DNA of 64,000 nt from Hydrurus foetidus (lineage: Eukaryota), in contig UYFQ01000852.1 in the NCBI GenBank assembly GCA_900617105.1, positions 124,001 to 188,000 on the forward strand, read 5' to 3'. A program made the translations under genes and the position numbers. The stretch's first letter is position 1. Each line of letters begins with the position of its first letter. The notes under the pieces are model-generated. The model was not told the DNA's origin and searched no databases. It saw only the letters and a list, made by a program, of their open reading frames with translations. This document shows positions 1-64,000 of this stretch, one piece after another.

Positions 1-439
1 TCCTCGCCGATCAGAACAAGCGTGCCGTAACGTCTGTCGACCTGCTGGCCGTCGCGCCGCGAGCACGGTGATGACGATGTCGGACATCTCCGGGATCTCG
101 GACATCAATCGCAGCATGTCGATCCGCGGCACTTCGATCACGGTCGTGTCGGTCACGGCTCGCATCGGCATCAGCCAGCTGCCGCCGTTCAGGAACGAGA
201 TCTCCGCCATGAACTGGGTTGGCCCGAGCGTGGATGCGATATGGTCGTCCGTGAAGGGGTTCACGACCTCGATCTCGCCTTCCTGGACGTAGACGAAGCG
301 GTTGGCCGGTTCCCCGGCACGGGCGACGAACGCGCCTGAGGATAGCGGCGGACCGTGCCGACCGCCTGCAACGCCGCGACGTGCGTCACCGAAAGGGGAC
401 GCGTTGCATCTCGCGCAAATCGCGCCCGATGGATTCCAT
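1..439 (-). CDS. Cyclic-nucleotide-binding-domain FAD oxidoreductase (thioredoxin reductase-like), 5' part only
   Basis: Stitched minus-strand translation MESIGRDLREMQR...FVYVQEGEIEVV...LGPTQFMAEISFLNGG...MRAVTDTTVIEVPR...MSEIPEMSDIVITVLAARR is a cNMP-binding domain of the type fused to TrxB-like enzymes; it runs off the window edge. Confidence 0.65.
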
Positions 440-629
440 GCGTCGTGCCCTTCTTGCCGCCTGAGCGACAGTCGGCCAGGCGGCCTGACTTCGCAAGACC
501 AAGCTTGGCGGGGTTCCTGATTATATTACGCGGTTCACGTATGGCGGCAGACGTTGCTGAATCCGCGTAATGCAATAGGTGATCTCAACTTGGGTATGGA
601 AGCTATGTCTCGACGCTATTGCTTCGACA

Positions 630-1050
630 ACTCCCGCCCGCCGCTCCTGCACCACGAAAGCCATTCCGACCGAGCGCGGCGCCGTCAGGGCGAAGCCGAA
701 CTGGGCGTAGAGCCGGTGCGCTTCGCCGTCGGCCATCAGGCTGACATGGCCCTCCGCGCCGTGGCGCGCAGGTGATCGACCAGCGCCCCACGATGGCCTT
801 GCCCAGTCCACGCCCTGATGCTCGGGAAGGACGGCGATATCGACCACCTGAAAGAAGAGGCCGCCATCGCCGACCACCCGGCCCATCCCCACAGCTTCGC
901 CGTCCTTGCGGATGACGACGGCGAAGACGGTGTTGGCAGGCCGGCGGCTGCGCCTTCAGCCGTCTTGGGTGTGAGGCCCGCCCTTATGCGAAGTCCGAGA
1001 TAGTCTTCCTTCGCAGGGGTTCCGACGTGAAGCGTGTAGTCGTTGGTCAA
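630..1050 (-). CDS. GNAT family N-acetyltransferase
   Basis: ORFs 736..1050 and 521..892: GMGRVVGDGGLFFQVVDIAVLPEHQG...VSLMADGEAHRLYAQFGF; 3' end approximate. Confidence 0.85.
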
Positions 1051-1078
1051 AGGTCCCTGCGATCTGAAGGCGTTGCAC

Positions 1079-1696
1079 TCAGGCGGCCGCGCGATCGATC
1101 TCTGGATCGAAGCGCTGGAGGAAGTCCTCGCGCGTCACCTCGCCCAGGTCCACCATCTTGCGCCGCCGGCCGCGATGACGGTGACGTCGGTGATGCCGAT
1201 CACGTTCAGGATGAGCCGCAGATACTGGGTCGCGAGGTCGCGATCCCGGATCGGCGAGCCTTCGGTATAGATGCCGCCGGAGGCCATCAGAACGGTCGCC
1301 GTCTTGCCGGACAATAGACCTTTGCCGTCGAAGCCGAGCGTCAGCCCTTGCGCACGATATGGTCGATCCAGGCCTTCAGCGCGGCCGGCACATTGTAGTT
1401 ATAGACCGGGGTGGCGATGACGAAGTGGTCGGCGGCGAGCAGTTCGGCCACCAGTTCGTCGGACAGCCGCATCGCCTCCTTCATCTCGGGCGAATGCTGC
1501 TCGGACGGCGTGAAATAGGCCTGGAGCCACGGCGCGTTCACGAACGCCAGGTCGGTCTCCATCAGGTCGCGGATGACGATCTCTCCGTCAGGGTGGGCCG
1601 TCCGCCACCTCGCGACGAAGCGACGCGTGAGATTGCGCGAGATCGAATGATCCCCGCGCGGGCTGGTCTCGACGACGAGCAGTCTGATCTGGTCAT
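1079..1696 (-). CDS. azoR: FMN-dependent NADH:quinone/azo reductase
   Basis: [15 protein letters not shown]...[40 protein letters not shown]...[10 protein letters not shown]; flavodoxin-like AzoR motifs. Confidence 0.85.
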
Positions 1697-1703
1697 GGGG
1701 ATT

Positions 1704-2456
1704 TCAGGACGCGGCCGGAAGACGACCTCGCCGGGCTCGCCCGGCGCAGAGCCGGCGGCGACCATCAGCGGCAACAGATGATCTTCGTGCGGCTGCGCCG
1801 CGCGGGCTTCAGCGCCTGTTCCCAGGCGACGAGGGCCTCGTCGCGCCGGGACGGATCGACCATCGCCTCGCGCAGCCAGGCGTCGAACGCCTCCGCCGCC
1901 GGATCAGGCGCTGACCGTCGCCGAAGCCGCGCATGTTGTGATAGGTCTGGCCGCTTCCGATGATCAGCACGCCGTCGTTGCGCAACGAGGTCAGCGCCCG
2001 CCCGATGGCGATATGGGTCGCGGGTCCAGAGCCTGCTGCAGCGACAACTGCACCACGGGGATGTCGGCTTGCGGGAACATCACCTTGAAGGGGACGAAGA
2101 CGCCGTGGTCCCAGCCGCGCTGATTGTCCGACGTGCTGGCGATTCCGGCCGCCGCCAGCCGTGCGCGAACCTCGGCCGCCAGCAAGGGCGATCCGGGCGC
2201 AGGCCATTGCAGGCGGTAGGTGTTCTCCGGGAAGCCGCCATAGTCGTACAGAAGGGGCGGCGTGCCTCCGCTGTTGACCGTCGGCCGAGCCGCTTCCCAA
2301 TGGCCCGAGATGACAAGGATCCCGCGAGGCCGTTCGGTGAGCTCCGACGAACCCGCGCAGGTAATCCTCCAGTTCGCGCCAGGCCGAGCGCATCGGACCC
2401 GGCTCCAGGAAGAAGCAGGGTCCGCCGCCGTGATTGATGAAATAGGTTGGTTGCAT
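1704..2456 (-). CDS. LigB-family extradiol ring-cleavage dioxygenase (4,5-DOPA dioxygenase-like)
   Basis: YFINHGGGP, ILVISGHWE, LLYDYGGFP, RGWDHGVFVPF, IPVVQLSL, VLIIGSGQTYHN motifs. Confidence 0.9.
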
Positions 2457-2534
2457 GCCAAGGGAGATAGGTCGACAGCTCCCTTGTGGGAGCGATGAAG
2501 TTATGATGATGTCCATCGGTCTGGATGATGGATC

Positions 2535-3416
2535 GTGATCGGAAACCTCGCTCGATCAGCTGCGCGTACTCGTCGCGATCGCCGACGCCGGCAGCTTCTC
2601 GGCCGCCGGGCGTCGGATCGGCCGCGCCCAGTCGGCCATCAGCCAGGCCATGGCCGGGCTGGAAGCGACCCAGGGCGTTCAGCTCGACCGCAGCGGTCAT
2701 CGCCCGCAGCTGACCGAGATCGGACGGCTTCTGGTGGACCAGGCCCGGTGCTGGCGAGCGCCGCGCGGTTCGAGGCCGTGGCGGCGAACACCCGCTCAGG
2801 GCTGGAGCCGGAACTGGCGCTGGCCATCGATCCGCTCGTGCCCTCCGGGCCTCTGATCGAGAGCCTGCGGGCGCTTCGCGACACCTATCCCGACCTGCCG
2901 GTCAGCTTTTCGACCGAGGGGCTCGGCGGAGCGGAGCGGCGGTTGCGCCAGGGCTCCGCGGCCCTCGCCATCTGCCTCCTGCTGCCTTCACCGCCGGACG
3001 ATATCGCCGCCCTGCCGCTGCTCGGCGTCAAGCTTGCGCCGGTGGCTGTGCCTGACCATCCGCTGGCTCGCCTGGGTCGACCCATAACCCGGGCGGATCT
3101 CGATCCGCACATCCAGCTGGTCCTGTCGGACCCGATCGACGCCACAGGACCGTCCTACGGTCTGGCCAGCGCGCGTCTCTGGCGTTTCGTGGATCTCCAG
3201 CGGCCTGGACATGTTGCTGGCCGGCTTCGGCTGGTGCCGCATGCCCGAGCATCTGATCACGCAGCTGTTGGCGGACGGCAGGCTGGTCCGCCTTGAGTTG
3301 GCCGATGACGGCCCGCGAAGACCTCACCATCTACGCCGCCCACATGCGGGACCGACCCTGGGGCCTGCCGGACGCTGGCTTTGAATGACCTGAAACTGCG
3401 TTTGACTGGATCGTGA
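2535..3416 (+). CDS. LysR family transcriptional regulator (divergent from the dioxygenase operon)
   Basis: LDQLRVLVAIADAGSFSAAGRRIGRAQSAISQAMAGLE HTH plus substrate-binding domain, across frames. Confidence 0.9.
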
Positions 3417-3488
3417 CGGGTGGACGGCCAGCTATGGCGCGGCTTGGCGCCGGCCTCCGCCATCACCGCCGATCATGGCGGAGTCTGG

Positions 3489-3897
3489 TCAGCGTCCTGA
3501 ACCGTCCGTCGTCTCCAGGTAAGCGATGATGTCGCGGCGTTGGTTCGCGTCCGGAACGGTCAGGTACATCCGCGAGCCGGGAGCCATGCGCTGCGGACCC
3601 TGGAGCCAGGCATCAAGCCTGTCAGACGTCCAGACGCCGCCGACCTGCCGCAGCGCCGGCGAGTAGTCATAGCCGTTCGCCGATGCCACGCGCCGGCCCA
3701 CGACACCCGATGTCTTGGGCCGGTGCGGTTGACGTCGAGCGAGTGGCAGGCGCCACAGCGGCCGTCGTAAAGCGCGCGTCCACGCGTGGCATCCCCGCCG
3801 CTTTGCGCGGGAGGCCGCCGGCGGGTGGATAATGCCATTCGCCAGGAGGAGATGACGGCGAAGACGAGGACCAACCCTCCCAGGTCAGGCGCTTCAC
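3489..3897 (-). CDS. Class I c-type cytochrome
   Basis: GDATRGRALYDGRCGACHSLDVNRTGP (CxxCH), then GYDYSPAL...WTSDRLDAWLQGPQRMAPGSRM. Confidence 0.9.
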
Positions 3898-3900
3898 GGT

Positions 3901-4453
3901 TCAGACGAACAGGAAGGCCTGGGCCGGAATCGCTGTCCCAGCCGCATTATTCAAGGTCGCCCAGTGAACGGCTTCGTCGGCGGAGAGCTGCGTGAACAGG
4001 TGCACCAGGCCCTTGTCGGACAGGGCGGCCACCTGCCCGGTGTAGGCGTTGGTCGCCCCCTGTTCGAGGCGCGTGGCGAGCGCCACGACCTCAGCTTCGG
4101 ACGTCAGGGTCGCGAGAGAGCGCTTCGACATAGTCCGCGTCCGATCTGGGTTCTACCGGCGTGCCGCCCGCCTCACGGACCACTCGAGCGAGCGCGTCAC
4201 GATGTTGCTGATGGTGTCCCATGAACAGTGTAGCGACCTGCAAGGTGCCAGCGGACAACAGCCCGCTCGCACCGGCAAGCCGATAGGCCGCGATCCCCTC
4301 GTGCTCGATGGCGAGGGCCGTTCAGAATGCCGACATCGCCGTCTCCGGTCTGCGCAACGGCGGCGCGGCGGATGCGAAGAGCCCTGCTCCCGCCAGGGAT
4401 CCCGCGGCGATGAACAGATCTCTACGGCCCGGTCGGGCTGGTTCTGTGGTCAC
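3901..4453 (-). CDS. Ferritin-like domain protein
   Basis: ALAIEHEGI...LATRLEQGATNAY...LSADEAVHW (ExxH di-iron helix pattern); GGAGG RBS before a GTG start. Confidence 0.7.
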
Positions 4454-4827
4454 CTGAACCTCCTTTGGACGAAGACCGCGTCCTCGCCGCTTCAGACGTC
4501 GACTTCACGGGCCGGCATCCAAAGCGTATCAGGCCGTCACCCGCGGCGACACGCTTCGGTGAGGCATTCCTTCTATGCCTGCCGGCTATCGGTTCACGGA
4601 CCCGTCCCTTCCGAAGCCCATCGCCGACCCACCGTGAGGCCGTGCGCAGTGAGCAGGCGAAGATCAAGTTCAAGCTCGGATTGATCGCTTCACGACGCAG
4701 ATCCAGGTCGGTGGCAATCCCCGCAACGCGAACGGTCTGCTACTTGTCGCCGCGTGGTTTCCCGTTCATCTGACGTGGGTCGCGGGACCGGGATCCACGA
4801 CGAGATCGTGGGAAGGGTGAGATCGCA

Positions 4828-5428
4828 ATGGGCGCTTCGCAGACGGATCCGTCGGCCTTTTACGGTGTTCTGGAGGAATGGATCACCGCGTCCGATGTCA
4901 TGGAGCGCACGCTCAAGCCGGGTGACCCGATGCCGGGCTTCATGGCGCCGATGATCGACGGTCGCCTGGTGTCGTCCCTGGAACTGCTCCGCAGCGGCCC
5001 GTTGGTCATCAGCTTCTTTCGCGCGCCTGGTGCACGTTTTGCGTCGAGGAGCTTCGAGCCCTCGACGCCGCCCTCCCCAGTTCGCCGCACGGTCAGTCGG
5101 CGTTGTCGCCATCTCTTCAGAGACATCCGAACCGGCGCGCCGCCTGCAGTCGGAACTCTCGATCCCCTTATTGTCGGATGTCGACTACGCGATCGGCCTG
5201 CTGTTCGGCGTCATCTTCGTGGTGCCGCCATTCATGCGCGCCCACCTCGAGGCCCGTGGGATCAATCTCGGCGAGCTTCACGGCTCCCGGACCTGGATGC
5301 TGCCGATCCCGGCGACCTATGTGATTGACCGGAATGGCGCTGTCGCCGCCGCCTTCGTGGACCCCGACTTCACCTGTCGAACCGATCCCGGAGATATCCT
5401 TGAGGTGATCGCCAGCCTTGAGGCCTGA
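4828..5428 (+). CDS. Peroxiredoxin-like AhpC/TSA family protein
   Basis: LKPGDPMPGF...LLRSGPLVISFFR..WC..C...VVAISSE...LLSDVDY...LPIPATYVIDRNG. Confidence 0.8.
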
Positions 5429-5487
5429 TCGGCCCCATTGCGGTTTCGCGGCATTGGCGTTCGTAAGCTTTTCAAAGGACTCTTCTC

Positions 5488-6872
5488 GTGTCGAAACCCA
5501 CAGCAGCCAGCGTCGCGCCGGAGCGGTTCGATGCCCTCATCATCGGCGCCGGGCAAGCAGGACCGTCGCTCGCGGGCGTCTCAGCGCCGGCGGGATGACG
5601 GTCGCGATCATCGAGCGCCATCTGGTCGGCGGGACTTGCGTCAACACGGGCTGCAAGCCGACCAAGACGCTCGTGGCCAGCGCCCAGGCCGTTCGAACCG
5701 CGCAGCGCGGCGCGGAGTACGGTTTCTCCACAGGCGAGGTGAGGGTCGACATGGCGGCCGTTGCGGCGCGCGCGAACAAGGTCATCCTCGACTCGCGGTC
5801 GGGTAACGAGGACTGGCTGACCGGCATGGCCAATGTCGATCTGATCCGCGGCCATGCGCGGTTCGAAAGCGCCGACACGGTCGTCGTCGAAGGTCGGCGG
5901 CTGACGGCGCCCGGATCTTCATCAACGTCGGCGGCCGGGCCAACGTCCCGAGATGCCCGGGCTGTACGACGTGCCCTGGATGACCAACACCGGGATCGTC
6001 GGCCTGGATATCCTGCCCGGCATCTGATCGTGGTGGGCGGCAGCTACATCGGGCTGGAGTTCGCCCAGATGTATCGCCGCTTCGGCGCGGAGGTGACGGT
6101 CGTCGAGCGGGGAGACCGATTGATCGGCCGCGAAGACCCGGATGTCCCAGGCCGTACGCGAGATTCTCGAGGCCGAAGGCGTCACGGTCCGGACCGGCGC
6201 GAACTGCATCGGGTTTGCGCCGACGCAAGAGGGGTGTCCGTCTCGGTGGATTGCGCCGAAGGGCCGCCCGCTTCGGTCGGCAGTCACGTCCTGCTGGCGA
6301 TCGGTCGGCGCCCAACACGGACGATCTGGGTCTGGACGCGGCCGCCATCGCGACGGACGCCCGGGGCTATATAACGGTGGATGATCAGCTGAGGACATCT
6401 GTCGAAGGCGTCTGGGCGCTGGGCGACTGCAATGGCCGCGGCGCTTCACCCACACCGCCTACAACGACTTCGAGATCGTGGCGGCCAACCTTCTTGATGG
6501 CGAGGATCGGCGCGTCAGTCAGAGACTGCCCGGTTACGCCCTCTATATCGATCCGCCGCTCGGCCGGGTCGGGATGACGGACGCCGAAGCGCTGAACAGC
6601 GGACGTCGCCTGCTGTTCTCAAACGGCCGATGACGCGCGTCGGGCGGGCGGTCGAGAAGGGCGAGACCCAGGGCTTCATGAAGGTGGTGGCTGACGCCGA
6701 CACGCGCCGGATCCTGGGCGCGGCTATTCTCGGCGTCGGCGGCGACGAGGCGATCCACGGCATTCTCGACATGATGTCGGCCGACCAGACGATCGAAGCG
6801 CTTCGCTGGGCCGTGCCGATCCACCCCACAGTCGCGGAAGTCATCCCGACCCTGCTGGCGGAGCTGGCCTAG
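5488..6872 (+). CDS. Class I pyridine nucleotide-disulfide oxidoreductase (RclA/MerA-like, no C-terminal Cys pair)
   Basis: FDALIIGAGQAG, GGTCVNTGCKPTK, VVGGSYIGLEFAQ, WALGDCNG, C-terminal IHPTVAE. Confidence 0.85.
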
Positions 6873-6980
6873 GACGCGAGCGTGACCCCGCATTGACGTC
6901 CGCTTCGACCGTCATCGACTTCCATTGATGATGTTTGACGCCCCCGAAGGCCGAGAGCCTTCGATTTCGGAGGAGACACC

Positions 6981-7355
6981 ATGAGCGACGACAGAATGAA
7001 GATCCCCGGTTCCGATCATCCGATCACGCTGGTGCGTGAGATGTCGCGTGCCGTCATCCGGGCGGCGGGTCGCCAGATCGGAGAGACCGGCGACGTGTTG
7101 ACGCTGCACGAGTCCGCCTACGCCCCCGTCCACTACGTTCCGCGTGGGGACCTGGACATGAACCTTTACCCGAACCGCCACCAGGACGTTCTGCCCTACA
7201 AGGGCGAGGCGAGTTACTTCTCACTGGCGGTGGGAGATGACGTCCATCCGGATGCGGCCTGGTCCTACGAGACGCCCTATCCCGCCGTCGCCCCTATCGC
7301 GTACTATATCGCCTTCTTCCCGGGCCACACCGAGCTCATTTTCCGGGAGCGCTGA
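6981..7355 (+). CDS. DUF427 domain protein
   Basis: LTLHESAYAPVHYVPRGD...PYKGEASYFSL...DAAWSYETPYPAVAPI. Confidence 0.85.
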   Translation: MSDDRMKIPGSDHPITLVREMSRAVIRAAGRQIGETGDVLTLHESAYAPVHYVPRGDLDMNLYPNRHQDVLPYKGEASYFSLAVGDDVHPDAAWSYETPYPAVAPIAYYIAFFPGHTELIFRER

Positions 7356-7573
7356 TCGGGTCCGCCTGCATCTTTTCAGGCGTTCGAGCGCGGTGTCTGA
7401 CGGGTCGAAGGCTGAGGGAGCCAACCCTGCATCTACGCTACAAGGCCTCGAACTCGCAAGCCCTGACGCGCCAATGTCTGCTTCCCGGTTGAGAGAAGTC
7501 GCAGCGCGACGCAGCAGCCTGCGACCAGCCTCGCCCGTCGATGACGTCCTGGTCATTTTGCCGAGCTTGCAGA

Positions 7574-8160
7574 TTAACCGCGAACCACCTGTTCAAGACC
7601 AGCCCCGGCGAGCCGGGCGGCGGCGAGCAGGCGATCGAGATCGTGCCCGTTGCGAGCGCTGGCGGACAGGCCGGCCATGACGGTGCTCATATAGTCGGTC
7701 ACGCGCTCGGCCTGGTCGGATGGCGCGCGGCGACGAAGCGATGGATCGCCCCTCCGCCGCCGCAAGGAAGGTTCCGGCCGCCTGCGTGCCTCGCGGTCGG
7801 TGCAGCGCACCCTCGATAACGAGGCACCCCGCCGCGTCCGGATCGGCGGCATAGCGCCGCGCCGCCGCTTCCAGCACCGCGACGAGGCATTCCGCGACCG
7901 GGCGATCGGCGTTCAGCAGATCGGACAGCGGGACCGCGCCGGTACCGGCATAGCGATCGAGAATGCGGCTGTAGAGCTCGGCCTTGCTACCGAAGGCGGC
8001 GTAGAAGCTGGGCGGGTTTATCCCGATCGCCTGGGTCAGGTGCGCGATGCTGACGGCATCATAGCCACGCGAATGGAACAGATGTTGGTGGTCGCGACCG
8101 CTTCGTCCGGGTCGAACAGGCGCGGTCTGCCGCGTGCGCGGTTTAGTTTGTATGAGCCAC
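7574..8160 (-). CDS. bdcR: TetR family regulator, BdcR-like
   Basis: RGRPRLFDPDEAV...LFHSRGYDAVSIAHLTQAIGI..PSFYAAFGSKAELY...AARRYAADPDAAGCLVIEG; divergent from bdcA; start approximate. Confidence 0.7.
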
Positions 8161-8232
8161 TACAAATACCTTGACGGATGTCTAGAACTGTTTATGTAGC
8201 GGGTCGTAAGTTATTCATCAAGGAAAAGTCCG

Positions 8233-8938
8233 ATGGGTGTGTTTGAGGCGAAATCCGTTCTCGTGCTGGGTGGCAGTCGGGGATCGGCGCGGCGATCGTT
8301 CGGCGTTTTGTGGCCGATGGCGCGAACGTGACCTTTACCTATTCCGGCTCGCCTGACGCGGCGCACGCGCTGGCGGCCGAAACGGGCAGTACCGCTGTCG
8401 AGACGGACAGCGCGGATCGCGACGCGGTGATCGCGCGTGTGAAGGACAGTGGCCCGCCTGACGTGCTGGTCGTCAATGCCGGAATCGGTGTTTTCGGCGA
8501 TCTGCTGGAGCAGGATCCGACGCAATCGACCGGCTGTTCCGATCAATATCCACGCGCCCTATCATGCGTCGGTCGAGGCCGCGCGCCAGATGCCCGAGGG
8601 CGGCCGGATCATCGTCATCGGATCGGTGAACGGCGACCGGATGCCCGTTCCCGGCATGGCCTCCTACGCGCTCAGCAAGTCTGCGCTGCAAGGGATGGCG
8701 CGCGGCTCGCACGTGACTTCGGGTCCCGTGGCATCACGATCAACGTGGTGCAGCCCGGCCCGATCGACACCGACGCCAATCCGGCGGACGGACCGATGAA
8801 GGAGCTGTTGCACGGCTTCATGGCGATCAAGCGCCACGGCCGGCCGGAAGAAGTCGCGGGCATGGTGGCGTGGCTCGCCGGCCCGGAGGCGGGTTCGTTA
8901 CGGGCATGCACACCATCGACGGCGCGTTCGGTGCCTGA
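8233..8938 (+). CDS. bdcA: SDR oxidoreductase, BdcA-like biofilm dispersal protein
   Basis: Stitched protein (VLVLGGSRGIGAAIVRRFVADGANV...INIHAPYHASVEAARQMPEGGRI...TIDGAFGA) closely follows E. coli BdcA as I recall it. Confidence 0.85.
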
Positions 8939-8957
8939 TCCGGCGGCGCAAACGCCG

Positions 8958-9604
8958 ATGACCACCATCGGCATCATCGGCGCGGGCGAGGTCGGTAGAC
9001 AGATTGCCCGCGCCGCCATCGCCAACGGCTATCGGGTGGTCATCGCCAACTCGCGCGGGCCCGAGACCCTGGCCGGGCTGGTCGCGGAGCTCGGGCCGTT
9101 CGCCGCGACCGCTGCCGGTGCGGCGGAAGCGGGAGAGTTCGTCGTGATCGCGGCCCCGCCTGCTGGTCAACGACATGCCCGTGGCGCAACTGGCGAACAA
9201 GATCGTGCTCGACACCAACAACTATATGCCGTGGCGCGACGGGCGCTATGCCCTCGTCGATACCGGCGCGAAGACCGAGCACGAACTGCGGCAGGACCAG
9301 CTGCCAACGTCCAAGGTCGCGAAGGCGTTCACGCATATCCAGGCGCCGCGCCTGTTGCTGTCGGCGCGGCCCGCTGGCACGCCGGGGCGGCACGCGCTGT
9401 CGGTGTCGAGCGACTATCCCGAAGCGGTGGCGCTGGTCACGCGACTGTACGACCAGTTCGGCTTCGACACGGCGGACAACAGCCCGCTTAGCGAAAGTCT
9501 TGGCGTAGCGGTCCGGGTCAGCCGGCATGGCACGCGCACGAGCATCAAACGCTTCCCGAGCTGGTTGCTAACCTTGCCAAGGCGACACCGCCCCACCGAG
9601 ATAG
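8958..9604 (+). CDS. F420-oxidoreductase-family NAD(P)-binding protein
   Basis: MTTIGIIGAGEVG...VVIANSRGPETL...KIVLDTNNYMPWRDG...SKVAKAFTHI. Confidence 0.85.
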
Positions 9605-9821
9605 GGCAGGCGGCCCTGTCTGACTACAGCGCCCTTCGCCTACGAAGTTCGCCGTTCTCGCCCTCGCCGGGCATCACGTTCATGTCGGCCTGAGCCTGCC
9701 GCGGTCAGTATCGCCGAGCGACCAGCAGCGATCCGCGATCACGCCGACAAGGCCTACGGTGTTCGACTGAAAACCGGGGTCTGTGTGAAGAGCGGAATCT
9801 CGCCTTTCAACCAAGTCGGTA

Positions 9822-9849
9822 ATGACCGCTGCTGGCGCTTGTCGGACCT
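9822..9849 (+). repeat. 28-bp 11-6-11 junction motif
   Basis: ATGACCGCTGC-TGGCGC-TTGTCGGACCT. Confidence 0.6.
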
Positions 9850-9925
9850 CGCCGCTACCGCCGTTTTGACTCTAGCGGCGGTTTGGAATGTCTGCTTAGC
9901 GGCGGCGGGCGACAACCTGCTAAGA

Positions 9926-10335
9926 TCAACCGACCTCGGTTTCAATCGAGACGGCCCCAACGAGCATGCGGTGGATCGGGCATCGGTCGGCGATTTCAAG
10001 AAGTCGGTCGCGCTGCTCCTGTGGGAGGTCTGCCGGCAGGCTGATGGTCCGCACGAAGTGGTCGGAGGGCGTCGCTTCCGGCTGTCGGAGAACAACCTCG
10101 ACGGACAGTAGGGGCCTATCGCCCAGCCATGCGGTTCGCGTAGAGGCGCAGGGTCTGGGCGGTGCAGGAGGCCAGAGCGGCCTGCACCAGTTCATGCGGG
10201 GTCGGCCGAGATCCAGCCCACCCAGTTCGACAGGCTCATCGACGACGAAGCTGGCAGGCCGGCGCGGACCACGAGTTGCGAGCCGCCGTGGCCCGCATCG
10301 TCGGCGAAGGAAGATCGGGGTGTGGAAGCCGTCAT
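9926..10335 (-). CDS. OsmC family protein
   Basis: FVVDEPVELGGLDLG..PHELV..ALASCTAQTLRLYA...RLLEIADRCPIHRML (two catalytic Cys). Confidence 0.85.
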
Positions 10336-10391
10336 GGGGCTTCGCTGAATGAGTAGGGGTTGTTCGGTGATTGTCGCGCGATCGACGCGCC

Positions 10392-11353
<962 letters not shown>

Positions 11354-11362
11354 TGTGGACCC

Positions 11363-11965
11363 TCAGGGCTTGGAAGATTGGGAAAGAGCTGTGTCGATAG
11401 CGATGACCACGCTGCCGAGAGTCAGCGGGCCATCCACCCGGCGGCCCTGAACGAATAGAGTCGGCGTGCCGGTGACGCCCGCATCCTGCGCCTGGCGAAC
11501 ACGCCGTTCCAACGCGGCCATGGCGTCAGGGTCGGCGATGCAGGCTTCAGTCGGGCCTCGTCGATCCCGAAACGACCCGCGACCCCGAGATGAGCCTGCG
11601 GGTCTGTCCACCGGTCCATTCCAGACTGGCCGGGGCGTCAATCACCTCGAAATACCGCTGAGACCCCGCACAGCGCGCCAGAAACGCCGGCGGCGGAAAG
11701 ATCGCAGGGCGGTAATGAACTCCCGATAGATCAGCTTGACCTGGCCGGTATCCATATAGCGACGGCGCAGTTCGGGCAGCACCGATCGCGAACCGGGCGC
11801 AGGGGCGCAGGTGCTCGAAGCGTATTCGATCAGGGTTACCGGGGCCTGACGGCCCAGAACCATGTCATCGGCTTCCGCCGCTTGGGGCGCGCATGCCGTG
11901 ATCAGGGCGCCGGCTCCCACAGCGATGATCGAGCGACGAGTGGGAAGAAGGATATCGGATTCGCG
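11363..11965 (-). CDS. DsbA/thioredoxin-fold lipoprotein
   Basis: ALITACAPQ lipobox; DMVLG..APVTLIEYASSTC...YMDTGQVKLIYREF...GVTGTPTLFVQG; start approximate. Confidence 0.8.
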
Positions 11966-11999
11966 AGCCTCCGGGCAAAGAACTGACGAGCGACCCAGC

Positions 12000-13143
12000 G
12001 CGCGCGCAGGAATGTCGCGCTTGGCCGCGTCCGTAAGGCAGGGGCGACGAACAGGTCTCCGCGCCAAGCGCCGCGGATCGTGCGGGCCGACGATGAGCCA
12101 GAGGATTGCAAGGCCGGCGATCAGGGCCACGCCGAAGATGTTGAAGGCTGGGATCGGCAGCAAGGTCCTTCAGGGTCGCGACCGAGAAGACGCCGATCGG
12201 GAAGGTGTAGCCCCACCAGCCGAGGTTGAAGGGGCAGGCCCCTGACGAAGGTAACGCAGAGTGATCAATGCAGCCATGGCTGCCCACCAAAAGGCCAGGC
12301 CCACAGCAAAGGCCGCCGATCAGTCCGATGCCTCCCGCCGCGTCACCGTATTGACCCAGCCCGGGCGGTGAAGATCGGCCTGACCCAGCACCAGCATCCC
12401 CAGAGCGCCGGTCCCGATCGGACCCAGCGACAGCCAGCTGGACGCCGCCATGCCGGCGTGCGGCAGTTTGTGGATCGCCATGCGCAGAACCAGGATGACG
12501 AGGATGCTTAGCGCCAGAGGCACCGACAGCGCCTAAAGAGAGTAGCTGACCACCAGCACGGATAAGGCCGCGTTCGGGTCGGTCAGGTGCGATCAGCCGC
12601 CGGTGACGGCCGCGGCCTCGACTACGGCGCAACAGCCAGACCGCCGTCATCTGGTCGATGGAATGCTCCTGGCGTGTGAACATCATGAAGGGGATGCCGA
12701 CGCCGCAGGCGACCGCCATCGCCACGTCGATCCACCACAGTGTCTCGGCGAGAGGGACGATGCCGTCGCCCCACCGCGCCAGGCCGAAGGCCATCAGGCC
12801 GCTGATGATCGTCGCCAGTCCCATCGGTGCAGCCGAAGAACATCGAGACGACCGAATGGCCGAAGAGCGGCGCGCCGTCGAAGAAGAAGATCCACCGCGC
12901 GGCGTAGAGGACGGTGAACAGGGCGAAGAGGCCGATGTTGAAAACCCACAGACCTTCGGCGACCAGCTTCACGCCAGGGATGTCGATCGGAATCTGGTTC
13001 AGGGCGATGGCCAGGATGCCTGTGCCCATGGTGGCGGCGAACCAGTTCGGGGTGAACTGGCGAACGACCTCGCTGGGCCGCTGGAGTTTGGCCAGAGGCC
13101 GCAGGCCGAAGGCGACGTCGCGAAGGTGAAGGTCATGCGCCAT
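12000..13143 (-). CDS. TDT (tellurite/dicarboxylate/sulfite, SLAC1-like) family transporter
   Basis: VRQFTPNWFAATMGTGIL...SSWLSLGPIGTGALG...FNLGWWGYTFPIGVF; about 10 hydrophobic segments. Confidence 0.9.
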
Positions 13144-13173
13144 CTGAAGTGTCCTGAACAATGCTGAATGAAA

Positions 13174-13706
13174 CTAGGGCGTTGAGGCGACAGATCACGC
13201 CCAGCACGACGGCCGTCACGACCAGAAGAGCCGACAGGGTAAGGATTTGAAGTGTGGCCTCGCGTCCCGTGATCCAGCCGGTGTAGGTCACGACGCGACC
13301 ATTCAGGAACTGGCTGAAGCTGCGTACACCATTACCCGCGTCTGGCGTATCCGACACCAGGGTGCCACCGGTCAGCAGGCCGAAATACATCGCACCGAGC
13401 AGGCTGATAAAGCCGAGTGCGAGGTCACCCCGCCCGAAAGTGATCCAGAACACCAGGACCATGCTGGCATAAAGGCCGGCGACGGCCTTGATAATGATCG
13501 GGTGGATACCGGTCTGACCGACATCAAGCTGGATGCGGTGAAGCGTCTTGCCGTCGCCGACATCGGGGATGTGGGCCGTCTCGATTCGACGGCGGTCACC
13601 ATAGTGGGCGGTAGAGGTTTTACCGGCACCCGCAGGTCACGAACGCTCGACGGGGTTGTGGCTGGACGATGCGTGCCGGTGTATCGAACGTGCAGGCGGG
13701 GGTCAT
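13174..13706 (-). CDS. Hypothetical membrane protein
   Basis: GGAG RBS before ATG; C-terminal hydrophobic helices (MVLVFWITFG...TYTGWITGREATLQIL). Confidence 0.55.
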
Positions 13707-13786
13707 GATCGGTCTCCTTTAATGGAGTGGAGGCCGACAGTCGGCGCGCTCCTCGACGCCGATATTGATCGCGAGGATCTGTTCCA

Positions 13787-13827
13787 TCCAACGCAATGAT
13801 GCGAACTATTTAAATCGATTGAGGTGA
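13787..13827 (-). promoter_or_regulatory. Putative LysR box plus -35-like element, copy 1
   Basis: Minus strand TCA-cctcaat-CGA-N7-AGTTCG-N10-TTGGA. Confidence 0.55.
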
Positions 13828-13839
13828 ATGAAATGCTGA

Positions 13840-14326
13840 TCAGCCCGTCGCGCCGTCGCCTCGTTCACAGCCAGTCCCGCAGCAGCGCCCGCAGGTGTCG
13901 CCTGGCTCGGCATGGCCCTGAGATAATCGACGATGGCGTCGATGTCGCCGACCGCGATCGGGGCCATAGGTTTCCCGCATCTTGACGACGGTAGAATGCC
14001 ATCACCAGTCAGCCGGGCTGGGTCAGCCATGCTAGCCGAATGACAGGATATGCAGTTGGCATTGACGACATCGGCCAGGCCAGCCGTCGGGGAATGACGA
14101 GGCCTCGTCCGGCAGTTCGATACTGGCCGAGGTCAGGGTGAAGCCGCTTGCCGACACGAACGACGGCGGCGGCGCGACCGGGGCCGCAGGGACCACAGGA
14201 GATACGACCATCTTCCGTCCCTGGGCTCATTGCCGCCCGCGATGGCTCCGATCAGGATCACGCTCGTAAGCCCGCCGGCCAGCAGGATCGACATCCCGGT
14301 CGACAACGGTGTTCTGACTTGCTCAT
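13840..14326 (-). CDS. SorB-like monoheme cytochrome c
   Basis: Stitched ...SIELPDEASSFPDG...VVNANCISCHSASM..QP...VVKMRETYG.PIAVGDIDAIVDYL; start overlaps the sorA stop. Confidence 0.75.
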
Positions 14327-15539
14327 CCGAAAGTCACCGTGGTGGTCTCGACACATCCACGCATGAAGCCGCCCGGATTCCAGTTCGGCGTCATCGGCTG
14401 AACGACGCCCGCAGTGCTGGTGCAGCGCGTCATTAGGAATGGCCCCTCGGCCACGGATCGGCACCACCGTCGAAGCGTCGAAAACTGTAGGGGCCCTGGT
14501 CCGGTCCCAGCTGCGCGGGTCGCCAGGTTCGCCCGCCGTCGGACGACAGGTCCACCCTCGACACTCCGGTGTCCCCGCCCATGGCGATGCCGCCGATCGG
14601 CAGGGTGGGCTGCCAGGCCACGGGTGATCGCCCGCGATGCTCGGGATCCACGACCGAGGGACCATCCGGTTGATCGGCACGGTGGGATAGTCCTTGTCGG
14701 TCGGGGAGACATTGGCCATCGGGGTGTCGAATCTTGTAGGCCTTTGCCATCCAGTACCCGTCGTCGGGTTTGTCCAGCACCTCGATATCGTTCAACATCT
14801 TGACCCAGTAGGTCGAGAACCAGCCCGGCACGATCAACCTGACGGGAAATCCATTCAGCAGAGGCAGTTGTTCGCCGTTCATGGCGAAGGCCACCATCAC
14901 CTCGCCGTCGCGCGCATGATCCAGGGCCAGCGACTTTGAGAAGTCCGCGCACCCGCCACGACGGGCTGGTCCAGCGCGCCGAAGCGGACGGCCAGGGCTC
15001 CGGTCTGACCCTGCGACATCCAGAAGGTGCCTCAGACTGACGCCCATCCACATGGCATTGCCCATCGCCCCATGCGCCCATTGCGCGCCCGGCACGCGGG
15101 GCTGGAACAGGCCGCGCGAGTTTCCGGAACACTGGTTCACCGCTGCCATCTGCACGCGCGGCATGGCCAGAAGCTCGGTCAGCGACACCGACAACGGGCG
15201 CACCACATGGCCGTGCACATTGATCCGGAAGGTCGTGGCATCGACCGAGGTCGGGATATCGGCCCAGTGCCAGCGCACGAAGAACTGGTCGTTGGTGTGA
15301 AGACGCCTGGTCGAACACCGACATCGGCGTCTCAAGCAGCGGCGGTCGGCTGCGTTGCAGGATCATCGATCCCTTGCCCGGAAAGCTGGAGGTCAGTGGG
15401 CGCGACGAGGGTCCACCTGGTAGAGCCAGGTCCACCGCCTGTTGCCCCAGGCGGGGCCGACCAGGCTGCCGCCGCACACCCCTCCAATAACGAAGCGGCG
15501 TCCAACGGCGTGAGATATGGGGTCGTTGGCTGAAGCCAT
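14323..15539 (-). CDS. sorA: Molybdopterin sulfite oxidase-family enzyme (SorA-like sulfite dehydrogenase), Tat-exported
   Basis: GRRFVIGG Tat motif; RPPLLETP, FFVRWH, VNQCSGNSR (Mo-ligand Cys), GAMGNA, LNGFPVRLIVPGWFSTYWVK. Confidence 0.85.
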
Positions 15540-15934
15540 GTCGATATCCTTAACCGTCGCACACATCAGGCGATGTTTCAGCTCTATTGGCAAGCGGGTT
15601 GTCCTGAGGATCGCAGTTCCGGGTGCCAGTCTCCTGGTGTTGATCTCCGCCCAATGCACGGCTGTCGGAGATCACGCGCCGTGCGGTTCGGATTTTCCGG
15701 CGAGCCCGAAGGGACCTGAACGGGTCCAGGTCCAGGCTTCTCCAAAAGGATCAGAGCCTCCGTCCTTCCCCATCGTTCAGAGGATTGAAACGGCGTTGCT
15801 GCATACGCGGTTTTGACCGCGCGGACCAATGCAACTCCCTCCTGAACAGCGGCGAACGGATGTCAGAAGCAGGCCGGCGCGATTGACCTGACGGCCAGAT
15901 CCGAAAGAGAACCTGGGCCGCCGCGACCATATTA

Positions 15935-16361
15935 TCAGTGGGCATGAGGCGGATTGACCTGCCAGATTTCATCAACCAGCAGACCCGCCCGATACAAGAG
16001 GACATAGCGGACCGGGATCGCTTGCTTGCCCTCGAAGGTCACATCGACGGTGACGGTCGCGCCGGCCGGGTTTCGGCGATCGTCATGGCGGCGATGTTGG
16101 CGCTGAGCGGACCCAGGCCGGCGAATCGTGACCAGACGTCGCGCAGTTCGACCGGGTCGTCATAATGCCCGTCTAGCGGTCCGCCGACCCACTGCAAGTC
16201 GGCGTCTGGTGCATAGGCCGACAGAACCGTATTGACCGACCCTGCGGCGATCGCTGCGATCCGGGTTCGGGCCAGAGCCTCGTGGGACTGGGCGAAGGCG
16301 GGAGCCCCGTCATCAGCACGGCTGACGTCAGGACGAAGGCCGAAAGAGCATGAAGTCGCAT
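15935..16361 (-). CDS. Secreted SnoaL/NTF2-like protein
   Basis: Signal peptide, then ARTRIAAIAAG...YAPDADLQWVGGPLDGHY...WSRF...VRYVLLYR...EIWQV. Confidence 0.7.
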
Positions 16362-16429
16362 CGCGATATCCTTGAAAGATCAATCCGGGCTGGATCGTTG
16401 CTCATCTTCAAGGATCGACGCCCAGAAGG

Positions 16430-16469
16430 TCCAATGCGATGTATCGAACTGATCATTCGGTTGAACCGA
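16430..16469 (-). promoter_or_regulatory. Putative LysR box plus -35-like element, copy 2
   Basis: Minus strand TCG-gttcaac-CGA-N6-AGTTCG-N10-TTGGA. Confidence 0.55.
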
Positions 16470-16508
16470 TCATCCGAGCAGATGTCCGTCTTCGTTGATG
16501 GTTTTCCG

Positions 16509-17385
16509 TCAAGCCATCGGAGACCTTGACGCAAGCAGGCTGACAAATGCGTCCCCAGCCTTTGACCGATATCGCTGTTTGTGACGCAGCAGCCAGAACG
16601 GTCGGGCCGGAAGGTCGAATGGCAGGGTCGTAAGGATACCGGCCTTCAGACGCGCGGCGACGACGTTTCGCGAGACGACGCGGCCCCAGCCCCGCCTCGA
16701 CCGCACCCGCCACCGCCTCATTGCCCGGCAGGCTCATCGCCACATCCAGATCGTTGACGCTCAGACTGTGTGCCGCCAGCGCGGCCTCGAAGGCTGAGCG
16801 CGTGCCGGAGCCGGGCTCGCGCAAGACCCAGGTCATGGCCTTCAGGTCCGGTCGGGCCGCCCGTCCTGGGCCTGCGGATGTCCTGCAGCGACGACCAGCA
16901 CCACCTGTCGTGATCCAGCACCGTGCGGCTGAGGACGGCTCGTCCACCGCCCTCGACCAGACCCGCGGCCTCGCCCTCGATCACAGCTCGGGCCACGTCT
17001 CGGGTGTTGCCGATGGTGACATCGATCTGGATGCCAGCGTGGCAGGCATGAAACGCCGCCAGACGAGACGGTAGCCACCATCCTGCGATCGTCTGGCTGG
17101 CTTGGATCGACAACCTGCCGCGCTTCAGGTCACCGAGGTCATTGAGTGCCTCCTGTGCCGCCGCCGCGCGAGGACGGCGCGGGCCTCGATCAGGAACACC
17201 TGTCCAGCCGCATTCAGCACGATGCTTCGCCCCACACGATCGAACAGCGCAACACCGTGACGTGCCTCCAGCGTGGTGACCGCAGAACTGACGGCAGACT
17301 GGGTCAGGTTCAGGGCCTCGGCAGCACGTGTGACGTGCTCACGCTCGGCGACGGCGACGAAGATGCGGAGTTGATCCAGGGTCAT
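16509..17385 (-). CDS. LysR family regulator (CysL-like)
   Basis: MTLDQLRIFVAVAEREHVTRAAEALNLTQSAVS...ASQTIAGWWLP...WVLREPGSGTR. Confidence 0.9.
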
Positions 17386-17427
17386 GGGCGCAACCTAGCC
17401 GCTCGCGCCGGAAAACAGATGGATCGT

Positions 17428-17467
17428 TCGGCGGTCGCGAACGTTCTCAGCAACAATCTCCGTTGGA
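17428..17467 (+). promoter_or_regulatory. Putative LysR box plus -35-like element, copy 3
   Basis: CGTTCG-gcggtcg-CGAACG palindrome followed 22 nt after CGA by TTGGA. Confidence 0.6.
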
Positions 17468-17513
17468 TGGTCGATTGTCCAACCGTCAGGATGGCGATGA
17501 ACCGAAAGTCCCG

Positions 17514-17904
17514 ATGATGACCTCCTCCTTGAAACTGACCGGCCTGTTGGCTGTCGCCGCCCTCTTTGGCGCAGGACTTATGGCCTTCGCCCAGACGCCA
17601 CGCTCCCCTTCGATACGGAAATGGCCGAGGCCATGTCGCGCATGCACACCGCCATGACGATCGCGCCGACCGGCGATCCTGACCGCGACTTCGCCGCCAT
17701 GATGATCCCTCACCATCAGGGCGCGGTCGACATGGCGCGGATCGAACTCGCCTACGGCAAGGACGAGCCGATGCGCCGTCTGGCCCAGGGGATCATCGTC
17801 GAACAGACCCAGGAGATCGCCTTGATGCAAGCCTTCCGACCGCTCGGCCACCCGCCCGACGTCCAACGCGCCCGCCGCACCTCATACCGGACACTGACCC
17901 ATGA
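17514..17904 (+). CDS. DUF305 (CopM-like) Met/His-rich secreted protein
   Basis: MAEAMSRMHTAM...GDPDRDFAAMMIPHHQGAVDMA...IIVEQTQEIALM. Confidence 0.85.
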
Positions 17905-19336
17905 CTTTCGTTTCGAAGACGCCCTTCGTCCTGGCGCTTGCCCTGATGGCATCCCCGGTCTTGGCCGATCAGGTTCCCGGCGCGGCGGCGGCGCCGCCAT
18001 CCCGATCAGCGGCCAGGATCGGTTCTATTCGGCCGACCAGTTCTCCAACACCGTCTCGGTGGTCGATCCTCGACCAACAGCCTTCTGGGCGTGATCTCCT
18101 CGGCGAGCCGACCCCGGCCAACCTCAGCCCGCTCTACAGGGGTCAGCTGCTGGTCCACGGCATCGGCGCGGCGCCGGACGGCAAGACGATCGCCGTGGTC
18201 TCGATCGGGTCGAACTCGGTCAGCTTCATCGACACGGCCACCAACGTCGTCAAACACACCACCTATGTCGGACGCTCTCCGCACGAGGCCTTCTTCACGC
18301 CTGACGGCAAAGAGGTCTGGGTCACGGTGCGGGGCGAGGCCTATATTTCGGTGCTGGACGCCGCGACCTATCAGGAAACCGCCCGGGTCGAGACGCCCAA
18401 CGGGCCAGGCATGACCATCTTCTCGCCGGACGGCCGTTACGCCTACATCTGCTCCAGCTTCAGCCCCGAGACAGTCGTGGTCGAGACCGCGACCCGTCAG
18501 ATCGTCGGTCGGGTGGCCCAGGCCAGTCCGTTCTGCCCAGACATCGCCGCCACGCCCGATGGGAACCAGGTCTGGATGACGCTGAAGGACGTGGGCAAGA
18601 CGATGGTGTTCGACGCCCGTCCGCCGTTCGCCGTGCTTCAGACGCTCGACACCGGCCCGCTGACCAATCACGTCAACATCGTGCGAAATCGGGATGGTCA
18701 GTTCGCCTATGTCACGGTGGGGACCGAGAACGTTGTCAAGGTTTTCCGCACCGACACCTTCGACCCCGTGACCGCGATCGCGGTGGGGTCCCTGCCGCAC
18801 GGTCTGTGGCCCTCCGGCGACGGTTCGCGGATCTACGTCGGACTGGAGAATGGCGACGGCGTGGCGGTCATCGACACCCTGGCCAATCGCGTGATCGCCA
18901 CCGTGCCGGTAGGTCAGGGACCGCAGGGCGTCACCTATGTGCCGCGTGCGGTCACCGAGGGTGACGGCAGGGCCAACCTCATGCCCCTGGGCACCGCTCG
19001 CGCCTCGCATCAACTCGTTCTGACAGGCGAGGACGACGCCCGGTCGCAGGCGACCCTGTTCGAGCAGGGCAGGTGCAGATGCTGCAGATCGCCGCCGCAG
19101 GCCTCGAACCCGGCAAGCCCTATGTCCTCGCCTTCGCCGAGACGGCGGACGGATCGGGGACGCTGCAGCCTCTGGCGAAGTTTATGACCAATCCGGCCGG
19201 GTCCGCGGTCGTCAATGCCGTGGGCCCGATCCGTCAGGTGGTCGCCGCCGACGCCGGCGCACCCCGCCGTTGGCTGGTCATCGCCTCGGGAACGCCTGAG
19301 GCGATCGGCCCGGTCGTCCAGAGACAGTCGGAATAG
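17901..19336 (+). CDS. YVTN/YncE-type beta-propeller secreted protein
   Basis: Signal peptide; repeated blades (SNSVSFID, VGRSPHEAFFTPDGKEVWV, VGSLPHGLWPSGDGSRIYV). Confidence 0.85.
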
Positions 19337-19347
19337 GACCGGCCGCC

Positions 19348-20011
19348 ATGCGTATCGACAAGTTCGTGCATAGCTGCCTGCGCCTGACGATCGGCCAGGA
19401 GCGACTGCTCTTCGATCCGGGCAAGTTCTCGTTCGTCGACGGACGGGTCGATCCCGCTGTCTTTCGGACGTCTCGACGATCGTCCTGACGCACGGCCATC
19501 CGGATCACATCGACCCTGATGCGTTGGGCAGGATCGTGCATGCGAGTGGCGCAACGCTCGTCGGCAACGGCGAGGTCGCCAACAAGCTCAGCGAGAAGGG
19601 CCTGTCGGTCACGGTCTTCGAAGAGGGTGAACGGATCTTCGGCGCGTTCCGACTGCAGGCTCAGGCGGTCGCGCATGAGCCCATCCTGTCGGACGAGAGC
19701 ACGCAACTGACCGCCTTCCTTGTCAACGACGTTTTCTCAACCCGGGCGACAGTTTCGACAGCCGTCTGGATCGATCGTCGGCGTGGAGGTGCTGGCCCTT
19801 CCGGTGATGGCCCTTTCTGACCGAGCTCACCGCCCATGCCTTCGCCAAGCGGATGAAGCCGAAATCTGTCGTGCCGGTCCATGACGGCTACGCGCGCGAC
19901 TATTTCCTCAAGCAGCGTTACGACGTCTACGAGCCCTATCTGGACAAAGTCGGGATTAAGCTGCACCGGCCGATGACGCCCGGAGACGGGTTTGAGGTCG
20001 CCGACCAATGA
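19348..20011 (+). CDS. MBL-fold metallo-hydrolase
   Basis: MRIDKFVHSCLRL...LLFDPG...IVLTHGHPDHID...PGDSF...VVPVHDGY. Confidence 0.85.
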
Positions 20012-20108
20012 CGATTGACGCAGCCTGAGTCTCCATCGGCTTCGCCTGACCACGCAGATTTATCTTGGTCAGTTGCACATGGGATGTCGCCTTCCTGGCG
20101 CGAGTTCA

Positions 20109-20136
20109 ACTTCCGCTTCTGGCGCTTGGCCGAACT
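20109..20136 (+). repeat. 28-bp 11-6-11 junction motif
   Basis: ACTTCCGCTTC-TGGCGC-TTGGCCGAACT. Confidence 0.6.
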
Positions 20137-20164
20137 TGCAAGCTCGCCAACCGCCAGTCACTCT

Positions 20165-20989
20165 TCAGAGCATGGCGAGCCGCGTCTTGCGGGTTGGAGC
20201 CGGAAAACCAGCGTCGATGGCGGCGAGATCGTCCCGCGTCAGCGCCAAGTCCAGGGCGCGGCAGTTGTCCGCGACGTGCGCCGCATCGCCAGCCTTGGGA
20301 TGGCGATGACCCGCGGATCGCGTAGGACCCAGGCTAGGGCGACCTGGTACGGCGTCGCGCCGTGGCGCCTGGCGACAGCCGATAGGGCAGGGGACGCCGG
20401 CAGCGCGCCTGGCCGATCGGGCTGTAGGCCATGACCGGTATCAGGTGTCGGTTCAGCAGCGGAAAGAGGTCGAACTCCGCGCCGCGCTCGGTCACATTGT
20501 AGAGGATCTGGTCGGTCGCGCAGGCCTGTCCGCCGGCCCGAAACAGCTGTTCCATGTCCGCGTGATCGAAGTTGCTCACCCCCATCGCCGGATCTTTCCG
20601 GCTTGGACGAGGGCGTTCATGCCCTCGATGGTTTCGGCGAGCGGCACGGAGCCGCGCCAGTGCAGCAGATAGAGGTCGAGCCGGTCTGTCTTCAGGCGTT
20701 TCAGACTGGCTTCGCACGCCTTCTCAAGGCGACCCTCCCGGCGTTCTGCGGATAGACCTTGCTGATCAGGAAGACCTGATCGCGAACCCCGGCCAAGGCT
20801 TCACCGACCAAGTCTTCAGTCGCGCCGTCGCCGTACATCTCGGCGGTGTCGATCAAGGTCATGCCGAGGTCGACGCCAGCGTGAAGGGCGGCGATCTCCT
20901 GTTCGCGTCGGCGCGGGTTCGCCCATCCGCCAGGTCCCCTGTCCGAGGGCGGAGACTTCGGCGTGGTCGGGAAGCGTCACGGTTCGCAT
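20165..20989 (-). CDS. Aldo/keto reductase
   Basis: [57 protein letters not shown]. Confidence 0.9.
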
Positions 20990-21155
20990 TTCGGTCTCCT
21001 GGCCTCGGACGTCTTTGAAGCGAACGCCCGGGACCGTGTTTCGCCTCCGGCTAATCGTGTCCGGCGTCGAGTCATCCATGACGAAGGCCCGGAATATCCC
21101 CGTCCCATGCAACCGAACGGGCTGGGCGGGACTAACAGAAGGTCAGGATTTTCGC

Positions 21156-23689
21156 ATGCGAGAGCTCAAGGCGACCGGCTTCGTCCGCATTCGTGGCGCG
21201 CGAGAGCACAATCTCAAGAACATCGATGTCGACATCCCGCGCGACGCGCTGGTCGTGTTCACCGGCGTGTCGGGGTCCGGCAAGTCGTCGCTCGCCTTCT
21301 CCACCCTCTATGCGGAAGCCCAGCGCCGCTACCTGGAATCCGTCTCGCCATACGCGCGCCGCCTGTTCCACCAGATGGAAGTCCCGGAGGTCGACCTCAT
21401 AGAGGGCTCCGCCGGCGGTTGCGCTGCAGCAGCAGCGGGCTCGCCGACCACCCGATCGTCGGTCGGCAGCGTGACGACCCTCTCCAACCTGCTGCGCATG
21501 CTCTATTCGCGCGCCGGCGACTACCCGCCGGGACGGCCGCATCTTGAGGCCGAATCCTTCGCCCAATACGCCCGAAGGCCTGTCCACGCTGTCACGGCCT
21601 GGGCCGAATCCATGAGGTGACCGAAGCGATGGTGCCCGATCCTCCAAGACCATCCGCGAGCGCGCCGTCGCCGCCTGGCCGATGGCATGGGCGGCCAGAA
21701 TCTGCGCGACATCCTGATCACACCGGCATCGATGTCGACACGCGTGGCGCGACCTCCCCAGAAGGTGCGCAACTGGATTCTGTTCACCGAGGAGCAGCCG
21801 CAGGTTCCGGTCTATCCTGGATGGAGCCATGACGAGATCCAGCGCGCGATCCGGCGCAAGATCGAGCCCGCCTATATGGGCACCTTTCGAGCGCCAAGCG
21901 ACACGTCACCCACAGCTATGCGACCACCCACAGCGCCATGATGAAGAAGCGCGCCGCGCGCTTCATGATCGCCCGGCCTTGCCCCGTGTGCGACGGCAAG
22001 AGGCTGCGCCGGGAGTCCCTGTCGGTCCGCTTCGAGGGTCTCGATATCGCCGAGATGAGCGGCCTGCCCATGGCCCGCTTCGAAGATTTTCGCGCCCTAC
22101 GCCGAGGCGAAAGCCGGCAAGCTCGGGACGTTGCGCGAGACGCATCCGGAGAAGGCCCTGGTGGTCGAGCGCATCGCCGGCGATCTCGCCGCCGGCTCTC
22201 GGTGCTGCTCGACCTCGGCCTCGGCTACCTGACGCTGGAACGCAGCACCCCGACCCTGTCGCCAGGCGAGCTGCAGCGGCTGCGGCTCGCCACCCAGGTC
22301 GTCTCCAATCTGTTCGGGGTCGTCATGTGATGGACGAGCCGTCCGCGGGCCTTCATCCCGCCGACACCGAGGCGTTGCTACGAGCGCTCGACGGCCTGAA
22401 GGCGGTGGGCAATCTGCTCTTCGTCGTCGAGCACGAGATGGATGTCGTTCGCCGCGCCGACTGGATCGTCGATGTCGGCCAGCCGCAGGCGAGCATGGCG
22501 GCGAGATCCTCTACAGCGGCCCGATCGAGGGCCTGCGCAAGGTCGCCGCGTCGGAGACCCGGCGCCATCTGTTCGACGAAGACGCCGGGATGCCGAGCCG
22601 ACAGCGCGAGCCCGCCGGCTGGCTGCGGCTCGAGGGGGTCTCGCGCAATAATCTGAAGCAGGTCGACTGCGAGATCCCGCTCGGCGTGATGACCACGGTC
22701 ACCGGCATCTCCGGCTCGGGGAAGTCCAGCCTGGTCAGCCAGGCGCTGGTCGAGCTGGTCGCCGGCGCCTCGGCGCCCCCTGCAGCCGAATCCGGGCGGA
22801 CGCCGAAGCCGCGCTCGAGGAAGGCCCCGCCGACGCGACCGAGGGCCGGATCCTCGGCGGTCTCGAAGGGATCAGGCGGCTGATCGAGGTCGATCAGAAG
22901 CCGATCGGCCGCACCCCGCGCCCAACCTCGCCACCTACACCGGTCTGTTCGACCATGTCCGCGCCCTGTTCGCGGCCACCCCGGAAGCAAGGAAGCGCCG
23001 CTACGACGCCGGCCGCTTCGTTCAATGTCGCTAAGGGCCGCTGTCCGCGCTGCGAGGGGAAGGCTTCGTCATGGTCGAACTGCTCTTCCTCCCAAGCGTC
23101 TACGCCCCTGCCCCACGTGTCACGGCACGCGCTACAATCCGAAGACGCTCGAGATCCTCTATCGCGGCAAGACCATCGCCGAGGTGTTCGCGCTCACCGT
23201 CGAGGACGCCTGGGATTTCTTCGGCGACGCGCCCCATGTCTGCCGGTCGCTCAAGGTGCTTCGCGAGGTCGGGCTCAACTATCTCCGCTCGGCCAGCCCG
23301 CCACCGAGTTTCGGGCGGCGAGGCGCAGAGGGTGAAGCTGGCCACCGAGTTGAGCAGCGAGCACAGCGCGGCGGCGCGCTCTATGTGCTCGACGAACCGA
23401 CCACCGGCCTTCACCCCACCGATGTCGAGCGCCTGCTGGCCAGCTCAACGTCCTGGTCGACGCTGGCAACAGCGTCATCCTGGTCGATCACGACATGAAG
23501 GTGGCGGCGGCGAGCGACTGGGTGATCGATATCGGCCCCGGCCGGCGACGAGGGCGGGCGGATCGTCGCGAGCGGCCCGCCGGCTGTCGTGGCTGCGTCC
23601 GCGGAGAGCCGAACGGCATTGTATCTCGATCGTGCTCTACGGGAGGGCCAGCCGCAAAGGGCTTTCACATGGAACGGGATCCTCACTGA
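21156..23689 (+). CDS. Class II UvrA-like ABC ATPase (UvrA2/DrrC-type)
   Basis: [41 protein letters not shown]; second module [31 protein letters not shown]; CxxC zinc motifs; about 840 aa. Confidence 0.9.
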
Positions 23690-24369
23690 TGACGCCACGC
23701 CCTCATGCGAAGACCCATGGCGCGGAGCGCGGCCTTACGCGCTTCGAAGGGTTCAGCGATGCGGTCTTCGCGATCACCCTGACCCTGCTGATCGTCGAGA
23801 TCAAGGTGCCGGGGTCGCCCCAGGGGCCGCAGGGCTACACCGATCTGGTCCATGCCATGGCGGAGCAGGCGCGAGCATCTGGCGCTCGTGCTCTGCTATA
23901 TCGTCATCGGCCTACTGGCTGCAGCACCATTAGTCGGGGCGGATCTACGCCCGGAGCGATCACTGGTTCGGCGCGATCAACCTTCTGTTCCTGCTGGCGA
24001 TCGTCGTCGTCCCGTACCCGATCCGCATCTGGGTCTTCCATCTCGGAACAGCGTTCGAGCCCGTCGCGTCAGTGGTATTCACAACTGGCGTCGCCCTTAT
24101 CGCCTGCGCCTGGATGGCCAAATGGTTCTACGGCGTGGTGGGCCGACGGACGATGGACGAGCGGCTCGCGGCGGATTTCATCCAGCAGATGACGCGTCGC
24201 TACGGGCTTGCCGCAAGCACCCAGATCGTCGCGGTTCCGATTTCAGCCTTCGCCGCGGATCGGCGTGGCCGTCACCCTCCTCGCGGTCGCCTTCTTCTTC
24301 CTGCCCCAGCCGAGGCCTCGTTACCATCCGGGCGAGGAGCCGAGCCTGAGAGACGTGTCGGACGGGTAG
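23689..24369 (+). CDS. TMEM175 family potassium channel (DUF1211)
   Basis: RFEGFSDAVFAITLTLLIVEIKVP signature; YWLQHH; start overlaps the uvrA-like stop. Confidence 0.85.
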
Positions 24370-24467
24370 TCGTCCCCACTGTGCGACGCAGACGCTGTGT
24401 AGTTCAGGCGCAGCCAATACTGCGGTGGAGCGTTTGCATGTCGCCCTGGACTCGAAAGGAGACCGTG

Positions 24468-24798
24468 ATGGCCAATGCTGAATCCCGCTCACCCGTGAAT
24501 AAGGCCCTGTTCGTGCGACTGCGCGCAAAGCCCGGCAAGGAGGCTGATGTCGAGGCCTTCCTGCGCGACGGACTGGCTGCCGTGATGGAGGAGCCGGACA
24601 CGACGACATGGTATGCGCTCCGCTTCGGTCACGACGACTTCGCCATCTTCGACACCTTCCGGGAGACGCGGGAGGCTGGCTCATCTGGCAGGAAAGGTTG
24701 GCCGTGCACTCGTCGCCAAGACACCGGAACTGCTCGACGGCCTCCCGAAGATCGAAGACGCACAGGTTCTGGCGTACGCTTACCGACCAAAGCGGTGA
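24468..24798 (+). CDS. Antibiotic biosynthesis monooxygenase (ABM) family protein
   Basis: ALFVRLRAKPGKEADVEAFL...EEPDTTTWYALRF...FAIFDTF...AHLAGKV. Confidence 0.85.
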
Positions 24799-25067
24799 GG
24801 TCCGGACTGAGACGCGGCTGGCCAGTTGCCTGGCTGCTCTTCTCGATGCAGGTGCTGATCGCCAAGTATGTGGAAGCGCAAGCGCCGGGGCTGCCATCAC
24901 CCTGCAGTGCGGCGCTGTCCGGTCAAGGTAGTTCATAAATCTGCAGAGCGGCCAATCCGAGCTGAAGTTGTGCTGAGGGCTGTGCGGTCTCGGTTGTTGG
25001 CTACGAGGCGATCTCAGTATCTGACATCGACAGGCTCAGCTGAATGTCCGAGTCCGGCGGCATGCCA

Positions 25068-25131
25068 ATGTCCGCTCATGGCGCATCTCAGACATAAGGG
25101 GCAACGGCTGCTGTGGGCGATGAGCGGTCGC
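25068..25131 (+). repeat. Two adjacent 28-bp 11-6-11 junction motifs
   Basis: ATGTCCGCTCA-TGGCGC-ATCTCAGACAT (25068-25095) and ACGGCTGCTGT-GGGCGA-TGAGCGGTCGC (25104-25131). Confidence 0.65.
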
Positions 25132-25136
25132 CAAGC

Positions 25137-25641
25137 TCAGTGCGCTTCGAAATCAAATCGATCGACCAACGCCCAAGGGCCTCCGAGATAGCGCCAGAGC
25201 AACAGGCCTTCGGCGAAGATTTGAAACGGCTCGAACCCATTTGGAGGTGCTCAAGGAGTTGGCGTGCTCTTCCGGCTCCGCCTTGTTCTGGATGGTGATG
25301 TGGGCCGGAAGGGCTCGATCCTGGCGCGTGCTGGGCGCGAAAGCCTCGGCCAGCTCCCTGTGCACCTGGTCGAGGTCAGATGAGGCAAGCCTGTAGGCGA
25401 CGCCGCGACCAAGCGACCATGGGCTCCGCACATCCATCTGCAGAGGGCGGCGCATCTGGCACGCCGCCTTAAGCGCCTGCGCCACGGCACGCTCATGTTC
25501 GCCCGGAAGGGCGTGGAAGAGGGTCAGGTGGGCGGGGACCTGATTGCGGTGGCGCGGAAATGCGACTGGCGCAAGTCCTCGAACCAGGCGAACGCCCCTC
25601 GTCCAGGGCCGCCGTGACGATCAGGGCGGGTGTTCGGACAT
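25137..25641 (-). CDS. 2H phosphoesterase (2'-5' RNA ligase family)
   Basis: Two HxT motifs: PAHLTLFH and PHITIQNK. Confidence 0.85.
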
Positions 25642-25643
25642 TG

Positions 25644-26571
25644 TCAGCCGCCGGTCGGCCAGATCGCTGCGCCAGGCGTCGGCGGCCGCGCGGTGCAGGA
25701 TCGCATGGCGACGCGCCAGCCGGTCGATGTCGTCATCGTAGCCGCCCCGATGACGCCGACCACCGGCGCTACGGGCAAGCAGGTCTCCAGAACATAGGCG
25801 TCACGTGCGGCGAGCCCTTCGTCGCTGAGGGCCAGCCGGCCGAGACGGTCGCTCATGGGGATCGACCCCGGCGATGTAGCAGATGAGGTCGGGCGCGACG
25901 CGCTGGAGCAGGCCGGAAGGATCGCGCGAAGTTCGGCCAGGTAGGTTTCGTCGCCGGTCCCGTCGGGCAGATCGATGTCGAGATCGCTCGGGCCGCGTCG
26001 CACGGGATAGTTCTTCCGCCATGCATGGAGAAGGTGAAGACGCGAGGCTCATGCTCGAAGATGAAGGCGGTGCCGTCACCCTGATGGACGTCCAGATCGA
26101 CGACGAGCGCCTGCCGGATCTCGCCGGCGTCGAGCATGGCGCGGGCGACCACGCCGATGTCGTTGAAGACGCAGAAGCCGGCGCCGCCTTCGGTCCATGG
26201 TGGCTGCCGCCGGCGGTGTTGCAGGCCAGGCCGTGGCGAAGCGCAAGCCGCGCGGCCATCAGGGTGCCGCCGACCGCCGCCTGCGCGCGATCGGAGACCC
26301 CACGCGTCACCGGCATGCCGATCACGCGCTCGATGGTCGGTGGAACGGCGGCGTCGAGCACCTGCTGTACGTAGGCGGGGTCGTGGACGGCGGCCAGCAT
26401 CTCAAAGCTGGCGGGTTCCGGAGCGTAAAGACCCTCCGGGCCGATCAGACCTCGTCTTCCAGCACCTGAGCCAGTCGGGCGTATTTGTGCATGGGGAAGC
26501 GATGGCCCGGCGGCATCGGAGCGCTGTAGGCCGGATGGTAGACGACCGGGGAAGGGGGCGCGGCGTGACAT
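25644..26571 (-). CDS. Histone deacetylase family protein
   Basis: HRFPMHKY, CNTAGGSHH, GFCVFNDI, DLDVHQGDGT, YIAGVDPH..DRLGRL. Confidence 0.9.
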
Positions 26572-26698
26572 GATGCTGAGGTGACAACACTCTTGGGGCT
26601 GTGACGCTGCATCGTCCTGGGCAGCGGCGCCAGGATCTTCTCGGCAGCGTCCTGATGCGAGGATTTTACGCTCGCCGGACGCTCGGAGATCGCCTTCC

Positions 26699-27165
26699 TT
26701 ACGCCGTTGATGTTGGCAGATGTTGTTCGACCCAGGCCACGATGGCGGCGGTCGGCATGACGCCGGAGGTTCGGGCGATCTCGTGCCCCTTGTGGACCAG
26801 GATCAGGCAGGGATGCCGCGGATGCTGTAGCGGGCCGCGATCGCCGGCTGGGCCTCGGTATCGAGCTTGGCCAACCTCACCCGAGGTTCGAGCGCCGGCG
26901 GCCGCCTCGAAGTTCGGCGACATGGTGCGGCAGGGTCCGCACCAGGCGGCCCAGAAATCGATGACGAGGGGAATGTCGGCCTTCACCGCATGGCGATCGA
27001 AGGTCGCTGCCGTGAGCGCCACTGCGCTGCCCTTGAACAGGCTGTGGCCGCATGTGCCGCACTTGGGGCCGCGGTCGAGTCGATCACGGGGACCCGGTTC
27101 AGGGCCCCGTCGTTCGGACAAGCGACGATCTGAACCGCTCCGGGGCGGCCCGGGTCGGCGGTCAT
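26699..27165 (-). CDS. trxC: Thioredoxin 2 (zinc-finger thioredoxin)
   Basis: N-terminal C..NRVP...PKCGTC zinc ribbon plus DFWAAWCGPC. Confidence 0.85.
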
Positions 27166-27470
27166 GCCGGCGGCTCAGCCGCGAGGGAAAGGATGGGCGG
27201 ATTGGTCGTGGTCATCGGTACTCCAGCCAAATGCCTCGCAAGGACGGCGACGGACTGGCGGAGGGTCAGTCAGCATGACTGCGGCGCCGCCGCGATCAGA
27301 CAGACCGCAGGATGCACGGTGAAACGGCCTGGGACAGTCTGGAAAGGCAGTCTTCGACATTTTTTCACTGCGGGCCACGAGGCGCATGGCGTGCCCCATA
27401 TGTGCCCCAAGCGCCGAACAACCAAAACCGCCCGTAGGGACTGGTGTTAAGCTATTGTTTTCTTGGAAAA

Positions 27471-27547
27471 TGGCGCGCCCGGAACGATTCGAACGTCCGA
27501 CCCTCAGATTCGTAGTCTGATGCTCTATCCAGCTGAGCTACGGGCGC
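27471..27547 (-). tRNA. tRNA-Arg(ACG)
   Basis: Reverse complement GCGCCCGTAGCTCAGCTGGATAGAGCATCAGACT-ACG-AATCTGAGGGTCGGACGTTCGAATCGTTCCGGGCGCGCCA; full cloverleaf with CCA. Confidence 0.97.
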
Positions 27548-27708
27548 GCATTGCCTTTCGGCGAGGCGGGTATCTAGCGGTCGATCCCCGGTGCGCAACC
27601 CGGATTTCAGGCAAAGTGAGCGATGCACGCGCCTGCAGGGCTGGCGGGGAGACGGCCGGGCCTAGGTCGAGGGTGCGCCTCCCCGTACACGCGTGCCAGA
27701 GGGTTTTC

Positions 27709-29435
27709 ATGCCGACGTTGCCGATCCGCGCCTTGCTGACCTCCATCGTCGTGGCGAGCCTGGCGGCGTGTCAGACGCTGCCCCGGCGGTCACACAGGAA
27801 ACGGTCGGTGGACAGTCCATGCCGGTCAGCCCGGTGCCGTCCGACCCGCGCGCGGTCCGTTCGTGGCGGCAGCCAATCCGCTGGCGGTCGAGGCTGGCCT
27901 GACGATCCTGAGGCGCGGCGGGTCGGCGGTCGATGCGGCGGTGGCCATCCAGGCGGTGCTGGGGCTGGTCGAGCCGCAGTCTTCGGGCTGGGCGGCGGGT
28001 CGTTCATGATGGTGTTCGACGCCGCGACCGGCGAGGTCACTGCCTATGACGGGCGCGAGACGGCCCCGGCGGCGGCGACCCGGAACTGTTCTACGAAAAC
28101 GGACGTCCCCTGCCCTTCCTGGACGCGGTCCTGAGCGGCCGCTCCACCGGCGTGCCCGGTGCGGTGGCCATGCTGGGACTGGCACAGAAGGACCACGGTG
28201 CCCTGCCCTGGTCGGGCCTGTTCGACGACGCAGAACGGCTGGCGCGCGACGGGTTCAAGGTCAGTCCCGACTGGCCGGCATGATCGCCCTGACCGGCGGC
28301 CAGGCGCGCACCGCCTGGGCCAATGCCTATTTCACCAGGCCCGACGGGACGCGGTACGTCGCGGGCGATACGCTGAGGAATCCGGCCTATGCCGACACGA
28401 TCGCGACCCTGGCGCGCGAGGGCCCGGGGCCCTGTATTCGGGACCGCTGGCCCAGGCCATCGTGGAGACCGTGCAGGAAGGCGCGCGGCCCGGGGCCTGA
28501 CCACCGCCGATCTGGCCGCCTATCGCCCGGTCGCGCGCGAGCGCTGTGCCGGCCGTTCCGGATCTATATCGTGTGCATCCCGCCGCCGCCCTCCAGCGGG
28601 GTGAGCCTGCTGCAGCTGCTGGCCATGGCCGAAACACCGGGGGCGCGGGCTGGCCGGGGCGAGACGAGCCCGGGGCCTGGACCCTGTTCGCCCAGTTGCA
28701 GCGGCTGATGTATGCCGACCGCGACCGCTATGTCGGCGATCCGGCCTTCGTCGGCGTGCCGGTCGAGGGACTGCTGGACCCGGACTATGTGGCCGGGCGC
28801 GCCCCTGGCACCGGGTCTGACCGGGCGGCGAGCGCCGGCACCCCGCCGGGAGGCGTCTTCCGGCCCCGACGCGACGCGGGAGCCTGCCGGTACGTCTCAC
28901 TTCGTCGTGGTGGATGCCGAGGGCAATGCGGTGTCGATGACGACGACGGTGGAGAGCGTCTTCGGATCGGGGCGGATGGCGAACGGCTACTTCCTGAACA
29001 ACCAGCTGACGGATTTCTCGTTCACCCCGTCACGCCGGAAGGGCCGGTCGCCAATGCCGTGGCGGCGGGCAAGCGTCCGCGCTCGTCGATGTCACCGGTC
29101 ATCATCCTGGACCGGCAAGGACGGCTGGTGGGGGCCATGGGGTCGCCCGGCGGATCGTCCATCCTGGCCTATGTGGCAAGGCCTGATCGCGACGCTGGTC
29201 TGGGACCTGCCGGTCCAGGCGGCCTTCGACCTGCCCAACCTGGTGGCCAAGGGGCCCGGCTTCGGGGCCGACACCGCGCGGTTCGGGCCGACGCTGGAGG
29301 GCGGGGCTGGAGGCCAACGGTATCGTCCTGGCCCCGAACATCCGAGAACTCCGGCCTGCACGGCGGAATCTGGCGCGGCGATCACTGGGATGGCGGGCGG
29401 ACGACCGTCGCGAGGGCGTGGCGCGGACGGAATAA
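27709..29435 (+). CDS. ggt: Gamma-glutamyltransferase family lipoprotein
   Basis: LAACQ lipobox; GGSAVDAAVA, LGGGSFM, YDGRETAP, GTSHFVVVD (catalytic Thr), FLNNQLTDFSF, RPRSSMSP, GSPGG. Confidence 0.9.
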
Positions 29436-29607
29436 AAAGCGTCCGAACCGTGCAGACCGTGCAGACCCGCTGCCGACGAGATCTGAAAAACGGCGTCTGA
29501 ATCGTCCAGAAATCCGGGAGGCGGTTCGCAAGGCGCGGGCAGTTTGAGGCAGCGCGGAGAGGTGTTCGCTTGCCGCCCGTTTTCGCAGCGTTCAGGGATG
29601 GGGTCGA

Positions 29608-31009
29608 TCAGCCCGGCAGCCGCAGCTCGAACGTCGTGCCGACCGGTCTCGGGACCGTGGGCCGTTCGCGCGAGATGGTCAGGTCCGACAAAGGGTTCGA
29701 ACAGGCGTTCGGACAGGCGCAGGGGAATGCCGACCATCGTCGATCACCCGGATGACGCAGCCCTCGCCATCGAGTTCTGCTTCCACCAGCACCGAGCCCG
29801 GGCCGCCCTTCCGGCGACCGACGCGGGTGGCATCGCCCTCGATGGCCTGTCGGGCGTTGCGCATCAGATTGACAGGGATGCGATGCAGCTGGTCGCCGTC
29901 GGCGTGCACGATGAACCGGGTCGGGATGGCCTTGACCAGTTTGACGCCGGTCGCCTCCAGCCCCGCGTCTCGGCGGCGGCGGTGACGGCGGGGCCAGGGG
30001 AGACGGTCGAGCACCGGCGCGGGCTCTCGGACTTGCCATAGTCCAGAACGTTGGGTCAGGGCGGCGGCGGCGGCCCGCTCCAGGCGCGGCAGGGCCTGGG
30101 CCACCTGGGGTCGCCCAGGGCGGCCAGGCGATCGGACGCCATCTGGGCGCTGGTCAGCATGTTGCGCAGGTCGTGATTGATCTTGGCCACCGCCTCGCCC
30201 AGCGCCACGAGACGAGCAGGACCGCAGCGACAGGCGGACCTCTTCCTGCATCCGGCAGTTCGCGCTCGACCCGGCCGATTTCGGTGGCGGTCGGACGGGG
30301 ATCGGCCGTGGCATTCGGGTCGGCGGCGAAGCCCTCGATGGACCGGGTCACGCGACGCAGGGGACGCAGGACCAGATAGGCGAGACCGGCATAGAGCAGC
30401 CCGCCCGCCACCGCCGAGATCAGCAGCGAGACCAGAAGGCTGTTCAGGCAGGAGGCCCGAAGTTCCTGCTTCAGCGGCTCGGCCGGGGCCACCACGTCGA
30501 TGAAGTCGCCCGAGCGATAGCGGGGCCGCGCGAACCCGGATGGACCGGTCGGCGGGGCGAACAGGGGTGCGGATGGGGTCGATGAGGCGCGCGCTGCTGT
30601 TCTTGCGCCTCAGGTCGATGAAATCGGGGTCCGGGGCAGATTGGGCGCGCGCAGCGACTGGCGCATCACCCCCTGGTCGCTGATGGCCACGGCCGACACC
30701 CCGCCGATGCGCAGCAGCTGATCCGCCGTCTTCTCGTCCACGGCGTTGTAGGGCAGGGCCTCGACGCCGACCGAGGCCAGTTCCGCCGCCTGCAGCCGGT
30801 CCAGCAGCCAGCGCTCGTGGAAGGAGGCGGCGTTGGGCCCAGGATCAGGGCCTCGACCACCAGTGTGAACAGGACGGTCAGCAGGAACAGGCGTGACGAC
30901 AGGCCGTCGGGAGCTGCGGCCCGAACCGCGTCCGCCAGTCCGCAGGCAGGCCCAGACGCTCGCGCAGGCGGTCCAGCAGGCCGGGCGTGTGGATCTCCGG
31001 CGATCTCAT
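29608..31009 (-). CDS. HAMP-domain sensor histidine kinase
   Basis: Two TM segments; AKINHDLRNML (H-box), NLMRNARQA (N-box), VIDDG, LFEPF. Confidence 0.85.
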
Positions 31010-31718
31010 GGGGTCGCGGCACCGGGCAGCGGCGCTGCACGGCCTTCAGCGCCAGAGGCAGGACGACGGCGAGGATGAAGACGCCCGCCATCGGCATCCA
31101 GAACTGGCCGAACAGGGCCTGAAAGTCAGGATCGGGGTTTTCCGCCAGCAGCTGGTTCAGCCGTGCGCCGATCTGCACCAGATGATGTGGGCGGGCAGCA
31201 GACCGATCACCGTCGCGATCACATACGGCACCAGCCGCACCGACATGATCCGGCGGCGGCATTGATCATGTGGAAGGGCACGACGACGGCGAGACGCGAA
31301 GCCAGAACATACCAGAAGGTGTCGCGGTCGATGGCGGCGCAGACGCTCTTCAGCATCCCTGGTCGCGTTCGGCCTTCCGGCGAAGGTCGGCCCCAGCGCC
31401 GCGGGCGACGCATGAACGATCGGGCCCCGATCGTAGCGGCAATGGAGGTCGACACACCGCCCACCCAGGGACCGAACAGATATCCGGCCGTGATGGTGAC
31501 GAAGAAGACGCCAGGACCACGCTGGCCGTCAGGATCGCGAACACCGCCATCAGGGCCAGCAGGGCGGGGACATGTGCTCCGCCGCATAGGCGCCAGCAGC
31601 TCGGCGCCGTGGTCGCGCAACGTGTCCAGCGACAGATAGCGGTTCCAGCCATCGCGAAGATCAGGGCGATGACGCAGGCCAGGACCACCAGCGGCAGATA
31701 TTTCTTGATGCGATCCAT
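31006..31718 (-). CDS. TVP38/TMEM64 (DedA/VTT) family membrane protein
   Basis: TITAGYLFGPWVGG...YVLASRLAVVVPFHMINAAAG. Confidence 0.85.
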
Positions 31719-31847
31719 CGTGTCTCAGCGCCAGCGACGTCCGGGAGCCTTCCCGGCGTTGACAGCCAGCCTGCCCCTTATACGCCCGCCCTTCCTGCGA
31801 AGGACGCCTTTGTCCTTGCGCACCACTCATAACCCCTGGAGCCGACC

Positions 31848-31979
31848 GTGAAGCGGACCTATCAGCCGTCGCGAACTGGTGCGCAAGCGCCGTCACGGCT
31901 TCCGTTCGCGGATGGCCACAAGAACGGACAGAAGATTGTTGCGCGCCGCCGCGCCAAGGGCCTGAAGCTGACGGCCTAG
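31848..31979 (+). CDS. rpmH: 50S ribosomal protein L34
   Basis: MKRTYQPS.LVRKRRHGFRSRMAT.NGQKIVARRRAKG. Confidence 0.95.
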   Translation: MKRTYQPSRTGAQAPSRLPFADGHKNGQKIVARRRAKGLKLTA

Positions 31980-31990
31980 GCCGGAAAGCT

Positions 31991-32151
31991 GCCCTCTCCC
32001 TGCGGGAGAGGGCTTGAAAACTCAAGAGCGCAGCGATGCACGCCAGCGAAAGGGTGAGGTGTGCCCTCGCCGGTTGGCACTGTAACCTCACCCTTTCAGC
32101 GCAAGAACGACGGCGTCGCCGTCGTGCGCTCAATCTCCCTCAGGGGAGGGG
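31991..32151. repeat. Composite palindromic intergenic element (CIR/RIME-like)
   Basis: GCCCTCTCCC-TGC-GGGAGAGGGC hairpin, internal GAAAGGGTGAGGT/ACCTCACCCTTTC stem, terminal CTCCCTCAGGGGAG hairpin. Confidence 0.7.
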
Positions 32152-32164
32152 CCGAAGTGGCAGG

Positions 32165-32568
32165 ATGGAAAATCGACCCAAAATCCAGCGCCTGACCAAA
32201 CGGCCCCAGTTTCTGGCGGCCGCCAAGGGCGTTCGCTGGCGCGGGCGCGGTTGTTATGCAGCGGCTGGAACGGAACGACGGCGATCCGGCGATGGGCGTC
32301 GGGTTCACGGCCACGCAAAAGTGGGCGGAGCGGTCGACCGGAACCGTTGCAAGCGTCGGCTGAGAGGCCGCAAGGGCCATGGTTCCGCTTCACGGCCTGC
32401 CCATGGCGACTATGTATGCTGATCGCGCGCCAGAGCACGGCGGACCGGCCTGGGACCGTTTGCTTGACGATGTGAAATCGGCGCTTACAAGGCTCGCGAC
32501 CACCACCCCCGGCCGGTCCGGCAGGCCGAAGACGGCCCGACGACCCGATACGCCCCTCAGGACCCCTG
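32165..32568 (+). CDS. rnpA: Ribonuclease P protein component
   Basis: RLTKRPQFL...VGFTAT.KVGGAVDRNRCKRRLR (RNR motif). Confidence 0.9.
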
Positions 32569-32571
32569 ACC

Positions 32572-34370
32572 CGCGAAGAACGAAAATACGCGCAACATGG
32601 TGATCTTCGCCGTGTGCGGCGGTCATCGATCCTGTACCAGATCTTCGTGATGGGCCCGCAGGCAACAGCGGAAAACCGCAGGAAGCCGCCGCCGCCCAGA
32701 CGCTGGAGCAGACGGCCGCCGCCGCAGGCACGCCGACGGCGGGCATACCGGCGTCAACCGGCGCGACCGGACCAGTCACCTTCGTCACCGACCGCACCAA
32801 GGCGCTCGGCAATGTCGCGCGCATCCCGTGTCGACGCCGACGCTGCGGGCTGTCGCTGCAGGGCGGACGGATCGACGACCTGTTCCTGAAGAACTATCGC
32901 CAGACCATCGACCCGAGCTCGCCCTACGAGGAGCTGTTCCGGCCGCAGGGCATGGAGCATGCCTATTCGCCCAGTTCGGCTGGACCGGTGTCCCCTGGCG
33001 GCGTTCCGGGTGCCAACACCGTCTGGCGGCTGACGGGATCGACCCTGACGCCGACGACGCCCGTGACCTGACCTATGACAACGGCCAGGGCCTGCGCTTC
33101 ACCCGCCTGCTGTCGGTCGATGCCCGTTACGATGTTCACCGTGACCGACACGGTCGCCAATCTGGGCACCACCCCATCACCATGCCCCTATGGCCGCGTC
33201 AGAGCCAGGGCATACCGCCGGCCTGGGCAAGACCCAGATCCTGCACGAGGGCGGCATCGGCACCTTCTCTCAGGTGACGGCTATTCCACCACCAGCTGAA
33301 ATACGGCGACTGGGCCAAAGCCGCGCCAGGAGTTCCCGATCGACCGGCGGCTGGCTGGGCATCACCGATAAATACTGGATGGCGGCGCTGATCCCGCCGC
33401 AGGGCGAGGACATCAGGCCGAGTTCCGCGTCACCGACGCCGCCACCTACGACATCCACGAAGCCCGCATGCTGGGGGCCGCCCGCACCATCCAGCCGGGT
33501 CGCCAGGTGACCGAGGTCCAGCACCTGTTCGCCGGGGCCAAGCGCAACGAGATCCTGTCCGCCTACGAAAAGCGGTTCCGAGCTGCCGCGCTCATCTACG
33601 CCATCGACTGGGGCTTCTGTTCTTCTTCCTGGCGGCCGATCTTCCTGCTGGTCGAGTTCTTCTACGGGCTGGTCGGCAACTTCGGCGTAGCCATCCTGCT
33701 GCTGACACTGACCATCAAGCTGGTCATGTTCCCGCTGGCCAACAAGAGCTACGAGAGCCTGTCCAAGATGCGGAAACTCCAGCCGCTGATGGAAGAAGAT
33801 CAAGGCAACACAAGGACGACCCGCAGGCCCAGCAGAAGGCCACGATGGAGCTGTACCAGAAGGGAAGATCAATCCGCTGGCGGGCTGCCTGCCATCCTGG
33901 TCCAGATCCCGGTCTTCTATGCCCACAAGGTGCTGACGGTGACCATCGAAATGCGGCACGCGCCGTTCTTCGGCTGGATCCAGGATCTGTCGGCCCGCGA
34001 CCCGTCCACCTTCATGAACCTGTTTGGTCTGATCCCCTGGGATCCGGCGACCGCCCCGCTGATCGGCGCCTTCCTGGCCGGTCCGCTGCACATCGGCGTC
34101 TGGCCGCTGCTGTACGGCTTCACCATGTGGCTGACCACGGCGATGAACCCGCCGGCCGCTGACCCGATCCAGCAGAAGATCTTCCAGTTCTTCCCGATCA
34201 TCTTCACCTTCACCCTGTCGCAGTTCTCGGTGGGCCTGGTGATCTACTGGTGCTGGTCCAACGTCCTGACCATCTTCCAGCAGTACATCATCATGCGCCG
34301 CTACAAGGTCGAGAACCCGATCGACCAGATCATCGCCCGCTTCCAGGGCAAACCCACCGTGGCGACCTGA
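32572..34370 (+). CDS. yidC: Membrane protein insertase YidC
   Basis: [62 protein letters not shown]. Confidence 0.95.
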
Positions 34371-35038
34371 TGACCGAACCCAACTTCGCGCCCGCTCCCG
34401 GTCCCGTCTTCACCGAGGAAGAGATCGAGGCGGCGCGCGTGCTGTTCGCCCAGCCGGTGGCCTTCATGATGGGGGCCGTCAATATGGACGGCCTGCCCCA
34501 TCCGATCGCGCCGGAAGTGTGCTTCGCCGGCCGCTCCAATGTCGGCAAGTCCAGCCTGATCAACGGGCTGGTGGGGCAGAAGTACCTGGCCCGCGCCTCC
34601 AACGAGCCGGGCCGCACGCGGGAGATCAACTTCTTCCTGCTGGCCGAGAAGCTGCGCCTGGTCGACCTGCCGGGCTATGGCTTCGCCCGCGCCTCGAAGA
34701 CCACGGTCAGCAAGTTCCAGGACCTGGGCCGGGCCTATCTGCGCGGCCGGGCCACCCTGCGCCGCGTCTATCTGCTGATCGACGCCCGCCACGGCCTCAA
34801 GAAGGTCGACCAGGAAGCCCTGGACGCTCTGGATACGGCGGCGGTCTCCTATCAGATCATCCTGACCAAGTCCGACAAGATCAAGCCGCACGAGGTCGAG
34901 AAGGTCACCGCCGAGACCGTCAAGGCCATCGCCAAACGCCCGGCCGCCTTTCCCGCCGTCGCCGTGACCTCGGCCGAAAAGGGCCTGGGCCTGCCCGAGC
35001 GCGCCGAGATCATGCGCACGACAGGCGTCGAGATTTAG
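34370..35038 (+). CDS. engB: Ribosome biogenesis GTPase EngB/YihA
   Basis: [45 protein letters not shown]. Confidence 0.95.
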
Positions 35039-35045
35039 CTCTGAC

Positions 35046-35182
35046 TTCTCCCTCCCCGCGGGGAGGGTCGATCGATGAAGCATCGACAGGTGGGACGGGC
35101 AAGGCAGCGATACATCGTGCGGCCTTGCCTTGCCGTCCCACCCGGTCTCCGCTGCGCTCCGACCACCCTAGGGGAGGGAGAA
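35046..35182. repeat. Composite palindromic intergenic element (CIR/RIME-like)
   Basis: TTCTCCCTCCCC...GGGGAGGGAGAA termini with internal GGTGGGACGG-CAAGGCA/TGCCTTGCCGTCCCACC stem. Confidence 0.7.
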
Positions 35183-35221
35183 TGTCGCGCTGGCTCGCCG
35201 CCGCCCTACTGGTTACGAGCC

Positions 35222-37027
35222 ATGCCCCCGCCGACACCCGCCGATGTCTTCAAGCGCGCGCTGGCCCATGCGGCGCGTGCGCTGGCGGAGCAGTCGGGCT
35301 GGAGGTCGTGTTCGGATCGGAAGGGCCCAGACTGACCGGGGCGTCCTGACCTGCCCATCGCCCGCAACCGTGGACGGCGACACGGCCAATGTCGGGGCCA
35401 GGCCGACCGGCTGGCCTGCGGCTGGCCAATCACGACCCGCGGTGCACGCCCGGCTGCGACCGCTGGACAGCCGCGCCGCCGGGTTTTCGGGCCGTCGAGC
35501 AGGCGGATCGAAGCCCACGGATCTGCCGCGCTGGCGGCGTGCGCGCCAACATGAACGCCGCCCTGCTGACCCGGCTGGAGAGATGGGCGCGCTCCGGAGT
35601 GGCCCAGGCCGACCGGGTGCCGGTCGCCGAGGCGGTCGCCCTGCTGCTGCGCGAGCGGGTCACAGGCCAGCGCCGGACGGGGGCCGGGGCCATGCTGGAT
35701 CTGGTGCGCGAGGCATCGAGACCAAGGCCGGCGGCGCGCTGGACCGTCTGGCCGCGGCGGGCGATCAGGCGGCGTTTGGTGCCGCTGAAGGACGTGCTGC
35801 GCGACCTGGATCTGGATCCCGGCGACGAGCGCAGGAGACAGTAGCGACGATCGGGCGAGGACGAACCCGCCGCAGCAACCCGACGAGTCGAGATCAGGAC
35901 GAAGGGAGGACGAGCGGTGGCGGGGCGGCCAGTCGATGGACGGATCGTCCGAGGACCCGACCTCCGAACAGGACCGCGACGCCCGAGGACGGTGGCGCAG
36001 CACGACGGCGACGCGTCCGACGACGCCGGACGTGGCCGAGGGAGCCCTGCCGAACCGGCAGGACAGCCGACGACGGCGAAGCATCGACGCCTACCGGGTC
36101 TTCACCACCGCCTATGACGAGGTCATCGACGCCGCCGACCTGTGCGACCCGATGGAGCTGGAGCGGCTGCGGGCCTGCTGGACCAGCAGCTGACCATCCT
36201 GTCGTGGTCTCGCGCCTGGCCAACAAGCTGCAGCGCCGCCTGCTGGCCCAGCAGAACCGCGCCTGGACCTTCGATCTCGAGGAAGGGATGCTGGATGTCG
36301 CCCGCCTGACCCGGGTGATCATCGACCCCACCGCCCCTCTGTCGTTCAAGCAGGAAGAGGACCAGGAGTTCCGCGACACCTGCGTGACCCTGCTGATCGA
36401 CAATTCCGGCTCGATGCGCGGCCGGCCGATCATGGTGGCCGCTGTCTGCGCCGACATTCTGGCGCGCACGCTGGAGCGCTGCGGCGTCAAGACCGAGGTG
36501 CTGGGCTTCACCACCCGCGCCTGGAAGGGCGGCACGTCCCGCGACGAGTGGGTCAAGGCCGGCAAGCCGCCCGCTCCGGGCCGCCTGAACGACCTGCGCC
36601 ACATCATCTACAAGGCCGCCGACTCGCCCTGGCGCCGGGCTCGCAAGAACCTGGGCCTGATGATGCGCGAAGGCCTGCTGAAGGAAAACATCGACGGCGA
36701 AGCCCTGATGTGGGCCCACCGCGCTGATCGGCGCGGCCCGAAGCCCGCCAGATCCTGATGGTCATCTCTGACGGCGCCGGTCGACGATTCCACCCAGTCG
36801 GCCAATGCAGCCCTCTATCTGGACAAGCATCTTCGCGCCGTCATCGAGCGCATCGAGACCCAAAGCCCGGTCGAGCTGATCGCCATCGGCATCGGCCACG
36901 GCGTGACGCTGGTACCGCCGCGCCGTCACCATCGTCGATGTCGAACAACTGGGCGGGGTCTGGTCGAAGCTGGCCGAACTGTTCGAGTCCGCGCCCAAGC
37001 AAGCGACGAAGCGCGGTCAGCGGATGA
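35222..37027 (+). CDS. cobT: Cobaltochelatase subunit CobT (vWA domain)
   Basis: [50 protein letters not shown] (MIDAS), [11 protein letters not shown]. Confidence 0.9.
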
Positions 37028-37980
37028 AGCGGGCCGCATGATGCGGAGCGGTCCGGCTCCTGTGTGCCGCAGGGGCTCATCGGGGCGGCGGCCTGCGCGG
37101 CGATCGCGACCTCGACGCCGGGACCGATCGCGCCCCGGACCGGGCCCATCCGCATCGAGGCGCGTCATGTGCCGCTGGGCATCGGCGGCGCGACCCTGGC
37201 GCCCGCGTGACCTGGGCAGGCGGGCTGGTTCTGCGCGGATCGGGGCTGCACGGCCTGTCGGACCTGAAGGTGGAAAGGTGCCAGCGCTTCAGACGCAGGG
37301 CCTGGGTCGTCAGCGACTTCGGCCAGTTGATCCGGTTCACCTTGCGCCTCGATATTGAGGACGGCTGGCGTCGGCCGACAGCGCGGTGACGCGACCGCTG
37401 ACCGGGCCCGACGGATCGGGGCTGGCGCCAAAGGCCAATGCGGACTCGGAGGGCTGGCGATCCTGGAGGACGGTCGGGTGCTGGTCAGTTTCGAGCGGGA
37501 CCATCGCATCTGGTCTTACGGCGCGGCTGCGCTCGATGCGCCTGTGGCGGTGGAGAGACCCGACGCGGCCTTCCCGGACAACGGGGCATGGAGGGGCGGT
37601 GGCGCCCGACGGCGGCTGGCTGGTCTGGAGCGGGGAGGGGCCTGGGTCTGCCATGCGACATGCCCGGCGCTGGGGACCGCCCCGTGATGCCGGCGGACGG
37701 CTTCCGCTTCACCGGGGCGGACGTGGATCCGGCAGGCGGCTGGTTCGTGGTGGAGCGCTACTACAGTCCGCCGCTGACCATGGTGGTGCGCGTCCGGCGA
37801 CTGTCGGAAGACGGCCTCCTGTCCGCCCTCTGATCCAGCTGCGCCCCCGCCTCGACCGACAATTCCGAGGGGATCGCAGCGGTGGCGACGCCGACCGGGA
37901 CGCGCCTGTATCTGCTCAGCGACGACAACGACAACCCGCTGCAGAAAACCCTGCTGCTGGCGTTCGACGTCGCGCGGTAA
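37024..37980 (+). CDS. Esterase-like activity of phytase family protein
   Basis: [30 protein letters not shown]...[21 protein letters not shown]. Confidence 0.8.
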
Positions 37981-38982
37981 TCAGACCGGCTCGACGACCT
38001 GTTCGATGGCCCCGAAGATCAGTGGTGGCGGTCGTCCAGCATCTCGATCCGAACGGTGTCGCCGTGTTTCAGGAAAGGCGTGACCGGGGCTCGGTCGCGA
38101 TGGTCTCGGCGGTGCGGACCTCGGCGATGCACGAATAGCCGAGACCGCCCTGGGCGACCAGCTGCCCGGGCCGCCGTCTGCGCCCTTGTTGGACACGGTG
38201 CCCGAGCCGATGATCGAGCCGGCGACCAGCGACCGGGTCCTCGCCAGATGGGCGATCAGGACGCCGAAGTCGAAGGTCATGTCCACGCCGGCGTCGGCGC
38301 GACCGAACTCGGCCCCGTTCAGCTGGACCGACAGGGCTCGTGCAGCTTGCCATCCTGCCACGCGTCGCCCAGCGTATCAGGCGTGACAAAGACGGGCGAC
38401 AAAGCGCTGGCGGGCTTGGACTGGACGAAGCCGAACCCCTGGCCAGTTCGCCGGGGATCAGGTTGCGCAGGGACACGTCATTGACCAGGCCGACCAGCCG
38501 GATGTGGTCACAGGCCTGTTCGGGCGGCGTCCCTTGCGGCACGTCGCCGGTGACCACCACGATCTCGGCCTCCAGATCGCAACCCCAGCTTTCGTCGGCC
38601 AACGGGATGGCGTCGCGGGCCCCGAGAACCGGTCGGAGCCGCCCTGGTACATCAGAGGGTCGGTCCAGAAGGTGGCGGGCATCTCTCGGCCCCGCGCGCC
38701 TTCCGCACCAGTTCGACGTGGTTCACATAGGCCGATCCGTCCGCCCACTGATAGGCACGCGGCAGGGGCAGCGGCGTCGCGTTCGTGGAACCGGCCGCGC
38801 GGCACGGCCTCGTGCTCAAGGCTCTCGGCCAGGGCGCGCAGCAGGGTTCGCACCGGTCCCAGTCGTCCAGCGCCGCCTGCAGGGTCGGGGCGATCAGGAA
38901 GGCGTCGGTGAACCAGGCGAGATCGTTCGAGACGATGACCAGACGACCGTCGCGGCCATGCTTCCAGTGAGGCGAGTTTCAT
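37981..38982 (-). CDS. Fumarylacetoacetate hydrolase family protein
   Basis: MKLASL..GRDGRLVIVS, QWADGSAYVNH, DPLMYQGGSD, DLEAEI, LVNDVSLRNLIP, IIGSGTVSN. Confidence 0.9.
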
Positions 38983-39026
38983 GGACGCAGGTCTGGGGAT
39001 TTTCAGCCTGCGCGAAACCGCCGACG

Positions 39027-39708
39027 TCACCGACGGGGCGCGGACAGCTCGCGATGAGCGGCCTCGATCTCGGCGATCCGGGCCTCCTTCAGCCGCCAGT
39101 GGTCGTTCAGGTCGGACACGGCCTGGCGGATGGCCTGTCGACGTTCGGCCTCGGTGGGCACGGGTTTGGGCTTGTCGTGACCCGGCCTGGGGGGCCGGTG
39201 CGGGGCCGGCGCATGGATGACCACATGCCGGGCCGCTCGATCACCACGGTCAGCCCGAGGCGTCGACGTCATGCACATCGTGGTCGTCATCATGCGCCGC
39301 CGTGGTCAGGGGCATGATGGTCGTCTTGGAGCCGCGCCGTGAGCGTCGTCATGCGGGGCCTCGTCGAGGGGCGGCGTCGGGGCTTCCAGGGCCGTCAGTC
39401 CGCCGGTCAGTGTCAGCGTCCGACCCAGTCGGGTCTCGATCGTCCGGGTCAGGGCGCGGGCCTTGTCGCGCAAGGAATCGGAATGGGCCGTCATGGCTGC
39501 GCGGATGGCCTCGTCGATGTCCTTCCAGATGGCGGCAGCGGCACTGGCCGGGTCGGTCGACGGCGCTGCGCCAGCATCCAGCCCGCATAGCCGGCGAGGA
39601 GGAGCAGCAGCAGGCCGATCCCCAGGACCAGCGGCGGCACGTCGAGATCAGGCCGTCGGGCGGGGCGAAGACGGCCTCGGCGGGCTGGAAGTCCTGCGCA
39701 TAGCTCAT
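39027..39708 (-). CDS. Hypothetical membrane-anchored protein with a His/Asp-rich linker
   Basis: Stitched ORFs 39349..39708, 39306..39494 and 39027..39293; N-terminal TM, central HDD/DDHH-rich tract. Confidence 0.5.
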
Positions 39709-39844
39709 CCTGCCCTCCGGTCGGTGTCGAAAGCGATCATGGATCAGCGACCAGCTCCCGCCAGTGAAAGGTTAATGGCAAGCTTCGTTTGCGGGCCAAC
39801 GCTCGCGGCGCGGCCGCTCGCTGCTTGAGCCCGACAGGCTCAAC

Positions 39845-40114
39845 TCAGCCCGGCGCGTGGAGCAGGGCGCGGGCTTCGACGCCGGTTTTGGCCGAGGCGT
39901 CGCGCACCTCGACCTCGACGACGATGGCCCCGGCGGATCGACCGCCCACAGATAGCGGCGCTCGATCTCGACCGTGCGGCCGGACGGGGCGAACTCTCGA
40001 AACTGTCGCCCAGGGCGTGATCCGCTTCAGCTCGGGCCAGCTCAGGGAACAGGCCGCGTTCAGTTCCTCCTGGGCCATGGCGGTCAGTTCATCGGGCGCG
40101 GGCGTCACAGCCAT
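39845..40114 (-). CDS. Hypothetical protein
   Basis: [18 protein letters not shown]...[12 protein letters not shown]...VVEVEVRD; overlaps the upstream stop. Confidence 0.55.
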
Positions 40115-40566
40115 CGGCGCACCGTCCGGCGATAGTCGGCATAGGCCGGTCCGAAGCGGGCCAGCAGATATCGCTCCTCGCGCCGGATCACGAAGCGGTC
40201 GATCACCAGCAGACAGGGCCGGCAGAAGTGAGAGCCAGAGGGCTGTCCATGGCCAGGGCGAGGCCAGATAGGATTGCGAACCCCAGCAGATCGGGTTCCG
40301 GGACGGGCATAGATGCCGGTCCGGACCAGGGCAGTGGACGCTTCCAGGAGCTGGACGGCGGTGCCGGCACGGCGGAACAGACCGGCCGCAGACCTCGATC
40401 ACCACACCACTCAGCACGGCCGTCAGGGCCTCTCCGCTGCGCGCCATCGTGGAAAGATCGAGCGACGGCTCTCCGATCAGGCGACCCACAGCCCAGCGAG
40501 GCCGAGGAAGCCAAGATAGATCAGCGGCGGCGGCGCGATTGACGCCGGAATATCCTTGTCCGCCAT
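40105..40566 (-). CDS. Isoprenylcysteine carboxyl methyltransferase (ICMT/PEMT) family protein
   Basis: PPPLIYLGF...[16 protein letters not shown]...[26 protein letters not shown]. Confidence 0.8.
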
Positions 40567-40599
40567 GTCAGCCCTCAGCGCCGTGTCGCGGGCCCGGCA

Positions 40600-41648
40600 T
40601 CATGGGCGAGGCTCATCCGAATAAATGGCCACCGTCGGCGGAGCGTCCGGCCCGATCGATCCGCGATACATGCCGGACGTCGTCATGGCGAGGCAGGCCG
40701 ACCTTGCGCGTCCATGACGATGACGCCGCCATAGCCGCCAGCGACAGGGCGTCGTCGACCTCACGGCCTGGGCGGCCGTCTGGCCGGAGGCACCGCCGGC
40801 GATCCGGGCGCAGATGTCCGGGCGACCGAGGCGCGGATGTAATATTCGCCGTCGCCGGTCGCCGGACCGCACGCAGCCGTCCCGGTTGGAGCATAGGTGC
40901 CCGCGCCGAGCACCGGCACGTCGCCGACCCGGCCCAGCGCTTGCCGGTCGTGCCGCCGGTCGAGGTGCCGGCCGCCAGGTGCCCCGCGTTGTCCAGGGCC
41001 ACGGCCCCAACGGTGCCGAACTTGCGCTCGTTCAGCGGCGGCATCGGGATCGTTGGCCGCCAGGCCGCCGACCACCGCGGACGGCGCACCGGCGGCCTGT
41101 CGGGGATCGAGCAGATTGTTCTGACGCAGATAGCTCTCAATCCCTGCCAGCGACGCTCGGTGAAGAAGAAGGACGGGTCGACCTGTTCCAGCCCGACCGA
41201 GGCGGCGAGGTGTCGGCCCCCTCGCCGTCAGCATGACATGGGGCGACCGTTCCATCTGCGCGGGCCGCGGCGATCGGGTGGCGGGTGGTGGTCAGGCCAC
41301 GACCGCCCGGCCGTCAGGTCCGCGCCGTTCATGACCGCCGCGTCCAGCTCGTTGCGTCCGGCGGCGGTGAACCGCGCCGCGCCCGGCGTTGAACAGGATC
41401 GTCCTCCATCAGCTGGATCGCGGCCTCGGCCGCATCAGGGCGCCGCGCCGTTCCGCAACACCGCGGCCCCGGCTTCCAGCGCGCGCGCCAGCGGGCGGTA
41501 GGCCACATCCTGTTCGGGCGACAGGTTGGCCCGCTCGATCACGCCGGCCCGCCATGGGGCGAAGGACCAGGCCGGCCGGTCCTGGAGCGGCCGCGGGCGT
41601 GCCGAGGGCGAGCGCGGCGAGGAGGGCAGCAAGGGGACGGGTGATCAT
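40600..41648 (-). CDS. Isoaspartyl peptidase / L-asparaginase (Ntn hydrolase)
   Basis: HGGAGVI, ELDAAVMNG, MERSPHVML, FGTVGAVALD..GHLAAGTSTGG, GRVGDVPVLGAGTYA. Confidence 0.9.
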
Positions 41649-41735
41649 CGGGGGCGTTCCTGACTTCAGGGAAAGCCGTCATCCTGCGGTACGGTCGCCG
41701 GCCGGTCCAGCCGACGCCCGTTCGAAAAACACCGT

Positions 41736-41800
41736 CGACCCGTCCGACCCGTTCGACCCGTTCGACCCGTTCGACCCGTTCGACCCGTTCGACCCGTTCG
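41736..41800. repeat. 9-bp tandem repeat (CGACCCGTT)x7
   Basis: One variant unit (CGACCCGTC) followed by six perfect units. Confidence 0.95.
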
Positions 41801-42034
41801 GGTGGATCGGGCCAGGAACGCTTGTATATACCTGCCTGCGTCAGTTCGGTCGCAGGCTCAAGAATCTCGCTTGTGGTGCGACCATTTCCGAACGCGATAG
41901 GCGACGATCGGCGCGAACCCGCCGACCAGGGCAGCAGCCAGTACGACCAGAACCCGCCGCCGGGCCGAACTACCACCAGCCCGCCCACGATCGCCGCCGC
42001 CAGCGGACCGAGGAAGGGCAGCCAGTGGGGCGGC

Positions 42035-43134
42035 CTAATGGGCGTCGACCTTGATGACGCCGCGCCGGATCTGGTCCAGTTCGATGGAATCGAACAGGGC
42101 CTGGAAGTTACCGTTGCCGAAGCCCTCGTTCCCCTTCCTCTGGATGATCTCGAAGAAGATCGGACCGAAGGTGTCCTGGGTGAAGATCTGCAGCAGAAGG
42201 CCGTCCTCGTCCGAACCGTCGATCAGGATGCGGTTCCTGCGCATGCGTTCGACGTCGTGCCCGTGTTGGGCAGGCGTTTGTCGATCAGTTCGAAATAGGT
42301 CTCGATCGTGTCCTGGAACTGGACGCCGCGCTCGCCGCATCGCCTCGACCGTGGCGAAGATGTCGTCGGTTGCCAGGGCGATGTGCTGGATGCCCTCGCC
42401 GTTATAGCGACGCAGGTATTCCTCGATCTGGGAGTTGTCGTCCTGGCTTTCGTTCAGGGGAATGCGGATGGCCCGGTCGGGCGCGATCATGGCCTGGAGA
42501 ACAGGCCCGTCGCCTTGCCCTTGATGTCGAAATACTTCTGCTCCTCGAAGGCGAAACGTCGCCGTAGAAGCCGGACCAGGTCCGCATCTGGCCGCGTTTC
42601 ACATTGTGCGTCAGGTGATCCAGCAGGTGCAGGCCGACGTTGTTCTTGCGCTCGGCCTCTTCCCAGCCCTCGACCTCGTCCCAGCCGTCATAGAGCGATC
42701 CGCCTTCGCCATAGGCGTCGATGATATAGAGCAGGCTGCCGCCGATGCCGCGCAGGACATAGGCCCCCTCACCGAGCCCCGTCGTCGTGGCCTCCGCCGG
42801 ATGGGCCCGCGCGCCACGGCGCTGTCGAAGGCCGACTTTGCATCGTGGACGCGGAACGCCATGCCGTTGGCCGAGGGCCGTGGTCGCGGGCGAACTTCGC
42901 CGGCGTGGCCTGAAGGTTTCGTGTGGACCAGAAGGTGATGTCGCCCTGTTTCATGCGCACGACGCCGTTCTTCGGGTTCACATGGGTCTGGACGAAACCC
43001 ATCACCTCGATCTGGCGGATCATCGCCTGGGGTCGGGGCCGGTGAACTCCACGAACTCAGATCCGTCGCGCCCAGGGGCTTCACAGGCGGGAAGGGTCGC
43101 GTCGGGCGCGGATGCGCGCGGTCAGGTCGTCCAT
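42035..43134 (-). CDS. hppD: 4-hydroxyphenylpyruvate dioxygenase
   Basis: LDHLTHNV, IPLNES...QIEEYLRRYNGEGIQHIAL, LLQIFT, FFEIIQRKGNEGFGNGNFQALF. Confidence 0.95.
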
Positions 43135-43278
43135 AGTGCGTCTCCTGAGGTGCTGGGTGACCGGTCTCGCCGGTCGGGGCGCGGAACCTGGTGGCGGCAG
43201 GCCACAAGCCAAGCCGCGGTCGCGCAGGCGTGAAGCGGCGCTCGCATCGGACACGACTTTTGGCTAGGGGCTGGCCTC

Positions 43279-43946
43279 ATGACCGATACGATCAACCGGC
43301 ACACGGACGACCACCGTCAGGGCTTCATCGGACTGGTGGCCGGTCTGGCCGAGGTCTCGGGACCGGACGGCCTGACGCTTCGCGAGATCCGCGACCGGCT
43401 GGACGAACGGGCGTTCGGCCTGATGATCCTGATCCTGGCGATCCCTGCCTGGTGCCGGCCCTCTATGGCGTGCCCCAGATCGTCGGCATTCCGATCCTTC
43501 TGCTCGCCGGCCAGATGCTGTTGGGGCGCGAGGAGCCGTGGCTGCCGAGGCGGTGCTCAAACGGACCGTGTCCAAGGCCATGCTGGACAGGATGGCCGAT
43601 TTCGCCGTGAAGCGGATGGGCTGGTTCGAGCGGCTGTCGCGGCCCCGACTGGCGATCTTCACCCGGGGCATCGCCGAGGCGGGCGGCCGCCTTCATGATC
43701 CTGGCCGCCGTCACGATCGTCCTGCCCATGACCAACACCGTGCCCTCCGTGGCGCTCAGCCTGCTGTCGGTCGGGCTGATCAGCGGAGACGGGCTGTTCG
43801 TCGCGGCCGGGGCGGCGGTGGCGACCGGCTGGGCGACGGCCCTGACGGTCGTGGCGCTGGGGTTCTTCGTCGGCCGGCTGGGCCGTCGGGCTGATGGCGC
43901 ACTTCACGGGTTGAGCGGGATGGCGCAGGGCCACGGCCCCGGTTAG
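43279..43946 (+). CDS. exoD: Exopolysaccharide biosynthesis protein ExoD family
   Basis: LTLREIRDRLDERAFGLMILILA...QMLLGREEPWLP...LPMTNTVPS...DGL. Confidence 0.85.
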
Positions 43947-43955
43947 AACGACGTC

Positions 43956-44486
43956 ATGAGCGCCTATCGTGTCCTGACCCGCTGGTGGACCGCCTTCGCC
44001 CTGGCCATATCGCTGGCCATGCTGGCGGCGGCCCATGCGTTCGAGCGGTTCGCCGGCCTCAGTCCCTGCAACCTGTGCCTCAAGCGGCGCGGGGTCTACT
44101 GGGGCGCGGTCGCCGTGGCCCTGATCGCCACGGCCTGGGCCATCATCAGCCAGGCCCGCCGCGGCACTGCGCATCGCCGCCTTCCTGCTGTTCGCCATCT
44201 TCGCGACCGGAGCGATCACCGCCGGCTTCCATGCCGGAGGCGAGCTGAAGTGGTGGAGCCTGCCGGCCACCTGTGCCGGGGGCGGGGTGGCGGATCTGGA
44301 AAGCCTGACATCCCTGGCTCTTGGCGTCGGGGACGCGCGCGTATCGCCATGTGTGCGACGCGGTGGCGTGGAAGCTTCCTGGGCGTGTCCATGGCAGGAT
44401 GGAACGCGGTGATCTCCGCCGCATTGGCGGTGTTCAGTCTGCTCGCCGCCAAGAGACCCAAGGATGCCAGAGCCCCGAAACACTAG
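43956..44486 (+). CDS. Disulfide bond formation protein B family
   Basis: FERFAGLSPCNLCL.R...GFHAG.E.KWW..PATC...CD...FLGVSMAGWN. Confidence 0.8.
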   Translation: MSAYRVLTRWWTAFALAISLAMLAAAHAFERFAGLSPCNLCLKRRGVYWGAVAVALIATAWAIISQARRGTAHRRLPAVRHLRDRSDHRRLPCRRRAEVVEPAGHLCRGRGGGSGKPDIPGSWRRGRARIAMCATRWRGSFLGVSMAGWNAVISAALAVFSLLAAKRPKDARAPKH

Positions 44487-45031
44487 TCCGCGCCACCTTC
44501 CCCTGCCCCGTCCGGGCCGGGGACAGACGCGCGCGCACTGCCGAGATCCTGCGCGTCGATCGCGCGGGCGAATACGGCGCGGTCAGGATCTATCAGGCCC
44601 AGGCGGCGGTCTTCCGGAACGCACCCGGCAAGGCGCCTGACCGCCGACATGGAGGCCATGCAGGCCGGCGAGGCGGTGCACAAGGCGCGCTTCGATGCCC
44701 TGCTGAACGAACACCGCGTGGCCCGACGGCTCTGTTGCCCTGTGATTAAGCTGCCACCGGCCTCGGCACCGTCACGGCCCTGATGGGGGAGAGGCGGCCC
44801 ATGCCTGTACCGGGCGGTCGAAGGCGTCATCGAGCAGCACTATGCCGACCAGATTGCCGAACTGGCGGGCAGAGCCAGACCTCGCCGCCAGACGACGCAG
44901 TTTCGCGAAGAGGAACTGGACCACCACGACCACGCCATCGAACACGGCGGCCGCAGGCCAGGTATCGCCTGCTGAGCGCCGTCATCAAGGCGGGCTGCAA
45001 GGTGGCGATCAAGGTCAGCGAGCGGGTCTAG
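44483..45031 (+). CDS. coq7: Demethoxyubiquinone hydroxylase (Coq7 family)
   Basis: ILRVD.AGEYGAVRIY...EAVH...AHACT.AVEGVIEQHYADQI...FREEELDHHD...AIKVSERV. Confidence 0.85.
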
Positions 45032-45103
45032 TCACAAGGCCCCGGACCCGCTTGCCGCACGTATGGGTCGTGATAGCCTGCCTCTTGAATCGGGGGCCGG
45101 ACG

Positions 45104-45637
45104 ATGACACCGCAACAGTACGGGCCGCTGATCGGGATCGGCATCGCCCTGGTCATCATCCTATTGCGCAACCAGAAGCCGCGCCCTTGCGCGTCCAGTA
45201 CATGTGGATCGCGCCCTGCTCGTCGCCCTGGGCATCGGGTTCGGGCTCTGGGGCATGTCGCAGGCCCGGTGCCAGCCATGCCGCCTTCGGTCCGGGGCCT
45301 GGGGCATTCTGGCGGGCGGCCTGGTCCTGGGCGCGGCGGCCGGCTACCAGCGCGGCGGATGACGACGATCGAGCGCACCCCGAGGGCGGGCTGCAGGCCC
45401 AGGCCTCGCCGCTGGGCATCATCCTGATCGTGGCCCTGATCGCCAGCCGGTCCCTGCTCCGGCCCTGGCTGGAGGCCCATGCCGGGGCCTGGCATCTGAA
45501 TGCCCTGGCCGTCCAGGATGCCTTCCTTCTGTTCGCCGCCGCCATGGTGATCGTCCAGCGCCTCGAGATGTTCATCCGCGCCCGCCGCATCCGGGCCGGC
45601 AGCCCGACGACCACGTCGAAGCGCACCGGCGGTCTGA
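45104..45637 (+). CDS. DUF1453/CcdC-like membrane protein
   Basis: LVIILLRNQKPR...QASPLGIILIVALIASR...QRLEMFIRARR. Confidence 0.6.
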
Positions 45638-45668
45638 TCGCCTTTTTCCGCGTTCGTGAGTTCCGAAG

Positions 45669-46440
45669 ATGCGTAACCGTGCCCTGGCCGCCCTGCTAAT
45701 CCTGGCCGTCGCCTCGCCGGCCCTGCGCAGGAGCCACAGGAGGACTGGGACCTCCTACGCCAGCCGGGCAAGACGATCTTCGCCTACATGCCCACGACGA
45801 CGGGGCTGGGCATCGGGTTCCGGTGCGTGGACGGGGTCTTTGGCCGTCATCGCGGGGCTTCCTCCGGCTGGCGGCAACGCGCGAACGCGCATCCTGCGGA
45901 TGAAGGTCGGCGATGGCGAACTGGAGGACACGGTGTGGAACGTGACCACCGATCGAACGGTGGCCCTGGCCGACTATCCGGCCTCGCTGGCCCGGAGATG
46001 CGCGCCGGCGGTCCGGTGACGATCGTCATCCCGCGCGGGGCGGAGGACGGGCGAAACATCCGCCACGAGCTGGTGCTGCCGGGATCCAGCGCGGCGATCG
46101 ACGAGCGCTGAACGCCTGGGGCGGCCGCTGGTCGATCCGCGCGACGCCCTGTTGCCGGACATCGCCGAAGGTGGGCTGCCCAGGGTCACCTGGGCGCAGC
46201 CGCCGCGCCACGATATCCCATCACCCGCTATCTGGAGGGCGTCGCAGTGGTGAGCGCTGCGTGCTGCAGGCAACGGATCGCTGGATCAGTGCACGGTGGA
46301 ATCCGAGTTCCCGGCCGATGGGCGGTTCGGCGAGCTGCGATTCGGGGCGTGGACCGGGCCCGGCTGACCAGTCCGGGCGAGGTGGAGACCTACCAGCCGC
46401 GCCTCGTCAGTTTCAGGACGGTCTTCACGATGGACTGGAC
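45669..46440 (+). CDS. Secreted protein with C-terminal TonB_C-like domain (paralog 1)
   Basis: Signal peptide; VDPRDAL...TWAQPP.P.YP...GSLDQCTVESEFP.DG.FG. Confidence 0.55.
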
Positions 46441-46514
46441 GGCGTCAATCGCGGTTGCGCCGGGTCATTTTTCCATGGCAGATTGTATTCCAGGGCATCG
46501 AGAGAAAGTCATTC

Positions 46515-47330
46515 ATGCGTCCGAGATCGCGACCGATACTGGCCCTGGCGGCGCTTGTTCTGGCCAGTGCCACAGGCGAGCTGGCGCAGGCCCAGACAGC
46601 CGACGCAGCGCCGCCCGCGGACGACTGGACGTTCGCCGAGCGTGACGGCGTCACGGCCGCCTACCTGCAGTTCGACAACGGGCTGGACATCGTCGTGCGC
46701 TGCAAGGACCGCAACCTCGAGACCATGATCATCGGCCTTCCGCCGTCGAGCGAAAGAACGCGCGAGCTTCGGATCTACAGCAGGGACGAAACTGCACCCG
46801 AACGTGGCGCGAACTGGTTTGTGGCCGAACAGGCCGATACGGCCTTTTCATCGTCTCCAGCCCTGTTTGCGCGGGGTTTGAGAGGGCGGCACCATGAATC
46901 TCGTGGTTCCGGGGAGCGGCCAGTGGGCGCAACCTCCGCTACGTCCTGAATCTGCCGTCGTCCCCGTCTGCGATCAACGGGACGCTCGAGGCCTGCGGGA
47001 AGCCCTCGGTCGATCCCGCGATGCGCTCGTCGAGCCTCTGGGTGAGGACGATCTGCCTGTGGGCATCACCTGGGCCGCACCGCCCCGGCCGGAGTATCCG
47101 ATGGGTTATCTGACGTACGAATGGGGTTCGCGGCGATCAGCTGCCTGTCGCAGGCCGACGGATCGCTGGATCAGTGCGAAGTCGAGACCCAGCATCCGCT
47201 GGACGGGCCGTTCGGGGCGGCCGCCCTCACCGCGGCCCGGTCCGCCCGTGTGCGGCTCGGGGATGCGTCGGGTCCGCTACCGACGCGACTGATCCGCTTC
47301 AACATCAACTTCCGGATGGAGGCGGGGTAG
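46515..47330 (+). CDS. Secreted protein with C-terminal TonB_C-like domain (paralog 2)
   Basis: Signal peptide; VDPRDAL...TWAAPPRPEYP...GSLDQCEVETQHPLDGPFGAAA. Confidence 0.6.
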
Positions 47331-47349
47331 CCGTCGCGCACCAACCGGA

Positions 47350-48389
47350 TCGCGGCTCATACCGAACTGATCACCTGGGCCGAGAACCGCTCCATCTCCT
47401 CCTCCTGGGGCGACATCTGCAGCAGGACCAGGTCCAGGCCGGCGGCCTCGAGATTCTTCGATCCGTTCACGGACGGTCTCGGCGTGCCGACGAAACCGGG
47501 GCGCAGGCCGCGGTTGGAGACGCTGTATTCGCGGATCTTCAGCTCGCGCTCCAGCTCGGTGCCACTCAGCCACTGGTCGAGATGGCGAACCCGGCGGGCG
47601 GTGAGGCCTCGGCCAGGCCCGGGATAGTCGTGATCCGCTCCAGCTCGCGGTCGGCCTCTTCCTGCGTGTCACGGACGATCGCATAGCCGGCCATGCCGTA
47701 TTGCATCGGCGGCAGGCCGAACGCCTCGCGCCGCGCCTTCATGTCGGCGACCCTGGCGGCGATATGCTCGGGCTGTCGCCATGCATGACATAGGCGTCGC
47801 AGTGGCGGGCGATCAGGGTCTTGGCGGCTTCGGACTCGCCCCGCATAGATCACCGGGCGCGGGCGCTCGGGCGTGGCGGTCGGCAGGCTCCACGATGGCG
47901 TCGCTCAGGGTGTAGTACCGGCCTTCGAAATCGACCCGCTTCTCGGTCCACAGGCGCGACAGGACGGTCAGCCACTCGGCCGTCCGGCCGTAGCGGTCGT
48001 CATGCTGGTCGAACTGCAGGCCATAGGATTCCGCCTCCCTGGCCCACCAGGACGAGACGACGTTCAGGGCCAGCCGGCCGTTCGAGATCCGGTCGATATT
48101 GGCCGCCTTCTTGGCGAACAGCGCGGCTGGTGAAAGTTCGGGCGCACCGCCACCATCAGCTCGATCGTCTCGGTCACCGCCGCCAGCGCCGCCGCCGTCG
48201 ACCAGGCGTCCAGCGCCGGGGCCTCATTCCTTTGATATCGTTGAGGTTCAGCTCGGCGATCAGGGTCAGGTCATAGCCCAGGGCCTCCGACCGCCTGACC
48301 AGCCGCGAGGCGTTTTCCCAGGAGGCCTCGCGCTCGTCGGCGACGTTGCGCAGCCAGCCGCCGAACGGGGCCCAGTATCCATACCTCAT
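47350..48389 (-). CDS. LLM-class flavin-dependent monooxygenase (SfnG/SsuD-like)
   Basis: MRYGYW.P.FGGWLRNV...LGYDLTLIAELNLNDIKG...GRLALNVVSSWW...IYAGGES...LDLVLLQMSPQ. Confidence 0.85.
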
Positions 48390-49312
48390 GCGCGCTTCGC
48401 CTTCTCTTCCGCCACGATGCCCTTGAGCCAGTCGACCAGATCGTCGTGCGGGTCGAAACCAACACTCGACCGGTCTGGCCACGAAGTTCGACAGTCCGTT
48501 GATGTCGTAGAAGAGCGCTGCCGTCCCGGTCGTCGATCAGATATTCGACCCCGCCCACCTCGAGTTCGCCCGCGACGGCCAGCCGTTCGACCGCCGCGAT
48601 GATCTCCGGCGGCGGGGTGGCCTTCGTCATCGTCAGGGCCGGCGCACCGGGCCGCACCAGACAGGCGTCCGCAGGGCAGAGGTCGAAGGCGTCGCCCGGC
48701 TCTCGATGTCGATGGCATAGAGGTATTTGCCGGCCAGGGTCTCGACGGGTGATCTTCCCGTCCCGGCGCGGGGCGTATTCCTGGACCAGCGAGATGCCGT
48801 TGACGCCGACCGGGCACCATTTTTCGCCCGCTGCCTCGGCGAGTTTTCAGGCGTCTCGTAGCGGGTGATTCCGGCCCCGGCCCCGCCGATGTCCGCCTTG
48901 ACCAGCACGGAAACCGCAGGCCCCCGGCGGCCGCAGGGATGTCCGCCTGGCGGTGGGCGACGCGGGTCGCCGGTCCCATGAACCCCAGGCGCGCGATCAA
49001 CGACATCTGCCGCGCCTTGGAGGTGTCGATGTTCAGGGCCGAGGCGTTGACCACCCGCGTCCCCTGCCCCTGCCAGTGGTCGAACAGGCTCTGGGCATAG
49101 AAGATCGGGTGTTCCGGATCGCGCAGGAACGACGACATGGCCACGCGGCTGAACACCACGGTCGCGGGCGCGGGGCTGGCGGCCGGATCGAAGGTGCTGC
49201 CCGCCAGCGGCATCACATAGGTGACGCCGTGCCGGTCCAGGGCCGCGAACAGCAGCTCGAACCAGTCGGGATGCTCATAGACGATGGCCAGATCGGGCAG
49301 GGCTGCGGTCAT
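48386..49312 (-). CDS. RimK/glutathione synthetase-like ATP-grasp ligase
   Basis: IVYEHPDWF...VFSRVAMS...VKADIGGAGAGI...LVQEY...VGGVEYLID...YDINGLSNFV. Confidence 0.8.
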   Translation of the reverse strand: MTAALPDLAIVYEHPDWFELLFAALDRHGVTYVMPLAGSTFDPAASPAPATVVFSRVAMSSFLRDPEHPIFYAQSLFDHWQGQGTRVVNASALNIDTSKARQMSLIARLGFMGPATRVAHRQADIPAAAGGLRFPCWSRRTSAGPGPESPATRRLKTRRGSGRKMVPGRRQRHLAGPGIRPAPGREDHPSRPWPANTSMPSTSRAGRRLRPLPCGRLSGAARCAGPDDDEGHPAAGDHRGGRTAGRRGRTRGGRGRISDRRPGRQRSSTTSTDCRTSWPDRSSVGFDPHDDLVDWLKGIVAEEKAKRA

Positions 49313-49410
49313 GAGGGGCCAGATGCGTTACACCACGCTGGAACGCAAGGGCATCTAAACTTCCCCGCTCACATAGCGCGACACGCGGCCGCCCGTTATG
49401 GAGTGCGTGC

Positions 49411-49494
49411 GGGCCTGTGGTGGAATGGTAGACGCGCCGGACTCAAAATCCGGTTCCGAGAGGAGTGTCGGTTCGGGGTCGACCGGGGGCACCA
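49411..49494 (+). tRNA. tRNA-Leu(CAA)
   Basis: TGGTGGAATGGTAGACGCG-CCGGA-CTCAAAA-TCCGG, long variable arm, GGTTCG, 3' ACCA; the acceptor stem is slightly off, probably from read errors. Confidence 0.9.
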
Positions 49495-49573
49495 CGCGAT
49501 CGGACGGCGACGACCGGGGTCGTGGAACGCAGTCCTTTCCCGAACATTGATGAGCCAGTGAAAGGTTCGTCCC

Positions 49574-49877
49574 ATGATCGCCGTCCTCATCGCCCTCGCC
49601 CTGTCCGCCAGCCCGGTGTCGAAACGACGGCCGACCGTCTCGTCGGGCCGCGCGTCCAGCCGGTCTCGATGGTCGCAGGTCGGCCCCGGTGCTCGCGGGC
49701 GTGGCCGTGACACTGGAATGCACGGCACACACGGACGGCAAGGTCGATGGCTGCACGGTCCTGGGCGAAACGCACCCTGGCCTGGGGTTCAGGGCCGCCA
49801 TCCCCTGATGAACGGCAGCGAGGTCGCCCCCGGCCCACGCGATGTGCAGTTCGCCCGGACCATCAGTTCACGCCTGA
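49574..49877 (+). CDS. Small secreted TonB_C-like protein
   Basis: MIAVLIALALSA...VTLECTAHTDGKVDGCTVLGETHPGLGF. Confidence 0.45.
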
Positions 49878-49954
49878 TCGATCGCCGCTCCATCTCGCAA
49901 TGCGAAAAGTGAGCGCGCCAAAGGGTTGCGGCGCTGTTCCCGTATCTGGTGCCC

Positions 49955-51186
49955 ATGACCCAGCCTGATGTCGCGCTGCCCAGAGAGGGCGGGTTTCCCG
50001 AGTTCGTCTGCATGATCGCCTGATGATGGCGCTGAATGCGCTGGCGATCGACTTCATGCTGCCGGCCCTGCCCCAGATCGGCGACGCGCTGGGTGTCAAT
50101 GCCAACAACCGGCAGTGGGTCATCACGTCGTATCTGCTGGGCTTCGGCGCGCTGCAGATCGTCTACGGGCCGCTGGCGGACCGGTACGGCCGCAAGCCGG
50201 TCATCATGATCGGCGTCGGCATCTATGTGCTGTTCAGCTTCGTCGCCATGCTGGCCCCTCGTTCGAGACCCTGATCCTGGCCCGGATCGGTCAGGGCATG
50301 GGCTCGGCCGCCACGAGTGCTGGCCGTCTCGATCGTGCGCGACCGCTATTCCGGACGGACCATGGCGCGCGTGATGAGCCTGAGCTTGCTCGTCTTCCTG
50401 GGTGCCGATCATCCCCGTCGCTGGGCCAGGCGATCCTTCTGGTCGCGCCGTGGAGGCGATCTTCGGCGTCCTGGCCTTCGCCGGGATCGCGCTGATGGTG
50501 TGGACCGGACTGCGCCTGCCCGAGACCCTGGCCCCGCCGATCGCCAGCCGATCGGGCCGGGCGTATCATCGGCGCATTCAGGGAGGCGCTGACCAACCGC
50601 ATCTCCATCGGCTACACCCTGGCCATGACGGCGATCACGGGGGCCCTGTTCGGCTTCATCAACTCGTCCCAGCAGATCTTCTTCGACGTCTTCCACGCGC
50701 CCGGACTGTTCACGACCGTCTTCGCCTGCATCGCCGGCGGCATCGCCGTGGCCTCCATCGTCAATGCGAGGCTGGTCGAGCGTCTGGGGTCGCGCCTGAT
50801 CGGCCATACGGCGCTGCTGGGCTTCATCGCCTTCGGAGCGCTGCACATGCTGGTGACCCTCAGCGGCCACGAGACGATCTGGACGTTCGGCATCCTGCAG
50901 GCCTGCACAATGTTCTGCTTCGGCCTGCTGGCCGGGATTTCGGGTCGATGGCGATGGAGCCGATGGGCCATATCGCCGGCACGGCGTCGTCTGCCCAGGG
51001 CTTCATCTCGACCATCATCGGCTCCTGACTGGCTTCCTGATCGGCCAGCAGTTCGACGGCAGCGTCGTGCCGATGACGGTGGGCATCACCGCATGCGGCG
51101 TCGCGGCCCTGCTGTGCGTGCTCTATGCCGAGCGGGGCAGGCTGTTCGTGGCGCGCAATCCGCAGCCGGTGGCCGCCGCCTCTTGA
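49955..51186 (+). CDS. Bcr/CflA family multidrug MFS transporter
   Basis: LAIDFMLPALPQI, YGPLADRYGRKPV, RIGQG, IVRDRYSG, LPETL. Confidence 0.9.
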
Positions 51187-51240
51187 TCTTTGAGGCTTTA
51201 GGGGCTCCCTCCGGGCCGCACTGTTCCCGGAGTTCGCCTG

Positions 51241-53182
51241 ATGTCCCGCGCCCGCCTGATCGGCATGGTTTCCATGATCGCCGTCGCCACCGCCCTGAAG
51301 CCTGCGCCGGAAACGATCCGAAGTCCGACATGCCGCCCCTGCCCGCCACCGCCACGGCGCCCGTGACCTATAGGCGGGACATCCATTCCCTATGCCCAGC
51401 CGCAGATCGCACGGGTCAAACATGTCGCGCTCGATCTGACCGCCGACTTCGGGACGAGGACGCTCACCGGGACAGCCACGCTGGACGTGACCGGACAGAC
51501 CGGCGCAACCCGGGTCATCCTGGACATGCGCAATCTCGAGATCCGCTCGGTCGCCGACGACAGGGGCAACCCGCTGCAGTTCACCATCGGGGCCGAGGAT
51601 CCGATTTTGGGTCAGGCCCCTGACCGTCACCGTGCCCGCCTTCGAGGAGGGTGCGGTCCAGAAGCGTCGTCGTCGGCTATGCGACCCGGCCCGACGCCGC
51701 CGCCCTGCAATGGCTGACCCGGCCCAGACGGCGGGCGGTGCGCAGCCGTTTCTGTTTTCGCAAGGCCAGGCCATCCTTACCCGCACCTGGGTCCCGACCC
51801 AGGACAGCCCCGGCATCCGCCAGACCTGGTCCGCCCGCATCACGGTGCCCGAGGCCTGAAGGCCGTCATGTCGGCCGAGATGCTGACCCCGACGGCGAGA
51901 AGGCGGGCGACGATGCGCCGAAGGCAGCCACACCTACCGTTTCCGCAGACCAATCCGGTCCCGCCCTATCTGATCGCCCTGGCGGTCGGGGACCTGGCCT
52001 TTGCGTCCGAGGGCGAGGCGCGTCGGCGTCTGGACCGAGCCCGGCCGCCTCGACGCCGCCAAGGCCGAGTTCGCCGAGATGGGCCAGTTCGTCGATGCGG
52101 CCGAGGCGCTGTACGGCCCCTATCGCTGGGGCCGCTACGACCTGCTGATCCTGCCGCCGTCCTTTCCGTTCGGCGGGATGGAGAATCCGCGCCTGACCTT
52201 CGCCACCCGACCGTGGTGGCGGGCGACAAGTCGCTCGTCAGCCTGGTGGCGCACGAGCTGGCGCACTCCTGGTCGGCAATCTGGTGACCAACGCGACCTG
52301 GGCCGACATCTGGCTGAACGAGGGGACCACCACTATTTCGAGAACCGGATCATGGAGGCGTCTACGGTGCGATCGCGCCCTGATGCTCCAGGGTGCTCGG
52401 CTGGGCCGACCTGCAGTCCGCCCTGGCCGAATGCCCGCCGCCGACACCCGCCTGCACGTCGACCTGGCCGGCGCGATCCGGACGCGGCCTGAACGACATT
52501 CCCTATGAGAAGGGGGCCGCCTTCCCGCGCACCATCGAGCGGATCGTCGGGCGCGAGACTTCGACGCCTGGCTGAAGGGCTATTTCGAGCGCCACGCCTT
52601 CCAGCCCATGACGGCGGCGGGTTCCTGGCCGACATCCGCGCCAACTGGTCAAAGGCGACGCAGGCCTGGAACAGCAGCTGCAGCTGGACGCCTGGGTCTA
52701 TCAGCCCGGCCTGCCGTCCAATGCGGTCGCGCCGGTATCGACCGCGCTCACGGCCGTCGACGGGCGGCTAAGGCTTTCGCCGACAAGCCGGCCTCGGCCA
52801 TCCCGTGGGCCAGGTGATCGACGCAGGAGCGCCAGCATTTCTGAACTGGCGCCCGAGGGTCCGGCGACCGGACGCGACTGGCTGACGTCGGCGCAGCTGG
52901 CCGATCTGGAGGCGACCCTGAACCTGCGCGCCGAGGGCAATGCCGAGGTGCTGTTCAGCTGGCTGCAGATCGCGGTGGCGCATCGCTATCAGCCCGCCGT
53001 GCGACGCTGGAACGGTTCCTGACCTCGCAGGGACGCCGCAAATTCGTCCTGCCCTGTTCACCGCCCTTTGGGCCGAAGGCGACTGGGGCCGCCCGATCGC
53101 AACGCGGATCTATGCCGCGCGCCCGGGCTGTCGCGGTCACGACCGGATCGGTGGACGTGTGGTCGGGGTTCCGGGCAGCTGA
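51241..53182 (+). CDS. M1 family aminopeptidase (leukotriene A4 hydrolase-like)
   Basis: [44 protein letters not shown]. Confidence 0.9.
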
Positions 53183-53350
53183 TCTGCCCTCTCCCCTGCG
53201 GGAGAGGCCGCGCACGGCAGCGTGGCCGTCGTCCTGGCGCGGTCGGGTGAGGTCACGACGGAGCGATCGGCCTGCGACCAGCGGAGCCTTGACGCGCCGG
53301 GCCGGGCGCAGTCGAACACGAGGTCCGATCTCCGCCAGCCCCGGTGTCCC

Positions 53351-54980
53351 ATGCTTCGCGCCTTCCTGACCACGGCCGCCTTAGCGCCTCGCCCTGCCGG
53401 CCCAGGCCCAGGACCTGGTCATCCCGGGCGGTACGATCCATACCGGGGTCGAGGCGTCGCCCACGGCCGAGGTGGTCATCGCGCGGACCGGACGCATCGC
53501 CTATGCCGGACCGGCGGCCGACGCGCCCTCGACCGAGGGCCTGCCGGTCATCGACCTGAGGGCGCGACCCTGTTCCCCGGCTTCACCGACGGCCATGCCC
53601 ATCTGGACGGCATCGGCTGGCGCAGCTGACCCTGAACCTTGAGGGTCCAGCTCGGTCGTGGACGCCATGGCCCGGCTGACGGCCTGGGCCCGGACTCACC
53701 TGAGGGCGTCATCGTCGGGCGCGGCTGGATCGAGACGCCGCTGGCCCAGCGCCAGCAGCCCGCTTCCTGACCGCCGCCGATCTCGACGCGGCCGCCCCGG
53801 GCCGGATCGTCCTGTTGCAACGCGCGGACGGTCACGCCTCGGTGGCCTCCACCCTCGCCCTGGAACGGCTGGGCATCACGGCGCAGACGCAGCATGCCGT
53901 TCGGCGGCGAGATCCTGAAGGGCCCGGACGGACGACCGACCGGGCTGTTCGTCGATGCCGCCGAGCAGTTGCTGGCCCCTGATGCCCCAGGCCGATCCGG
54001 AGCAGACGCGTCAGGCCTACCGCGCCGGGTTCCGCGTCGAGGCCGCCTATGGCTGGACCGGGGTGCATTTCATGAGCGCGCCGTGGCGGACATTCCCCTG
54101 CTGGAATCCATGGCCGAGGCCGGTGAGGCCCCTTGCGGATCTACAACAGTGTCACGCCCGACGGGCCCAGGCCCTGTTGGGCCGCGCGCCAGACGCCGGA
54201 CGGCGGATCATCACCCGGGCGGTCAAATATTATGCCGACGGGGCGCTGGGGTCGCGAGGGGCCGCGCTGTTCTCCCCTATTCGGACGCCCGGAGACGACC
54301 GGACTGATCCAGATCACGACCGACCAGATCGTGCCGCTGTATGAACAGGCGCTGCGCTCCGGCATCCAGATCGCCACCCATGCCATCGGCGATCGCGCAA
54401 TGCCTCGGTGGCCGAATGGTATGCCACCACACTGACGCGGTGCCCGCGTGAGCGACCCAACGGGATCGACGTTCGCCTGCGGATCGAACATGCCCAGATC
54501 CTGCGGCCCTCCGACTATCACTGGTTCAGGACCTGCCGTCATCGCCTCGATGCAGCCCAGCCACGCCATCGGCGACCTTTATTTCGCCCCGCGCGGCTCG
54601 GCGACGCCCGGCTGGACGGTGCCCATGCCTGGCACAGTCTGGTCGACCTGGGGGTCATCGTGGTCGGCGGGTCCGACGCGCCGGTCGAGCGGGGCGATCC
54701 CTGATCGAATCTATGCGCCGTCGCGCGGCGATCTGGAAGGCGTACAGGGCCCGGACTGGCGGCCGAACGAGGCGGTGGACCGCGCCACCGCGCTGAAGAT
54801 GTTCACCCTTTGGCCCGCCTATGCGTCGTTCCGCGAGGATGAACTGGCACCATCGAGGTCGGCAAACGCGCGACTTCACCGCCTTCGATATCGACCTGAT
54901 GACCGTCCCGGAAGCCGAGATCCCGGGGCCGTGCCGTGCTGACCGTCGTCGACGGCCGCGTCGCCTACAGGGCCGACTGA
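53351..54980 (+). CDS. Amidohydrolase 3 family protein
   Basis: FPGFTDGHAH, RADGHAS, VKYYADGALGSRGA, THAIGD, RIEHAQ, GSDAPVE. Confidence 0.9.
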
Positions 54981-54985
54981 AAAGG

Positions 54986-55009
54986 GCTGCCCCTCTGTCG
55001 AGGGGCGGC
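54986..55009. terminator. GC-rich hairpin between convergent genes
   Basis: GCTGCCCCTC-TGTC-GAGGGGCGGC. Confidence 0.5.
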
Positions 55010-55032
55010 CCGATCCGTAGACGAGACGAACT

Positions 55033-57653
55033 CTAGAAGCGGGCGGTCAGGCTGACCGAGGCGCTGCGGCCCAGCTCGTACTTGTTGACGCTGACCTGCT
55101 GTTTCCGAGTTCCTGGAACTCGTCGTAGTCGGTGCGCAGCAGGTTGCAGCGGTTCAGGGCGAAGCCCAGGTCGTGGCCGGCCGCCGTGAAGTCCTTGCGA
55201 TAGACGAAGTCGAGGAAGACGCCCGGATCCTGGATCAGGTCGGGTTGCCCGCGATGCCCGGGCGGAAACTGCTCGGACACATAGTTGACGATGATCGTCG
55301 CCTGCGACCGGTCGGTGTCGTCTTCCCAGCCCAGTTGCAGGTTGGCGACGTGCTCGGACTGGCCCTGCAGACGGGCACCGTCGGTCAGCAGGTTGGTCGC
55401 GGCTTCCCCGACACCCAGGTTCTGTTCGGTGCGTGATGCGGTCGCCCGTTCCGACCTGGATCTCAGGTCCGAAGGTGTGAGTTGGCCTGCACCAGCCAGC
55501 GCTTGTTGGCGATGAAGGACATGCCGTTGTCGGGGAACTCGAAGTATTTCTTGCCCTCGACTTCCACGCCCATGATCGTGGCGCCCGGCGCGTTCAGGAA
55601 GGTCTGCTGGATGCCTTCACCGCCCTGGATGGCGCTGGTTTCGACCGGGTTGACAGGTCCTTGTAGAACAGACCGCCGGTCAGATACTGCTGACGGGCGA
55701 AATACCATTCCAGCCGGGCGTCGACGTTGATCAGCTGGGTGTCGCGCAGATAGCGGTTACCGATGAAGGTCCGGTCGGACTCGGTGTCGGTATAGGCCTG
55801 GGGGCCAGTTCGCGGAACTGCGGGCGGCCGATGGTCTTGGACGCCCCGACCCGCAGCTGCAGGTCCTCGGCGAAGTTCCAGGTGACCGTGCCGGCCGGCA
55901 GCCAGTAGGACTTCTCGATCGACGACCCGATGGCGCGAGCCGGTGAACTGGTCGACCAGGACCACGTCCTGCTGCGCGTCTTCGTAGCGCCAGCCGGCCG
56001 TGATGTTGACCAGGGGATGATCTCGGCCTCGACCTGGGCATAGGCCGCGTTGACCTGCAGTTCGCCCTCATAGGCCCCGTTGGCGACCGTGTCTTCCGAC
56101 AGGGTGATGTACTGGCCGATGTTGAAGTCGGAGAACAGATAGTCGACACGCGACCCAGCTGGTCGGTGCTGAGGGTCGAGATCGGCGCAGAGCGCAGATC
56201 GCGGCGTTCCGAGCTGCGGTTGTTGTCCGAGGACGCGACGCCGACCGAGAACTTGGCTTCGCGGAAATCCGACAGCGGCAGCGTAGCTGAGGTCCGCCCC
56301 ACCCGAGACAACGTCGTCGTCCAGGGTGCTGAACGAGATGTTCGGGTTGGTTCCGACGTTATGCGACAGATTGCCTGCCGAGTTGCGGCCATAGCCGAAC
56401 TGGTCTCGTACGGCGCGTCGCGGGTCGTCTTCGCATAGGCGGCGCGCCAGTTGAACTCGATCCGGTCTGTCAGCGTGTGCTCGCCGGCCAGCTGGCTGGA
56501 GAACAGTTCGCGCTGGAACCACTCGGTGTTGTCGGTGCGCAGGAAGCCGCTGGAGTCCTGGATGCCCTGCGTCGAGCGAGCCTCCTTGGTCACGTTGCGA
56601 ACGTAGAGGTTGGTCCACTTCAGCGTGTTGAACTCGTTGGTCAGGCTGAAGGCTCCCATTGCGTTCAGCTTGATGTCGTTCTGGTTGAGCGGAAATCGAA
56701 ATCGTCGCCACGACCAGCCGACCGCTGTCGATCCGGCCGGTCTGGCGGACGCCTTCACGGCCGCGCCAGCTGTTGTCATAGCCTGCGACGAGCAGGGCAC
56801 CCAGGGTGCCCAGGCCCGTCTCGGTCGAGGCCCCGTGGTGATGCGCTGCCGTTGACCGGCGTGGTCTCTTCCTGAAGCAGACGCAGCGGGGCGTTCTCCA
56901 GAGACCGGGCGATACGGGCGATTTCGGTGGGGGTGTAGTTGGCGGACACGATGCGCTTGCCCGACCGGAAGGCCAGGCCAGTTCGCCGGGCACTTCACGC
57001 GTGCCGTCGTCGAAGCCGAGGAAGTCGGTCCGCGAGCCGTAGTAGATCAGGGCATCCTGACCGGTCGTCTCGGTGTTCCCGCCGATGGAGGCGGTCATGT
57101 TGAAGAACGGCTCGTTGGGCGTGTCGACCGTGTGCAGTCGATGACGCCGCCACCACCCACCGGGGAAGTTGACGGAATAGGTCTTCTGGACGGTCACGCC
57201 TTCCAGGATCTCGGCCGGGAACAGATCCAGCGGTACGACGCTGCAGGGGCTCAGGCGACGGCAGGGGCGAACCGTTCAGCAGGGCGGACGAATACCGCTC
57301 GCCCAGGCCGCGGACATAGATGAAGCGTCCCTCGACGATCGACAGGCCGGTGACCCGGGTCAGGGCTTCGGCGGCATTGGCATCGCCGGTGCGGGCCAGG
57401 TCTTCCGACGTCAGGAAGGCGGCGACTTCCGGGCTCTGGCGGTTCGGCTCGGGGATGTAGCGGCCGGGAACGACGATCTCGTCGAGCTGGTTTTCCTGCG
57501 GCTCTTCCGCCTGCGCCTGCTCGGCCGGGGTCTGGGTCGCGGAGCCCGGAGCCTCGACGGGCGTCGGGGTGGATTGAGCGTATGCCAGGCCCGGCGCGAT
57601 CAGCGCGCTGGTGGCCAGCAGAACCCGCTCAGGGTCAGAGTGACGGTCTTCAT
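55033..57653 (-). CDS. TonB-dependent outer membrane receptor
   Basis: Signal peptide, plug (ALTRVTGLSIVEGRFIYVRGLGERYSS...PLDLFP), barrel with SKTIGRPQFRELAP and DARLEWY, C-terminal Phe. Confidence 0.9.
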
Positions 57654-57691
57654 GATCTGCGCCTTGAAGGGGATGTGAAGGGGTAGCGAAA

Positions 57692-57721
57692 CGGGCGGCG
57701 TCCGGTCAGGGACGCCGCCCG
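57692..57721 (-). terminator. Stem-loop between the lipoprotein and TBDR genes
   Basis: 12-bp stem CGGGCGGCGTCC/GGACGCCGCCCG followed by a short T-run on the minus strand. Confidence 0.65.
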
Positions 57722-57731
57722 GCCTTCACGA

Positions 57732-59237
57732 TCAGCAGTTGGAGCCGGCTGCGAAGCCGCAGGTCCAGCCGAGGTACCAGGTGTCTGCCGCGTTCCGGAC
57801 GCGCCGATGTAGGTCACAGTCTGGAAGTAGGCGTTGACGGCCGGGCGTTGGTCACCGTGACGGCGGTTTCGTTCGCGCCGTTGATGAAGTTCAGGCTCTG
57901 GTTGGTGAGCGTCGCACCGGCGGGGCCGTCAGCGTCGGCGTATAGCCGGCGTTGTTGTTGATGTTGGTGCCCGTGATGAACACCGCAGCCGTGGCGGCCG
58001 CGTTCACGTTGGTGTCGTCTTCGTAGGGACGTGCGCAGGAGAAGACCACCGAGCGGAAGATCGGGTTGTTCGCAACCGTCTGGGCATCGTCGATGTCCAG
58101 GCAGGCGGCGGCTGACGTGGTGGGGTTGGTGAACACCGAGTTGATGATGGTCGGGTTCGTGCCCGTGTTCAGCACGATCAGGCTGTCGGCGGCGACCGCG
58201 GCGTTGCGGCCGACGACGGTCAGGTTGGAGATCTTCGGCCGAGAAATAGGCGGTGCCCGACGGGGCGGCCGACCATTCCAGGCCGCGGCTGCCGAGGTCG
58301 GGATGGTCGGGCGCTGGGTGACGATCGCGAACTGGATGGCACCGCGCCAGCCGGTGTCGGTGTCGATGCCGTCGTCGTCGGCACCCGTGATCACCACGTT
58401 CCTCATGTTGACGGTGCCGCCGAAGATTTCGACGCCGTCATCCGAGTGTAGGATTGCCAGAACTCGATGGTCGTGCCCGACCCGACGCCGGCCAGGGTCA
58501 GCGACTGCAGTTCCACGTTGTTGAACAGCGGGAAGCCCGAATACTTGATCTGGAAATAGCGCATCCGGCCCGAATCGTCGGTCGGGATGTTGCCGCCGTG
58601 CAGGACGTCCGGCGTGCCTTCGGTCACAGCCACGCAGGCCTCGTTCGGCGCGGTCACGCCGGTCGGGCAGTTGGCGATCGGCGCGCGGCCGGCGATCAGG
58701 ACGCCGCCCACTGCTGTTGCGACGAGCTGTTGTTGCGGCCTTCGATGTCGTCCGAGCTGGTGAAGATGATCGGGTTCGTCGCGGTGCCTTCGGCGAAGAT
58801 CTTGGAACCGCGGTTGATCGCCAGATAGTCACCGGCGGCGCGGGCGAAGATCCTGACGCCCGGATCGATCGTCAGCTGGCCGGCAGCACCGCCAGCGGCA
58901 GGCGTGGCCGGGTTGGCACCGGGTCGATGCCGACCTGGGTCTTACCGCTGATGGCATAGATCACGCCCGGAACGACGGACAGTTGCAGGTTGCCGGTGAT
59001 GGTGGGCAGCTGGCAGGCGCGCAGGGTGTTGTTGGCGACGGTGCCGATGTTCACCAGGCCCGTCGGGCGGCTGGTGGCGGGAACGCCGTTGCCGGGTTGC
59101 GGCACAGCAGGGGTGACGGGCGTGACCGGCGCGGTGCCAAAGTCACCCTCGCCGGGCGAGGCCACCTCGGCGGATCCACAGGCGGCCAGCGCCATCACGG
59201 CCGCACCGGCCATCAGTACCTTGGTCAGACGAAGCAT
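57732..59237 (-). CDS. Beta-helix-like extracellular lipoprotein (resembles Caulobacter ElpS by context)
   Basis: ALAAC lipobox; AEGTATNPIIFTS, GGVLIAGRAP, DDSGRMRY, SDDGVEIFGGTVN, DDDGIDTDTGWRG; Pho-box-like promoter; flanked by a TBDR and gspK. Confidence 0.7.
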
Positions 59238-59322
59238 CGGGCATTCCTCGCGTTAAATTGCGGGCCGCCACGCGTCGAACGACACAGTACCAGCAACCCC
59301 GACGGCGGCTTTAAGGCCCTTT

Positions 59323-59412
59323 GCGATGGGTCGGTGACAGAAAATCGACGGAATATTACAAATCATCCTGGCCGGATGGAAAGAAACAAGATCAGTCACA
59401 CAGTTGTCGCGA
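59323..59412. promoter_or_regulatory. Pho-box-like 11-bp-periodic repeats
   Basis: Minus strand TGTAAT/CGTCGA/TGTCAC/CATCGC at 10-11-11 spacing; plus strand GTCAC (59395) and GTCGC (59406) 11 bp apart. Confidence 0.6.
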
Positions 59413-59439
59413 CAAGGTCTCAAACAACGCGGAACCCGT

Positions 59440-60316
59440 GGCGCCGCAGACGGATTGAGCGCCGGGACCTGCCGGTGTGCTCTGGCGGTCGCAGGAGCGC
59501 GCTCAAACGCCGAGCGTCGTCCCACGACCGTCACATCGGCACGCCCTGCCCCGCGTCCGCTGCAGGCGTGGTCGACCTGATCGACATCGCCGACCGTGAC
59601 GGCCGTGACGGTCAGAAAGTGGTCCGACGTAAAGCCCAGGCCCGTTGACGAGACCCGACCCCGGCCAGATCGGCGGGCGTCAGATAACCGACGCGGTCGC
59701 GCTGCTGGATCAGGGTGCGTGCAGCCGCGGGATCGCGCAGCACCAGGGCCAGCAGGGATTCGCTGACGGTGTTCAGGTTCAGCTGCGCCGCGGTGGCAGG
59801 ATCGTGATGAAGGCCAGCAGGGCGATCTCGTCCGGCGTGACCCCGCCGCCACCAGCAGGCGGTTGTCCGACAGCGGCCCGGCGATGCGAACCACCGTCGC
59901 AATCCGGATCAGGGTCTCGGGCGCGACGCCGACGGCCTCGCCGATCCGCTGGAAGAGGCCGATGGCCGCCGGATCCGCATTGACCAGACCATTCAGGTTG
60001 AAGCGGGCCTGCTCGTCTTCGATGTCCAGTGCGAAGCGGCCGCCGGGGACCGCGACCGGCGTCTGGCCCAGGGCCGCCCAGGGTTCGGCGAGATTGTCCG
60101 TACCCGCCCGACGATGCCGTCGCGGCGCAGGCTCGTCACGGCCGACAGTTCGCCGGCCCGCGCATAGGCGGCCTGCGCCACGTCGCGCAGCCGGGCGCTG
60201 CGCTGGATTTCGATGTCCTGACCGGCCACCATGATGAGCACCGTGACACTGGCCATGGCGACGACCAGCAGCACGTTCAGCAGGATCATGCCTTCGCGGT
60301 CGGGGCGGCGGGCCAT
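59440..60316 (-). CDS. gspK: Type II secretion minor pseudopilin GspK
   Basis: REG/MILLNVLLVVAM prepilin site, YARAGE, DNLAEPWA, IEDEQARFNLN, LNLNT; 3' end approximate. Confidence 0.85.
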
Positions 60317-60420
60317 CGGGACTATCTCCTGATCTGGCCGACTAGACCCGTCACCTTCCGGCGGCAAGCCGTCTTTGGCCTTGAGCGCCTGCCGCAATCC
60401 GCTAGGTTGCGCGGGCTTCC

Positions 60421-60492
60421 GCGGGCGTGATGTAGTGGTAGCCTGAAAGCTTCCCAAGCTTTTCGTGCGGGTTCGATTCCGCCGCCCGCTCA
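60421..60492 (+). tRNA. tRNA-Gly(CCC)
   Basis: GCGGGCG acceptor, AAAGC-TTCCCAA-GCTTT anticodon arm, GGTTCGATTCC T arm, CGCCCGC-T-CA end. Confidence 0.93.
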
Positions 60493-60589
60493 AAAACAAT
60501 GACTTAGAAGCCAGCTTGATCCGGATGCGGATCATATTTTGCTTTTGCTTTCGTTTTGCAAAATGACGGAGGAGCAGGCGTGCTGGCGG

Positions 60590-60633
60590 ATGTCCGCTTC
60601 TGGCTCATAGCGGCGTTTCGCAATGTCCGCTTG
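60590..60633 (+). repeat. 28-bp 11-6-11 junction motif plus an extra left arm
   Basis: ATGTCCGCTTC-TGGCTC-ATAGCGGCGTT (60590-60617), then ATGTCCGCTTG at 60623. Confidence 0.65.
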
Positions 60634-60725
60634 TCGGCCCGCGCCCTCGCTAGGATTGTGGAGGGCGCGACGGCTTGGGGACGGGCGCTCTCCCAAGATG
60701 TGAATTCCTCAGAGCATCGGCGGCG

Positions 60726-61321
60726 TCAGGGCGTTGCGGGCAGCCAGCCCTCCGTGACGGCACCACGATAGTCGGTGACCTCGACTCGAACCCACACTCC
60801 CTTGGCGTCGAGCACCCGGACCATCATCTGGGAAGAGGATGCGGATCTCCGGAGCCTCTGCATCGGCGGCGAGGCGCAGCCGGGTTCGGCGGCGCAGGCC
60901 GCGAATGTTACGGTCTTGGCGGGCCTGTTCCAGGGTCTGTTGCTGGAGGACGGCGATCCTCTCGAGGAAGCCTTCTGAGCCTCGCCAAGGGCTTCGATCT
61001 TTCGTTCGTGGCCGTCGCCGAGATTGTCGATCACGGTGTATGCGATACCGCCGACACCAATGATCAAGCTGAGCAGAGCGATACCGCCATGGCGCCTAGG
61101 ATATCCAACCTGTCAGAGACTCGAAGTCCTGCGGGGAGGTCCTCGCGCAAACGGGCCTCCATCGCTGTCGCCCCGTCGCGATCAAGGGTATGAAGGTCCG
61201 TCAGGACGCTTTCGATCGGCGTCTCGTCGCCCCCACCTCGTCGTATTCGATGAGAACGCGCGCGCAGGACCGGCGGCGGCCTCGCCGACGAGGACGGCGT
61301 CCACCGTGCAAGGACTGACAT
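60726..61321 (-). CDS. Hypothetical protein with C-terminal SH3b-like domain
   Basis: TM segment, then RLRRSASSSQ...VRVLDAKGVWVRVEV...VTEGWL. Confidence 0.55.
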
Positions 61322-61456
61322 GAATAGCCGCCCGCGTTAGCGATCATCATCTAGCCAGTAAGTCGCCTGAGCGACATTTCATGAGCCGGGCCGGCAGTTC
61401 GACATCAGGCCAAGACCAGTCGAGCCACTCGAAGTCGGTTGGTCTTCGGTGAGTGC

Positions 61457-62001
61457 AGCTATCGTTGTTTCGTCTCCATCAGCAGTCGTTCAAGTCTGGC
61501 AATGTTCGGCACGCCAGCGACGGCGAAGGACTCCGTCCTAACATCTCCATCGTTGTCAGATTCAACATGCGCCTCGATGATGAGACCCCCAACCGTCACG
61601 TCCCTCTCGGCCTCATAGGGCCAAGACGCGCAAGCGGGATCGACCGCACAGACGTTTTGGTCCCGTCACGAGCAATATCAGTCGCCGATCGGTCAAGGCA
61701 TAATTGATCGCCTGGCCCTCATGAGGACCAGCACAGGTTTCGCCAGCATCCATAGGCCGATGGCGACAAACGGTAGACCAAAGAGCGCGAAAACAGCCGG
61801 ACGCCGCCGGGCATCGAGGACCCGAGGTCTCCGCCCTTCACGGCGATAAAGCCAGCAGCAGCCGTCCAGAGAATGGAAACATCGTCCAGGGCACCGCAAA
61901 CACGTAGGACACAAACACTCCCAGCTGGCGCGATGCGACCGGCTGGGCGGACCAGACTATGGTTTCCCCACTGCCATCTCCGACCTCAGAATGTCCTGCA
62001 T
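61457..62001 (-). CDS. Hypothetical membrane protein (two TM plus PH-like tail)
   Basis: GETIVWSAQP...FALFGLPFVAIGLWML.KP...YALTDRRLI. Confidence 0.55.
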
Positions 62002-62009
62002 GGACTCAT

Positions 62010-63418
62010 CTGGCGGGTGCGGGGCGCTGATCTGTTGCGACGGATGGATTCGCGTCAGGCCCGCCGAGGGACTTCAAAGCGAAAGGGACGAAGCGAGTTT
62101 GGCTTCGCGGACGATCAGTTCCGACTCAGCGCTTGCCAAAGCCAGGCGCTCGGCGTCGAGGACGCGCGACAGGCTCTCCAGGCCAGCGATGTACCGCGCA
62201 CGAAGCAACTGCTCGGCCGTCCGGTTCCGGGACGCTTCGGCTTCCACGAAGAGCAGCCGCATTTCCAGTTCATTCACGGCGGCAGAGTCACGCTCGATCT
62301 CGCGGATCGCGGTCAAGACCGTCGTCTGCAGGATCGCTGCACGCTCGTCGGCAACGGCACGGGCCTGGTCCGCAGCAGCCTGGCGACGACCAAAGTCGAG
62401 GACCGGGCCCGCCACCGCGCCTGCCACGGAAGATGCTGGATTCTGGCGTGAACAGCGAACCGGTCGTCAATGCGCTGCTTCCAGCGGCGGCGGTCAGTGT
62501 AAAGCGCGGCAGGCGGTCGCGAACACGCGCCGCCGTGCGGGCATCCGCGGCGGTCAGCAGGGCGATCTCGCGCCCGATGTCATATCGCCGTGACAGAAGA
62601 TCGGCGGGCTTCCAAGCAGGGGCGAGGCCACGTCTGGCAAGGTTGCCGGTGCCTCGACGACCGCGCTGACTTCAACCGCAGTCCGACCGACGACCAGGGC
62701 GAGGGCGGCGATGTTGTCGGCGAGTTGGGCCCGTAGATCAGACGCCCTGGCCTGGGACGATGCAGCGAGCGCTTCGGCCTGTATCGCGTCGATCTCCGGG
62801 ACAAGTCCTGCGGCCACTCTGGACCGCACCAGCGTTGCAAGTTCAACCTGGGCCACCGCGGACTGACTGACGACCTCGATCCGAAGCTGCAGCGAGCGAA
62901 CCGCGAAGTAGAGTCGGCCCGTCTCCGCCATGACACTGATCCGGATGGCCTCGGCGTCGAGGGCCGCTGCCTCGGCATCGAATGCGCCGGCGCGAGCCTC
63001 CTGGTCCAGACGACCAAACAGATCGACCTCCCACCGGGCATCGAACGTGGTGTCAAACAAGGACGTCTCGCGGGGACCGGTGCCCGTCCCGACGTTGCGG
63101 TGGTCCGACGACGTTGGGCCTGTGCCGACCGTCCGATTTCGGGCAGGGTGGCAGCTCGCGAACCGGCCAGGACCGCGCGGGCCTGGCCTAGCCGGGCCGA
63201 CGCCGACCGGATGTCACCGTTGGCAGCCTCTGCCTCGACCAGAAGGTCGGCCAGCACAGGGTCCGAGAACTGGGCCCAGAACGGGCTGGCGCTCGCCGCC
63301 GCCTCAGGTTTGGCAAGATAGACGTCCGGATAGAGCGAAGCGTCCGGGATGGGATGGGGCGTCACCGCGCACCCGCCAACGGCATGACAGCCGCAAGGAC
63401 GATGAGCACCCGGTTCAT
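62010..63418 (-). CDS. NodT/TolC-family efflux outer membrane lipoprotein
   Basis: Lipobox, FWAQFSDPVL..L...NGDIRSA.ARL, FDARWEVDLFGR, PVLDFGR, RYIAGL...VLDAER; 3' end approximate. Confidence 0.85.
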
Positions 63419-64000
63419 TCCCTGACCTGCGCGGTACGTGCCTGGACCTGCCGGGCCGGCAGGAAAACATCGACCTGTTGGCCGGCATAGGCCGGAATAC
63501 CGGTGGCTTCGAAGGCATAGAGCACTTGCAGGACACGCGTATCGACGCGTTCTCGACCATTGCCCGACAGATTGGTTTTTCCGACCACCAGCGGTTCGGC
63601 CTGACAAAACGCGCCGTCCATCGACGCTGTCCGTCGCCTCGCAACGAGAAATAAGCGGGGCGCTCAAACAACAATCGCGGAACGTCCGCCTCGTCCACGT
63701 CGACGCGCAGGTTCAGGGTTGTGGTTCGCCCCATCACGACCAGCGCGCTCTGGCTTTCGCCCGCCACTGCGAACTGGCCCGGTCGGACATTGGCCTGAAG
63801 GACGGTGCCCGCCGACGGCGCACGCACGGTTGCCATCTCCAGACCCGTCCGGGCCTCAGCCAACAAGGCCTGCGCCTGCTCCACCGCGGCCCTCGCCCTT
63901 CGCGCTTCGGCCGTCGCCCGTGCGAGCTGAGCATCGGCGGCGTCGGCCGCAAAGCGCCGCTGGGAGATCTCCTCGGCCGAGATCGCGCGAGGGTCGGCAA
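63415..64000 (-). CDS. HlyD/RND-type membrane fusion protein, 3' part
   Basis: TVRAPSAGTVLQANVRPGQF...LRVDVDEADVP...ERVDTRVLQVLY. Confidence 0.85.

Follow-up and report, generated by a model that had tools for sequence, protein, structure and literature searches.

The window, the whole 64,000-nucleotide stretch of DNA that was analysed, carries gene blocks A, B and C and tRNA-Gly(CCC), among other features (Table 1). Block A (10.3 kb) contains Ldh-like, DsbA-like thioredoxin, SLAC1/TDT transporter and SorA-like molybdopterin oxidoreductase genes, together with LysR, DUF305, beta-propeller and metallo-beta-lactamase fold genes. Block B (5.0 kb) carries an aldo/keto reductase gene on the - strand and genes for a UvrA-like ATPase, a TMEM175-family channel and an ABM monooxygenase on the + strand, and block C comprises 2'-5' RNA ligase-like and histone-deacetylase-like genes. 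The window sequence contains about 1.4% insertion/deletion errors.

Table 1. Positions of sites, blocks and neighbouring features in the window.
Feature	Position	Strand	Sequence	Matrix score (bits)	Remark
Left segment	1..9637				97% identical to G002 (labelled Brevundimonas vancanneytii MAG)
Site A	9822..9849	+	ATGACCGCTGC-TGGCGC-TTGTCGGACCT	33.1	left boundary of block A
Block A	9839..20125				
Second-subtype unit	9855..9883	+	spacer TGACTC, right arm TAGCGGCGGTT		within left end of block A
Half-site	9887..9897	+	AATGTCTGCTT		after second-subtype unit; no full site by matrix
Site B	20109..20136	+	ACTTCCGCTTC-TGGCGC-TTGGCCGAACT	31.3	junction of blocks A and B
Block B	20126..25084				
Site C	25068..25095	+	ATGTCCGCTCA-TGGCGC-ATCTCAGACAT	39.3	right boundary of block B
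Hairpin, not a site	25104..25131				directly downstream of - strand LigT-like gene
Block C	25114..26608	-			
tRNA-Gly(CCC)	60421-60491				99 nt before the 60590 site
tRNA-Gly-side site	60590..60617	+	spacer TGGCTC, right arm ATAGCGGCGTT	23.6	
Half-site	60622..60632	+	AATGTCCGCTT		starts 33 nt past start of the 60590 site

Four co-oriented sites in the window

The original prediction listed 11 related copies of a 28-bp palindromic site in the window, and all 11 quoted strings were found at their coordinates. A weight-matrix scan was run with a matrix of 14 sites from other genomes, which is not fully independent of the window because some of its arms are orthologous to those of the window. We found that the matrix reached at least 10 bits at exactly four positions of the whole window (9822, 20109, 25068 and 60590; 23.6-39.3 bits), each on the + strand, in agreement with the predicted common orientation. 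The fifth-best position scored 8.5 bits, ten block-shuffled windows gave maxima of 6.5-11.3 bits, and control DNA (99 loci, 1.335 Mb, picked irrespective of the motif) gave a maximum of 18.9 bits; the four sites stood clear of shuffles and controls. The copy listed at 25104 scored 3.6 bits, and those at 3424, 6896, 7474, 9888, 25044 and 60623 each scored less than 3 bits as 28-mers. Four of the 11 listed copies are real, and the remaining seven fail as full sites. The core stretch was free of sites by the matrix scan, as predicted, with none between 25.1 and 60.59 kb.

The predicted inverted-arm geometry was weak. In the 11-6-11 register, the arms of the five main copies were complementary at just 5-6 of 11 positions, and 6.2% of window positions reached at least 6/11. 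The 28-mer at 25104 alone folded better than its shuffles (z -1.96), as compared with z values of -0.98 to +0.43 for the other four. Among 934 distinct same-strand 28-mer quartets in the window with pairwise identity of at least 18/28, 27 matched or exceeded the summed identity of 117 of the site quartet. The 9-mer ATGTCCGCT, allowing one mismatch, was not enriched in the window (21 versus 17.1 expected), and a 17-mer consensus, chosen post hoc, had four matches versus 0.56 expected. The likeness among the 28-mers by itself is not beyond chance, and the comparison with other genomes decides.

The second-subtype unit folds as a hairpin with a 9-bp stem and can be aligned to 60590-60617. G275, G001 and G002 (L117, L130, L138) contain the same composite, as does G335, where it lies to the left of the block A homologue (L150:5692, 18.7 bits). 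The half-site AATGTCYGCTT, present at the listed copies 7474, 9888 and 60623, had 42 copies in five relatives versus 2 for the reversed control, about one third of the 42 being coding NVRF codons. The hairpin beside site C is retained where the block C homologues of G280 and G374 begin, which are 82-83% identical to block C. In these two genomes the homologue is followed by a site, TGTCCGCAGT-TGGCGC-AGAGCCGC(T/C)AT, and no site of this kind was seen by eye in window 26591-26730. The predicted tRNA link was supported by the site next to tRNA-Gly and by one relative's site located 16 nt from a tRNA-Leu gene. The DNA to the right of the 60590 site had no match among the relatives compared.

Homology breakpoints at the sites

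Blocks A and B recur in other genomes with breaks at the sites, which confirms the predicted placement of sites where modules meet and supports the exchange of modules there. A segment of G347 (G347:C2:971405-981873), located in a type IV secretion cluster with trbB on one side and trbC/trbE on the other, is 97% identical to window 9826-20125, its homology beginning at 9826. The left-flank homology of isolate run X17 ends at 9850, 12 nt beyond the spacer of site A. At the other end, the match of G300 (89%) stops at 20126, where one X3 contig also terminates. X1 contigs break at both block A sites, and the X1 depth of block A (~71) was about twice that of its neighbours (~34 for the next blocks). 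The right end of block A, ACTTCCGCTTC-TGGCGC, is common to the window, G347 and G300, and is followed by three unrelated right arms, TTGGCCGAACT, ATTTCAGACCC and TCTGAGGGCCG. The left end is less sharp: over some 27 bases past the spacer, the window and G347 differ by about 30%, and the 97% identity starts only at TTTTGACTC.

Block B was found in at least six other contexts, with identities of 88-89% in G355, 92% in G682 and 97.7% in G681 (20974-25091), and with further matches in G677, G240, G223 and X17. The left end of the block, TGGCGC-TTGGCCGAACT, is the same in G355, G682 and X17, and four different left arms come before it (ACTTCCGCTTC in the window, ATGACCGCTCC in G355, ATGACCGCTGT in G682 and ATGTCCGTTCA in X17). 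Conversely, the window, G355, G682, G681, G677 and X17 carry six different right arms beyond the right end of the block, ATGTCCGCT(C/T)A-TGGCGC; homology stops there at 25084 (G355 and X15), 25086 (X17) or 25093 (G682). Over 4.2 kb, through ATGACCGCTCC-TGGCGC, G738 and G355 share 99.98% identity, and they diverge completely beyond it. A sub-boundary lies inside block B at about 20974-20981; the G677 and G681 contigs both terminate at the equivalent of 20974, and the aldo/keto reductase gene stands alone in G690 and G765.

In nearly all junctions compared, homology breaks at the edges of the TGGCGC spacer (G347, G300, G355, G738, G677, G681, G682 and runs X3 and X17), in accordance with the predicted crossover within the 6-bp spacer. 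The left arm of a site stays with the block upstream of it, and the right arm with the block on the other side. Since the two variable bases before the spacer follow the left partner, the exchange would lie to their right. At every junction, in at least ten independent contexts, a complete site is re-formed without insertion or deletion. Some other synteny breaks lie off the sites: G002 carries a homologue of the left segment joined through 530 unrelated bases to a homologue of window 26714, with breaks at 9637/9638 (185 nt left of site A) and 26713/26714 away from any site, and synteny with G275, G280 and G001 breaks without a site at tRNA-Arg (~27.45 kb) and at ~38.0 kb. No circle or empty-site joint was found among the 15 of 32 joints listed. 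G240 carries eleven sites of at least 15 bits within 32 kb, in two arrays of opposite orientation that delimit units of 0.6-5.2 kb.

Candidate mechanism and alternative explanations

With a probability of about 0.62, we take the four sites to be core sites of a conservative, site-directed recombination that moves recombinase-less cargo modules. In Brevundimonas-like Caulobacteraceae, the modules would be shuttled between chromosomal islands and conjugative elements, probably via circular intermediates. The spacer TGGCGC of each site would be flanked by two 11-bp arms, left and right, with strand exchange in the spacer or at its edges. A module would therefore begin, on the left, with a right arm and finish, on the right, with a left arm and spacer, and co-oriented hybrid sites would separate stacked modules. 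A dedicated recombinase would act in trans, most likely a tyrosine recombinase, favoured because the exchange region is 6 bp, the enzyme class not being readable from the data because exchange anywhere within the conserved CCGCT..TGGCGC looks identical. Since the sites lie at block-swap points and resemble the site of a DNA-damage regulator, the site-bounded blocks may represent a new kind of gene-cassette system. As a whole, the original observation is partly confirmed and its interpretation partly supported.

Integrase, resolvase and transposase families were not found in the 150 longest open frames of the window, nor in 126 frames around its sites and 80 around those of relatives. The predicted location of the recombinase elsewhere agrees with the lack of a recombinase gene in the window, and no recombinase family was tied to the sites. 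The sole recombinases seen near site arrays were a distantly Xer-like pair of 368 aa and 725 aa, accompanied by a P4-like integrase (G240, G355). Homologues of the 368-aa protein, the only query of the three, occurred in one of five other site-bearing genomes and in 6 of 191 genus genomes, and no sites were found beside these other homologues. No integron integrase exceeded the family cut-off in five genomes. The sites did not class with Xer/dif sites, nor with RAYT elements. A Y1 transposase was present in just two of five site-bearing genomes, and on other contigs.

The original prediction had counted a match to a known transcription-factor site against itself, and such a match was found. 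DriD is a WYL-domain activator of the DNA-damage response in Caulobacter; one report gives ATACGTCCGTTTCTGGCGCA as the minimal site of the C. crescentus didA promoter (PMC9186387), and another includes ATGTTCTCTTCTGGCGCA and ATACGACCGTTTCTGTCGCA in the bapE and driD promoter sequences (PMC13004042). The first 17 bases of the sites, left arm plus spacer, closely resemble the published operators, and the didA operator scored 22.7 bits on matrix positions 1-17, within the range of the window sites (21.5-26.1 bits). Left arm and spacer match the DriD operator of C. crescentus (ATACGAC-N7-GTCGTAT; didA site ATACGTCCGTTTCTGGCGCA) at 16 of 20 positions in the best relatives' sites and at 14 of 20 in site C, with the right half GGCGCA(T) as in didA. 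The left-arm variants ATGTC, ACTTC and ATGAC are each one change off the ACG(A/T)C half-site, with identical N7 spacing. By eye, DriD-like palindromes precede the LexA box in the recA promoters of five of five relatives, and a DriD system therefore probably exists in the genus; DriD sites are few per genome, consistent with the low copy number seen here. DriD may plausibly bind the sites, which would link them to DNA damage.

The sites could accordingly be DNA-damage-inducible promoter elements that became junctions, without a dedicated recombinase, only because no conserved word in the accessory intergenic DNA is longer, so that short-homology or illegitimate joining during horizontal transfer tends to land in them. 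We consider this unlikely. Conservation of the right arm is seen at junction sites (+2.1 to +13.2 bits) and is missing from the three published operators (-5.2 to -8.3 bits). In the window, three of the four sites face a convergent gene at its 3' end, with a hairpin beginning 9-16 nt past the site, and no co-oriented gene is placed for the sites to drive. Indel-free re-formation of the complete site is unlike the usual product of microhomology joining, and repeated chance use would be hard to expect of shared words as short as 6-13 bp. The breakpoints are not explained by the DriD match, which offers a second reading beside the crossover one without refuting it. We found no literature tying DriD sites to mobile modules.

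We regard it as improbable that the sites are REP/BIME-like palindromic repeats, either spread or cut by a HUH (RAYT) enzyme or prone to hairpin-driven breakage, that mark rearrangement hot spots. Perfect palindromes TGTCCGCTT-N4-10-AAGCGGACA do occur in 4 of the 251 alphaproteobacterial genomes sampled (28, 7, 2 and 1 copies; reversed control 0), in tandem clusters with ~45-nt spacing and one with a TGGCGC spacer; a Sphingomonas plasmid has GTGTCCGCTTT-CCGCTC-AAAGCAGACAT, and Brevundimonas junctions often have 2-3 units, with spacer types TGGCGC, TGACTC and CGACCC. However, the perfect palindrome is missing in four of four relatives, the 15-mer (up to two mismatches) is at control level in four of four Caulobacteraceae genomes, and the core pattern does not exceed its reversed control across 401 genomes. 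The restricted occurrence of the Y1 transposase and the folding of the junction sites, no better than that of shuffles, also count against this explanation, as does the cut position of RAYT, which lies beside the hairpin and not within the loop. A chance likeness with coincidental junction positions, compatible with the quartet statistics and the lack of enrichment of short left-arm words, is scarcely credible, being already contradicted by the matrix gap and the spacer-edge breakpoints.

Comparison with known systems

Apart from the N7 spacing and low copy number shared with the DriD operator, the junction sites differ from it in their extra conserved right arm, in their coincidence with recombination breakpoints and in that most are not upstream of a co-oriented gene. 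As in integron cassettes, co-oriented units bounded at a short conserved core form arrays, and the plus array of G240, made up of 0.6-3.3 kb units that mostly hold a single called ORF, ends next to tyrosine recombinase genes. The attC consensus has a RYYYAAC/GTTRRRY core; unlike integrons, the present system lacks this core and, in the five genomes searched, an integron integrase, and many of its modules are multi-gene, with their own regulators and both gene orientations.

The pdif modules of Acinetobacter plasmids, in which 28-bp XerC/XerD sites flank cargo, are similar in having a 28-bp 11-6-11 site, modules without their own recombinase, recurrence of one module in many contexts and an enzyme provided in trans, as would be the case here. 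The sites of pdif modules alternate in orientation, whereas those described here are co-oriented, have arms without likeness to dif-type arms, and are set in chromosomal islands and a conjugative element of Caulobacteraceae. We found nothing relevant in the literature on pdif modules in Alphaproteobacteria.

Tandem accretion of att-flanked elements is known from cis-mobilizable elements (CIMEs) beside ICEs and from composite SCC arrays. Unlike these, the window has no integrase-bearing member, its modules vary in size between one gene and 10 kb, and neither a tRNA nor a conserved gene has its 3' end in the sites. The likeness consists of direct repeats of one att core at each junction, integrase-less modules beside others, arrays anchored just downstream of a gene or tRNA, and the presence of one module inside a conjugative gene cluster (G347).

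Window sites and module boundaries

The original prediction listed eleven strings in the window as copies of an 11-6-11 palindromic site. All eleven occur at the coordinates quoted for them, but only four proved to be sites, whereas seven did not. Statistics drawn from the window do not carry the eleven copies. Pairing between the supposedly inverted arms amounted to 5–6 of 11 bases, a level reached at 6.2% of all window positions, so that the palindrome claim is a weak one. Four of the five main 28-mers folded no better than shuffles, and the left-arm 9-mer showed no enrichment in the window. We also found 934 distinct quartets of 28-mers in the window with a pairwise identity of at least 18/28, 27 of them at least as alike as the quartet originally proposed.

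Scanning with a weight matrix gave a clearer picture. The matrix was built from 14 sites of other genomes, some arms of which are orthologous to those of the window, and it is thus not fully independent. Four window positions scored 10 bits or more (see the table below), all on the plus strand, in agreement with the claimed co-orientation. The next-highest score in the window was 8.5 bits, shuffles peaked at 6.5–11.3 bits, and control loci fetched for other reasons (1.335 Mb) gave a top score of 18.9 bits. Sites found later in the relative genomes G677, G682, G681, G738 and G690, together with further ones in G240, scored 21.9–40.9 bits. The string at 25104 is not a site, and the six copies described as degenerate failed as 28-mers by the matrix. 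Two of these six are parts of a conserved composite, in which GG-AATGTCYGCTT comes after a unit of a second subtype, with TGACTC or TGGCTC as its spacer and TAGCGGCGGTT as its right arm; the composite is present also in G275, G001 and G002. A third spacer type, CGACCC, was seen in G240, G300 and G355. An adapter or primer artefact was dismissed, since the sites recur in independent assemblies.

Features of the window and their coordinates
Feature	Position	Strand	Matrix score (bits)	Description
Site A	9822	+	33.1	11-bp left arm, 6-bp spacer, 11-bp right arm
Site B	20109	+	31.3	same layout
Site C	25068	+	39.3	same layout
Fourth site	60590	+	23.6	same layout
Composite parts	9888, 60623			second-subtype unit with GG-AATGTCYGCTT
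Rejected string	25104			hairpin after LigT-like gene
Block A	9839–20125
Block B	20126–25084			aldo/keto reductase, UvrA-like, TMEM175, ABM
Block C	25114–26608			LigT-like, histone-deacetylase-like
Zinc-ribbon thioredoxin	26702–27040			adjoins tRNA-Arg
tRNA-Arg	27471–27547			start of synteny with three relatives
Tandem repeat	41726–41809			9-nt unit (CGACCCGTT), about 8 copies

The window interval 9638–26713 was searched against 401 family genomes, 141 of which matched with E values of 1e-50 or lower, and the flanks were then fetched. G347 was 97% identical to 9826–20125, beginning within site A and stopping at the final base of the site B TGGCGC. The match of G300 (89%) had an end at 20126. 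G355 was 88–89% identical to 20113–23743 and 24365–25084, beginning in site B and stopping at the last TGGCGC base of site C, and G280 and G374 were 82–83% identical to 25114–26608. A second search, with the G355 locus against 151 genus genomes and loci fetched after, added five further cases. The flank of G738 matched G355 at 99.98% over 4.2 kb through ATGACCGCTCC-TGGCGC and was unrelated beyond, and G677, at 99.6% to the G355 block, likewise stopped at TGGCGC. G682 carried the entire block B (92% to the window) with a site on each side; G681 was 97.7% identical to 20974–25091; and in G690 the aldo/keto reductase stood by itself, flanked by two sites of which one is 16 nt away from a tRNA-Leu. 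Public sequencing runs (X plus a number) behaved similarly: an X3 contig stopped at 20126, and block B of the isolate run X17 comprised 20121–25086, preceded by a foreign left arm (…AATGTCCGTTCA) and followed by unrelated sequence. The placement of the sites at module junctions was thus upheld, with homology ending at them in other genomes as well as in X3 and X17. Taken together, these results show a small number of genuine, co-oriented sites that mark module boundaries exactly.

Not every synteny break followed this rule; the expectation held for module edges in the compared genomes but not for several other breaks, in G002 and in G275, G280 and G001. Window 1–9637 was 97% identical to G002, a Brevundimonas vancanneytii MAG contig (G002:C1:100536-110311), where 530 unrelated bases separate this homologue from that of 26714. 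Neither breakpoint lies at a site, the left one missing it by 185 nt, and the remainder of the window was only 70–82% identical to G002. Two explanations fit window 1–9637: an accessory segment that was shared recently, or an assembly chimera. Synteny with G275, G280 and G001 was limited to 27.45–38.0 kb, with no site at either end, and it starts at tRNA-Arg; a tRNA is a typical island boundary. The zinc-ribbon thioredoxin gene was kept beside the island in G002 too. Some divergence was seen close to site A: the first ~27 bases of block A past the spacer differed by about 30% between the window and G347, and the left-flank homology of X17 extended to 9850.

The window has a G+C content of 67%, and its nearest relatives belong to the Caulobacteraceae, Brevundimonas group. 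One thioredoxin gene was 75% identical to a Caulobacteraceae MAG and 70% to a Brevundimonas vancanneytii MAG, and the YidC-EngB-CobT stretch reached a top DNA identity of 79% among the 401 family genomes. Genes are often broken across reading frames. In a contig comparison, four public runs concurred on letters absent from window 9000–27500, and an X1 contig of 7065 bases spanning 20096–27064 differed from the window by 17 substitutions and 100 gaps. The window is therefore real sequence with about 1.4% insertion/deletion errors, as shown for 9000–27500. A search of the window against Rfam gave tRNAs and no other family. The tandem 9-nt repeat lies within apparent coding sequence.

Genomic setting and the point of exchange

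Upstream of each of the four window sites, a co-oriented gene or tRNA ends at a distance of 98–130 nt. Downstream of sites A, B and C lies a convergent gene whose 3' end points at the site, and a hairpin begins 9–16 nt downstream. The tRNA-Gly reported beside the fourth site is indeed there, at a spacing of 99 nt, and the sites do not overlap tRNAs. Window 58500–64000 was matched by 39 of 151 genus genomes, with no match right of ~60315.

In G347, block A is located between trbB and trbC/trbE, beside traG, and thus inside a conjugative gene cluster. G240 contained five minus-strand and six plus-strand sites in 32 kb, bounding units of 0.6–5.2 kb; in its plus array, six sites delimit units of 0.6–3.3 kb, mostly with one called ORF each. 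Sites of at least 23 bits lie on one strand within each array, and weaker units of the other subtype lie opposite at three junctions. One single-gene unit between two G240 sites encodes a TrlF-family AAA-like ATPase of 991 aa (NCBIfam 686 bits; L179 1217-4192; G240:C8:83216-86191), which also matches anti-phage ATPase families more weakly. In X1, an air-metagenome run, the contig depth of 9617–20105 (block A) was about double the value for the left flank, block B and block C, which suggests a second copy or other carrier of block A in the sample.

The arms of the sites segregate with their neighbors. At the left junction of block B, four different left arms precede a common TGGCGC-TTGGCCGAACT, and at its right junction six different right arms follow a common ATGTCCGCT(C/T)A-TGGCGC; three different right arms were found at the right junction of block A. 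Two variable bases directly before the spacer are always inherited with the left partner. This segregation of arms and bases indicates that exchange takes place inside TGGCGC or at either of its edges. As the point of exchange, the 6-bp spacer in the proposed 11-6-11 scheme was therefore borne out in spite of the poor inverted repeats, and the reading of the blocks as cassettes was substantially right: site-bounded modules recur in other genomes, with exchange at the spacer.

If block A were to leave in this way, the predicted circle junction would be ACTTCCGCTTC-TGGCGC-TTGTCGGACCT, with the left arm of the downstream site joined to the right arm of the upstream one, and the empty site would be expected to read ATGACCGCTGC-TGGCGC-TTGGCCGAACT. 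Among 15 joints listed, of 32 in the comparison of contigs with the window, none at the sites corresponded to a circle or a deletion, and one X15 joint, from 20890 to 20113 (side 32), was too weak for use. If the reading is right, these predicted junctions would put the question of which enzyme acts on recombinase-free cargo within reach of a direct test.

DriD operator likeness and candidate enzymes

The original prediction had counted a match to a known transcription-factor site against itself, and such a match exists for the left arm plus spacer. DriD is described as a WYL-domain activator of an SOS-independent damage response in Caulobacter crescentus (PMC9186387, PMC13004042), with a minimal didA operator of ATACGTCCGTTTCTGGCGCA (PMC9186387) and a consensus of ATACGAC-N7-GTCGTAT, quoted with the didA, bapE and driD promoter sequences (PMC13004042). 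These three operators were compared; the supplements of both papers may list further ones. Aligned with the quoted didA operator, the best of the junction sites agreed at 16 of 20 positions over their left arm plus spacer (e.g., AATGTCCGCTTCTGGCGCA). Over the first 17 matrix positions this operator scored 22.7 bits and the window sites 21.5–26.1 bits, whereas over the right arm it scored -8.3 bits as compared with +2.1 to +13.2 bits for the window sites. A junction site thus consists of a DriD-operator-like left part and an extra conserved right arm.

In the recA promoters of five of five Brevundimonas-group relatives, a DriD-like palindrome (e.g., TACGTCCGATTTTGACGCAT) was seen by eye immediately before the GAAC-N7-GAAC LexA box (L168–L172, fetched loci), about 150–200 nt upstream of the recA match and 130–160 nt before the likely start codon. 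The same palindrome-plus-LexA-box arrangement appears in published work on Caulobacter recA. The DriD system is thus probably present in the genus. Most junction sites are badly placed as promoters: at sites A, B and C, which face convergent genes with a hairpin downstream, a position over the -35 element of a promoter for a downstream gene was not observed.

A doubtful extension, to which we would give little credence, is that DriD or a DriD-like wHTH-WYL protein, activated by ssDNA, binds the left arm plus spacer and licenses or helps perform a cargo exchange that links islands of the chromosome with conjugative elements; shuffling in Caulobacteraceae would then be turned on by DNA damage, with a recombinase of a family so far unrecognised. 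Our literature searches found no paper linking DriD sites with mobile modules. If the module reading is right, the likeness to the DriD operator points to a testable link of DNA damage with genome plasticity, and bears on the origin of the Caulobacter DriD regulon.

As originally inferred, the window holds no recombinase gene: integrase, resolvase and transposase families were absent from its reading frames, and none was found around ~20 sites in relatives. Two overlapping genes for tyrosine recombinases (368 and 725 aa), with a P4-like integrase after them, lie 0.3 kb from the end of the G240 plus array. Both proteins resemble Xer only distantly, scoring 38 and 29 bits where the cut-offs are near 335. 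G355 carries this trio too, 8 kb away from block B, and in both genomes it is 0.1–0.3 kb from palindromic units. Homologues of the 368-aa protein, the sole member searched, occurred in one of five other site-bearing genomes and in 6 of 191 genus genomes, and the loci of the other homologues had no adjoining sites. Judged by this member, the trio occurs too seldom across the genus to serve as the general enzyme, and the 368-aa protein is a weak candidate at best.

Comparison with known site systems

A high-copy palindromic repeat, our own first idea, is ruled out for the junction-site family by counts: the 15-mer, with up to 2 mismatches, stayed at control level in four relatives, and across 401 family genomes the core pattern did not exceed its reversed control. 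With counts at control level in Caulobacteraceae, the high copy number of REP/BIME palindromes was not seen, and the sites fold no better than shuffles. A Y1 transposase (RAYT, PF01797) was over cut-off in two of five site-bearing genomes, on other contigs. Of 251 alphaproteobacterial genomes sampled, 4 contained perfect palindromes of the form TGTCCGCTT-N4-10-AAGCGGACA, at up to 28 copies and in tandem clusters; one of these palindromes carries a TGGCGC spacer, and a Sphingomonas plasmid has a similar palindrome. The Brevundimonas junction sites may have branched off, as a specialised form, from this palindrome family. At L157, L160 and L161 (G626, G454), near-perfect 26–27-nt palindromes TGTCCGCTT…AAGCGGACA are clustered ~45 nt apart, and we found no description of these clusters.

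Parts of block B were found on Sphingomonas, Azospirillum and Sphingobium replicons in a plasmid collection. In the Sphingomonas record examined, the block B genes are differently ordered and the match has no flanking junction site; a 21.8-bit hit lies 2.5 kb left of it, with a related palindrome close by.

The arms of the sites, ATGTCCGCTNN and WTNTCRGACMT, show no likeness to XerC/XerD arms; the dif consensus has arms in …ATAA / TTAT…, and one possible dif each in G240 and G300 (ATAA-N6-TTATG palindromes) was unlike the sites. Successive pdif sites alternate in orientation, whereas all four window sites are on the plus strand and the G240 sites of at least 23 bits share a strand within each array. 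The attC consensus comprises RYYYAAC … GTTRRRY cores, and these were absent by eye from the 14 matrix sites and the four window sites. The statement that the sites match neither dif nor attC agrees with these results. An IntI-type integrase (TIGR02249) was over cut-off in none of five site-bearing genomes. In literature searches by sequence string and topic, the sites were not described as module boundaries.

Every junction has a direct-repeat att-like core, with arms segregating with the adjoining modules, as in tandem att-flanked islands and CIMEs. As in integron cassettes, units are arrayed in one orientation at a conserved core, at window 9822, 20109 and 25068 and in the G240 plus array, but without IntI and attC cores. 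If the reading is true, the 28-bp site would provide a precise marker of module boundaries in Brevundimonas and related genomes, and environmental alphaproteobacteria would possess a module-exchange system parallel to integron cassettes and pdif modules, having its own site and multi-gene cargo, and linking chromosomes with conjugative elements.
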